Source: Cyanophora paradoxa CCMP329
Lineage: Eukaryota; Plantae; Glaucophyta
NCBI GenBank assembly: GCA_004431415.1
Contig: QPMI01000477.1
Span: 647,618 to 711,617, forward strand
Direction: 5' to 3'
Length of the DNA stretch: 64,000 bases
Within the stretch, counting starts at the first letter, position 1, and the number at the start of each line of letters is the position of its first letter. The translations under genes and the position numbers were made by a program. Positions 1 to 64,000 of the stretch are shown piece by piece. The notes beneath the pieces were generated by a model. That model ran no database searches and was not told the origin of the DNA. It saw only the letters and a program-made list of their open reading frames with translations.

Positions 1-137
1 TGGGCATGCGGCGTACCCCCCGACCCCCTCCTCCCCCTCTCGCCGCCTGTACATGTGCGATAGGATCCGAGACGATCGCATGCGATCGCAGTCGATTCGA
101 TGACACAGAACCGCGCGCAACGACGACGAGGTCACCG

Positions 138-3100
138 CTAGCGCTCCGCCGCGGCGGCGGCCGCGCGGGCGACGGAGCGCAGCCGCTCCGCCGCCTCCGC
201 CCGCCCCAGCCGCTCCTCCACACCGGCCCTGCAGGCCCCGCCGCCGGTCAGCCACCACCTTTTTAGGGCGGGGATCAAATCTAGATCGAATTCTAATTCC
301 AAAGGCGCGCGCCAGGCCTCGAAGACGGCGGCGAGGTGCGGGTCAGCGTCCGCCGCCCGCCGGAGGATGCCCCGCGCCCGCTCCAGCTCCCCACGCCCCG
401 CCTCCACCTGCCGCCAGATCGGATCAGATCAGATCGGATCGGATCGGATCGAATTCTAAAAAGATCGGATCGGATCAGATGGGATCTGAGCGGACCTCGC
501 CCCACCAGAGGAGGACCTGGGCGCCCCCCGGGTCGAGCTCCGCCGCCCGCTCGAAGCTCGCCGCCGCCTGCCCCGCGCGCGCGCGCGTGGGTGAGCTCAG
601 GTGAGCTCGGCCGTGCGCGGCGCCGGCGTGGCGCCGGCTATGGCGGCTGGCTGGCGTGAGGGAGGACGCAGCGAAGCGCGCTAGCAATGTGCCGGCTAGC
701 GCCAACTAGCGCAGCGCGTCGAGTTCGAGTCCGGAGCGTGAACGGAGGGCGGGGCGGAAGTGGCTAATCGTATGAGCGAGGCGAAGCTATGCCGGCTGGT
801 GCTGGCGCCGGCGCGTCGAGCTCGAGCTCGAGTTCGGAGCGCAAAACAAAACGGAGGGCGGAGCGGGGCGGGGCGGAAGGGGCTGGCGCTCCTCCGCCCC
901 GGCCCGGTGCCCCGGCTGAAAATTCGAAGGGGCGGGGCGAGCAGGCGGGCGGGGCGGGGCGGGGCGGGGGGGCCGGGGGCCCGGGCACCTTGTCGAGGTC
1001 GCCGGCGCGTGCCTCGAGGGCCCCGCAGGCCGCCCACGCCGGCGCGCTCCACGGGTCCGCACCCTAGCGGGAGGGCCGCACGCGTCAGGCGGGCGACGAG
1101 AGGTGCTCGAGAAGCCTAGAAGATCCTTGGATACTGTGTGCTCTTTCGCATCCGTAAAGCTTCTAAAATTCGGGTCTCTATCTAGAGAAACATAGAGGCT
1201 TAAGAAACTAAAAAGCTTATAGCAGCCAAAAGCAGCGCGCATTTGTACGCGCTTAATCGTGCAGCAGCTAAAGCATCGTATAGCACTCTCTAAATCTTCA
1301 CCTTATATAGCACTCTAGCGCACTCTCCACCTTATATAGCAGCTACAGGACAAGTCTAGTTTTAAGGGCGCACGACGGCGCGGGCGTAGAGTGCGCCGGC
1401 CTCGGCGGCGCGGCCACGGCGCGCCTCCAGGTCCCCCCACGCCCGCCACAGCATCCCCTGCGCATGCGCCCCCAGTCAGGCGCCGGCGCCCCCAAGTTAC
1501 GCGGAGCCCCTCAAGAAGAGCTCCGCATAAGATGAGATGGGAGGGGAGGGGGCTTCGCGCGCGCCTGGCCGCGGGCGGGCGCCCTCCCGAAGTCGCACGC
1601 GGCCTCCCCCCCGTCCGCCGCGTCCGCGTCCTCCGCCGGCTCCTCCCCGGCCCCGCCCCGCGCCTGCAGCCCCCGGCCACGCCGCCCCCGCCCCCGCCCC
1701 CGTCAGCCGGCGGCCGGCGATGCTATCGCGAGCTTTAAGCTTTGTCTAGCTCCATGCACGACCTATAGAGAGAGCGGCCCCACCGCCCCCGGCGGCCGGC
1801 GCGCGGCCCTCAGCTTTGTCTAGCTCCAGGAACGCCTAGATCTACACGCTTTGTGCTAGACAGCTTTGTCTAGCTCCAGGAACCCCGGCCCCCCAAAGCG
1901 ACCGGCCTAGACTTCTAGAAGCGATGGGCCTGAGCTCCGTCCGGAGGCTTGGGGCTTAGGTTTGCTGTGTCGCTAAGCGCTCCCTTCTTCTCGAGCTTAG
2001 ATTCTGAGCCGTTTCCCAAGGGGCGGGGGCGGGGGCGGGGGCGCACGGCGGCGGGGTCCCGCTCCGGGGAGGGACCCCCGTCAGCCGGCGGCCCTCAGCT
2101 TTGCCTAGCGAGCTAGCTCCGGGCACGGGAGCGCCGGAGTAGACGTCTAGATCCCTATGTCCCTCAAGCGATCGGCCTAGACTTCGATCGGCAGCGCCTC
2201 GCGAGGCGGGGGCGGGGGCGGGGCCGCACGGCGACTGGGTCCCTCTCGGAGCAGCACGCCGCGGCGCCCTGCACGCGGGCGGGGCGCCGCCGCCCGGCGG
2301 TCAGAGCTGCGAAGCTGACCTGAGCCGCGGAGGGGAGGGGGGGAGCACCTGCGCGAGGACGCGCCGCGCCGCCTCGGCGCCCTCCTCCCTGCGCCCGGGC
2401 GAAGCGAGGCGAGGCGTCGGCGGGGCAGGCGCCTCGCGCGGAGCGGGAGTTCGGATGAAGTGTTAAATCTATGAGGCTTGCTTCTCAATACGGTCGATCC
2501 GGGCGAGGCGGGGCGGGGCGGGGCGAGGCAAGGCGGACGGGGTTCAGCGTTTATGGGCGGGGCGGGGCGGGGCGGGGCGGGCGGACGGGGCGGGGCGGGG
2601 CGAGGCAAGGCGGACGGGGTTCAGCGTTTATGGGCGGGCAGGGCGGGGCGGGGCGGGGGGCCGGGGTGGGGCACATCGGGGCCTCGGATCAAAAGTTAGA
2701 TCTATGAGGCTTGCTTTCCTCTGGTGGGCGGGGTGGGGCGTTTTTCTATGTATGCGTTCCGCGAAGGGCGGGGCGGGGCGGGGCGGGGCGGGGCGGGGCG
2801 GGTGGGGCGTTCCTCTAATTATGCGTTCCGCGAAGGGCGGGCGGGGCGGGGCGGGGCGGACGGGGAGGGGCGGGGCGTTCCTCTAAGTATGCGTTCCGCG
2901 AAGGGCGGGGCGGGGCGGGGCGGGGCGGACGGGGAGGGGGCGACGAGCTCCTCCATGTTGGCCCAGGAGAGCCACACGAAGACGTCCGACGCCCGCAGCC
3001 CCGCCGCCCGCTCGAAGCACTGCCGCGCAGCTTGAGCTTGACGTCGAAGTCCGAGCTTGGAACGGGTCGGGTCGGGGGGGCGGACGCGGTGGGCGGCGAA

Positions 3101-6100
3101 GTCTAAGCCTAAGAAGCTTAAGCTATGACTATGAAGCTTAAAATCGAAGTCCGATAAGCTTGGGATGGGTGGGAGGAGGGGGGGCGGGGCGGACGCGGCG
3201 GGCGGCGGGGAAGTGCTTAGAATGGCGCCTAAGCCTTAGCCTAAGCGCCTAAGCGTCTGGGTCGGGTCGGAGGAGGATGGGGGGACGGGTCGGAGGAGGA
3301 TGGGGGGACGGGTCGGCGGCGAAGTCTAAGCTTAAGAAGCTTCAGCTATGACTACGAAGCTTATATAAGATCCAGGTCTAAGCTTAGAACGGGTCGGCGG
3401 GTCGGGAGGGCGGACGCGGCGGGCGGCGGGGAAGTTGCGGTCGGAGCGCTCCAGCAGCGCCAGCGCGTACCTGGCGTCGGGAGGGGGCGGGGATGGCTAA
3501 GGTGGGAGGGGGAGGGGTGGAGGAGGGGCACCAGATGGCGCCGGCGGGGGGCCCCGTGCAGCGCTTCGCCCCCTCCTCCAGCAGCTGCGCGAAAAAACAA
3601 ATCAGGGAAAAAAAGGGGAGGAGGGGGGTATCGGACCCTGCGGCCGGCCTCGACGCCCGCCGCGGATCGCTCCATGAGGCCCCACGCCCTGCGGGGCGGG
3701 GCGGGGCTCAGGCAGGAGGAAAAGCAAAGCGAGCGCGGCGCGTCTCGGGCGCACCTGTAGATGTCGGCGAGGACGGGGCCGGCGGCGAGGGCCACGCCCC
3801 TCGAGAAGGCCTCCCGCGCCCTGCGAGGGAGAGGAAGGGGGGGGGGGGGGGGGGGGGCCGCGCCGGTGAGCGGGGCGGGCCGGGCTCAGGTGTGCCGCGC
3901 ATCACTATCCATCCGTCCATCCATCCATCCCTAACGGGGGGGGGGGGCGGGCGCGGGCGCACTCGGGGAAGGCCCGGCGGCGCTGCTCGAGGAGGCCGAG
4001 GGCGAGGTGCGCGGCCCCCGTGCGGTCGAGCCCCGCCGCCCGCACCAGCAGCCGCCGCGCCTCCGCCACCTCCCCGCCCCGCGCCTCCGCCGCGCCCCAC
4101 GCGCTCCTGCGGCGCCGGTCGACTCGAGGGCGTACTGTCCCAAGGACACGGCCCGGGCGCCGGCGGGCTAGATGTTGAGCTCTAAATAGCGTGGCAGGGC
4201 TGGATCTAGAGAGATAAAAGCCAGGGGGCTAGGAACCAGGCCGCGCCAGCCCCCTAGCGCCTAAAAAGCTACAAGCTCTGGGGCCGCGGGCGGGCCCAAA
4301 AAGCAACAAGGGCAGGGCTGAATCTAGAGCGATCTAGAGCGGGACCCAGAGGTCAGGGGCGGACAAGCCGCGCCAGCCCCCTAGCGCCCGAAAGGCTATA
4401 AATAGGCTCTGGGGCCGCGGGCGGGCGCGCGCACCAGACGCGGGCGTCCAAGAGTTCCGGGGCTAAAGGCTAAAGGCTCCGGGGCGAAAGGCTAAAGGCC
4501 AAAAAGGCTAAAGGAGAACCAGGGGACCTAGGGGACAACTGGTCGAGAGCGGGTGATCTAGCCAGGGACGCGCGGAAGGCCTAAGGCCCGGGGCCGCGCG
4601 GGGGCTAGGGAGGAAGGACAGGGACGGACAAGCCGCGCCATAGGGTCTGGAGACGCGGGCGGGCGCGCGCACCAGACGCGGGCGTCCGGAGGGATAGTCT
4701 AAGGTGGCTTAGGTGTGGCGGTAGAGTCAAGGCTAGGCTGTGCCCGGCACGCATGGCCTGGCACGCGTTGCGGTGTCCTTGATCAACCTTAACCGCCTCC
4801 TTTATCGCTGGGAAGGGTCTAGAGCGCCCTAGGGTCTAGAAGGGCCGCGGCGGGCGGGCGCACCAGACGCGGGCGTCCTGGGGGTCGGCGCGCGCCGCCA
4901 GCTCGAAGCTCCGCCGCGCCTCCGCCGCCTCCCCCCGCGAGCTCTGCCGCCGCGCCCGTCAGACCGGCAGGAGGAAGCGCTGCGTCGCCTCTGACAACTG
5001 AAGACGCGCTCGCTCGCTGAAGAGTCCAACAGCTTCGCCTGACAGTCTTTATTAGACTTTCTACTAATATCACTTGCAATTGCGTCATTAGATTCGGGCT
5101 CGCTCGCTCGCCTGGAGGACGCGGAGGGACTGCAGCCTCACGGTTTCATGGTTTTTAAGGCCTAACAGTTTATGCAGTTTAGACTACTGGTTCTAAGCAG
5201 TCTCACGGTTTTATGGGTTTACGGTTTTATGACAGGGCCTGTCGCCTCTAACAGACTAGGGCCTCGAAGGGAGAGCCGCGTCGCCTCTAACAGCTCTGGA
5301 GCAGTCTTAAGGCCTTAAACTCGCCTCTAGTAGACTCGCCTCCAACAATTTAAGACAGATAGGGTCTGTCGCCTCTTATAACAGCCTTGAATAGAATAGA
5401 ATTGAACTCGCCTGGAGGACGCCGAGGGCCTGGTAGAGGCAGGCGGCGCGCCGGGGCGGGTCCCGCCCCTCCCCGGGCTCTGGCACCGCCGCCGAGGGCG
5501 GGGCCGCCGACGAGGACGGCCCCGCCTCCGCTGCCTCCGACGCCGCCGCCGCCGCCGCCGCCGCGGTGGGGCCCTGACGCCCCTGGTCAGACACCGAACG
5601 AGCAACAAGAAGAAGCCGAATGAGGAAGACGTGGAATAGGGGACGTGGAAGCTTTCTAATCGTCTTAACTCTAATCTTTTAAGAACGGACCAGGGGGCGA
5701 GGGAAAGGGGAAAGGGGAAGGGGGGGGAGTGATCGTCCTACATCTAATCGTTTAATCTAATCCAAGCTTTCTAATTATAATCGATGCGAGGCGAGGGAGG
5801 GAATCCAAAGGGGCGGACGAGGAGGGCGCGGATGCCGCGGAGGAGAGAGAGAGCGAGAGAGAGAGCGCGCGCTTGCAAACCCGTAGGGAAAGGAAGGGAA
5901 ACGGAAAAGGAAGGGAGGGAGGGATGCCGCGGACTAACAGCCGAATAGTTTCGTCGAGTCGTCTTTAAGCTTAAGCCTTTGAATCTAGCCTTGAATCCCG
6001 CCTTTGGACGAACGAACCAGGAGGGCGCGGATGCCGCGGAGGAGGATGGCGCGGGCCCCGTCGGGGTTCCCCACCCGCTGCTCCATCAGGCCCCAGCTCT

Positions 6101-9100
6101 GCCACACGTACCCCTGCGCACCGGACAGGATGAGCTCCGACCTCTAGGGATCCGGAGAGGGGCGGGGCGGGGCGGGGCTTTGGGGCTTTGGGGGGGGGGG
6201 GGGGGGGGGGGGGGGAAGGGCTTCGGGGCGGGGCGGGGCGGACGTTGGAGGGCTTCTTAAGCTTCTTAGAGAACTAGCAAGAGCCAGGCTCTAGGGGCGG
6301 GCTTTGGGTGCGGGGCTTTGGGGGCGGGCTCTGGGGCGGGGCGGGGCGGGGCGGGGCGGGCGGGGCTGGGCTTTGGGGGCGGGGCTCTGGGGGCGGGGCG
6401 GGGCGGACGTTGGAGGGCTCGGCGGATGCGGCCTTCTCGTAGAGGCGCCGCGCCCGCTTCAGGTTCCCCAGCTTCTGCTCAGATCAGATCAGATCAGATC
6501 GGGAGGGGGGAAGGGGTCCCAGCCCCTCTATATTTAAAGGAGGCCGCCCTCGAAAACATTCGCGCGCCTGCTCGCAGTTGGCCCAAGACGAGGACAGCCT
6601 CTAGGGCCTTAGGGAGGCCTTTTAGACTCTAGCCCTCGAGCGACCCGCGTCTTCAGCAGCCCCCCCAGGGCCCTCGGGAAGGTCTCGCGCGCCTGCTCGC
6701 AGTTGGCCCAGGCGTGGAGGACGCCGGCGGCCGTCCCGCTGTGCTTCCGCGTCCCGCCCCCCGCCACTTGCTCCAGCGCCTGCGCCCGCCCCGCGTCGGG
6801 TCTGGTCGGGTCGGGTCGTGCGAGAGGCGGGCGGATCGAATTTAGATAGGCGCTAGCTAGCCGGGATGGCTCCAATTAAGGATCGCGCGGGAGGCGGGCG
6901 GGGGATCTGGGCGCCGCTAGGCTAGGCGGGCGGGGGATCTAGATCTAGGAAGAAGGATTAAGGAAGATATCAGATCCGATAGGATCAGATCAGATCTGAC
7001 CTCGCGGAAGAGGCGGCGGCCGGCGGGGGCGTCGTTGGCGGCGAACTCGAGCAGCGCCAGCGCCTGCTCAGATCAGATCAGATCAGATCAGATCAGATCT
7101 GAGCGGATCGAATCGGATCGGACCTGCCGGCTCCGCACGTTCTCTGCGCGCGCGCGGGGGGCGCCCCCCGGGGTCAGCCGCCCCGCCCCGTCCGCCCACC
7201 CGGGCCCCCTCTAGACGCCCTCCTCTGGGGAGGCGGGGGGCAGGCGGGCGCACCCCTTCAGCCGCCCCCCTCTAGGGAGGCTGGCGGGTCCCCAGGCCCA
7301 GAACCCGGCCCTCGTTCCCTTTCTTCGTTAAATCTGATCTAGAAGGACAATCTGTAACACTGGAACTCTCTAGAAGAACCCCTCCAGCCGCCCCCCTCTA
7401 GGGAGGCGGGCGGGGGGGGGGGGGGGGGGGGGGGGGGGGCGGGTGGATCACCCGGTGCGACCTCGAGTGCGGCGGCGTAGAGCTCCGCGCCCGCGCCCCG
7501 TTCCCGCACTCCTCCTCCAGCTGCCCGGGCACGTGATCAGACGGCGAGGGCGCGGGAGGGGAAGCGGAGGGCGCGTAGGGGGGAGAAAGAGGTGGGGCAC
7601 CTGGGCCCACGCGTTGTGCAGCGCGGCGTACGTCGGGTGCTTCTGCGATCGGTCGGCCGGCGGAGGCCTCAGCGGGGCAAGCTGAAGAAGGGGGGCGGGG
7701 AGGGGAGGAAAGGGGGAAGGGGAGGGGGGGAAGGGAAGGGGGTACGCGCGCACGGCGACGGCCTGGGCGAAGAGGTCGCGCGCCCGGCGGGGCTCCCCAG
7801 GTCCCGCCACACGAGCACCGCGTACGCGCACCTGGGGGTACAGGCGCACATCAGATGGGGGGGAGGTGGGGGGCGGTCGAAGGTACCAGCAGGCGGGCGG
7901 GTTCGCCTGCGTCAGCTGCGGGCCGGGCGGGGGGGAGGGGGGGGGGGGGGCGGGGGGTGTGCGTGAGAGGGGTACCGGGGGGTTGAGAGGAGGGGGGTAC
8001 GCGCACAGCCCGAATGAAGATCTCCTGGGCCTTGCGCACGTCGCCCAGGTCACGCTCCGCAAGCGCCCACGCGGACCTCCGGGGTACGTGAGCCGCAAGA
8101 CCCCCGGGGTGCGGAGCGGGTTCGAGGGGGGTACCAGATTGCGCCGTGCTCGGGCTCGGCGCGTACGCCTTTTTCGAAGAGGGACCGCGCCTCTGCCGCA
8201 GCGCCGGCGGAGATTTCAAGCAGGGCCCACGACTGGGAGGGGAGGGGGGTACGCGATCAGCGGCGCGAATGGGGTGCCCGCAGCGGGACGCGCGCGGCGG
8301 GACGCGCGCGGCGGGGGGCGAGGGAGGTACCTGGTAGAGCGCGCCGAGGTTGCCCCTGTTCGCTTCGATGCCCCGCCTGCGCAGGGCGGCGTGGGCGGCG
8401 CGCCGGTTCCTGCAGCCGCGGCGGGGCGGAGGGCGGCGGGGCGGAGCGCGGGCGCACTTGAAACACTCCCTCGCCTCGTCCAGCCGCCGCTGACGCGTGA
8501 GGAAGACACCGAGCGCCTGAGGCGCGCGCGTAAGAGGCGGCAGGCCCCGAAAAGGGAGCGCGGGGCCTCAGGCGGCGCGCCTGCAGAAGGAAGGGGTTCT
8601 TCGGCTGGCGGAAGAGGCCCAACCTGAAGATTCCCTCCGCCTCTTCGAATGCACCGCGCCGCGCCTCGATGCCGCCGAGCTTCACGCACGCCTTGGCCCA
8701 GCCTGCCGCGGATTAGATCTCACTCGCAGCGCTGCAACGCGTCGCGCCGAGGCCGAACGCACCGAAGTCCGAGCGATCGGATTCCACGATGCTCCTCAGC
8801 GTCTCCACTGCCGTCGTTCGCGGTGGAGGGCTGTCGGAGCGCCTGAGCTTGGCTCCAAACGCGTGCCGTTCCCCCGCGGCGCCGGCGGCCGGGGCCGCGC
8901 CATCGTTTTCCGATGATCGCATTCGAGCTACGACTTCAAAGAGGGGCCGCTGCTGGCCTTCGAATCGCTGCGTGGAGCTGGCGGAGGACGTGGAACGTGC
9001 CGAGGGCCGTTCCAGGGAGACGCCGCGAAGCGAGCACCGGCTCACAGCGCTGCACGCGCGTGAGATGAGAGGACGCGCAGAGAGAAGCGGTCGCTTCGAG

Positions 9101-9185
9101 CGTCTTTTCATACGCACCGCGACCAGCCCAGCGCGCGGGGCGCGGAGCCCGATGCGAGCGGCGGGCCCGCTACGAACGCCGACAT
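138..9185 (-). CDS. Multi-exon plastid-targeted HAT/TPR-repeat RNA-binding protein (HCF107/Mbb1-like)
   Basis: Scattered exons carry HAT helical repeats: ARGILRRAADADPHLAAVFEAW, AEGIFRLGLFRQPKNPFLLQA, AWALAERDLGDVRKAQEIFIRA, VLHAWANCEQARETF, ALHNAWAQ. ATG at 9185 gives MSAFVAGPPLAS..., and the spliced N-terminus continues ...QRFEGQQRPLFEVVA (transit-peptide-like). The last exon ends AAAAAAER* at 138. The full exon chain is not resolved. Confidence 0.75.
2495..2940. repeat. Intronic (GGGGC)n-rich tandem duplications (G-quadruplex-prone)
   Basis: Repeated ggggc blocks interleaved with duplicated 'tatgcgttccgcgaagggcggg' and 'gcaaggcggacggggttcagcgtttatgggcggg' segments. Confidence 0.7.
6968..7120. 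repeat. Intronic (GATCA/GATCG)n microsatellite
   Basis: cagatcagatcagatc runs; similar tracts at 416-487 and 6480-6500. Confidence 0.75.
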
Positions 9186-9248
9186 CGCGGCCGGCGTGCC
9201 GTGCTCGATTGATCTTCGCTGCGGAGGGGTACAGTCTGAAAGGGCGCG

Positions 9249-10050
9249 ATGGCGGACGCGCAGCCCGCCAAGGGCGAGCTGAGATACGAGACGAGTGCGC
9301 TAGTGCAGCCCGCTGCTTGCGAGAGGGATCCTCACGCACGCGCGCGCCGCAGGGGCGCTCGGCGAGCCGATCAAGCTGCGCGGCCCCGTGGTCACGGGCT
9401 TCCGGCGAGGAAGCAAGATGCTGGGCATTCCGACCGGTGCGGCTCGCCCGCGGTTCGCCCTGCGCGTGCCCACGCGCCGCGCGCAGCGAACCTGCCCTAC
9501 GAGTCGTTCAAGGACGTCATTCACGACCAGCAGGCCGGCGTCTACTTCGGATGGGCGAGCGTGAACGGCGGAGAGGTCCTGAAGACCGTCCTCAGCATCG
9601 GCTGGAACCCGTACTTCAAGAACACGCAGAAGACGGTCGTGCGTCGCGCGGGCGCCGCCGCCGCGACGCCGCCCGAGCCGCGCGCAGGAGCCGTACATAA
9701 TACACAAGTTTGAGAGCGATTTCTACGGTCAGGAGCTCAAGCTGCTCATCTGCGGCTACCTCAGGCCCGAGGCCGACTTCCCCAACCTAGGCGCGACCGC
9801 CCTGCCCCGCCCCGCCCCGCGCCGCGCCCTAAGCGCCCGGCGCAGAGTCGCTCATCGCGGCAATACACAACGACATCAAGCTGGGCGAAGAGCACCTCGA
9901 AGAGCCGGGGTACCACGTGCGCCCGCGCGCGCCGCCCCTCGAGCTAGAAGCTATCTATCCCCGCGCGCCTCACTCACGCATCGAAAGGCTTTCAAGGGCG
10001 ACCCATTCTTCGCGGAGCCTGTCATGGTGATGAGCACGCCCAAGCTATGA
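9249..10050 (+). CDS. RFK: Riboflavin kinase (6 exons)
   Basis: Spliced product [47 protein letters not shown]...GVYFGWA...SIGWNPYFKN...EPYIIHKFESDFYGQELKLLICGYLRPEADFPNLESLIAAIHNDI contains the flavokinase GFxRGSKxLGIPTAN and LRPE motifs. One intron has a GC donor (9791). Confidence 0.95.
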
Positions 10051-10584
10051 CGCACCAGCGCGGCCGCGCCCAGTTTGAGATAGGATAGGCTAGCGGGGTC
10101 TAGGACGAGCATTCTTGTTTAAACGAGTCACGATCAGGAAGCGACGCCGGAGCTGACGAGCAGGGCGCGGCGGCCGTGTCATTGGCAGCGCTATGGGCGG
10201 TCGCTTCTCCGATAGGATAGGCCAGGGGCCGGCGCCGGGCCGGGGATCTAAGACGAACGTTCTCCGGGGGCCGATCGCGAGCGAGCGAGAAGCTTAAGTG
10301 GGCGGCCGCTGCCGAGGGCGAGAAATTCAAGATCTAGAGATCTAAAAGTGGGCAGAGCGTAAGCTTCCCTTCTATTCCAGGCCCGGCTGCTCCTCCTCCT
10401 TCGTCATCCCCCCCCCCCCCCCCCCCCTGGCGCCGTTGGAGCAGAGCCCGAGGGCGGAGGGGGCGGAGGGGGAGCTCCTCGCCAGTCGCTGGTGACGACG
10501 GCTGCTCCGGATCCCCTTCTGATCATGATCACCTTCGAGGCTCCCGGCCCCACCAGGCTGCCCCCTCCCCCTTGTCTCCCCGCT

Positions 10585-10619
<35 letters not shown>

Positions 10620-11004
10620 TCCCAGGGAAGGGCGCGGAGAAGATGGCCTCCTTCCGGAGCTCGAGTCCCGGGAGTCGCCATCGGCCTTGCATCATATGCA
10701 TGTGCACCGATCATGACTCAGTGATTTATGATCACATCACAAATTAATGCGGTAAATCATTGAATTCGAATGTACACATGTCAGTTTCACTTCTTGATCT
10801 AGTCGAATAATCGAATAAGTGGGGGGGTGCGGGGGGGCGCTTGCGCCCCCGCTTGCATGAAGCTACAATATTAATAATATAAGTCTACTAGTACTAGGCA
10901 ACGCGTATGCGCCGACGCTATACAAACATACAATCGAATAATTATACTATACGATTGCTCGTTCTGATGAGGCTCGGCGAATTCGAAGAGCTTCAAATAT
11001 ATAA

Positions 11005-14000
11005 CTAGCCGAGCACGAGGGAGCTGGGCCGCCTGGCCTTGACGCCGGGGCCGGCCTCCGGATCCCCGGGGGCGCCGGGCCGCAGTTCCACGACGTCGAC
11101 GGACTTGGAGCGCTGGGAGCGGTGCGGGGCCGCACCGATCGCGAGCGAGTCGCCGGCGCCGGCGGTACCGGTCCACGCGGGGCGCGGCTGGGCGGGGGCG
11201 GCCGGCGAGGGCGCCCTGAGCCAGTGGCCGGGGCCGTGCCCGAGGCCGAGGCCGGGCCCCGGCTCCGCGTCGGCGGCGAGGACCTCGACGTGCGTCACCT
11301 CGTCCCCGCGGGGCGATGTTCAGGGCGAGGGCCGGCGAGTGGCGTCGCGAGGCCGCGCGCAGGGCCTGCTCCCGCCGGAATCTCAGGCGCCGGATCGCGA
11401 AGACCGCGGCGCCGACCGCCAGCAGGCCGACGGCCGCGCAGGCGGCGGCCACGGCGATGGCGAACACGGGCGTCGACGATGTCGACGTCGACGTCGGCCG
11501 GCCGGCCCCTGACGACGAGAGCGAGGGGCGGGGCGGCGGGGCGGCGCCGGCGCCGGCGGCCGGGCCCGCGCCGGCGCCGACGGCGGCCTTGGCGTCGACG
11601 AAGGGCGACGCCGACTCGGCCGAGACCGCCGACGCGGCCTTGACGGGTGCCCCATGAACGAGGGCGCGCCGGCGCCGGCGGCGGGGCTGAGGACGGCGGC
11701 CACGAGGGCCTGTGCGAGGGCGGCCGCGGGCGGCGCGGCGTCCCCGGCGGCGCCGGCGGCGGGCCGAACGCGAAGGCGGCGACGACGCTGCCCGGGGCGA
11801 AGGAGACGTCCAGGAGAGCGGCGCGGACGGAGGCGGTGTCGAGGCCCCGGCTCGCCGCGACGAGGGCGGCGGCGGCGGCGGCGGCGCGCTCGCGGAGGGC
11901 CGCGAGCCCTCGGGCGAGAGGCCTCCCACGAAGGCCGCGAAGTCCGCGTCCAGGACGATGCGGGCGAGGGCCGAGCCGCCCGGCAGGCCCGCGACGCCGG
12001 CGGCGGGGCCCGGGGCGGCGCAGCGCGGGAAGTCGGGCGCGCCCGACACGCCCAGGACGACGACGCCGCCGGCGAGGGCGTTGCCGGCGCAGACGGCGTG
12101 CTGCTGCAGCGCCGCGGCGAAGGCCATGCCAGTGGCGGCGACGCCGTCGTACAGGGCGACGCGGCCGTCGGGGCGGCGCTCGAGCTCGAAAGGGGCGCCC
12201 CCGGGATCGCGGCGTCGCCGGGGAGCAGGGCGGGCCGCGCCGCGTCGAGGGCGGCGCGCAGCCCCGCCGCCGAGCCGCCCCCGAAGGCGACGCTGTAGAC
12301 GCGGGCCGGGTAGGGCACCGGCTGCGACACGGCGAGGGCCGTCACGGGGCGGCCGTGGAGGGCCGACCAGGGCGCGGAGAGGGCGGCGGCGAGGGCGCGC
12401 GCGAAGGTGTGCGCCGGGACGACCGAGGCGGCGGGCGAGAGCTCGTGCTGGAAGGTCAGGACGAGAGTGCCGTTGGGGGCGGCCCCGGAGAGCATCGCAG
12501 CCAGCGCCGCGTGCGAGAGCGACGCAAAGGGCGAGCCGCCCTCGGACGACACCGCGAGGACCTCGGAGGCGAGGGCCGACGCCTCGAGCTCGGCCGCCGC
12601 GAGGGGCGCCCCCGCGAGGGCGACGAGCACGGCGGCCTGCCCGTAGGCGAGGCCCTCGGGCGGGACGCTGGCGACGGCGAGGGGCGGGACGGAGAGCTCC
12701 CACGCGAAGGTCGCGGGGGAGCGCGCGTAGGCGTCCAGCGGGCGGGACGGAACCTGCGCCAGCGCCGCGCGCGCGCGGCGACGTCGACGTCAGACCGGGG
12801 CGGGGCGGCGGGGAGGGAGCCCTGGCCCATGGGGCGGACCTTGAGGCCGACGCGGTAGGCGACTGGCCAGAGGCTGGCGACGAAGGCGGGGGCCGGCGGG
12901 GCGGCGCAGAGGGCGGCGGTGTCGTTGAGGACCGTCGCGGGCGTCTGCAGCGCGGAGGCGGCGCGGGCGGCCGGCGTGCTGCCGAGCGGCTCGAAGCGGC
13001 AGGCGACGCCCGGCTCGCCGGCGGGGAAGCCCTGGCCGAGGACGAGGAGCGCGGGCGCCGCGACCGAGGCGCCCGGCTGGCGGTTGAAGACGGCCACCGA
13101 GGCGGCCGGCACGGCGGCCGCGGCGGTGACGCACGGGGCGAGCTCGGGCGGGGCCAGCACGGAGGGCGCGGGGGCGAGCCCGGTGGCGATCGCGCCCTCG
13201 ACGGGCGTACCTGCCGCGGCGGACGCGTCAGGCGCTGCCGCGATCGCGATCGCGAAATTCGAATTTCGCGAAATTCCCGCACCGCGGCAGACGCAGAGGT
13301 CGAGGAGGTGCTGGGCCATCGCCGTCGCCGAGAGGGCGTCGTAGTCGAGCAGGCGGAGCGTGACGTCGCCCCCGGCCGTCGCGAGGTGCCGCAGGAAGAC
13401 CGTCGGGCGGGAGACGCCGAACTCGGCGAACTGCGCCCGCAGCGCCGCGCGCAGCGCCGCCTCGAGGGCAGAGGCGGCGGGCGGCGCGCCGCCGAACGTG
13501 AGGACGACGTCGAGCGGCACGGCGTCGGAGATGGTGATGCCCGAGATGGGGAAGCCGAGGAAGCGGGGCGTGGCGGAGCGCGTCTGGAGCAGCTGGCCCG
13601 CGACGTACGAGGCCGGCATGCGGGAGAGGGCGGGCGGGACGGGCCCCAGCGTGAGCATGACGACGGCGCCGGCGCTGCCCGGCGCGAATTCGGAGTCTCG
13701 GATGGAGGCTTCCGCGGTGCTCTTCGGTACGCCGGGGCGCGCCGTCGCCGCCGCGCGGTCCGCCGCTTCTGCGAGCGCCTGCAGCCGCATGCCCCGCTTC
13801 TCCTCGGCGTTCTTGTTGCCGTAGGCGCGCCTGAAGTCGGTCGAGAGGGCAACGTGCACGAAGGTGTGGCCGTAGGGCATCCCCCTGAGGCGCAGCAGCG
13901 GGTTGGTGCCCGCGGCGGCGCACTCGCGCAGCGCCGGCGCCCGCGCCGCCGTGTCGAGGGTCGACGCGCTAATCACGACGAAGGCGAGGTCGACCACGTT

Positions 14001-17000
14001 GCCTGCGCGCGGCGCCGGCGTGAGGCCGGCCGGGCCGCGGTCCGGGGCCCGTGGCGCACCATCGCAGAGGGCGTAGTCGCGCAGCGCCTGCGCGAAGGCG
14101 TGCGCCGTCGTCTGCAGCGTGTCGTACACCTCGACCCGCACGTCGTCTGCCATCGCGCTGCCCACGACCTGCCGCGGCCCTGAGCGGCCGACCACCGGAC
14201 AGAACAGAAAGTTAACCGAAGAGCGCACGGCGACGGAGGGCTGGCCCGGCTCCGGAAGGGCGGCGCCCGGGAAGAGGACGGCCTCGCGGGCGTTGACGAG
14301 GGAGCGGGTGAGGCGCGCCTCGGGCGTCTCGCCCGCAAGGTCCTCAGTGTCCACGAAGGAGACGAGCCGGAGGGCGATCGGGAAGGGCGCGGGCGCCGCG
14401 AGGGAGACCTGGAGGACCTCTGCGCCGCCGAGGCGGGCCCAGGGCCGCGCGAGCGCCGAGGCAAGAGCCCAGGCGAGGGCGCGGGCGGGGAGCAGGCCCG
14501 CCTCCGGCCCGGCGGCCTGCTGGAAGGCGAGGAGCAGGACCGTCTCGGCGGGCGTCGCGCCGGCCGCCACAGACGGGGCGGAGAACATGGAGGCGAGGAG
14601 CGAGGCCGTCAGGGCGGGGTGCGAGCCGACGGGGGCCGGCAGCGGCAGGCCGACGATGAGGCTCGCCAGGCGCGAGGGCGTCGCGTCGAAGTCCGCCGGC
14701 CGCGCCGCGAGGAGCACGCGGACCGTCGCCTGGCCGTACCGCGCGCCGGCGGCCGCGAACGTGCCGACGGCGCGCGGCGGCGCGGAGACGGACCACGTGA
14801 AGGTCCGCGTGTTGGGCGCGTCGACGGGCGGCAGCGCCGCGCCGGCGGCGAGGACATCGACGCGGTAGGTCGCGTTCCAGAGCTCCGGGAGGAAGCGGGG
14901 GTGCGCGGGCGCGGGGCAACGCAGCCGCGACGCGCTGAGGACCGTTGCCGCCGTCTCCATCGCCGCCGCCGTCGCGGCGCTGCCGACCAGGCGGAAGGAG
15001 CAGCGCGCGGCGTCCGCGGCCGTCAGGTCGAGGTTGGCGACGGTGACCTCGATGGTGGGCGGCGTGACGGTGAAGTTGTCGGGCGGGTAGTACACCACGT
15101 GCCGCGAGGGCGGATCGACGGAGAGGACGGCCGGCCCGCCGGAGCCGGAGCCGCCCGGCAGCGGGCTGGTCGGGTCGACGAGGGCGCCCGACGGCGCGAC
15201 GAGCTTTAGCACCTCGGGCGTGACCTCGACGCTGACCGAGCTGCCCGCGTCGGCGAGGCCCGTGGCGAGGTTGTTCGAGAAGGCCTCGATGCACGAGCCG
15301 CAGCTGATCTGCTGCAGGAAGGCCTGCGCGGCGGCGCCCGCGGGGACCGAGGACGAGGCCGCGAAGACGTACGTGACCTAGCGCGGGGGGTGAGCGGCCC
15401 CGGCTGGCGGCGCGGGGGCGGCGGCTCGGGGCGGGTGGGCGGCGGACCTTGGTGCTCGACGAGCGGAGAGCGCGGCCGCGGCGGGCCGCCGCGCACTGGA
15501 CGGCGACGGACGACGGGTCGACGCCGGCGGTGCTCGCCGCGGCCGCGGCGAGGCCGGCCTGCGTCGGGCCGTCCTGGCACTCGGCGAGGGTGATGGGCAG
15601 CACGACGGCGACCGAGGCGGGCTCGGCGGCACAGGCGAGCGCCGCGGGGGCCGCGGTGGGGAACTCCGCCGCCTCCGGTTGCACGAACGCGCCGGCGAGG
15701 GCCCGGGCGTAGAAGGCGGTCTCAACCGCGAGATGTGCGGTCGAAACCTGTGGAGCGCGCGCGTTCGGGATCGAAAATCGAGAGTGGCGGAGAATCGAGC
15801 CGCACCGAATCAAAGAAGGCAGCAGGGCTGATAACTGCACCGGAGCGGACGACGGTAGGCGCACCAGAGGCGCCTTTGCTGACGTTGTAGGAGATCACGC
15901 TCGACGCGACGACGGAGGCTGGAGGCAGAAAAGCGTCAGCCGACGCGACGCTGTCAATTTGATGCGGAGCAGCTCGTGATCGCGCACCGTTGCTGACAGT
16001 GATCGTCGCGCGCGCGCTGGACGACAGCGGATCTAGCGAGGCGGCCGTCCAGAGCAGGGTGGCAAGGGACGGCGGCAGGCATCCCGCGTCGGACGAGCCC
16101 GACAGAACCGCGTACGAGGCGAAGGCGCCGGGGACAGAGGTGAGGGCGCCCGAGATCGTCGTGTCGCTGTTGTATGTCATCAGCGACCATCAGATACGAG
16201 AAGAGAGAAAGCGGAACGCGGTTGGAGGCCACACACCGGGTAGTATTCCCGTTGGTAGTGCGGAATGTAAGAGAGACGGCCACGCCCGGACGAATAGAGC
16301 GGTCAGAGAGCAAGATGCCTGCGCGCGCCTGAGAATGGGCTACATAAATTTCGAGCAAAGCGCTCACCTGCAAGGCTGCCGACGGTCTCGATAAGCACGT
16401 TCGGCGCCGACGAAGAGGGCGTTTTCGTCACGACAGTGCCCTCAGCGTTTGTGATGCTGTAGCTGACGACGCGGAGGCCGCTGTGGAGACCGAAGAGCTG
16501 CACGGTCGTTGCGCCGGGGTTGAAATCGACGAACTTGGCGAGAACCATGCCCTCTCTGCCGCGCGCGCACGGGGCCATGATCAGCAGCGCGCAGCAAAAG
16601 GGGTGGCCAGAGCAGGAGAAAAGCCGCCCGCACCCTGCAAACTGAGTCGGATTGGCAACAGCTAAGACGGCATACGCGTCGAAGCGAGGTGACGGCGAGG
16701 AGACGGGCAGCGAGCTTGGAGAGGGGCTCGGGCTCGGCGTCTCCGTCGGCGACGGGCTGGGCGACGGGCTCGGGCTCGGCGTCTCGGTCGGCGATGGGCT
16801 GGGCGACGGGCTCGGGCTCGGCGTCTTCGTCGGCGACGGGCTGGGCGACGGGCTCGGGCTCGGCGTCTCCGTCGGCGACGGGCTGGGCGACGGGCTCGGG
16901 CTCGGCGTCTCCGTCGGCGACGGGCTGGGCGACGGGCTCGGGCTCGGCGTCTCGGTCGGCGATGGGCTGGGCGACGGGCTCGGGCTCGGCGTCTCGGTCG

Positions 17001-20000
17001 GCGATGGGCTGGGCGACGGGCTCGGGCTCGGCGTCTCCGTCGGCGACGGGCTGGGCGACGGGCTCGGGCTCGGCGTCTCCGTCGGCGACGGGCTGGGCGA
17101 CGGGCTCGGGCTCGGCGTCTCCGTCGGCGACGGGCTGGGCGACGGGCTCGGGCTCGGCGTCTCCGTCGGCGACGGGCTGGGCGACGGGCTCGGGCTCGGC
17201 GTCTCGGTCGGCGATGGGCTGGGAGACGGGCTCGGGCTCGGCGTCTCGGTCGGCGATGGGCTGGGAGACGGGCTCGGGCTCGGCGTCTCGGTCGGCGATG
17301 GGCTGGGCGACGGGCTCGGGCTCGGCGTCTCGGTCGGCGACGGGCTGGGCGATGGGCTCGGGCTCGGCGTCTCCGTCGGCGACGGGCTGGGCGACGGGCT
17401 CGGGCTCGGCGTCTCCGTCGGCGACGGGCTGGGCGACGGGCTCGGGCTCGGCGTCTCCGTCGGCGACGGGCTGGGCGACGGGCTCGGGCTCGGCGTCTCC
17501 GTCGGCGACGGGCTGGGCGACGGGCTCGGGCTCGGCGTCTCCGTCGGCGACGGGCTGGGCGACGGGCTCGGGCTCGGCGTCTCTGTCGGCAATGGGCTGG
17601 GAGACGGGCTCGGCTCGGCGTCTCGGTCGGCGATGGGCTGGGCGACGGGCTCGGGCTCGGCGTCTCGGTCGGCGACGGGCTGGGCGATGGGCTCGGGCTC
17701 GGCGTCTCCGTCGGCGACGGGCTGGGCGACGGGCTCGGGCTCGGCGTCTCCGTCGGCGACGGGCTGGGCGACGGGCTCGGGCTCGGCGTCTCCGTCGGCG
17801 ACGGGCTGGGCGACGGGCTCGGGCTCGGCGTCTCCGTCGGCGACGGGCTGGGCGACGGCTCGGGCTCGGCGTCTCCGTCGGCGACGGGCTGGGCGACGGG
17901 CTCGGGCTCGGCGTCTCCGTCGGCGACGGGCTGGGCGACGGGCTCGGGCTCGGCGTCTCCGTCGGCGACGGGCTGGGCGACGGGCTCGGGCTCGGCGTCT
18001 CGGTCGGCGATGGGCTGGGCGACGGGCTCGGGCTCGGCGTCTCCGTCGGCGACGGGCTGGGCGACGGGCTCGGGCTCGGCGTCTCCGTCGGCGACGGGCT
18101 GGGCGACGGGCTGGGCGACGGGCTCGGGCTCGGCGTCTCCGTCGGCGACGGGCTGGGCGACGGGCTGGGTGACGGGCTTGGCGATGGGCTCGGTGTCGGG
18201 GGGATGGCGACGATGAAACGCTGGACTTGGCTCAGTTCTGTTCCACCAACCTGTACACTCAGGGTGTAATCTCCAGCAATTAGGTCCGCGGTGGGCAGAC
18301 TATAGGTAGCAGAGCCACTGGTCGTGGCGACTTCATTCGTCAGCGATTGCGCATCTCCACGTTTCACAATAAAGACGACCGTCGTTCCATCTTGCACGAG
18401 ATTGCCATACGCATCCCTGAGAAAATGCGTGATCATGAGAAATAGCGTGTCCAAGCGACAATGCGCGGGGGGGCGAAAAGCACTCACCGCACGGTAGCTG
18501 TCGCGGTGCATAGCTGCGAGGAGCCCGCAATCTGATCCGAGCATCCCTCGAAACTGACGTTGCTCTTGGCAGAGGCCGCCACAGATGGCACGATCGTAAT
18601 GTCGAGCGGGGTGAAGCCTTCCGCGAGAGCAAGCGCGAATTCGCCTGCGAGCTCGCTGCCGACGGCAAAGCCGTAGTGGCCTGCCCCGAGCGACACAGGA
18701 CCCGACAAAAGCGTCGCCGTCGAGTTGAGGGTCAGGGGGAAGTGGTTGTTCTCCGCGAACCGCAGGTTTCCATGCCTGAAACAGGTCAGATTTGCTTCGA
18801 TTGCAAAGAGATCTAGAATATTAATGCCTTCTACTTACCCATCGCGAGCGACAAGAGTAAGGCACGCGCGGCCCGCGCCAGCCTGGACAGACGGATGGAA
18901 CTGCGGGTTCGCCGCGCGTTCTTCGAGAAGGGTGTCGCCCAGAGACTGGTGGGCTGCGAGGGCAGGTGAGGACACGAATCAGCGCGGAATTTTGAATTTT
19001 GCACTGTTGCGATTCGCGCGGGCGTGTTCTTACCGGCTCGGATGCTGATGTGCGGCGTGGTGCTGGGAAGCACAGCCGAGGGCACCAGTGCGCTGTTGAT
19101 GTCGAGCTCAACGCGGTACGCCGCAGCGACGGTGAGCGTGAACGAGGCGGTGAAGGACGCGCCGTCGGCGGCGGCTGACAGCGGCACGGTCTTTTCGAGG
19201 GATTCCGACGCCGCAGCAGTGACGTCATACGTCGGGAATGAGCACGTCTCCAGAGTGAGACTCGCGGTCGAGTTTGCCGTTGCAGATAAGACCCCGGACT
19301 TGTAAAGACGCAAAACAAGCGCGGGGCCCGCATCCGCAGGCGCAATCACGTTCTCAAATTCATCGCTGTTGAGCTCGGTCAGCGAAGAACAAAGGTCGAC
19401 TGCGAGTCGCATTCGCACCGCACGACGGCCTGTGCGATGCATGCGTCTCCGGCAGTCATTGACGTGCATTCGGCGAGGGTCAGTGTTGTCTTGGACGGAT
19501 CGGCCGCCGCAGGCACAACCGAGAATGTCATCGGGCTATTGTCGACATCAAAGTTCCCAATCGTGGCTGTCAGAATGTACGAGCCGGCAGTGTTAAGAGA
19601 CGAGAGATTCGCGGATGCTAGGCCGGAAGATGTCAATGAAGTCTGCGTCCAAATCTGGACATTCCCAGAGCCTCCAACCTTGAAGATCTTGAAGACAACC
19701 GACGAGCCGTCGACAGAGTTTCCAAATTGATCGCGCACAGCCACGGTTGCAACGCCACCCGTGGCGCCTGCGACGAGCGAGGGGGTCCAGTCGACGGACA
19801 GGGCCGATGTGCTGGGATCCGGCGCGGAAGGCGCGATGGAGAACGCCTTCGGACTGCCGCTGATGTGCTCGCCAGCGACAGTGGCAGACGCGACGTACGC
19901 CCCCGCCGCAGTGAAGGTCGCCGGCACGTCGACGGAGACGGTGCCAGCGACAGTCGAATTTGCCGAGTACGTCCAAGGCGCCGAGGCGTCAGGCCCGGAG

Positions 20001-23000
20001 ATCGTGAAGGTGACGCTCTGCTCTGGAATTGCGTTGCCAAAGCGGTCTCGGATCGTGGCCTGTGCGAGGCCGATGGAAGCCCCGGGCTTGAGGGAGCCCC
20101 AGGTGAAGGTGACGGCGGATGAAGGCAGGTCGACTGCTGCGGGCTGAACAAAGAGGGTGTACGGCGAATTCCCGACCGCCTCGTTTGCGAGCAGAACCCC
20201 GACGGAGTATTCCCCCGCAGAGCTCTCCGAGAAAGACATCGAGCCAACCCCGTTTTGTCCTACGCTGACGGTGAACTGTCGAACTTGCCGCGGCCGCTGC
20301 GTTGAGACCGGGGACACGATTATCGTGATCTCTGCACGGGTAAATCAGATCTACCACAACGCTTGAGCGCTTCAAATGGACGCACCGACGCCGGCCTGAG
20401 CTGGCGCATCACCTTGCTCGTCCCTAACAGTCACCTCGAAGGCCGCCGTGTCTCCGGCCAGCAGCGATGGCGGAATGCTGGCCGCGCTCTTGCTTGCAGC
20501 TGGCACGCTGTCCGCTGGGAAAACAGCGACGCTCACACCAGCCGTGGCGTAGCTCCCGGCCTCGAACACCGCCCGCTTGGCGGCCGACCGCACGGTGACC
20601 GAGAACGCGTACGTGGCGCCCGCCGTCTGGAAGAACGAGGCGGGGATCGAGAGAGTCTGCCCCGACGCGGCACCTGAAAGCGCGAGGAGATCGGCGTTAC
20701 GATGGCGCTCCGGGATCCGAGCAATTGCACGCAAATTATTTCAACGAGCGGGCGGCTGCGCACCGAGGAAATTGCTTCCAGCGCAAAGCGCCCTCGACGC
20801 GTCGGCGCAAGTCCACGAGTACGCCCAATCCGACGTTGAGCCCGAGTCGGGGTCGGTGGCGGTCGCCGTCAGCTCCAGGCCACCGGCAATGTTGGTTGGA
20901 ACGAGTACAGTGCCGCTCTTGTCGAGCCTCACCGTTATAGGCGACGGCACGAACCGGACGAGGACGGCACTGGTGGAAGCCAGTGCGAGCGCGTCGTCGA
21001 CCTGGAGATCCGCCCTGAACTGGAGCAGCAGAGAAGGCATCTGGCGCGTATCGATTTGCGCGAGGTCGAGACGCAGCTGCCGGCTGGTGACGTTGGTAAC
21101 TGTCGCGAGGTTGACCCCTGGCGGATCGACGACCGACCACGCAAGCTGGAGCCGCGAGAGCAGGTCGGCGACGGGCTCGCAGCTTGCGAGGGCGACCTCG
21201 CCCGACAGCTCAAGAGCGGCGGTGCGGCGAAGGGAGATCGTCGAAGAGCCGTGAATGGAGGTGGAGACGGTGAGGTCCGACGTCTTGGAAACGCGGACGG
21301 ACGATACCGGCCCGCGGTTGCCGAAAAAGTTGCGGGGCGTGAGAGAGAACTCGAACTCCGCGTTGGAGGGAAGGCCGGCGACGGCGGAGGTCAGGTTGAC
21401 GATCGGTCGGCCCTGCTGCGCGGCGATGGCAGCTTCCAGGGCTGTTGCAGCGGCCGCGGCGCTAGCGGCCGGAGCGTTGAGAACGCGGGCCGACCAGGAC
21501 AGCGTAACGTCGCGGTTCCCGCCTCCGGAGACGGACACGGCCTGCAGAACCAGCTCCGAGCAGGCGCCGATGACGGGTGGCGCGACGGCCGTGGCTGAAG
21601 GCAGGAGAGGCCGCAGTGGCTGCAATAGGGTGGACGTGGCCGTCGACGGCAGCGAGTTTCGAACAGCGGTGAACTGCGGTGTGCTCGCGATGTCAGCGCA
21701 GCGCGGAATTCGAAAGAGATGCGGCGGCTGATGCGCACGAGGACATTGGCCTTGACTGCAATGCTGTCGCCTGGCATGATGGTGCTCTGCGGCCCGAGCG
21801 AGACGACGAGCAGCGAAGGGCTCGGCCAAGAGCAGGATGCTGCGAGGCATGCACATGCGCAGTGAGTCGCATCGCGCAAAGGCCTCGGGCGGGGAGAGTG
21901 CGATCAGGCACCTCCCTCTAGGAGCATGTTGGTCGCCGCTGACAAAACGCGAGCGCAATCCTCGCTGGCGACGTGTCCGTTGTTGGGTTCAACCATATCA
22001 GCCATGTTCGTACTAACATCAAACTGGACATCGATCGAGTCGCCGCTGGGCGCGAAAACAGCCCTGGAGATCGCAGGCACGGCCGCTGCGTGATCATGAC
22101 TAGCGCGTCAGAACTGAACGAAGGGGGAAGTCGCACGCCCAAATTGGTTTTAAAGCCACGCACCCGGCTGGAAGGAAATCACGCTGGAGACTGATTGCTC
22201 GAATGCGGAAGCAACTGAGCTGCGCATAGAGACTGACACGCGGAAGGACCCCGTGGGCACGACGAGCAGGCGCGCTAGGACGCCGTCCCTGGCCGGCGAG
22301 TAGTCGAGCTGGACGGACGGCGGGTGCGCGGACGCCGCTGGCCGCGTCTCCCCGACCGCGGCGACGGAGACCTCGAAATGACTGCTGACGGGGCCCCAGG
22401 TCGACAGATCGATCCTGTTCTTGTACGCATCCCGGACCTGAGCGCATTTCAGCGCGAAACGCCGCAGCGCGTCTAACGCAGCGAGTGTGGGGGGCGCACC
22501 GAAATGCGGAGGACGATTTCGGAGCCAGCGGTCGGTGCGGTAGTCACCGCGGGCGTTAGGACGGTCTGATTAGCATCCGCGGCGGACGGTGTCACGGTCA
22601 TCGCGAGCGGAGCAAAGTCGCTGCCGAGCGTCAGCCTGAAGCTGCCCGCCAGAGTGCTCCCGACAACAATCCCGTAGCGGCCGGCCCCAAGCGACACGTT
22701 GCCAGAAACAATTGATGTCTGGGCGAGGCTCGTTGACGGGGATGCGGCGAGCTCGAGGGCCCAGGGGAATATGCTCTCTACGCCAACTCGAGCGTTGCGG
22801 TAGCTAGCAGCAGAATGAATGTGAGCCGTCGGCGACATTTGCTTGACCGTGAGGCAAGATCGTACGCGTACCGGTCAAGGGCGGCGAACGTGAGGCAGGC
22901 GAGGCCAGCCCCGGCCTGGAATGACGGCGAGAAAGACGCGTTCCGCCCGCGCTCCTCTAACAAGAAGCCATCGGACGTCTGGTCACCTGCGTGTGCCACA

Positions 23001-26000
23001 GAAAGGATCGTCAAAAACGCTGAACGAAAACGGGGAACTGCAAGCTACATCTCTTCAATGCGCACCGGCAACGACTACAATGTGCGGAGTGGGCGGTAGC
23101 GAAAGCGGGAGAACGTCGGTATCATTGAGCTTCAAACTGACTACGGCACGGTAGGTCGTTGCTTTTGTCAACGAGAGCGTTGTCGTGAAGGCCACGCCGT
23201 CCGTAGCGCGCGACAGAGTCACAGTGTCGCGCTTCACCTCTGAGGAAGACGAGGGGGCGGTGTACTTCGGGAAAGTGCAGCCATCCAAAGTGACGGAGGG
23301 CGACGACTCAGGCACAGCGGCCGCTGGATCGCGGACGGTTTCAAAGAGCTCCATGAGGATTTCGAGGCTGCTAGATCCGGCCGAAGCGATTAGGTTGTCG
23401 TGCGCGTCCCTGCGAGGCATTTGCTGTTAGAGAGCAGCTGCGCGATCAAATGTGCGGATGCGTTAAAATTGCGCGGACCGAACAAGAACGTCAAGGTTGC
23501 ACGATTCTCCCGCAATGAGCGGCGAGCAGCCGGAAAAGGCAGCCTGAGTCTTCTCCGCACTTGGGGCGCCAGGAACGACGGTGAAGCCCTGCAGGCCCCC
23601 CGAGAGATCCTGGCCATCAACAGCAACTGAAAGAATATAGCTTCCTGCAGCGGTCACGCTCGAAGCTGCAGCACTGAGCTCCGTGGACACGGTCCCGTCT
23701 GCACGGGTGGACGAAGTCCAGCTCCAAACTAGCGTGTCGTTGGAAACGCTGCGGATGGACACGATGACCGCCTGATCTTGGATGGTATTTCCGTAGACGT
23801 CGCGAATGACGGCCGAAACGTCGCCTGCAAAGTTGCCAGCGACAAAAGAACGCAACGAGATAGCCGCCGATGACATGCCAATGCTGAGCGCTGCCGGATT
23901 CACGACTAGTGTTTCGGTTTGAACTGCCTCGTTGCCGAGCAGAACCTGCACAGAGTACGACCCGGCCACGATCTCTGTGAATGAGAGTGTGGCCTGCGCT
24001 CCCTTGTCCGTAACGAATGTGCGCGCATCGACGGGGCGATGTGTCGACACAGGAGTGACCACGACCTTGAAGCCTAAGTAAAAAAAAGGGAATCAGGCCA
24101 CAGCGAACGACAGCTCTGTAGTCGAAATGATGGCAGCAGAAGGGCGCACTGATGTCTGGATCGTTCGAGAGGACTCCATTCGAATCGCGCGCGGTCATCG
24201 TAAAAGTGGATGTGCTGCCTGCGAGCATGGCAGAAGGAACATTCGCGGAGGATCGCTGGGCGTTCGCGAGAACTGCCGCGAAGATGCTCAACCAGAGGAG
24301 GTTGCGTTTAATGCAGGAAAGAGCGTACCAAAATTGAAAGTGGCGAATCCGGCGCTCGTTTCGCCCGAAGGCGAGTTCGAGACGCGAAGCTGGGACGACT
24401 TGTGGGTGGAATTGGAGTACGGCGGCACGGCGCAGATCGCAGAGAAGCTGCTCCGGAAGGTCGCCGCCGTCGATGTCGCGACGTCGGCGAGGTCCGTCCA
24501 CCGGCACGTAAGCTGCCCGGCGTTCGGGGCGAAGTTGCTTCCGCAGACCGTGACGGTCGTGCTGGCGCTGGCGCCCGAGGACGCGGAGGACGGAAGAACG
24601 CTCTCGAGGGAAGGGGGGCGGCTGTCGTCCCACACCGTCACCGAGCCCGCGTCGACGAATGAGACACCGTCGAAGGCCAGCGACAGCGCGATGTCGCCCG
24701 CCCACGAGTCGCCGAGGTTCGGCAGCGTGCAGCGTACGGACGACGCACTCACGAAGGCGGCCGAAGTCTCCATGACGGCACCACCGTCAGCTCCCCACTG
24801 GGTGCGGCAGCGAAGCGCGGAGCCAGTGTTGGTGAAACTGGTGCCGGTGATGGGGACGGAAATACACGTGGGCTGGAGGCGAATACGTGTGCATGAGAAG
24901 AGAGAGCATACAAGGGGACAAAGAAAGCGCGCACGATGTTCTCAGTGCCTGAGACAGGGCACAGTTCGGCCGCTGTGCGCACAAGGGAGATCGGATTGAC
25001 TGAGAACGATGCTGCGTACACATTGTGGTCACTGCGACTGCGTGGATGAAGATGACATGTGCCGAAAGCGCGTACCAATCACAGTGATGGAGACGGCTTT
25101 CTCCAGATCGCGAGGGGACCCCAACGAAATGGCAAGCGAGTGGACACCAAGCGACAGGTGTTTCGTCGGGCAGACAATCGCATCGTTCGTGCTTGCCGGA
25201 AGAGCATCCACCGGAGCGCTGCCAAAGAAGCAGCGCGTGCGGCCCTGCACGTAGAGAAGCCTTCCAGTCACGAGCACCGAGTTCGTCCGATCGAAGATGA
25301 CGACGGCAGGGGCCACCGCGTCGGGACTCACAGCGTCTGCCGCTATACGTCAGCGCTGGGCCCAGCCGCAGAAAGCTCACGGATTTGCACCATAAATGGT
25401 CAGCGCCGCCGTGCTCTGACGGGTCCAGCTCACTCCGTTTGTGATGGAAACGACGACGAAGTAGTCGGCCGGCAGGGAAGCGCCCAGGACGACCCGCTGC
25501 AGGTCGGGAAGCGTGCCGCAGTTGACGTTCCCGTCCGCCGCGGAGACGGCAGACCAGGAGGCGACGATCTCCAGAGGAGCCGACGTGGAGAAAGCGGTGG
25601 CCACCGCGCACCTCGGAGTGCCGAAGTCTGCGAAAGAGAAAGCGGCGAAGCCGTCCGTGGTCGCGCGAACGGTAATCGAGATTCCACCGTAGATGGACGC
25701 AAGCACTGGCGTCGGGACCGCGCCCCAGGAAACCACCGGGTTACCTGTTGTCGGAGCGCGGGGCGGAAATAAGAAGAACGCAGGAAGCGCAATCTTGCCA
25801 GGAGCGAAACACAGCACCGAAGACGGTGACAGAGGTAGCGGCGCCGGTTGCGGGCGAGCGACCGGAGCCTGGAGACATGCGGAACGTGATGGGCGCTGGC
25901 GCCGTGCCTGTAATGTCTACCGCGCCCGTGACACACGACACCGAGGACGGCGAAGTATCGAGCGCAAGGCCCGAGCACTCGACGCCCCCGACAAACACGG

Positions 26001-29000
26001 CGGCCTCGACCAGCAGCGGCTGCAGGAGAGCAAAGGAGCTTGCAGCCAGTCTCAATGTAAGCTGGGAGCCGCCGGCGGCCGGGATTCTCGTTGGCGACAC
26101 GCTCACGACCTCGATAGAAGCTGCAAAAAATGCGATGAGCTGAACGCCTGTTCTAGATCTGAAATACAGCTGAATATTAATGCGCACGATAGAGAGTGAA
26201 ATCCAGCTTGCTGTCGTCGACGTAGCTCACGCCATTGGGAGCGAGGGCTACTTGGAGCGTGAAAGGAGCGCCCCCAAAAGCAGAGTCCGGGAGCGGCATC
26301 TCAAAGAACTCGGCGGGAGTGTTGCTCGGGGCGGCCGTCGGCTGGCAGGTGCAAGGGCCCAACACGGGCTTCGAGCAGTTGGCGCTGAGCTTGGGCAGGC
26401 CGGCGGCCCCGCGGGCGCCCCACGTGGACTGGCGGACTGGGACGGGGGCGGGGCACGAGACCCCTCCACTGCTGAGAATCGCCTGCACTTCCGCCTCGGC
26501 GCCCCCGGGAACGCTCCAGCGGCACCTGCGGGCAGTGGCGCGTCACACGAAAAACACCGGGCCGGGGGATTGCGAGCGGAGCCGAGGACCTGGCTTCCTT
26601 GGGCAGGCCACCTAGATTCTGGCCCACGAGGCGAATTGCAGAGGGCGAGGCCACGACCAGCCAGCCGCGTGAAGGCGAGAGCAGCGTGGGCAGCACTGGA
26701 TGGTTGAAGTACGTCAGACGAAGCGTGTTCTGCGCGGCCTCACTCCCGTCTGGCAGGTAGGTCAGCGTCTGCTCGAACGGGTCCGTCGCCCCTGCACAAG
26801 CGGCGGATCAGACGAAAAATGTGGGGCTTCGCTTCTGTGCGTGCGGCTCAATTACTAGTCGCACCCTTCGGAGGGAGGCTGAACGCAAAGGAGCAGCCAT
26901 CCTGACTGAAGTTCGAGGGCTTGAATCTCAGGTCGCCGACCTGCACGAAGGCATTGCCGTCTGCCTGGAGCAGCCCGGAGCCGAAAACAGTGATGGAGGT
27001 CGAGCCCGCTCCGAAGGCGGGCGCGGAGGCAGGGACGATCTCGGCCAGAGAGCCGGCCCCGTCGCGGTAGGTGTAGGTCACGGGCGCCGTCCTGAAAGTG
27101 TGGACGGCACGAACGCCGAGAGCCACCTTGCTCGCCGCGCGCGTGAACTCGACCGACACGGGCACCGTCCCGGTGCGGGCGCTTAGGGGCGCAGCACATA
27201 GGACGGAGTTAATTCTGTCGGGGCTGCGGAGGAGGGTGGCAGGGACCCGGATGCCGTCGAACAGGCACGTCAGGTCCTCCGTCTGCGTAAAATGAAACGC
27301 AGCGTCAGCTCAAGCTCGAAAGGGGCGCGAAATATAGGAAGCAGACCGCGAGGAAGTTAGTGCCGCGGATCGTGAGGATAACGGGGCTTCGGCGATTCCC
27401 AGACGTTGGGAAGAGGGGAGTTGTGGCATCCAGAATCGGCCGACACTCCGTATTATCGCCACCGCACACGTTGCAGGCGTCATACGTTTGACCCTCGATC
27501 AGGCCGTCACAGCCCTTGCATGTGGAGCCATCGCCGCCGCAGACGCCCTGCAAAAGAAACATCGATATCAGAGAACTGTAAGCTGGATGTCTCTCAGCCT
27601 GTATGCTACGCACGCATAGGTCCTTGCGAAGGCCGCCGTTAATGACACCAGCGCAGTCCACGCATTGGTTGCTCCCGCCGCAGGTTCCGCAACGATCGCG
27701 GTTCGGGCATGGGTCCGTGTCATCGAGGAGCCCGCGACGACTGGACGCCGGCTGCGCCCACAGAGCATCGACTGTCGCATTCGCAACAGCGACTCGCCAC
27801 GAGTTCATAACGGCCGCGTAGAAAGGAGTTAGGCCTGCGTGCAAGCATGGTCAGGGCCTGCGAACAAACGCATCAGGAGCGCCAGATCGCGATCATCGCA
27901 CCGCGAGATGCGAAGAAGTAGATGAAATCCGTCTGGAAGCGGCAGTCGCTGACGCGCTGCACGCTGGAGGAGCGCAATGTGAAGTTCGTGTCGGGGAAGT
28001 TCAGGACGGCTGAGAAGGGCCCCGTGCCCGCCCAGGCGACGGAGATGGTCGTGTTTTCGCCGACTATGACGCTCGAGGGCTGCACCGCAATGGCGATGTC
28101 CGTCGGCTCGGCGCCCGCCACGTCCAGGTCCAGCGAGCCCTGCGCCTGGCCCCACCGCGACGAAACTGTAACCGTGACGCGCTTCGGGCCTCCGTCCTGC
28201 CGCAGAAGGCTGTTATGAAGGCAGCCCGCGGCCGGGCGATCAGCAAACGCGGTACCGTGAACGTGTGCGTGACAACCGGATTCCCGCCCGTGCTCTTCGT
28301 GACAGTCGAGTCTGATGCGGACCGCTTGCAAAGCCACCGCTCGCCGGCCAGAGCGACTGGCGCGAGCGTCCAGTCGAATGTGAACGGGCCGTTGCCCGAC
28401 TCGACTTCGGCGGAGAAGGCCAATGGCGCGCCTTCCGCCGGCGCAGTCGAGTTGGAATTCCCGGACACAATCCGAATCTTCGGTGGAGAAGGTGGCGCTC
28501 CGTTGACCGCAATCACGAAGGTCGCGCTCACGTTTCCAGCGGGATTGAAGGCTTGTATGCGGACCACGCGGTCGCCCGGGGATGCCGGCGTGAATCGGAC
28601 CTCCTGGCCCCACACCTCGCGGTCGGTGAAGTTGGTGTACGTTTCTGTGATCCCGAAGCCGTCGCCTTCGCTCAGCGCCGTCCAGAGGAAGTTCATTGGG
28701 TCGTCGCCCTTGCCGGCGAACACCAACGCCTTTATCGGACGGCCCGCCACCGGCGTGCCCTCTGTCGTGATGGAAAGCTCAGAAGGAAGCGTCGGAAGGA
28801 CTTCGATGGGGACGACGAGCGACGAGTTGCCCTGCAGAACGTTCGTAAGGCAATTCGGGGGCGTCAGGCAGAGAGCTCTGTGCGGGCGAACCTCGGGTGA
28901 ATGAGCTTTGACCGTGAGATTCATGCGCCCGAACGCCGAGTACGAGTGCACGCCGGCGTCCTCCAGAAGGAACTGCGCGCGTCGAATTGAGTAATTATAT

Positions 29001-32000
29001 AAGGACAACAGATCTAGACCAATTCGAACTCGATCGCACCGTCTCTGGCGAGGCGAGCTCCCCCCAGTCCACCTGGAGCGCAAACCGAGGCCTTGAGCAC
29101 GAGAGCTGAGAGAAAGAGACAATATTGATTTCCTCTTACCCAGTACTGGACAGGCCCGCAGCCGGCTGCCCGCGACGCGGTTACAGTGACGTTCTCGCCG
29201 GTGCGGACGACAGAGCTCGAGATGTTGGCGCTCAGCCCGCGCGGCGGGCCCGCAAAAGCTGCAACATAGAAGACAGCACTCGACTCGCCAGCGGAATTCG
29301 TTGCGGAGACTTTGACCTCGTACGTGCCGGTGTTGCTGTACGACTTCTGCAGCACGGGCCACGCCTGGGCGGTCGAGACGGTTCGCGTGACGGCTGGCGA
29401 GTTGTCGCCGAAAGTGACGCGAAGAGTAGTGGGGTACGCGATCGACGCGTTCGCAACCGACCCGAAGCGGAACGAGGCCGGCGCGTCGCTGCAAGCTTCC
29501 ACCAAGTCCGGGCCTGTCACCGTAACACCCGTAGGGAGCCCGACCAGAACCTTGGCCTACAGAATAAAAAGCGATTGGCGCCAGTTGCAAGGGGCGTAAA
29601 TATAAATCGAAGACGGCCCGAGGCGCGCACCGTTGCCAGGACTTCGGGGCTTTCGTCGCTGAGAGCTGGCGGCCTGACTGGCGTTTCCCTGTAGCTTGCC
29701 GGGAGCAGGTTGGTGGCCGTGGTAGTGACAGTTGCGGGCCGATCTGCAATTGGAAGGCGGTCGGACTTTTCAAGCGGTGTTAGCACTTGCCGAAATATGT
29801 AGCAACGCACTGCGACTCTCTACGGAGATGAAGGCATAGACTTCGTCCATAATAGTTGGGTCCTGTGCGTTGGCCTTTGAGGCTTGCAGAATTACTGTGG
29901 CGACGCCCGCGGCCGTGAAAGTGAACGTAGCCGTAGTCCCTTGCGCCGTGGCACCGCCAATGTCCAGCTCCTGCGATTGCAAGGAACTCATGATCAGCAC
30001 CGGCCGCCGCCACGAGCAAACGTTGAACGGGAAAGGCAAGACGCGCCCAGAAGAACGTGTAACCGGACAGCTTGGCCGGGTCGAACTGGGCCGTGAACGT
30101 GACCGGCTCCCCAACGAAAGGCGTCAGCGTCGGCGCCTGAATCCAGAGGTCGCCGCTCGTCTGCTTCAGGCCGCGCGCGCGCGACGGCGGCAAGAGCCGA
30201 TCGAAGTTTAGATCAGGCGACTCCAGTGCATGCCTCCGCGCGGGCGTGAACGGGGTCTCAACGGGCCAGCAGTTGCCAAAGACGGTGCCGGCAAACGGAG
30301 CCGAGAAAGGAGTCTGGGCAACGAACGGGTTGTCGTCTGGCCACCTGGTTATCCAATCTGCGGACGGGACCTCGGCGTCTGCAAAGGACGCCGAGAGCCG
30401 CCCGCCTCAAGATCTGTGCGCACCGAGGCATACTCGGACGTCGTGCGCCAGACCGGCCCACTTGTTAACCTGCACCGCGCCCTCCCTAGGGAAGTTCGCA
30501 TTAACCTGGCGCGCGCAGCCGTCTGAGCGAGGGCGCGGACGCGAACCAAGAATTATCTTTGGCGCACCCGGAACGAGAGAGAGCAGGTGGCGCCGGCCGA
30601 GCAGCCTGAGAACTGCCGGGTGGTCCCGACGGAAGGCCCCATGAGCTGCGGATTCTCCGCATCCACCCGACAGTCGACGAAGTTCGACTGCCAGCCGTTC
30701 CACTGCACGCACTTGTACAAGAAAAAGACCTTCACTCCGGAATGCGCTGATAGCAACGTGTAGTCAGCCGGACGCGGATTTCGAACAAGGCGGCACTTAA
30801 GGCCACAGACCGAAGTCTCCGAGGCTGTATACGTATGAAAGCGAGACCGTAGAGCCTTCGCAGAGTCAGAACAAAGAACAGAGCCTACAATATGAACGCA
30901 TGGGGCTGGATCGGAATAGGATCAGGAAACACACCAGCGTTTAAACGAGTCTGCGAAATCGAAGTGATCTGCAAGCTAGTTGCTGCGAGGGGCTCAGCGC
31001 AAGTGATCTCGAATGAGCGATTGGATTGCAACGCACGATTTGGCTTGATCAAAAAGTACTGCTGTTCGGCGCTCTCAACGCGAGTCCCGTAATATGTGAA
31101 CTCCACGCGGAGCTAAAGCGGGGTCAGTGAGAGCCGGATGTGCTAAACAAGCTGAATGACTTTTACCTTCGCTGTCTTGACTCTCGGGCTGAGCCAAGAC
31201 GCGAACTGCCAGCTGAAATGGTTGAGCAGAGGGCACTGGGCAGCGAACAATCCGAACTGTAGATTGTAGGTGGCGCCCTTCGTTCCGTCCGCGGTCGTCG
31301 ACCTGATCGTGCACGTTTCCGCCGCATTGGCCGCGTCTGTGATGACGAGCCTGTACTCCATGTCACCTGCAAAAGCGCAACCTCGTCAGCCTTCTATTTC
31401 GCCGCGGCCTTTGACTGTTTGCGAGCCCGCGCACGTTCGCAGTGGTCAGTCCACCAGGTGACTGGGTACGGAACCATTGGGAACATGCCCGGTCCGTTGA
31501 GGGAGAACGTCCAGAAGGACCAGGAGAACGGCTTGGTGTTCGCCACGCCCCTGAAGATGATAGGAGGCACCGCCTTCTTCTTGATCCTCGTGAGCCGAAC
31601 GGTGATCGTGTTTGAGGAGTACGTCACGCCTTGGATCGACGTCGTAACTCGCAACTGCTCGATGGCGCTGAATGGGACGGAGCGAAACGCGGCACCTCCC
31701 CGCGGGCGCGCACCGACAAGGCCTTGTCCTTCGTGCAGACCGGGAGGCTATCGAGGACCGAGCACCCCACGGCACGATCGCCCCAGAACAGTTCTCGATA
31801 ATACGGAGAGGACTGCAAGAGACTCTGAGTAATCGCACATCGAGTAGCTGGTGCCGCCGGGTCCCAGAATTCGAAGCTAAAGCTTGTCGATACTGCGGGT
31901 CACGCTCAGCGAGAAATGAGAGCACGGCGTCGGTCTGTTCATGCGCACGGCCGCATCTACGCTCGTTCCGCCAGGAGATTTTGATAGGGTCGTCCGCAAA

Positions 32001-35000
32001 TATGGGCATGGACGCCGGATTAATCTCGTCGAGGACAAGCCTCGGCTCTGTGCAAAATCAGCCCCGGACTTGTCAGCAAGCGGCCCGAGACCAAATGCGC
32101 ATGCGCACCGTTCTTGATGCCGAGACGGATCGGCAGGGACGCTGATACTACGCCACCGCCGTCGTTGGCGTTGGGAAGCGACCACGCTACTCGCAGGTGG
32201 TGATCGATAGAGCCGCCGCAACTGAGCCGGCCGACGCTTGCGAGCGCCGGGACTGTCCACGTGAACGAGCTGTCCACAGTCACGTGCACAGAGCTGCCCT
32301 GTGCACTTGACGGAATCGCAATGGGAGACTCGGTTCGCACGACTTGGAGCAGGTTGCTCGACACAATGTCCCGGCTGAGGGCCGTGTATCCGAAGGGCGA
32401 GAAGAACGCGCCAACGTAGCGTGCTGTCAGCTGGTCGCCAGCCTCTAGGATGGAGGTCGCCGGCGTGCTTGACGTGAGCGACAGTGCGGTCACTGTTCAT
32501 TCAGACAGTGTAAGCTGCGGAAGGGTTTTGTACACACAAGCAGGAGGCTTCGCGCACATTCCCTCCGGCCGGCTTGGAAGGTGACCTGAGCGACTGTGTT
32601 CTGGGTGTCCACTTGGAGTCTATCGGCATACTGGATCCTTATCTAAGAGCCTCGTTGTCAGTCGCAGCACAGCAAAGAGCCGTACATTCCGTAACGCCCA
32701 CGCACCGTGAAGGACGCCGAATTGCCGACGGGAATGGAGCTCACAATCGATGCAACGCCAAATACCAGCCGCCCACCTGATCAGAAATGAAGGTATCAAT
32801 GAAGAAGTTAAAAAAGCATCGCCTCGTTCCGTTGCGGCACGCACGCACCGGCGGTTGAAGCCGAGAACGAGTCGAGCGCGGGCTGGTTGGGACCCCCCGG
32901 AGGCGACAGCGTGGCCACAACCTGGTTGTTGGCGTTCACCACCTCTACGCTGTAGCTGCTGTAGCCGCCTGCAGAGAAGCTCTCAGTTTGATGTACCGCG
33001 CGAGAGCGCATTGTATTTAAATTCGGGCGCACGGAAGACTCCGTACGTCTCCGAGGTCCAGACCAGCTCCACCCTGGCCCCGTTCCAGTACGTGTTGCTG
33101 AAGAAGAGAGGGGCAGGAGGTTGGGCTCCAAGGCTGATGGACAGCCTGCCCGAATCGAGCGTTATTCCAGCTCTGACGCGCTACTAGATATAGAGCCGAA
33201 ACAGAGCAAAAGCGGACTTGTTCCTAGGGAGGGCGTTGATCTTCACGCTCGTGACGTCCTTGACAGTGTTGTCGTCGCGGCGCATGACCCGGATAAAGAA
33301 ATTGCCAGTGACCGGAACGCCGCCCAAAGAGCCTGCAACATTAGGTCTCAGCTTTCAGCGGAGCACCAAACGAGAAGAGAAGCTTAAGGGGCGCGCCAGG
33401 GATCGTCCACTGGGCGCTCTGCTCCCTGAACGCCACGCTGACGGCAACCGTGTCCGCGATCGTCGCGCGGACAGAACCGTCCGGGTTGAGCAGGTCGACC
33501 TTGACGTCGCCAGTCGCCGAGCTCTGCGGCACGGATCCGGATCATATCGAAGACTCTTCGGTGCACCGCAATCGCGAGGGTATCCACGTCTTAGCGCTAG
33601 ATACCGACATAGATAGCTACCTATCGCTGTAGCTAGCTACAAACCTATTTCAGCTAGCCCAACGCCAAACCCAACGATTATACAGAGACACGCACGAGCC
33701 AGGTGACAAACAGAGTCTCGAACTCGACGTAATCCGGGAAGGGCGGGTCGAGCACGTTGATGTACATGCCTGCAAGAGCAACGTCACGGAGATGCCTCGT
33801 TGGAGTGAGTCGAGACAGGAGGCGGCATCACCAGATGGAGTCCAGTCCAAGCGGAGGTGCAATATCCCATGGATGCCCGGGTCCAGCCCAGGCGTAGGTG
33901 GAATATCCGGGTTCTCAGCCAGAAACGCGTAGCCCCACTCTTTCCTCGGGTACCACGCGAGGAGAACCAGATCTCGGACGACCCAAGTATCGTGGTAGAA
34001 GACCGAAAGGAGGCCGTCGCGCTCGTTGCCGGCGGGGCGGACGTCAAAGATCACCTGAGAAGCCCGGATCCGTGGCACGGCCTCAAAAATCCAAGCGCGA
34101 ACTGCTCTGAGAAAGGAAACGCACGTCGCTGAGCTGGGGCGCAGGAGTCGAAGGTCGCTGACGGCCGCGGAAGTAGGGCGCGGCTGCGGTCGGAGGGTAC
34201 CTGCTCCGAGCATTCGTGCGGGGCGGGACGGGGTGAGCTCGAGCGCCCCAAGGCGAGGGGCCCCGCGCACCACACGTTCACCGACGGCTCGCTGCCGCAG
34301 ATGCGAAGCTGCTCGAGAGCGGTCAGTGGTGGGGTCTCCGGGCGAGAGCGGCGAGCGAAACCGAGATCACCTGGATGGTGATGCCGGATCGGCCAGGGAC
34401 GCGTCCATAGACGGCCGCGGGCTCCTTGACCCCGTAACTGGATGTGGTATTCACTACGCGCGCCCTCATCAGGTGGGAATCCCGACCAATTTCCGAGGCC
34501 TGGGAATGAGCTGACATCCTTCCCCGTACGAGAATGTCAAACCGCAGCCTCCCCAGCTGACCAAATACAACGCCTGGACGCGGAAGAACCGCGTCCAATC
34601 TGCCGCACGACCTCGATGAGCGAATGAGCAGCTAAAAGAGCCCGTAGCGTTGAGATTAATACTGTCGAACCGAGGTAGAAGCTCCAAGCGCCGAAGGTAT
34701 TTCCTTCATACCAAATCAAGTTGATGCCCATATCGGTCCCCCAAACAGGGAAGCGCGGGGGAGAAGCGGCCCCGAGGAGCACTGAGTTCGACATGCGCGT
34801 GGGGGGGAACCGCGTGATGGCGTTCTGGTAGTCGTTGTACTGGAAATCTTCGATTAGGTTGGACGTGTGGGCCGGCATTGGAACGAGCGCGATCGTCTCG
34901 GCGGTGGGATCGCTCTTGAGAGTAGATCGGATGAAGAGGTAGTGGAGCGAGATCTCGTCAACAGAGTTCCCTGCGAGGTCATGGTCAGGGGCCGTCAACG

Positions 35001-38000
35001 AACGTGCACGTGCACGTGCTTCAAAGGCCCAGCGAGTAACAAGCGCAAGGGGCGCACCGTCGGCGTAGCCGGAAAAGCCGGAGACGGCGAAGGCCCAATC
35101 ACGTTTGGGGATCCAGCCCGAGAGGACTACGCACTGGATCGCGTGGATGTTCTCGACGTACACGTCGGCGCACCGGTCGGCCGGGTTTCCGCCGGCTCTG
35201 TAGTCGGACCGCACCAAGAGGCGAATCCTGGTGGGCCACGGGTCTGGGTCCCCTCGCAGCCTCGCGCGAGTGCGCATTTCTTGAGTGTCTGGAATATCGA
35301 ACGTGGAAAGAAGAGTGCGCCCCTGCCAGTACAGCTGCACGCGGCGTTGGACCGACAGGACGACGACGCTGACGCCGGCGGTGGGCAGGTAGCCGACGCC
35401 CCGCACGAAGAGCCTGCGGTCGATGCCGTCGGAGGTCGTGCGGCGGCCGAAGCTCAGGATGACGCCGTCGCCGCCGGGCGTGTCGGATCCCATCGAGACC
35501 TTCGGGGGCGGTGAGCAGCTGCAGGGCGCGGCCGATGGCCGTGGCGCCGGCCGCTGAAGCAAATCTAGACAGACACCGATTGGCCGCGCACCTCGGCATC
35601 GAAACGGAACTGGTCGAAGACGTCCGTGGTCCCGCTCCACGGGAAAAAGACAATGCCGCCGTACTGAGGCCCGGGGACGCCAGCCTGCGTGAGGCGCAGC
35701 CGCTCGAGCAAATCGAGGTAGCCGCTTGGGCAGGCCTGGAAGTAGTTGCAGTGGCCAGCCATGAAGGCCGGCGTGTTCCCCGCCGACCCGAAGACGCTCC
35801 ACGTGGGCAGAAAGCCGGTGGTGCCGACGGGGGACGCGCGCGACTTCCAGAACCCGGTATCGAGGACCAGCGAGAGAAAGCCAGAGTCCGCCTCGGCTCT
35901 GAGGTGGCGCGTGACGAGCTCCGACCCGAGCGAGACTTCGCCGCCGATCTCGAGGGCGCCAATGTTGGACGATATTTGCCACTCTCTTTGGGACGAGGGC
36001 TCCAGCTTCTGCCAGCACGAGAAACCGTAGTTCCCTCTGTTGCATACTCCAGTACCGGCAATGTCTGGAGGGAGGACAGGATGAGATGGGGCGGAGCGTT
36101 CCGCGAAGGAGAGTGAACGCACTGTGGAACCAGCCGAACCACCTTGGAGGCGGGAGCACTCCGTCGTACCTCGGACTCGTGTCGACGGTGAAAAACGTTG
36201 ACGTGCTATCGTCGGAGCTGGCCGTCAGGCTGCCAATCGCAAGGAGCCAGAAATACTGAACAGGGAACGCCGCGTTGAGGGGGCGCGTGAGCGTCCTGAC
36301 ACCGCCCTCGTTGGAGGCAGACACGGTGACGGTGCGAGATCCGTACGTCTCGAAGTCCTTCGTGCCAGAATACGTCTCGAACTGAGGGCCGCAGTACTCT
36401 TCCTCGTCGAAGTCGGCCCGGTACCGCTCGCCGGCCGGGATGTGCAGCGCGCTGCCGTCGCCGAACGAGATATTCCAAGAGACGGGCGCGACTCCCGCAA
36501 GATCGCCCGTCACCCGTACTGTGTACGTGTACTGCAGGAACGGCACCTGATGACGAAAGACGGTTAGACTGGGCCTGCATCGGATATTTTATTCCAAGCA
36601 TGAGGTGAATGGGCAGGCCCGCACCCATTGAACGGTGCAAAGAGTGCCTTCGGGGCAAGCCGGATTGCGCTTTCGCTTCACCGTCGGCCAGTTGAAAACG
36701 ACTTCAATGTTGGGCGGGGGTCGGCTTTGGATTTGAATCGAGGAGGCCACAGCCGTCGTGCCCACCTGAGGCGAAACAGGTCAGGTCTGACAGTGGGTTT
36801 AGATATAAGACGGCACGGCGTTAGATGACGTACAAAGTTTGCGGCTGCAATTTCCACACTGTGCCGCCCGACAGCGCAGAAGCGGCGCACGAAGGTTGAG
36901 CCGCCGGGCCTGACAAAGTTCGCAGAGTTAAAGATCCACTGATACTGCTGCGGAGCGGCCGATGCGTTCGAGGGCGGGATGAAGGCGTCGATTGTGGCGA
37001 ACTCTCCCCAGAAAGCGGGGGCCCTGAGGAGAGCTTGGGGCGGCGGCGGCTGAAGCGCTGCTCAAGGGTCGACGTCAGAGCCGCGATCTGGGGTCCAACG
37101 CGCGCGCGCGCGCGGCCAGGCGCGGCAGCGCACATGCGATTTCGAACTGGAACGCCGGCGCCGCGTACGTCTCGTTGAAGTCGCCGCTGGCGTAGTAAGC
37201 GTACAGGTAGGCGCTTCGAACCCCAAAGCTGCGCGCGATGGCCCGCAATCAGCGGCGCGTGCGCACGCGAGCGGCGACTGAGCAGATTCAGCGGCACCGT
37301 TCAAAGGAGGCCGCCGTGCTTCTTGCGTCATACCGAACAAACCCATCCCTGCAGAAAGCGAGCTCAGTCTGGGGCGAAAGATCCCCGCCCGCGGTAGTAA
37401 ACACACAGACGCACCTATCGGCAATGACCCACCACCACAATGGCTGCGGAATGCCTGCGGGGGCGGAAGCGCTCACGTCGAAGAAGCGCACGTCAGCACA
37501 CCAAACGGCAGCGGACCTGTGAAATCGTTGAAGGACGGCATGAAGATTACGGGGACGGAAGACTCGCTGCGGCGGCGCAATCGCGGTCAAGAACGAGCCC
37601 GCGACCGCCGAAAAGAGCGCGAATTTCAATGGTAGTAAAGCGCACTAGACAACGGGGGCCTTGAAGAAGCGGACATCGTAGGTGGCGTTCGAGCTCGGCT
37701 GAATCGTCTGCACGCTCATCGCCAGCATCCGGTCGACCTCTGCGCGCCCAAGAGGAGAGTTGGACTGGTCTAAACGAGCCTCTCACAGAAGGCGCTCACG
37801 TGCAAGAATGGAGAGCCAGAAGACATCGTTGTCTACGCCGAAAGAGGTCTGGGAGCTCGCGGACGTGCCATTGCGGCCGAACATCGTGATCTTGATGTAG
37901 AACGTTCCTGCACGACAGCTTGACGCGGCAGCACACCTCAAGAGGCGACCCGTGCAGGACGCTCACCGGCCATGGGGAAGCCTGGTTCGCGGTAGGAAAG

Positions 38001-39320
38001 AGATAAGCGTGCTGAATTTGCAATTGTCAGGAGGGGAGCGGGCGGTGCCGCACTGAGCTGGCAGACGAGCTTGCCGCCGCAGAGGCTTGCGACGTCTACG
38101 CCCGAGTTGGTCTCCCACGCAAAAGAGATGAGCTTGTCGCCGGCGGTCTGGAAAGCCTCCAGGAGCGCCGGGCGACCCTGCGAGTCGAAAGACGTCATAT
38201 GCGAGTTGGACATCGAAGCCGACGGAGCTGAGCGCGCCTTCAGGATTCGTCCAGTGCTCAATTCCAGCCCAGTAATGCCCACTGTGGGTGCGGGGGCCTC
38301 GTCCGGCTCTACTCGCACACACCTGCGGGGGTGGGCGCGGCTTAGATTGGCGGGGGACGTCCACAGGGTTAATTTGAGTGGGCGAACCAGTCCCACGTTG
38401 GCCGAACATCGTGATACACCGTCATCAAATCGAAGTCATGTTTAATCTGGGGGCAGGTAAGCCGCCGAAAGCCGCTTAAGCACGGACCGAAGGAGCGGAG
38501 ACACATTCGCGATGACGAAGTTAAGCTCGGGGATAGTGAACAATCCCAGGTCGACCGCGGGCGATTTCATGCCTAGCCCGGCTTCCACTCCAATTGCCGG
38601 CGTCAGGCCTGCTCGAGCGCAGGCGGGATGCCGTTAGCGACGCGCCGGAAAGTGCACCAATATTAATGCGGAAGACTCGCCAACATCTGTAATGTGAAAT
38701 GTTAGTCGCCGGAATCAATATTAATTACGAGAAGAATTGTCAGAACGAACCGATCGTGATTTCAGCAAAGTGGTGTCTGGCAGCAGAGGAGTTGTCAGCG
38801 ATTTACGTTCTGCCTCTAGATCTTAATGCGCGATGGACGCACGAATAATCGAGCTCCTCCACTGGGATCCGTTTGGGATCCTTGCACCGCCTGTTTGCGC
38901 GTGTGTCGTTAGCTAAAGGGGGACTTCGAAATAACAACGAGGTGCTCACGGCGTGGGAAGATCAATGGTTACGTCAATTTTGGGGGCGACGACGAAGCGT
39001 GGGCCGACGAAATCGTTGAACTTCAGTTTCAAGCCCGTCTTGAAGCTAATCATAAGGCTACAATTCAGCCAAGCGAGAGGAAATGGAGTCACGTGCCCTT
39101 GCGTGCGCACAGGAACGAAAGCTCTGCACGTTGACGGGGAGCTTTGAACTTGGGGTTCGGAAAGTGGGTTTCCCAGTAAAAGTCTCTGCAAGCATGTGAA
39201 ATATTGCATTGAAACACTGTAAATCATGGCGACATCGCGCACGCGATTTCTCGCCAGCCGCCCTCCCGAGTGTATTGAAAGCCAACCTCCGCTCCAGCAA
39301 GAACAATCGGTTCAAACCTG
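11005..39320 (-). CDS. Giant multi-exon type I membrane/adhesin-like protein (lectin-like, PKD, IPT/TIG, Cys-rich CGVCGGD, filamin/Big-like, REJ, Ser/Pro/Thr stalk, TM)
   Basis: Co-oriented minus-strand exons with short GT-AG introns. PKD motifs [19 protein letters not shown] (36.3-36.5 kb) and [26 protein letters not shown] (29.3-29.4 kb); L-lectin-like GGDGVILSF (35.47 kb); DxCGVCGGD repeats (27.45-27.7 kb); [22 protein letters not shown] (26.1 kb); RDxFGN Ig-like repeats (18.4-24 kb); REJ-like [16 protein letters not shown] (20.8 kb); [32 protein letters not shown] (11.39-11.47 kb). The 5' end is uncertain and it may be more than one gene. Confidence 0.65.
16725..18195 (-). repeat. Coding tandem repeat, ~35 x 42 bp, encoding [14 protein letters not shown] (mucin/HRGP-like stalk)
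   Basis: Unit ggctcgggctcggcgtctccgtcggcgacgggctgggcgacg with mostly synonymous variants. Single-G deletions near 17610 and 17857 shift the frame. Confidence 0.95.
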
Positions 39321-41153
39321 CTCACGTGGATTCTTAGCGATTCGCCGTTGGTTGAAATGAAATCGGCGCCAGGCTCACTCAATGATCAGAGGATCCCCGG
39401 TCTCATACTGCGCGCCCGTCAGAAGTTCAGACGGATCCGGAAGTTAGCGAGAGAGTCGAGCCATTGAGATGAATGGAGAGTAAACTGAATGATTTACAAC
39501 GGACCCGAACATCAAGATCGAAGAATTGATATCTGTCTTTATTTCAGAGAGCTACAACGGTATGAAAAGAATCGCTCGGCATGATCAACCACGCACCCCG
39601 TCAGGCGGTGGGGAATACCGCCAATTCTCATCCACCTATCTATCACACGCACAGAGCACTCCGTTTCGCTGCAGGGCGGATCAGGCAGCGTACACGTACG
39701 GCCGCGATTATACACGAAATCCGGTTACAGCCGCGGGGAGAGAGGGGGGGGGGGGGGGGGGGGGGGAATCGCACTTGGGGTCGCAAGCCGCCGTCGGATC
39801 GTCCTCCTCGGCTCTTTGCGAGATGCCTAAGCCACATGGCTTTAGTTGTGGATCGACTTTGCACCGCGAGCAGGGACAGATCTAGAGGGACAGACCGCTG
39901 AGGATTTCGCCCTTCTTCGGCGTCTTCTCGCGGGTTGCAGCGCGCTTCTTGGTCCGCTGCACGCGTGTGGTGCGCTGCACGGGCTTGCCGTCGCGCGAGC
40001 CAGAGCGCGTGACCGCCGGAGCGCTGACGGGCGCCGAGACGGGCCGAGACAACCAGGCGTTCGCCTGCCTGTGTTCCTCCAGCTCGAGCCTGCAACAGGT
40101 TTTCGCAGCATTCGAGTCATGCCGAGAACGGGGCTCTAGATCTCTATATATATATGGCGCGGAGCTGAAGCGTCATGCATTTGCGCACTCCTGCTGCTCG
40201 ACGAGGGTCAAGTTCCGTGTGCGCTGCACCAAGTAATTGCTCGCGAGCGAGTCGAGCTCGACTTTCTCGAGAAGATCGTCCTAAAGAGGACGCGTACGGT
40301 GAGGCGCGGTGCGCAAGAGAAACAACGCTCAGGGGAGGGAACCAAAGAGGGGAAGGGGGGGGGGAAGGGGGGGGGAGGAGGCCCACCTGCATCAGGACCA
40401 GCGAATCGACTACCACACGCGGCGCAAGGCGGAGCATGATGCCCCCGGCCGTTTTGGACTGTGCACGACATCGTTATGGAAGCCACTGCAACTGTACATG
40501 CGTGTGCGGCACTCAAGATTTTGGCGCGCCTCGAATTTCACGGCAACCTTGAGATAATCGAGCGAGACACCGAGCTGCGAGGGACGTCAAGATCTATAAA
40601 TAGCTAGACCCGAGGGCCGTCTGCGGGCTCTGGGACGTCGACGCGCCCAATGAAAGTTCGAGACATCCGTCAGGTCGACCGTGACGGTCGCTTGGACAGC
40701 GAACTCGATTGACGCCAGATTCACAGACGAGCTGAGAGATGGCGAGAAGCAGTCAGCACAATAAGAATAACAATCTGCAGCCTGGCGGCGGCGCACTAGC
40801 AGTTGGTGCAGAGGACGTGAAGAATTTCCGTATCGCTGCCTGAAAGGGATACTCGACCGAGACGATGCTTAGCAATGCAGATTCGGCGGTGGCGCACCAA
40901 GCACGTTGAGCGGTTTGACCGCGCGTCCCGTGTTAGGATATATATATGTGGGCCTTTGTGAAGCGTTGAGCTCTCGAGCTTGCCCCTTCGCTGTCAATGT
41001 ATTGTTAACCCTCGGAGGTTGATGAGTCACGCGTTGCGGAGGTTGCATTGTTATATTGCATTCGGGGAGGCACGGGGACTAACACGTCCGACGTACCCCT
41101 CGGGGCCTCCGGCCTCTAACTATGCTCAGACTCTAACTGAATGCTGTACCCCC

Positions 41154-41870
41154 TCACTGGCCGAAGTGCGACGGTCCCCACTCGAGGTCGGGGTGGGGCC
41201 ATGGGGGCCTCCGGCGGGGTACGATGCTCCCGCTTGCCAGCTCCATGTACTCCCCCACGGGGTTGTCTTCGTTTGCGAGGTCCCTGTAGTTGCCCTTTAC
41301 GAGATCCGCCGCCGCTTTGCGCCAGCGAACGGCCACGTTGTACGTGTTGTCGATGATGTTCTGCACTGTACCCTCCATGGGTATTAGGGACGGCCTATAG
41401 TCGACCTGTCTCTCACGCAGGTTCAATTCCCTTTGGTAGTAATCCACTGCGTCTGGGAGGGCCCTGAGCTCCAACGGGTGCTGGCCCGGGTCCGACGAGC
41501 TAATGAGCCCGGAGCGTTGCAGCGCGTTCACAGCCGCCCGCAGCATGATTTTGCCTACCCCCCGCATCGCGTTATTCTGCTCGGGCGTCCCGTACCCCCC
41601 CTGCGGCCCGTAATCGTTGTAGTAGCTCTCTATTTCGACTGTGGCCGGGCTAGTACCAACCCGAGGCTGCACAAAGCCGTACAGCCATGCCATAGCGTCG
41701 TTGTCCGCGGAGCGGCCGCTCTCGGGAGAGGATGGGAACACTTCGATTTTGAAGTCCCTGGTCCGCCGGTTGACTCGTGTCATTAGGTTGAGGGGGTAGC
41801 GCGCATTGCCGAATTTATCAGGAAAGAGGCGGTGTAGCTTGAACCATGCTTCCTGATCGCCGTACGACAT
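41154..41870 (-). CDS. GNAT-fold acetyltransferase
   Basis: Acetyl-CoA motif A-like MRGVGKIMLRAAV followed by LELRALPDAVDYYQRELNL (motif B-like). Intronless; AGAAATTCT lies upstream of the ATG. Confidence 0.6.
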   Translation of the reverse strand: MSYGDQEAWFKLHRLFPDKFGNARYPLNLMTRVNRRTRDFKIEVFPSSPESGRSADNDAMAWLYGFVQPRVGTSPATVEIESYYNDYGPQGGYGTPEQNNAMRGVGKIMLRAAVNALQRSGLISSSDPGQHPLELRALPDAVDYYQRELNLRERQVDYRPSLIPMEGTVQNIIDNTYNVAVRWRKAAADLVKGNYRDLANEDNPVGEYMELASGSIVPRRRPPWPHPDLEWGPSHFGQ

Positions 41871-41907
41871 TCGCTCGCGGCTCGCTGAGAATTTCTACCT
41901 GTACCCC

Positions 41908-42601
41908 CTACTCGCGGTCGGGGTACTTGTAGCCGGGCATCAGCCTCGCGCGCTTGCGCATCTCCGCCTCCTCGGGTAGCCAGTTCTTCGGGTCGTTGCT
42001 CCACTCCTCCCATTCGCGTATGTCTCGCCCGACGTCACGTGGGGCGGGGCGTTTATCGGTGGGGCGGGCGGGCTGGCAGGGCCTGGCGCCGGGGTTGAGG
42101 CCCCTGTTCCACGAGTACTCGGGTACTCTTCCCAGCCCAGGGTACCAGATTTGCCGGAATCGGCTCAACTTCGAATTGGGGCTTTTTGGTGTGATACTCA
42201 TAGTTCGTGACGTACGCCGTCACAGCCGAGCGCAAGCGCGAGAGGTCGCGCAAATTTACGTCGTCCCATTCCGAGTCCCTTGCCTTCGCGTACCGCTCGA
42301 GGATTTGCATGCGAATGTGGTCCGGGAGGGTCGAGAGTATGCTGAGCTTGGAGCCCAGGGCGAACCAGATGCGCTTGAACTCGTCGATAATCCTGCCCTC
42401 GTCGTGGCTCCGGACGTATGAGGCCCCGCCATAGTTGTAATGGCTGTCCAGCCACCCTGCCCGGGCCAGCTCCAGCACCGGCCAGGGTTGGCGCTGTCGA
42501 TTCGGTCGCGAGGCCTGCTCTACCACCCAGCGTCTAAGGTCCTTGACCTGATCTATGAACTGTGCGATCACGTCCTTGGGCGCTTCCTCTGCATCCGACA
42601 T
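41908..42601 (-). CDS. Hypothetical viral protein (probably one frameshifted ORF)
   Basis: Overlapping ORFs 42053-42613 and 41908-42201 with protein-like composition; no recognisable domain. Confidence 0.45.
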
Positions 42602-42651
42602 TTGCAATTGCACACATCAAGAAATTCTAAACGCTACTGCGAGACCAAGTC

Positions 42652-43317
42652 ATGCATACCGATACAGATTGCGAGACTTGCGAGAACTTGCAACAGGGGA
42701 GCGCGGCGTGGCACGCGGCGCGCCGCGAAAAGCTAACTGCCTCGAACTTTGCGGCTGCGTGCGGCATAAATCCCTGGAAATCCAGGGCCCGCCTCTGGGC
42801 GGAGCTAAGCGGCATAGCGGAGGAAAACAACTTCGACAACCCTGCGCTAACCTACGGGCATGACTATGAGCCCTTCGCGGTCTCTCTCTACAAAACGTCG
42901 AACAACAACGTGGACGTGCAACATACTGGATTGCACGAACATAAGGAACTGCCCTTCCTGGCGGGCAGCCCGGACGGGCTGATTGGAAGCGATCGTATAC
43001 TTGAAATAAAATGCCCCTACAAACAAGAACTCTACGAAAAGGTCCCAACTTATTACATGCCCCAGCTCCAGGGCCTGCTGGACATAACGGGCCGCGAGTG
43101 GGCCGAACTTTTTTGCTTCACTCCTCTGCGCGTGCAAACGTGGTACGTCAGACGGGACGAGAGGTACATCAAGCTCATGAGGAAGTGCTTACATCTATTT
43201 TGGATGCACGTCAAGGAGGGCACGCCGCCCGAGCCCTACAGCGATCGAATGAAGTCAGAGAACCTCAGCGAGGAGCAGGCGGCGCTGCGCGAGTTTAAGT
43301 CGTACGCCCTCCTCTAG
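42652..43317 (+). CDS. YqaJ-family (lambda-exonuclease-type PD-(D/E)xK) viral recombination nuclease
   Basis: QQGSAAWHAARREKLTASNFAAACG, YGHDYEPFA, FLAGSPDGLI, ILEIKCPY and YYMPQLQGLL are the canonical YqaJ motifs. Confidence 0.93.
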   Translation: MHTDTDCETCENLQQGSAAWHAARREKLTASNFAAACGINPWKSRARLWAELSGIAEENNFDNPALTYGHDYEPFAVSLYKTSNNNVDVQHTGLHEHKELPFLAGSPDGLIGSDRILEIKCPYKQELYEKVPTYYMPQLQGLLDITGREWAELFCFTPLRVQTWYVRRDERYIKLMRKCLHLFWMHVKEGTPPEPYSDRMKSENLSEEQAALREFKSYALL

Positions 43318-43367
43318 TGTCCGGACCTTTCCAATACTCTATATGATTATTGGGAGGGTCCGGACAC
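43317..43367 (+). terminator. 20-bp stem-loop directly after the YqaJ stop codon
   Basis: gtgtccggacctttccaata (43317-43336) pairs with tattgggagggtccggacac (43348-43367) with two G-U pairs. A second, imperfect hairpin lies at 43388-43439. Confidence 0.6.
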
Positions 43368-43696
43368 GTCTCTTGGTCAGACTACTTCTGTCCCAGGTCT
43401 TTGGAATCTTAATATAAATTTTCCCGGGACCCGGGACAGGGCTTGGTCGGACTCACCGTAGCTTGGTGTAGCTCAGGCCCAGGCCGGGTAGGCGAGTCTG
43501 TAATGAATCAGACCGCGCAGGATTTGGTTGAGCTGCTCGGTGCAGGGGGCGGGAAGGCGAGGCCGCGGAGGGCCATAGAGACGTAGCGGAAGGGTGGGGG
43601 AGGCGGCCCCTGTTATCCCACATGGCGTCCACTATGGCGTTGTGGACCACTTGCTCTGGAGGGCGGGACGGGCCTGCGCGCACCGTTTCAGGGCCC

Positions 43697-46514
43697 TCAG
43701 CAGCCCTCGAAGATGTTGGAGTTGGCGTGCACCAGCGGGAGGGAGGGCTGGGACGGCGGCGGCGAGCCCGGGGCCGAGCCCTGGGTGGCGAGGGCCTGCG
43801 AGGGCGCCGGCTCCAGCTCCATCTCGAACATACCGCCCTCGACGTCGACGGTCACGGGCGGCGAGGCCGGGATCGCGCCGGCCTGCTGCGTGGCGGGGAC
43901 CTGAGCCGAGAAGTTCTCGAGCCGCCACTCGCGGCAGCCCTGGCACTCACCTGGACGAAGACGGTGCGGTTGGCGACGGGCGGCGTCGGCAGGGCCTGCG
44001 CGGGGGCGTCACTCACAGAAGCCGAAGGCGCCGGCCTTGTGGGCGGGGCGTCGGGGTCGCGGGGCGTGCTATAGGCCTCCGAGCCCTCCGATTCAGAGTC
44101 ACTCACCGGGCTGAGAGGGTGGGGTGAGAAGAGGCCGAGGCGGGCCTTCTTGGCGGGCAGGAGGTGGGAGCCGTTGAGGGCGCAATCGGCGCCGTGGGCG
44201 CACCTCTCTCCGTAGGTGGGGCAGAGGGCCGGGGCGAGGGCGCCGGAGCCAAGGGCGCCGGAGCCGAGGACGCCGGGGGCTGGAGGAGGCGGTGAGAGGG
44301 GCCGAGGAGGAGAGGAAGGGGAAGGGCGCGGGCACCGGCGCCGGGACGAGGCCCTCCTCCAGCAGCCGCATCTGCGCCTCCTTCGCCTTCTCGTCGATGC
44401 GGGCCTCGAACGTCGCCCAGTTGAAGCCGACGGCGTCCGCCTCCGCCAGCTCGGGGAGGCCGTGCTCGTCGAACGCCAGCGCGGGCCGCCCGCTGAAGCC
44501 GAACGGGGCGGGGGCGAGAGCGCGTTGTCCCCGACGCCCCAGACGGCGCTGAACGCCGCATCGTCCCAGCGCGCCTCCGCCTCCGCCTGGCCCTCGTCCC
44601 TTGCCTCGTCCACCTCCTTGGCGGAGAGCGACCCGATCTTGATGATGGAGGCCTGGATCAGCACAAACTCGCGCTGGAAGAATTGGACGAGCGGGATGGT
44701 AACTGCGGGAGAGGGGGTGAGCGGGGAGAGCGCGGGGCGCAGGCCAAGGGCGGGGGCGCAGGCCAAGGGCGGGGGCGCAGGCCAAGGGCGGGGCGGACGC
44801 ACATTCGATGCCGTAGGCCACCTCCTTGATGTAGCGGCCCCGGCGGCCGATCTCCTTGGCCAGCATGCTGCACTCCTTGCGCGCCGGGTGGCCGTGGCCC
44901 CACTCCATGGCGATCATCGCCTTCGCCAGACGGACGCCCTCGATGTGCCACTCGTCCATCAGCGCCTCCAGCTTGGCGCAGATGCGCATCCAGAAGAAGA
45001 CGCGCTTGAGCTTGTCGCGGTCGAATTCGGCGTCGCCGCTCTTGCTGCCCCAGTCGCGCAGGTCCGTCTCCTCCGCCTTCTTCACCTTCTCGTACCAGCA
45101 CTTGATCTTCTCCGCCTGGCGCTGGAACTCGTCCGCCCGCGCCGTGAGAACGTCCGACTCCTCCTGCGCTCCGAGGGCCCGGGGTCAGGAGGAGAGGCGG
45201 GCTAAGCGGGGCGGCGGCGGACCGTGTGCGAGAGCTCGCCGACGATCACGGAGATGGCCGCCGAGAGGATCTCACGGGCGCGGGCCGGCCCGTTTGGGTG
45301 GCCCTCGCGCAGAACCTCCTCCAGCTTCAGCACGGCCGTCCGCGCGAGATCGCGGTGGCGCTGGCGGGTCTCGTCGCTCCGGCCCTGATCCACGAGAAGC
45401 TGGAGCTGGGGCCGCATGCCGGAGTCGCAGACGCTGGCGTACTTCAGAAGGGCCGCGCAGGAGAGCACCTTCTGCACGCTGACCAGCCAGTACGCGTAGC
45501 CCAGCGGGCTCTCCGCGCTCGGGTTCTCTCCGACCTGCGGACGCGACCTTAGCGCGCGCAGGGGCAGGGAAAGGGGAAAGGGCGGGCTCTCGCGCACGTA
45601 AATGTCATCGGCGCAGGAGAGGAACATGTGATCAACGACGTCGAAGAAGCCGCCGGACGGGAGCGTGCCGACGCCGTGGTACGCGCCTTGGATGGTCTCG
45701 CCGGCGCAGATGCCGGCCTGGACGGTGACGGTGTACTGCGAGGCCGGCGGCCCCTCCTTCACGTAGACGAAGTTGAGGTCGTACTTCTTGGCGTACGTCG
45801 GGTTGATGCGCTTGGTGACGATGACGTAATCGCACCGAACGCCGAGGCCGGACGGGCTGGCCTTCTCCTTCTCCGTCACCGACGCCAGGCACTGATCCCG
45901 CGCGATCAAGAGCTGCAGCGGCCCGCGCGTGAGCAAGCGCGGGCACGCGAGCGCAGGGAAGGGCCCTCACCCCGTGGGCGCCGCCGCTGCCGGATTTGAG
46001 GTCCGCGAGGAACTCCTTCTGCTCCGGAGTGCCGGAGAAGATCGCGCGCGGATGGAAATCGCGATGGAGCGCGATGCTGTTGAAGCAGCCCGCCGCCGCA
46101 TTGTCGGACATCAGCAACAGCGCCACATCGCCGTGCGTGAAGCCGTACTTCGCCTTCACATGCTCCGGCAGCTCGTGAATGCTGTAAGGCACGATCTGCG
46201 CGCGGGGCACGCGAGCCGGGCATGTGAGCCGGGGCCGAAGCGGTGCGGGCGAAACCGCGAACCTCGTTGAACTTATTCACCGGCGTGAACTGGCCCTTGG
46301 TCTTCAAGCGCTTCGGGTGGCCGTCCGTGTTCTGGATCTTCTTCAGCCCGCCGAACGGCTCGAAGCGCGGCACGCCGGCCGAGTTGAACACGCTATCGCA
46401 GGTCATCGCGTTGAGCGCCTCCTCCGCCGACAGGCTGCCGAGATCGCGGGCTATGCTGTCCTGCTCGCCGGGCTGCTGCTGCTTCGCGCACGAGCGGAAG
46501 GTCGCCGCCTGCAT
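43697..46514 (-). CDS. Intron-containing viral protein of unknown function (6 introns)
   Basis: GT-AG introns at 46262-46196, 45970-45913, 45597-45535, 45222-45164, 44802-44703 and 43950-43901 join the listed ORF pieces. One frameshift near 44510. Confidence 0.65.
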
Positions 46515-46816
46515 CGCGAGTGTTACTGCCCGCGATGTCTCAACGGATTCCGTTCAACGTCGTACCCCGCTGGCTTGTTCCCTCCCCAACTCGCGAAGAC
46601 TCAGACTTGAAGCCCGCTTCCCCCCCCTCAAAATGCGTACCCCCTTGGGCTCGAACCCCGGTCGGTTTCTCGCTTTTTTTTGACTGCCCAGTCCGGCGAT
46701 GCAATGCAGGCCGCTCGTTCAAATCGGCTGGGAACTTGGCGCCAGAACCTTCGCAGCGCGCGCAGCACTCCCAGCAGAGCGCGCGCAGCACCGGCGGCAG
46801 CATCGGCGGCAGCAGC

Positions 46817-48479
46817 ATGTCTCGGCTCGCGCTCCCTCCGGAGATCCCGGCTAAGCTGGCGAAGAACACGCTGTACGACGTTCTCTGCGTCGGCGACAGC
46901 TTCGGCGTCGATTGGACGGTTTTCGAGGCCGGCATCAGCGACCAGGCGAAGGAGGCGCAGGCGCGTGCGCTGGAGGATGGCATGCAGTTCAGCCCGAGCA
47001 GCAAGGATGTGCTGCGCAAGACCGAGCTGGCCGAGCGCAAGCGCAAGCTCGCCGCGGCGCGGACTTTGAACGCCGAGGGTGCCCCCGGCCCGTCGGTGCA
47101 GTTCTCCATCGACTCCGTCCTGTCGCGGCTGCGGCTCGCGGAGGTGCTCGCTGCCTCTTTCTCCCTCACGCGCCCGGCTCGCAGCGGCTGAGGCGCCGCC
47201 GCGCTCGCAGGACGCGGACGTGCGGGCGATGCACGCGGCGCTGAACATGACGGAGGAGAACTTCGACACGCCGAGCAAGCCGAAGCCCGGGCGCGATTCC
47301 GACGCCCGCCGGCTGTTCGCGGCGCAGCGCCTGCGGCTGCTCATGGGCGCCGTGCCCCGGCACATCGCCAAGGGCGAGTGGCGCACGATTGGCCTGCTGG
47401 CGGGCCCGGAGGAGTTCTACTTCAACCGCATGGCGGAGGCGGCCCCGCACCTGCTCTGGCTGCTGGTGCTCAGCTCGGACCCGGCCTACACGCCCGAGGT
47501 GCGCCCCGGCCGCCCGTGCAGCCGCGGCCGCCCTCCCCGCCGACCCCGCCGGCCCGCAGAGGCTGGCGAAGGGCATCATGGGCGTCGAGGCGCGCTGCAT
47601 CATGCGGAACAGCCGCGCGTTCATCACGCGCCACGAGAGCTCGGCGGTCTGGGGCGAGCGGCCGGACACCGGCGTCCTCACCGACGCCTACGCCATCCGC
47701 ATCGTGCTGGAGGCGGCCTGCCGGACGTGCCGGGACCGCCACGGGCGCCAGGGCATCTGCGCCTTCGACCTGGTTCCTGAGTTCGAGGTGCCCGGCGTCA
47801 CCATCGGCGACCGCGTGCAGGTGCGCCGTTTCTATTTGGATGCTATTTAGATGCTATTTAGACTATTTAGATGCCATTTAAACCCCCTCGCAGGTCATCC
47901 GCCGGTGCTCGATGCCGGACTCGCACGGGCGGCCCATGATCCACGGCGCCGTGAAGTACGTGGTGCCGCGGCGCACCCTCGCCCTCACCTTCTTCGTCCC
48001 CGTCTTCGACAAGGCGGCCGCCGCCGCCGCCGCCGCCGCCTCCCGCCCCGCCCCATGCTCGCGGCCGCGGAGTCCTCGGATTCCGACTCGGATTCCGAGG
48101 CGGAGCGCGAGGCCGAGGCCGCCGCCGCGGCCCGGGCGCTGGACTTCACGGAGGAGGAGCTGGAGCGGGCGCGGAGCCTGCCGCGCGCCGGCCAGGCGAT
48201 GGCCGCGGCCTTCCAGGCGGCGATCGGCGAGGCGACGGCCTCCGCCTCGGGCGCCCGGGCCGGCGGCAGCATGATCACGGCGGAGGGCCTCGCGCGCGCC
48301 ATGCGCGTGGCCCAGGCCCAGGCCCAGGCGAAGGCAAGGGCAAGGGCAAGGCCGCCTACATCGACCTGCGGTTCGAGGAGGAGGAGGCGGGTGCCCCGGC
48401 GGCGCGGCGCGATCTCGGCGAGGAGATGGAGGCGGCGGCCCCAAGGCGGCCGGTGCGCCCTCCCGCCCCTAATTTCTGA
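46817..48479 (+). CDS. Intron-containing viral protein of unknown function (3 introns)
   Basis: Introns 47144-47210, 47499-47559 and 47821-47893 give MSRLALPPEIP...PHLLWLLV...CRTCRD...HGRPMIHGAVKYVVPRR. The acidic/Ala-rich tail has frameshifts. Confidence 0.65.
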
Positions 48480-48507
48480 GCCTAGGGCGTTCCAGAGGCG
48501 CAAAGGA

Positions 48508-51500
48508 ATGACCCTGCCCACAGAGGAGGAGCTGGAGGCCGAGCGCGAGATGGAGATGGAGGCCGCGCTGGCGGCGGCGGCGGACGCGAAGGCCTCGCGC
48601 GAGCTGGAGGTGGCGGAGGAGTACGCGATGGAGCTGGAGCGCGAGCGCGAGCGCGAGGGCGAGCCCGATGCGGAGCTGGCGGCGACGGTGGAGGCGGGGG
48701 CGGGGACACCTTCGAGCCCGAGCCCCCGTCGACGAGTTCTACCCCTCCCGCCCTCCCCTCCCTCGACGGCGCCCCGCCGCCGCCCATCGAGGAGTTCTCG
48801 GACGACGAGCCCGGCGACGCCGGCCCAGGCCGCCCCTCGTCTCCCCCGCCGCCCGCCCGCCCCCGTGCCCCCGCCAGCCCCGCCGCCTCCGACGTCTCCT
48901 GGCGCCCGAGCGGCAACCCCTCGGCCTTCAGTCCTTCCGCCCCTCGCAGCCCTCGCAGCGCCCGCCGCCCTCCGTCCAGGGTACCCCCTCGCCCGCCCAT
49001 CCCTCGCCGCCGCGGGGCACGCCCGTCGCCACGCCCGCCTCCTCCCTCGGCCACATGCCCCTCCGCCCCTCCGGCCCCCGCGCCGGCCGCCTCTCCCGCC
49101 GGCCCAGCAGCGGCGCGAGCGCGAGCGGCAGCTGCTGCGCGATCAGCGGGCGGAGGCGGAGGCGGACCACGACGACGGCCAGGCGTCGGAGAGCGACGGC
49201 GAGCCGCCGCGCGCCACCAGGCTGGAGCTGGCGCGGGCGGAGCTGGCGGTGCAGCCGCGCGAGGCGCCCGAGATCGACATGTCCAAGTACGACGACGTGA
49301 CAACGTACAGCAAGGACAACAAGTCCAAGAAGGAGGCGGCCATTCAGGATGCGCTCCGCCTCTTCGTCAAGAACAACGTGCGCCCCGCCCCCTTAGCTGC
49401 GCGCCCCGCCCCCTTAGAGGCCGGAGGCGGCCGTGGCCCAGCTGCTTAAGGCGCTGGGCCCGAGCCGCCTTCGGCCGGTGCGCCCCCTCCCGCGTTCGAA
49501 CCCCGCTAACCCCTTTTGCCGGCGCAGCGGATCGTGCGCCAGAGACCCTACGGCCCGAACTCCCCGCCCACCTTCTACGTCGAGCTCCCGAACCTCTTCG
49601 TGTACGACAAGGTCAGCGCGAACAGGCACGCCGGGCGCGGGACGATGAAGGAGGTCATCCAGCTGCTGGCGATGACCTTCCACAAGACCTACGAGTCCAA
49701 CCCCGGCTCCTTCGAGTTCACCTTCTCGAAGGAGGTGCTCTCGGGGCGGACGCGCACGTTCGTGGAGGAGTCCCTCCAGCTCGAGGACGTCTGCCCCGAG
49801 ATGCCCGTCATCCCCGGCTTCGCCTTCGCCTGCGACACGCGTGCGCCGCCCGTACCCCTGCGCCCCGCCCCGTACCCCGCCGACGCCCCTTGCGCAGATT
49901 TCGTGGTGCGGGCGCCGCAGGACAGCACGGGCAGCGCCTGCGTCCTCGTCATGACGCACGAGGAGGCACGGGAGCGGTACGCGGGCTACATGAACACCTG
50001 CTACATCCAGGGGCGCCTGCCCGCGGGCATCGAGGAGGCGACCGAGACCTGCGACTGGCCCACCGTGTACGGCATGCTGCACCCCTTCATGCCCAACGTC
50101 GTCAAGCACCTGGCGGACAACGGCTACGTGACGGCCGACGAGTTCGGCTACGCGGCGGCCGTCCTCTACGCCTTCAACCTCGTCGGGCCGTGGAACTTCT
50201 GCGACAAGCCCGTCTTCGACCGGGAGCCGCGCGCGGAGATCGAGCCGCCGTCCGAGGGCGCCATGCTGCAGTACTGCGGCATCATCAAGGGCCAGTCGGG
50301 CACAGGCAAGTCGATGGTGACGCAGATCATGACGGAGTGCCTGCCGCCGGGCCGCGTCTGCGTCTACCGCCCCTCCAAGGGCTCGGCCTTCTCGGAGCAC
50401 GGCGGCGAGGAGGCGATCTGCATGGTGATGGCGGAGGGCCTCGACCCTAAGGCCTGCTCGGAGGAGGAGCTCAAGATGCGCTCCGGCGACGCCTACTCCC
50501 GCAACTTCAAGAACGTCCGCGGCGACGATGTGCGCACCAAGGCGACGCGCAAGGTGCTTGTCATCGTCTGCAACAGCTTCCCGCAGGTGCGCCCGTTCCC
50601 CTGCCCCCTTCCCTTCCCCGGCGCCCTTTCTCACTTGCCCCGGCGCAGCTCGAGAACCGCATGCTCGAGTTCTTCGCCCGCGTCGTCCTGATCCCCTCGA
50701 CCACAAGCCGGCCAAGAAGCGCACCTACCTCCACTCCGACATCCGCGAGAACGAGCTGCCGGCGCTCATGGTCGCGGCCTTCACCTTCGCGTGGAAGATC
50801 ATCCACGCGCTCTCCGACGGCAAGGCCTCCTGCATCCAGGCCTTCGAGCCGGCGTGGCTGCGGGCGCAGCGCCTCGGCTTCTGGCAGGAGACGGCCTCCT
50901 GTCCCCTCACCCGCTTCATCATCGCCCACTGCGCCGTCGACCCCACCACCTACGTCGCCGCCCCGAACACGGAGGGCTACATGACGAGCGTCGCGGGCAT
51001 CGTCGAGTACATCGCGCGCACGGAGGGCCCCGACACCTCCGCCGCCGTCGGCGCCGACATCGAGAACGGCCGGCTGGACGAGACCCTCGCCGGCTTCGGC
51101 TCCTGGTGCCGCCCCTACTCCTACAAGCTCGGCGGCGTCTGGCAGACCTACATCCGCGGCATCGTCCCCAAGGCCCCGCTCTCCCTCGGCGAGAGCCAGC
51201 CGGCGCTGGAGGCGATCGCGATCCCCGTCGCCCAGTTCAAGGACCCGGCGCCCGACGTCGGGCCCTTCCTCGTCAAGCCCCACACCAAGGGCAAGGGCAA
51301 GCGCACCCGCAACTCGGCGCCGGCCTTCCTCCCGCCCCAGCCCCCGCCACGGCCCCCAGCAGCGCCCCGGCCAGCAGCGCATCGACGAGATGCTGCCGCG
51401 CCAGGTCCGGCCCCGCGTACCCCCGCCTTCCCTCCCGTACCCCCCTCCCCCGCCCCCCTCCTGATCCAAGGGCAGGGTACCCCGACGAACGGCGGCGCGG

Positions 51501-51965
51501 GCCCGAGCGGCTACGGGAGCTCGGCCTCCTCCGCGAGCGCCGACGGCCCAGCCCCTCCCCGGCCCCGGCGCCGTCCTCACCGCGATCCAGGGCTTCGGGG
51601 CCCAGCAGGAGGCCGAGCGGCGGGCGCTGGCGGCGCGCCAGGCGCGCGAGGCGGAGGAGCGGCGCCAGGCCCTCTGGGCCCAGCGCCTGCAGGCCACCAT
51701 CGCCTTCCGCGCCGAGCTGGACTCCGGCTTCCGCGCCGGCCAGATCGCCGGGGCGGAGGCCTCGGAGCGCTGGCGGGCGTTCGAGGCGGAGTCGGCGGGG
51801 CTGGCGAAGGGCCTCGGCTACAGCTACCGGCGCGTGCCCGTGCTCAAGGACTACGCGTCGGCCGCGGCGCGGGAGGCCTCGCGGGCGGAGATCGACGCGG
51901 CGGAGGAGCAGGCGGCGCGCGAGGAGGCCGAGGACAACGCGCGCTTCCGGCACCTGCACCACTGA
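48508..51965 (+). CDS. D5-like superfamily 3 helicase (5 introns)
   Basis: Walker A IIKGQSGTGKSM, Walker B MVMAEG, motif C VIVCNSFP, arginine-finger region ARVVLIP, C-terminal YIRGI. Introns at ~49378-49417, 49478-49527, 49841-49897, 50587-50648 and 51405-51475. Confidence 0.85.
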
Positions 51966-52014
51966 GGCCCCGAGGCGGTATTTTTTCTCAACCCTCCCTC
52001 AATTCGGTCCCGCG

Positions 52015-52201
52015 ATGGCCTTCGAAGCTTATCCTGCCCACTACTCGCTAGGAGCGCTGGCCGCGACCCTCACCTGGCTCCTCGGCGGCACCCCACGGCC
52101 TCGGCGGTCATAGGCGTGGGCTTCGGCTACGCCGCCAAGTCCCTCTACGCCCCGGCGGCGCCTCGCAGGCGGCGGCCGGCATGCGCCCCGCCGGGCGCTA
52201 A
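52015..52201 (+). CDS. Small hydrophobic (membrane) viral protein, frameshifted
   Basis: MAFEAYPAHYSLGALAATLTWLLGG / SAVIGVGFGYAAK; upstream TATTTTTTCT motif. Confidence 0.4.
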
Positions 52202-52295
52202 CTTTTCAAAGTTCATTCTCCCCTCCCCTTTTCCGAGTTCCGAGTCCGTTGGCGTTCCCTTTTAAATTTTCTTCATTCTCGTTACACGTTCGAAG

Positions 52296-52772
52296 ATGTC
52301 GAGCGCGGTAGAGAAGCTGCTGTGCACCGTGTTCAAATCGGATTCGCGATGCAGCAAGATCGGCGAGGCGGCGAGGGCTAAGGGCGGGGCGGCGGCGGAG
52401 GGCCCAGGGTGAAGGCGGCGGATCCCGCGCCGCCGTCGCTGAAAACGATCAAGGGGCGGGCAAGGGCAGGAGCGTGGGGGCGCTGCCCCTCGTGGCGATC
52501 GCGCCGGGGCAGAGGGAGGCGGCGCACGCGGCGACGGCGGCGCTGGCCGCGCGGCGGCAGGCGGAGGCCTACCCGTGCCTGGGCCGGGGCTGCACCCGCC
52601 GGCCGGCCGCCCCTACGCCGTGAGCGCCTACTTCGACGAGGCCAACCGGCTGAGCTGCCAGGAGCTGTGCGACAACCGCATGCGGCGCGCCGTGGACGGG
52701 CACCTGCCGCTGCTGGTGGCGCTGGGCGGCTCGCTCCTGATGGTCTGGTACCTGCGCGGCCTGGTCATTTAG
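52296..52772 (+). CDS. Small viral protein with C-terminal TM helix, frameshifted
   Basis: MSSAVEKLLCTVFKSDSRC... ending LPLLVALGGSLLMVWYLRGLVI*; upstream TAAATTTTCT. Confidence 0.45.
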
Positions 52773-52798
52773 ATAGTTTTTCGAAGTCTAGGTCAAAG

Positions 52799-53199
52799 AT
52801 GGGCTGGGTGGACGCCGTGCTGACCAAGGTCTTCGGACCGAAGAGCGCGCAGCCGCCGCCGAGCTTCAACCTGGCCGCGGCGATCAGCACGACGATCGAG
52901 CGCAAGAACAACGAGCTCATCCTAAAGAACGACGGCAAGCTTCCCTGGGCCGACGTGGCCGCGGGCGCACTCGGCAGCACGCTGACGGGAATCGATCGGA
53001 CGGGCGCCGCGGGCGTGAAGGTCGGGCAGGCGGTTGCGGCCGTGCCGGAGCTTGCGATGAAGGGCTGGCACTACGCCAAGATCGCCGCCGGCGTCGCCGC
53101 GTGCTCCTTGCGATCTGGCTCGCGTGGCAGCTGCGCGGCGCCTACCAGGGCGCGCGCCTGCAGAGCGCCCAGCTCGACTATTTTCTAAAGGCTAGGTAA
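52799..53199 (+). CDS. Putative myristoylated virion membrane protein
   Basis: MGWVDAVLTKVFG start and a C-terminal hydrophobic segment (IAAGVAA/VLAIWLAWQL after a one-base shift). Confidence 0.45.
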
Positions 53200-53211
53200 A
53201 GCGAGCGAACC

Positions 53212-53585
53212 ATGCGCGGCGGCTCTTCCCCCCGTGTTTCCTTCGCTGAGAACCCGGTGGCGAACGCAGTCGCCCCTACCCCCCTGGAGCCCGGAGTGAA
53301 GCTGGAGCGTGCGAACGCAGTCTCCGTCAAGAAGGCCAAGCGCACGCTGGCGCTGGAGTCCCGGTCGCGGAGGATACGGAGAAGGTTGCATTCAACAAGC
53401 GCAAGACGTACAAGGCGATACGCGAGGGACAGCTGCTGCCCACGGACTCGGTTCCCGGGCTGCCGGGCACCACGGCCGGCGAGCTCCTAGTGCGCAACCT
53501 GCGCCTGCAGTACGTCTCCCGCCTCCGCCGCTCCAAGGCCAAGAAGGCGCGCCTGGACTCGGGCGATAGCAGCTCTAGCTCGTAG
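53212..53585 (+). CDS. Small basic viral protein, frameshifted
   Basis: MRGGSSPRVSFAENP... continuing in another frame to ...RLRRSKAKKARLDSGDSSSSS*; upstream TATTTTCT. Confidence 0.45.
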
Positions 53586-53612
53586 GGCTCTGTACTGTTG
53601 TATTCAATGCCT

Positions 53613-53897
53613 TTACCAGTTCCTGTTCCTATCCCAGAGCACGACTCGGGTGAAGGGCACGGTCATAGCGAACATGAACTCGGCGAACTTTGCAAAGTTC
53701 ATCAGGGTTCCCAGGCGGGGATCCTCCCAGTAGATCGCCTCGCGCAGCGCCTCGTAGACGCGCATGAGGGAGCGCTCGTTCTCCGTCGCGAAGGCGTCGC
53801 CGGGCTCGTCGGGGTCGGGATCCGTGAGCTCGGAGTACTCGTCCGAGCTGCCCGCGCTCTCGGCACCTGCGGCGGGGTCGGGCGAGGGGTCGGGCAT
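53613..53897 (-). CDS. Small acidic viral protein
   Basis: 94-aa ORF with an acidic N-terminus and an amphipathic C-terminus; upstream GATTTTCT. Confidence 0.55.
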   Translation of the reverse strand: MPDPSPDPAAGAESAGSSDEYSELTDPDPDEPGDAFATENERSLMRVYEALREAIYWEDPRLGTLMNFAKFAEFMFAMTVPFTRVVLWDRNRNW

Positions 53898-53934
53898 TCT
53901 TCTGTAAGTAGAAGGGCCAGAAAATCACTAGCAA

Positions 53935-54275
53935 TCACGGGCGCCGGAACTCCATCGAGTCGCCGCGCCAGTACTTGTTGCCGGAGGCGAGCAGCTTCAT
54001 CGGCTCGCCCGTCGAATCGTGCTTCCAGGCCTCGCCGTCCCAGAGGGCCGTGCCGCCGTCCTCTAGCTTGAGGCGGTGGCCCGGCTCGAGCCGGTTGCCG
54101 TCGAGCATGCGGCCGGCCATGAGCGCCAGGTCCCACTCGGTGAGGTTGCGCTGCTCTGCGGGGTGAGGCCGCGCTCGACGCGCTCGGGCTGGCGCGCCTC
54201 GCGCTCCATGCGGCTGAGGCCTACCAGGAAGAAGATGGGCAACGCAAAGGCCATGAGATCTAGCAGGGCCTCCAT
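53935..54275 (-). CDS. Viral protein with N-terminal TM anchor, frameshifted
   Basis: MEALLDLMAFALPIFFLVGL joined by a one-base shift to EQRNLTEWDLALMAG...WRGDSMEFRRP*. Confidence 0.5.
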
Positions 54276-54285
54276 TGGGCAAGAC

Positions 54286-54573
54286 TTAGAAAAGGTTCCG
54301 GACCAGGCCCGAGAGCTGCGGGCCCAGGCGCCGGGCGGCGTAGTAGAGCGCGGCCGCCGCCGCCGCAAGGATCAGAAGGCGCGGCGGGCCGCGCGCCGGC
54401 TCCTCCAGGGTCAGGTCCACGGTCTCCGGCCCGCGCGCCGGAGCCGCCAGGATCTCGGGCTCGGAGCAGAGGGACTTGGGCCCGCGGCGGCGGCGCTGCT
54501 TGGGCGCCGAGGCGGCGGCGGTGAGAAGGTCCTCAGGCTCCTGCTTGATACCTGCGCAATCGGTGAAGTCCAT
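54286..54573 (-). CDS. Small viral protein with C-terminal hydrophobic anchor
   Basis: MDFTDCAGIKQEPEDL...KQRRRR...TVDLT...LLILAAAAAALYYAARR; upstream CAATTTTCC. Confidence 0.55.
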   Translation of the reverse strand: MDFTDCAGIKQEPEDLLTAAASAPKQRRRRGPKSLCSEPEILAAPARGPETVDLTLEEPARGPPRLLILAAAAAALYYAARRLGPQLSGLVRNLF

Positions 54574-54641
54574 GCTTGCTGGGTACCTTGGAAAATTGTG
54601 GGAGGCGTCCGGAGTGTGCGAACGTAGCTCCAATGGGATTT

Positions 54642-55305
54642 GCGTCATTTACGTCCGCGTCATTTACGTCACGGAGTTTGCCGGCGACTCGGGACTCGGG
54701 CCCAACTTCTCCCGGTAAGTTCGAGACTTGAACTCGGCGGGGGTACCCCCGGTGTCCTAGTGTCCTAGTGTCCTAGTGCTACTAGCTAGGTGGTATCGAT
54801 ATCTAGCTAGCTAGCGCTAGCGCTTGCTTAATTAATTAACCTGAAGGGTCGCGTCATTTACGTCAGCGTCATTTACGTCACGGAGTTTGCCGGCGACTCG
54901 GGACTCGGGCCCAACTTCTCCCGGTAAGTTCGTCACGACCAGTAGCTACTAGTACCGCTAGTACTACGTAGTACTACTTAGTACTACTTGGTACTACTTA
55001 GTACTACTAGCTTAGTACTAGTAGCCACCGATACTGGTACAGCTTTTATAGATTTAAGCATTCATTCAATGTGAATAACGATAATAGTAATAATAATAAC
55101 GATAAGTAATAGGGATACCCTATTTTTCCAAGTCTCGAACTTACCGGGAGAAGTTGGGCCCGAGTCCCGAGTCGCCGGCAAACTCCGTGACGTAAATGAC
55201 GCTGACGTAAATGACGCGACCCTTCGGTAACCTCCGCAACCCTTCAGGTAAATGTCAGGTAACTTCAGTTGAGTTAATTAAGCAAGCGCTAGCTAGCTAG
55301 ATATC
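54642..55305. repeat. Candidate replication origin: ~90-bp unit in two direct copies and one inverted copy around an AT-rich core
   Basis: Copies at 54642-54730 and 54843-54932, inverted copy at 55129-55225. An outer IR spans 54798-54835 / 55274-55305. TAGTACTAC arrays at 54959-55020; AT-rich tract at 55044-55127. Confidence 0.85.
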
Positions 55306-55951
55306 ACAGCTCTACCTTGCCCAAGTTGATGGTATCTAGCAGGGCCTGCTCCTCCAAGTCTGCACCGCCGCCGCCGCCCAGCGCTAGCGCTAGCTCGATA
55401 CCGCCTCCGGCCTTGATCTCCCTTGGCTCCAGCCACCTGAGGGGCTCAGGCCACCTCCTCCTGGTGAAGCCGGTATCGTTGCTCTTGTCCAGCTTGAGGT
55501 AGCGGTAGGGCGCCGGCGCCGGCCAGTCCGGCCTGTGGCCGCTTGCCTCCTTGGCTATGTCCTTGGGCCTACGCGGTCGCAGGTCCGCCTTGGCCTTCGC
55601 CCTCTGCAAGGGCCCAGCGCCTTGAACTTCGGTGCCTTGGTCGCCGGCAGGGCCTTCGGCTGGGGCTTCACCGCCTTCGGCTGCTGAGGCCTTAGCTGCT
55701 TCGATTTCGGCATACTTCTTGCTCATAAATGAGAAAAGCGCCTCGAAGTCGGCCTTTATCTCCTCCTTGGTCCAGGATGTCACCTGATCCGGGTCACCTG
55801 AGAACGGCGCATCGAACGCCACGTGGAGCGATTTGCAGGCCTGAGCTATCATTGGCTCGGGCCAGGCCAGCTCGATCAGCTGAAGGTAGATGTTCAGGGC
55901 CTTGTCGAGCTTGGCGCCCTGAGAGACTAGCTGGGAGATAGCGGGCTCCAT
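55304..55951 (-). CDS. Hypothetical protein between iteron clusters
   Basis: 215-aa uninterrupted ORF; upstream CATTTTCT motif. Confidence 0.6.
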   Translation of the reverse strand: MEPAISQLVSQGAKLDKALNIYLQLIELAWPEPMIAQACKSLHVAFDAPFSGDPDQVTSWTKEEIKADFEALFSFMSKKYAEIEAAKASAAEGGEAPAEGPAGDQGTEVQGAGPLQRAKAKADLRPRRPKDIAKEASGHRPDWPAPAPYRYLKLDKSNDTGFTRRRWPEPLRWLEPREIKAGGGIELALALGGGGGADLEEQALLDTINLGKVEL

Positions 55952-56035
55952 GGTACAGCAGAGCTTTAGAAAATGGCGCCAAGTCCAAGTCCTTTTTTAC
56001 GGGCGAGGCCTGGGCCGGGGCCAGGGCCGAGTCCC

Positions 56036-56087
56036 AACTCCGTGACGTAAATGACGCTGACGTAAATGACGCGGACGTAAATGACGC
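56036..56087. promoter_or_regulatory. Triple GACGTAAATGACG iteron / CRE-like cluster
   Basis: aactccgtgacgtaaatgacgctgacgtaaatgacgcggacgtaaatgacgc matches the core of the 54.6-55.2 kb repeat. Confidence 0.7.
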
Positions 56088-56596
56088 CGAATTTTCAAGT
56101 TGCCCTCACCTGAAACTCAGCTGAGCGCTCACCTGACCCTCACCTGAACGGCCTCAAAACCGCAGCCCCGCCGCGCCCTCTCCTCACACTTCAAAGCCAA
56201 GAGAAATCAAGAATGTGCATCCCCACGTACTTCACCTGCTGTCTCACCTTCGGCATCTTCGCATACGTCATATACGACGATGAGTTCGACCGAAACACGT
56301 TCTACTTCTGCAAGCTCCTTCGCGACATTTCGTCGGAGCACCGCAAGGGCGATGAGTATGATTGGATTCAACTGCTCCCCTCAAGAACGAGATCGTACTG
56401 TGGAGAGAGAAGTGCATTGTAGGCAGGTTCAAGATTAGCTCGATTCGTGTAGCCGTCGTAGAGGATCTGATGGTGAATTGAACACGTGTTTTACCTGAAT
56501 CACCTGAGCGCTCACCCGAGGTCAGCTGAAGTCGGGTGGGGCGCCCTTAAATATTTTCTAGCGCTAGGCTGAAGCACACTCTAAGCTAACGCAAAC

Positions 56597-57377
56597 ATGG
56601 CCACCGTCCGCAACGCCAACGAGATCGACCCCGCCAAGCTCGCCTTCGAGATCGACGCCACCGGCCGCATCAAGGCCAAGTACGACGGCCTGCAGGGCCT
56701 CATGATGTACGCGCCGCCCATGGTCACGATCAACCCGTGCATCAACACAGAGCAAGGCAAGGCGTGGAGCGACGAGAAGAAGGCCTTCGTCATGGAAGAA
56801 AACGGCGGATTTTACACGCTGGACCTCACCGATCTCAGCGCCGTCGACGGCCAGACGAACCCAGCCGCGGACGAGTTCCTCAAGCTGCTGGAGGCCCTGG
56901 ACGCGAAATTCTGCGAGTTCGTGCAGCAGAACCAGGCCAAGCTCAAGGTCTCGCCCGGCCGCTCCCTCTCCAAGGATCAGATCTCGGTGCTGCAGACCCC
57001 CAGCGTGCGCATCAAGGTCGACAAGGAGTCGGGCCAGGCCTTCTACAAGTACCTCAACATGCGCATCCGCACCCAGACGATGGCGGGCAAGCGCAAGACC
57101 GTGCCCGTCGTCGACATGTCCAACTACCTCATCACCGAGCGCGCCACCATCGGCACCGGAGACCTGGTGGCGGCGCTCATTAAAATCGACACCGCCTACG
57201 CCATCCCGAGGGCAAGTTCGGCCTCAAGTGGTCCTTCCTCGCCGTGCAGCAGTGCAAGGTCGGCGCCTTTCGCTTCGCCGGGCGCGCCCCGAGCTGGCCT
57301 TCAAGCCCTACGACAACGAGGCCGATTTCGAGCCCTACCTAAACCCCGAGTCTATGTACGCAGCCCCCATGCAGTAG
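56597..57377 (+). CDS. OB-fold single-stranded DNA-binding protein (NCLDV/T7 gp2.5-like)
   Basis: FLKLLEALDAKF helix and IGTGDLVAALIKID, then after a 1-nt shift near 57207 GKFGLKWSFLAVQ; acidic aromatic tail YDNEADFEPY after a second shift. Confidence 0.75.
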
Positions 57378-57430
57378 CTCGGACGAATAAATTGTGAATT
57401 TTTGGTGCAATTGATTACACGCGTTTACAC

Positions 57431-58233
57431 TCAAAGGCCGTTGAACTTGCCGCCCACCGCCCTGGGCTCCGCCGCCGTCGAGGCCGCCGCCTCCGTCACC
57501 TCCTTCATTACCTCCGGGTTCGCGTTCGCCGCGTGCACCGCCAGCACCGTCTGCACCAGGGCCATCCCCAGGCGCGCCTCGGGCCCCAGGGTCACGTAGC
57601 GCGAGTACTTGATCACCAGCTCCTCTAAGATCGGCTGCACCTGGTCCATCGAAGAGAGCGTCGCCTGCCCGAGCCCGTCGAGCTTCAGGCCGATCGGATC
57701 GTACGCCTTGTTCAGGTGCTCCAGCGAGTGCATGCCCGCGATCAGAAAGAGGCGCGCCGCCTCCAGCGAACCCCGCGTGCTCAGCTCGCGCTGAATCTCC
57801 TCGTACTCTTCCTTCAGCTCGTCCAGCGGCGTGGCCAGGCTCAGCTTCTTCGTGGACGTAAGCTCGCCCCCGAACGAGCGCCGGTACTGCGCGATCTGTC
57901 GCAGGACCTGCTTCTTCTCGTCCACGTCCACCTGCGCCTCGTCCCGCGGCCGCTCCTGCAGGTCGATTCCCAGCGCCTTTTTCACGCTCTGCTCCTTCTT
58001 CTTCGTCATTTCGATGTGCTCCTGCACGCTGAAGCCCGCGCCCTTGCTCGGCGCCGTCGGCGGCACCGCGGGCCCGTCGCCCGGCAGCGCCATCCTGTCG
58101 GCCTTCGGCGCCTTCTCCCCTTTTCCTTGCCCTCCTTCGCGGGGCGGCCCTTCTTCCGGGGCTGCGGGATTCCCACGGGGTTCGGCCCGTCCACGGCCAG
58201 CGCCTCGAAGCCAAGCATCGCCGAGGGGTCCAT
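57431..58233 (-). CDS. NCLDV-type membrane/envelope protein (DUF5767-like)
   Basis: PLDELKEEYEEI...LEHLNKAYDPIGLKLDGL...ILEELVIKY...GPEARL resembles the conserved LNxxxDPxxxKLDG / ELxxKY / PExKL pattern of phycodna-/mimivirus proteins (recalled from memory). The N-terminus joins via a frameshift near 58120. Confidence 0.7.
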
Positions 58234-58262
58234 CCTTTACGCCTGCCCCTTAGAAATATTTT

Positions 58263-58591
58263 TCACTCCGAGGTCAGCTCGACGAAGAGCTCGATGTAAA
58301 GCCAGAGCTTCTCGCGCAGCTCGGGCCCGCTGCCGTAGAAGAGCGAGCGCACGGCCGAGGCGTACTCCTGCGGCAGCCTCTCGAAAACCGAGTCGTCCTT
58401 CGCCTTGATCAATTCCGCCTCCGCGTTGATGTGCCTCCTGAACAGAACGATGACCGCCGTGGCCCGATGCCGCGCAGCGACTGGATCTGCGCCCGCACCC
58501 CCGGCTCCTTGGCCTCCGGCTCCAGCAGGTCGAGGAAGCGGCCCCAGCGCGCCTCGATTTGCTCGCCCAGCGTCGCCTCCGTCGCAGCCAT
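58263..58591 (-). CDS. Small helical NCLDV-like protein, frameshifted
   Basis: MAATEATLGEQIEARWGRFLDLL... / LIKAKDDSVF...REKLWLYIELFVELTSE*. Confidence 0.55.
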
Positions 58592-58610
58592 GCTACGCGT
58601 GCTTCAGAAA

Positions 58611-59802
58611 TTAGCGTCCGCCGCTGCCGCTGCCGCTGCCGCTGCCGCTGCCGCCGCCGCTGCCGCTGCCGCCGCCGCTGCCGCCGCCGCCGAGGAGGGC
58701 GTTTGCCGCTTGCTCGTACATTGCCGCCTTGCGCGCGCTGGTCTCGCGGAGGAGGGTGGCCTGCGCGGTCTCGGTGCCCTTCACGAGAGCCTGGAAGGCG
58801 GTTTGAATCGTGGTCTGGCTGCGCTCACCGGTGCCTGCCATTCCGGCGACGGTTCCCAGGCCCCGCAGCCCCGCAATCGAGCCTAACGTTGCGGTATCCG
58901 CATAGGGTCGGCTTCCTACGGCCGGATTCACGACGGCCGGCAGCAGGTTCTGGTCCGCGTACGGCGTCGCCGTCGCCAGCGCGGGCCCGCGCGTGCCGAC
59001 CTGATCCATGAGCATCGCCCCGAACGGGTTGCCCCGGCTGAAGTCCACGTCGTTGCGCCCGTAGGGCTTGTTGACGGCGCTGCTGATGTTGGCCGTCTGC
59101 GCGTTGAACATGGGCGAGAGGTCGGGGTGTAGCCCGCGCGCAGCCCCTGGGGTTCTCCGTCGTCTGCCCGTAGCGGCCGGCCGGCCGAGCAGGTTCTCCT
59201 TCTCGATCTCTTCCATCGTCTTGATCCAGCCGCGCTCGCGCGCCCACTTCATGACGAGATCATCGTAGTTCATCGGGAAGAAAACCTTCTGGTACTTGTC
59301 GAAGCGCTGAATTTCGATATCCTGCTCGATCATGTTTGTAATTCGCTCCAGCAGCTCGGGGTAATATTCCTCGAGCATTTTGGCGACGCCCGGCTGCTTC
59401 AGGTCGAAGGCCGTCATCGCCCACTGGTCGAAATCGCGAATCATGATTTCCTTCCGCAGCACGAACGCATTCTCGACGTCCTCCTCGCTGATCTGTCGGC
59501 TGGGGTAGGTGTTCTGCAGCTGCTGTCGGATGCCCATGCGCATCAGCTTCTCCATGGAGGGCGTGTACTTCATCGCGGGCAGGGTCTTCGTATTCCCCCG
59601 CTGAGCCCCAGGCCACGTGCCTGATCCTCGGCGTGTAGACGTCCGCCTTTGTCCCATCTACGACGGGCACCTCGGGCATGACCGTGCCCGGAAGGAACTT
59701 GTTCACGATGCCGTCCATGTCGGCCTTCAGGTCGTTCTTCAGCGACTGGCGCTGCTTCTTAGAGCCCTCCCCAATGTCCATCATAGAGTGGCCCTTCGTC
59801 AT
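58611..59802 (-). CDS. Putative virion protein next to MCP, with Gly/Ser tail
   Basis: ORFs 59260-59802 and 58611-59657 join at a homopolymer near 59597. Core RDFDQWAMTAFDLKQPGVAKMLEEYYPELLER. Confidence 0.6.
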
Positions 59803-59881
59803 CGTGCCTCGGTTAGGATCCCAGTGGGAAAATTTATTGGTTCACATCGGCCTACCAAGCACACCCTGGCTAACAAGCAAT

Positions 59882-61264
59882 CTAATGGAAGCGGCGGTAG
59901 GCGCCGCCGTTGGTGAAGGTGATCTCGTTGTAGTAGCGGCAGTAGATGTCGGCCACGGGCAGGTTGGGTGCCGTGTAGGTCTTGAGCGTGGTGAGCGTGA
60001 GCTCGATGGTCTTGAAGGCGCCCATGTCGAGGCCGCCGAACATCTTGGTGTTGTCCGCCACGTCCGTGCCGAAGGGGAGCGAGTAGATGAACTCCGTCCC
60101 GAACTGGCCCACGTTGCGGGGCTGGATATCGCTGCTGTGGGCGTCGTGGGCCGCAAGGGTCACGTTCCCCGTGGTCCCGGCACGTTATCGTGCCCGACCA
60201 CGGGTGCGGGTGCAGCGCGTCGGCCACGTCGGCGGCCGCCGTCCCGTCCATCGAGGTCACGCCCCGCAGCAGCTCGAGGTGCTTGCGCGTGGGGCGTGCG
60301 TGTGCTCCTTGTGCGCGATGGCCGTGCGCAAAAAGTGCGCATCGTGGTTCGAGCTGTCGACCACCTTGATGTTGTCGCACTTCAGCTCGATCTTGTCGAG
60401 CGGGCGGAAGCGCCAGAAGTGCTCGCCGTTGTCGGTGTGCGGCTTGTCGCGCACCACCACGATCAGCTCGTAGCAGATCCCCGTGAAGGGCAGGCGGATG
60501 GCGGCGCCCGACGTGAACTGGACGTGGTAGTGCTGCACGTACTTGCCGGCCCACGTGAACGAGTTCGGGTGCAGCGCCAGCTCGCGCGAGTCGATGTGCA
60601 CGTAGCGCAGGATGAGCTTGGTGTCCAGGCTGACGCTGCTCGTCAGGCTGGTGTTCGTGTGCAGGCCGCCGTCCACGAAGGAGGCCGTCACCTCCTTCTG
60701 CGACGCAAAGGTGATCTGCAGCTTCATCTCGTTGCCGGTCCGCGGATCTTGTGGAGGGGCACGGCGAACTTTCGACCGAAGCCCGTCGCGATGCGGATCG
60801 GCACGTACAGCGTGTTCGGGCCTTGCCCGGCGGCGCAGCGGCTGGTGCGCCCAGAGGTTGTTCACCATGTCGACGTGCTCGGTGACGGACTTGTCGTCCT
60901 CGAACTCGCCGTAGATGGCGTCGTGGTGGCCGTCGTACTCGTGGATCAGCTGCGTGCCCACGAAGATCTTCACCTTCTTGAGCAGCACGTAGCCGGCCTT
61001 CGGGATGTAGAAGTGGTCGGCGTTCGTCAGCGCCGGCAGCGTCACCCGGAGCCAGGCGTCGTTGAACATCGGCGCCGAGTGCGGGATGACGATGTCGACG
61101 GTCTGGCCGAAGGTGACGCCCGACTGCACGGGGCTCACCTCGAGCACCTCGTCCACGAACGGCATCGCCGTGTCGAAGGTCTCGTGCACGTGCACCGACG
61201 CGTCGGAGCTGCGCAGCGAGTGGTGCAGGGCGGTCGTGGGGGTGGAGATGAGCGCGGAAGCCAT
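59882..61264 (-). CDS. Double-jelly-roll major capsid protein (nucleocytovirus type)
   Basis: FGQTVDIVIP, AWLRVTLPAL, GYVLLKKVKIFVGTQLIHEY, LYVPI, FIYSLPF, GGLDMG and C-terminal YYNEITFTNGG align with NCLDV MCP landmarks. About 460 aa once several 1-nt shifts are corrected. Confidence 0.9.
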
Positions 61265-61314
61265 GGTGGTTTAGGGATGCGTTGAGAAAATTTTTTGGGT
61301 GGACGCCTACGTTA

Positions 61315-63256
61315 TTAGAGGGCGCGGCCCCGTCGCGCCAGGTCCGCGTCGTACGCCTTCTTGCGGAGTGCGTCCGTGATCGCAGACCAGTCGCGTGTGC
61401 CGTTAAGATAACCCAGGGCAAGTCCTTGGCCCAACATGAAGTAACGCTCTGGATCCAAGTTCATGAGTTGCTGGGCCCGCTCCTCTACGCGCCGCACACG
61501 CTCCATAAAGGGGCCCTTTGCCGCAGATCCGAGCGGGTCCGCTTCTCGCTCAGCTTCGAAGAATTTCACGACATCCCCGCCCAGGTCCGAAATATCACGG
61601 TGCTGCTCTGCTATCCGTGCCTGTGCCTTGTTGACTCCAGCTGCCTGGGCTTGGGCTATCGATGCCAGTTGGTTGTAATCGATTTCTTCTGCAAGGTATT
61701 TCGCAACGGCGGCGTCCCCTGCAGCGCGCGCGATTTCGGGCGATACGCTCACAAGGAATCCCTCCGGCGAGCCCGATTGGCCGCGCGCTCCGCTTCCGCC
61801 TCCTCGTCCATGGGATCGTCTGGACTGGCTGGATTGCCTGGAGCACCGGAGCGAATTTTCTTCAGCAGCCCCGCACGGCGAGCTTCTGTCGCCTCTTTCA
61901 CCTTCTTGGCGGCCAGTTCAAGCGCATCGTTTAAGTCCATCGTCGTATACCCGGGTCTCCGCCCCGTATCCTTGTACGCGGCCCTGCGCTTGTCCATGGC
62001 TTCCATCTCGCGCGGGGACGAGGGGGCGATTTCTATCCCGCGTTTGCGAGTTGAGCCTGGACGGCGACGGGCACCCGCTCGAGCACGGCCCTTGCCGCCG
62101 CAACGGCCACCGCCTCGGCCGCCACCACCTCTGGCGGGCGCGAGGGCCCCGCCTGTGGCTCGGGCGGCGGCGGGGGTGGCGGCGGGGCGGCGGCGGGGGC
62201 TGCTGCTCCGCTGGGGGCGCCGACGGCCGGCCACCGTGTCCGGGGCTGCGAGGGCCGGGCTGCGGCTGCAGCGGTGGCGTCTTCGGCCCGGGGGGCGGAG
62301 GCGGCGGAGGCGGAGGCCCCGGAGGCGGGGCCCCCCCTTCGTTGTCGGAGTCTGACTCGATCATTTCGTCTCTGGGTTCCTTGGATGGCAGGGCCTTCTG
62401 AATGAGGGCCTCGCGCGCGCCCTTGCCCGCCTTGATTGCTCTGCCCATGGCCGCCTCCGGGAAACTGGCCTCGATGGCCTCGTTGTCCCCGTCCGTGATG
62501 CGCACCTTCTGCTCGCGGCGGGCCTTGATGTACTGTTCCTTGTCCATCCGCTTCTTCGCCCGCCTTTTCTCCCTGGGTACGTCGCGCTGGCGGCTCTCGT
62601 CCGGCCCGGCCCCTCGCTGTCCGAGCTCGAGGGCGGCTCGGCCTGGGCGAAGGGCTGGCGCGTGTTGCGGTTCGTCCAGTCGGGTCGTACTTCCTCCGAT
62701 CAGCTCCTCGGGCTTCTTGTTCTCGCGCGCGTAGATGCTCGTGGGCTTGAACTCCTCGCCGTTGATGATGTACTTGTAGTAGTAGTACGCGTCCTCGAGG
62801 TTCATCGGCCCAGCGTCTCGAGGCGCTTCTTGCGCTTCAGGAATTCGGTGATCTGATCTCCTTCGACTTGCAGAACTCCCGCACGCCCGGCAGCACCGTC
62901 AGGTTCTTGCCGTCCACGTCGCAGGCGCCCGCTCCCTTGGCCTTCAGGTTCGCGTGAAGGCCGACTGGCCCATCAGCCAGGCGCGGAGCCCTCCTCGTAC
63001 TCCTCGTCGAGGCTCGACTCCATCTGCTGGAACTTGTTGATGTAGTACGCGTTGGCGATGGCCTGCGCTCCACCTCGGCGAGCTTGTCCGATTGATCGCG
63101 CTCCTCGAACCGAATTTCCGGCGTGGCCTCGCCAGCGCCGTCTTCATCAGCTGCTGAAAGTGCGCGTACTTGTCGCTCTCGAAGGGCGTGATGTGCGGTC
63201 CCGCCCCCGGATCGCGAGCACGTTGCGCGGCGCGAAACGCGAGGCGAGCCCCTCAT
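61315..63256 (-). CDS. Large putative structural protein (multiple frameshifts)
   Basis: Consecutive minus-strand fragments: YYINKFQQMESSLDEEYEEGLRAWLMG, NLTVLPGVREFC, PMNLEDAYYYYKYIING, poly-Pro, coiled-coil C-terminus. May be more than one gene. Confidence 0.5.
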
Positions 63257-63407
63257 TTGCACTTCTTAGGAGCCGGCTTTGAAATTTATCGGTCTTGGCC
63301 TTGTCTTCCTTCCGTCCTTCTTCTCGGCCCCTTCTTCCCCTGCTTCGTCGGGCGCATCGCCACGAATATTTCGCCGGGCGAGACGTCCTCGTACAGCGGC
63401 TTCGGTC

Positions 63408-63522
63408 CTTAGAAATTCGGGCGGCCCTTCAGCTTCTCCTTCGCCTCCTTCACCTCCGCCTTGTGGGCCGCTCTGCCGTTCGTGGGCGCCTTTTTCGCGG
63501 GCTTCTTCTGCGCCTCCGGCAT
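63408..63522 (-). CDS. Short Lys-rich viral protein (may extend by frameshift)
   Basis: MPEAQKKPAKKAPTNGRAAHKAEVKEAKEKLKGRPNF; upstream ATATTTTTCT. Confidence 0.35.
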
Positions 63523-64000
63523 GTTTACCCATCACCAGAAAAATATGGGTTGGCGCCCCGTACGTCTCGGGGAACTGCTCTCCACTGCGCTCGGCGCGTC
63601 CTCTGGTCGCGAAGCTACGGTAGGCCGCGGCCTCTGCCCCATCACGATTTGCCAGAGCCGTGCACGACTCGTCCTGCGTCTGTACACCAATCGCGAATGT
63701 TCTCGACGATATCCGTCGGCAGCGTGGCCACCGCTTGATCTCGGGTAATCCGTGGATCTCTCGAGCGTAAGCTTCTGCATCGAGCGCGCAGCATTCATTT
63801 GCGTATCGATTGGGGCCCAATAGGGATAGATCGAGACATCGGGGTACGGGGTCACTGAGAATTACACTGGTCGGAAGAGGAGGTACCCACAGGATCCCCG
63901 CTATAATCCAGAGGGGCGACCAGTCGCGCTCCGCCGGCGCGCCCCCGGCGTCACCATCAGCTGCCCCGCCCCGGGCCTGCGCAGGCCGTGCGTGCGGTGG

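What the first reader, a model, noticed from the sequence alone, without database searches (positions are those of the whole stretch)
41100..64000. Endogenous dwarf nucleocytovirus relative (Yaravirus/mriyavirus-like) in a probable glaucophyte genome
Seen: an NCLDV-type DJR MCP, DUF5767-like membrane protein, OB-fold SSB, YqaJ exonuclease and SF3 helicase packed next to host genes; no DNA or RNA polymerase in this window. Known: this gene combination characterises the small NCLDV relatives (Yaravirus, mriyaviruses), not polintons or virophages. Inference: a largely intact provirus in a host lineage for which I know of no isolated virus. The disruptions I checked are mostly 1-nt indels, which fits an intact element with sequencing errors.
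Basis: partly seen in the sequence, partly recalled or inferred. Interest (0 to 1): 0.9.

Follow-up and report, generated by a model that had tools for sequence, protein, structure and literature searches.

The report
Intron-bearing dwarf giant-virus-relative provirus family
This is the left 23 kb of a virus with a giant-virus-type capsid that sits in roughly 30 copies in the genome of the alga Cyanophora paradoxa; its helicase gene carries host-style introns while its other genes share a short upstream word, so it is likely a small temperate virus that lets the host nucleus read and copy it.

Summary
Confirmed in the main. From about 40,947 to the window end lies one copy of a repeated viral element in Cyanophora paradoxa (32-33 sibling gene models; short-read depth mostly 17-41x the flank). 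The capsid is an NCLDV-type double jelly-roll (Z 33-36) with no close relative. YqaJ, DUF5767 and a D5-like SF3 helicase are real; the SSB is probable. Breaks look like assembly errors: 33 single-base deletions and no stop codons. Mriyavirus membership is not shown, because ATPase, VLTF2/3, RuvC and HUH are absent from these 23 kb and no labelled mriyavirus capsid could be put in a tree. A preprint already reports Mriyaviricetes-related insertions in a glaucophyte assembly, and this scan noted similar elements on other DNA of this genome. New here is the small two-part (spliced versus viral-promoter) design, which resembles latent punuivirus.

The parts
40938..40968 (+). Left junction: host (AT)5 run followed by TGTGGG..., the probable element terminus at about 40,947
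   Evidence: Single-copy short-read contigs of runs X2 and X3 end at 40,968 with no mismatch, and depth jumps after that point; sequence
41154..41870 (-). 238-aa terminal ORF; GNAT-acetyltransferase-like motifs by eye only
   Evidence: 8-member cluster in C. paradoxa; no Pfam, PHROG, NCBIfam or PDB support; the label is from recall
41908..42601 (-). Unknown gene, probably one ORF split by a frameshift
   Evidence: ORFs; RNA-labelled contig across both parts (X17 piece 8)
42652..43317 (+). YqaJ/lambda-type PD-(D/E)XK exonuclease
   Evidence: Pfam E 7.5e-30; phrog_434 E 2e-39
43126..43456 (-). Two GT-AG introns (43,456-43,236 and 43,192-43,126) of a spliced transcript antisense to YqaJ, likely the 3' UTR of the neighbouring minus-strand gene
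   Evidence: CT..AC joint 43,125-43,193 in X15 and X17 only, plus loose ends at 43,236; borders
43480..46520 (-). Multi-exon gene of unknown function; shares a 30-aa motif with the helicase N-terminus; lacks the W4-TC word; start uncertain
   Evidence: RNA joints 44,702-44,803 and 43,994-44,106; frames; motif E 1.8e-7; upstream sequence
46817..51965 (+). SF3 (D5-like) helicase gene of about 1,519 codons with 8 introns (47144-47210, 47499-47559, 47821-47893, about 48453-48523, 49378-49527, 49841-49897, 50587-50648, 51405-51475) and an N-terminal domain of unknown fold
   Evidence: 17 sibling models; exon map; intron 47,821-47,893 spliced in X15, and an X15 contig matches exactly the exon 49,898-50,581; atlas
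52015..54573 (.). Cluster of short intronless ORFs on both strands, two with hydrophobic segments
   Evidence: Frames; hydropathy; starts
54642..56087 (.). Repeat block: 9 copies of TGACGTAAATGACGC; a perfect 90-bp inverted repeat (54,843-54,932 / 55,136-55,225) around a 203-bp AT-rich palindromic core; likely origin or enhancer
   Evidence: z -23.8; 9 matches, 0.08 expected; some copies skip 55,168-56,116 (X3)
55304..55951 (-). 215-aa ORF between direct repeats, present in only some copies
   Evidence: 3-member cluster; deletion joint
56597..57397 (+). Probable gp2.5-type OB-fold SSB, frameshifted near 57,204
   Evidence: Atlas 0.94 with weak recognition; short-read contigs have one more base there
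57431..58233 (-). DUF5767 protein, 267 aa in siblings, one frameshift in the window
58270..59802 (-). Two unknown intronless genes (starts 58,591 and 59,802)
   Evidence: Frames; fused sibling models; no significant Pfam hit
59881..61264 (-). Major capsid protein, NCLDV-type double jelly-roll, 462 codons with 6 single-base deletions
   Evidence: RNA-labelled contig 59,883-61,267 from a diverged sibling
61310..64000 (-). Large unknown gene (start 63,256), a small basic ORF (start 63,522) and a truncated, error-rich gene at the window edge; the element runs on
   Evidence: depth stays high to 64,000

Best explanation
This is one of roughly 30 integrated copies of a small virus with a giant-virus-type capsid, likely a temperate, nucleus-replicating relative of the mriyavirus grade that would use the host's RNA and DNA polymerases. 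Shown: repetition, capsid fold, splicing of element transcripts, the shared upstream word, and capsid exchange between copies. Inferred: the two spliced, host-like genes (the helicase and its divergent neighbour) form an early or latent module read by host Pol II; the intronless genes with the W4-TC word form a second programme for recombination and virion proteins; the helicase and SSB open the inverted-repeat block and a host polymerase copies the DNA; YqaJ-type recombination between copies swaps capsid genes; and new copies insert at TA runs through an enzyme encoded beyond the window (an HUH nuclease, or a retroviral-type integrase given the TG end).
For: Copy number: 32 MCP and 33 DUF5767 sibling sequences in EukProt C. 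paradoxa, with gene order kept across contigs; single-contig depth 1,670-2,427 versus 60-66 in the flank (X2) and 101-643 versus 15-19 (X3) (rough, since the tool does not give copy number). Capsid: Z 33.6-36.1 to NCLDV MCPs; in a 41-sequence tree it groups with two unnamed divergent MCPs at SH-aLRT 100, apart from the rest. Splicing: five GT-AG joints seen in RNA-labelled runs and not in the two DNA runs. Promoter word: 17 of 18 intronless starts versus 18 of 438 other ATGs, and absent before the two intron genes (motif chosen after inspection). Swap: DUF5767 98.5-98.9% identical where the adjacent MCPs are 55-61% identical. Intactness. Parallel design in punuivirus (10.64898/2026.10.09.758095, section 5 read).
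Against: No ATPase, minor capsid, VLTF, RuvC, HUH or integrase was found in the 23 kb, so packaging, late transcription and insertion are unseen. The best hits outside Cyanophora are weak (61 bits), and one tested (P0065) belongs to ordinary giant-virus contigs. The capsid sits on a long branch, so its grouping may be an artefact. One intron-shaped joint (53,863-53,926) removes the start of a motif-bearing ORF, so the two classes are not cleanly separate. The RNA status of the runs is the tool's guess, and depth cannot rank genes. No virion or free DNA is shown.
Confidence: 0.65

Rival explanations
1. A helper-dependent, PLV- or virophage-like element with an NCLDV-like capsid (Zoravirus/VC134/VC218 grade). 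It would integrate by an RVE or tyrosine integrase, and its late genes would be switched on by a co-infecting giant virus.
For: TG-starting end. Such groups with NCLDV-like capsids and integrases are described in 10.64898/2026.06.19.733378 (passages).
Against: Those groups are 20-30 kb, while 23 kb here still lacks the ATPase and minor capsid genes. YqaJ, SSB and SF3 helicase together match the gamadvirus set. An RNA-labelled contig spans the MCP (weak evidence).
Confidence: 0.2
2. Relics of a large giant-virus insertion that were amplified passively and are acquiring introns while decaying or being domesticated.
For: Methylated GEVEs are reported in C. paradoxa (PMC12344493, passages). The preprint reads such insertions as mostly accidental. 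Introns are of host type.
Against: Sharp end at a TA run, no stop codons, three intact capsid types exchanged between copies, and the capsid lacks the N-terminal motif found in 54 of 102 distant hits.
Confidence: 0.1
3. A chimeric assembly or a co-cultured free virus joined to host DNA.
For: No short-read contig has 31 letters on both sides of the junction.
Against: Single-copy contigs of two runs run error-free 22 bases into the element and stop where a repeat would break them. Siblings lie on many contigs. 13 further runs of the same organism hold most sampled words.
Confidence: 0.03

Closest known systems
'Gamadviridae' (Pleurochrysis endemic viruses, Phaglo-G / NDDV), class Mriyaviricetes; PMC11253617 and 10.1101/2024.02.29.582850 (parts 1-4 of 6, Table 1 passage and supplements read)
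   Same: NCLDV-type MCP, PD-(D/E)XK nuclease, SF3 helicase behind an unknown N-terminal domain (the PEV2 gene spans 4.56 kb), probable gp2.5-type SSB, no polymerase seen, algal host.
   Different: HUH, ATPase, VLTF2/3, RuvC and minor capsid are not in the 23 kb seen; gene order differs from PEV2; the paper mentions no integration. Here there are spliceosomal introns, about 30 copies and capsid swaps. The paper's 5' 'frameshifts' in gamadvirus helicases might be unrecognised introns (my inference, untested).
Mriyaviricetes-related embedded regions in a Glaucocystophyceae assembly; bioRxiv 10.1101/2025.04.19.649669 (sections 10 and 11 plus passages; figures and supplements not seen)
   Same: Same host class and virus grade; possibly the same family.
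   Different: The text read gives no anatomy, copy number, introns or ends, and interprets such regions as mainly accidental insertions. Whether it is this family could not be checked.
Punuivirus GEVE of Chlamydomonas; bioRxiv 10.64898/2026.10.09.758095 (section 5 and passages)
   Same: Two-part design: intron-bearing host-like genes versus genes with an AT-rich viral promoter.
   Different: 617 kb with its own RNA polymerase and shown reactivation; here a small multi-copy element with no polymerase seen and no reactivation shown.
Zoravirus (VC102), VC134, VC218 NCLDV-like PLVs; bioRxiv 10.64898/2026.06.19.733378 (passages)
   Same: Small size, NCLDV-like capsid module, integration.
   Different: 20-30 kb with RVE or YR integrases; none seen here, and no sequence comparison was possible.

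Membership tests
Mriyaviricetes | NCLDV-type double jelly-roll MCP | tested here: met
Mriyaviricetes | MCP falls in the Yaravirus + PEV clade | tested here: inconclusive
   Long branch with two unnamed MCPs; no labelled mriyavirus reference obtainable (scans 72 and 73 empty)
Mriyaviricetes | A32 packaging ATPase, VLTF2, VLTF3, RuvC | tested here: inconclusive
   None in the 23 kb seen; the element runs past the window and no genome is held
Mriyaviricetes | HUH endonuclease | tested here: inconclusive
   Only three motif matches, all in frames I do not take as coding; the right part is unseen
Mriyaviricetes | SF3 or SF2 helicase | tested here: met
Mriyaviricetes | PD-(D/E)XK nuclease | tested here: met
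   orthology to the mriyavirus branch not tested
Mriyaviricetes | No DNA or RNA polymerase; genome 35-45 kb | not testable with these tools
   None seen in 23 kb; full length unknown
Mriyaviricetes | Mriya_1, 48, 50, 51 | not testable with these tools
   The paper's alignments are images; whether DUF5767 equals Mriya_48 is unknown
Gamadviridae | T7 gp2.5-like SSB (PEV_26) | tested here: inconclusive
   Atlas 0.94 with recognition 1954, under 2300; not folded
Large Nucleocytoviricota GEVE | MCP nested among large-virus MCPs; PolB and RNAP present | tested here: inconclusive
   Outside the sampled large-virus MCPs on a long branch; polymerases unseen in a partial view
Polintons / PLVs / virophages | Polisuviricotina-type MCP; pPolB or integrase; terminal inverted repeats | tested here: inconclusive
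   Virophage MCPs score Z 20-21 versus 33-36 for NCLDV, but no PLV MCP is listed; the second end is unseen

The most novel reading that the evidence does not exclude
An undescribed, temperate lineage of the smallest giant-virus relatives that lives as a 30-copy, still inducible provirus family in a glaucophyte, inserts at TA runs without a classical integrase, runs a spliced latent programme and a separate late programme, and exchanges capsid genes among copies. It would be a cultured model for mriyavirus-grade replication and integration and a route to a first glaucophyte virus particle (I know of none; recalled).
Probability: 0.3. Interest if true: 0.85.

Novelty: new variant of a known kind. 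Interest (0 to 1): 0.6.

Why it matters
Mriyavirus-grade viruses are proposed to be the closest living relatives of the giant-virus ancestor, yet their replication site, transcription and integration are inferred from metagenomes. Here a readily grown alga carries dozens of near-intact copies with visible ends, spliced transcripts, a candidate promoter and a candidate origin, so these points can be tested directly. Spliceosomal introns in the helicase are strong evidence of a nuclear phase; 10.64898/2026.08.29.747986 (passages) notes that other nucleus-dependent nucleocytoviruses show no intron invasion. The host association itself is already in a preprint.

Tried and rejected
No genome was held, so the right end, target-site duplication and missing genes could not be examined. 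Scans for relatives found nothing useful: MCP alignment in viral and metagenome contigs, DUF5767 alignment, P0089, P0122 and P0110, repeat motif. YqaJ gave one 26%-identity locus with no MCP or DUF5767. The single-sequence fold of the helicase N-terminus failed (pLDDT 36) and was not searched. A suspected paralogy between the genes at 59,802 and 63,256 was not supported. The GNAT idea for 41,154-41,870 got no database support. Rfam: no match. No run is on record as RNA; bins without RNA cover were not used as evidence. The stricter W5-TC motif gives 11 of 18 starts versus 10 of 438. Rank 2 in the BFVD search (A0A2H4YBA8) has no name and could not be identified. The six Cyanophora MCP sequences shown from Bellas 2023 Table S2 differ from this one by eye; that study counts 366 MCPs in the assembly (part of the file only). 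Literature searches: mriyavirus; Cyanophora with endogenous/MCP/Nucleocytoviricota, EVE/capsid, PLV terms, Mriyaviricetes, NCLDV/dwarf, yaravir/mriyavir, NDDV/glaucophyt, Pleurochrysis; introns/mirusvirus. None showed a description of this family's anatomy. bioRxiv supplements were closed and may hold one.

Full report
Host and extent. All 13 homologues of the capsid ORF found are EukProt gene models, and the clusters looked up are named Cyanophora paradoxa. The left part of the window is host DNA: a riboflavin kinase exon and a long multi-exon gene with Big_1, PKD and TIG domains. Short-read contigs of two DNA runs match 38,500-40,968 without a difference at depth 60-66 (X2) and 15-19 (X3). 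Beyond that point the six listed element contigs have depth 1,670-2,427 (X2) and 101-643 (X3). The break falls at an (AT)5 run followed by TGTGGG. The single-copy contigs reach 22 bases into the element, as expected where unique DNA meets a repeat, but this is short of the tool's 31-base rule for bridging. Depth stays high to 64,000, so the element is cut by the window. No genome was held.

Copy number. MCP clusters hold 32 sibling sequences (some are fragments), DUF5767 clusters 33 including this copy, and 17 helicase models exceed 610 aa. Gene numbering shows the same order on several contigs. These counts roughly match the depth ratio, so no large episomal excess is needed; this is a rough inference, as the tool does not give copy number. 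Three DUF5767 relatives at 56-75% come from other samples (ENA, Logan), so the lineage is not confined to this assembly.

Genes. YqaJ, DUF5767 and Capsid_N pass Pfam. The model of sibling P0002 (pLDDT 77) is a double jelly-roll. Its best matches are NCLDV capsids in BFVD at 11-17% identity and in PDB, with Z 33.6-36.1 for the top five against 20-21 for Sputnik and mavirus. A profile search of 1.84 billion proteins gave 109 hits; the best apparently outside Cyanophora scored only 61 bits. In trees of 94 and 41 of these sequences the Cyanophora capsids form a long branch joined to two unnamed MCPs (FastTree 0.965; SH-aLRT 100). Long-branch attraction is possible, and by profile comparison one of the two scores lower than an ordinary giant-virus MCP (63.0 versus 80.6). 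The helicase region matches DUF5906/D5-like clusters at 0.97. The SSB call rests on a weaker atlas result.

Intactness. Eight alignments to sibling models gave 33 single-base deletions, one insertion at an intron edge and no stop codon; the MCP has 456 identities, no substitution and six deletions against P0021. Short-read contigs carry the extra base at each of the 12 sites listed per call (12 of 105, 12 of 129). The one-directional pattern, against an error-free single-copy flank, points to unpolished long-read errors. Contigs drop rare variants, so this copy is not proven intact.

Two gene classes. The helicase gene has eight intron-sized gaps against model P0181, and its divergent neighbour has several more. 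RNA-labelled runs show GT-AG joints at 47,816-47,890, 44,702-44,803, 43,994-44,106, 43,125-43,193 and 53,863-53,926 that the DNA runs lack (15 of 115 joints were shown). The donors resemble host introns. Of 18 intronless starts, 17 have W4-TC 15-38 bases upstream, against 18 of 438 other ATGs in the element and 33 of 620 in the host part; neither intron gene has it. The motif and starts were chosen by inspection, so the P value is optimistic. A spliced antisense transcript crosses YqaJ, probably as the 3' UTR of the divergent gene. The same division is reported for punuivirus.

Control block and exchange. Nine copies of a 15-mer (0.08 expected) form a perfect 90-bp inverted repeat around an AT-rich core, with two further arms. 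It lies between the helicase and SSB genes and is the best origin candidate; this is untested. Its direct repeats explain the loss of 55,168-56,116 in some copies. On three contigs the DUF5767 proteins are 98.5-98.9% identical to a type-1 copy, while the capsids three genes away are 55-61% identical on the two compared directly; helicases also come in two types (91% and 65%). Modules are therefore exchanged between copies.

Mechanism. Most likely a temperate nuclear virus: integrated copies are transcribed and spliced by the host; helicase and SSB with a host polymerase copy the DNA from the repeat block; YqaJ promotes recombination; W4-TC genes supply the virion. The integration enzyme is not in view. 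Earlier scan notes report HUH genes and TA-rich insertion for an element in this genome, but I could not link those pieces to this family (sequence look-ups returned nothing).

Prior knowledge. Yutin 2024 defines mriyaviruses by MCP, ATPase, VLTF2/3, RuvC, HUH, helicase and PDDEXK; only three of these are met here and the rest are unseen. A preprint already reports Mriyaviricetes-related embedded regions in a Glaucocystophyceae assembly. PMC12344493 reports methylated GEVEs in C. paradoxa, and Bellas 2023 counts 366 MCPs in the assembly. Roitman 2022 (passages) describes integrated NDDVs in haptophytes. I therefore rate this a new variant of a known kind: it works like a mriyavirus-grade virus, membership is unproven, and its added value is the visible end, copy number, introns, promoter word and capsid exchange.

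Noticed in passing
window 10,800-38,400 (-): One very long multi-exon host gene or gene cluster with Big_1, filamin-like, PKD and TIG domains and a long Ser-Pro repeat (16.6-18.2 kb); a giant cell-surface protein.
   Followed up: partly
window 9,240-10,050 (+) and 7,400-8,800 (-): Host riboflavin kinase (Pfam Flavokinase) and a divergent gene that looks TPR/HAT-like by eye.
   Followed up: partly
window 54,642-56,087: The repeated 15-mer contains two TGACG words, like plant as-1/ocs bZIP sites (recalled), so the block could also be a host-factor enhancer.
   Followed up: no
window 44,150-44,230 (-): A Cys/His cluster resembling a CCCH zinc finger in the divergent intron gene, and a possible winged-helix C-terminus near 43,500-43,640; both by eye only.
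   Followed up: no
window 42,640-42,691: A minority of copies have a different, shorter YqaJ start, present in DNA and RNA-labelled contigs.
   Followed up: no
window 63,270-63,522 (-): Small Lys/Arg-rich ORF with the W4-TC word; a candidate DNA-condensing core protein.
   Followed up: no
window 61,294-62,105: A joint in both DNA runs and different fused sibling models (P0030, P0010) suggest the gene upstream of the MCP is also exchanged between copies.
   Followed up: partly
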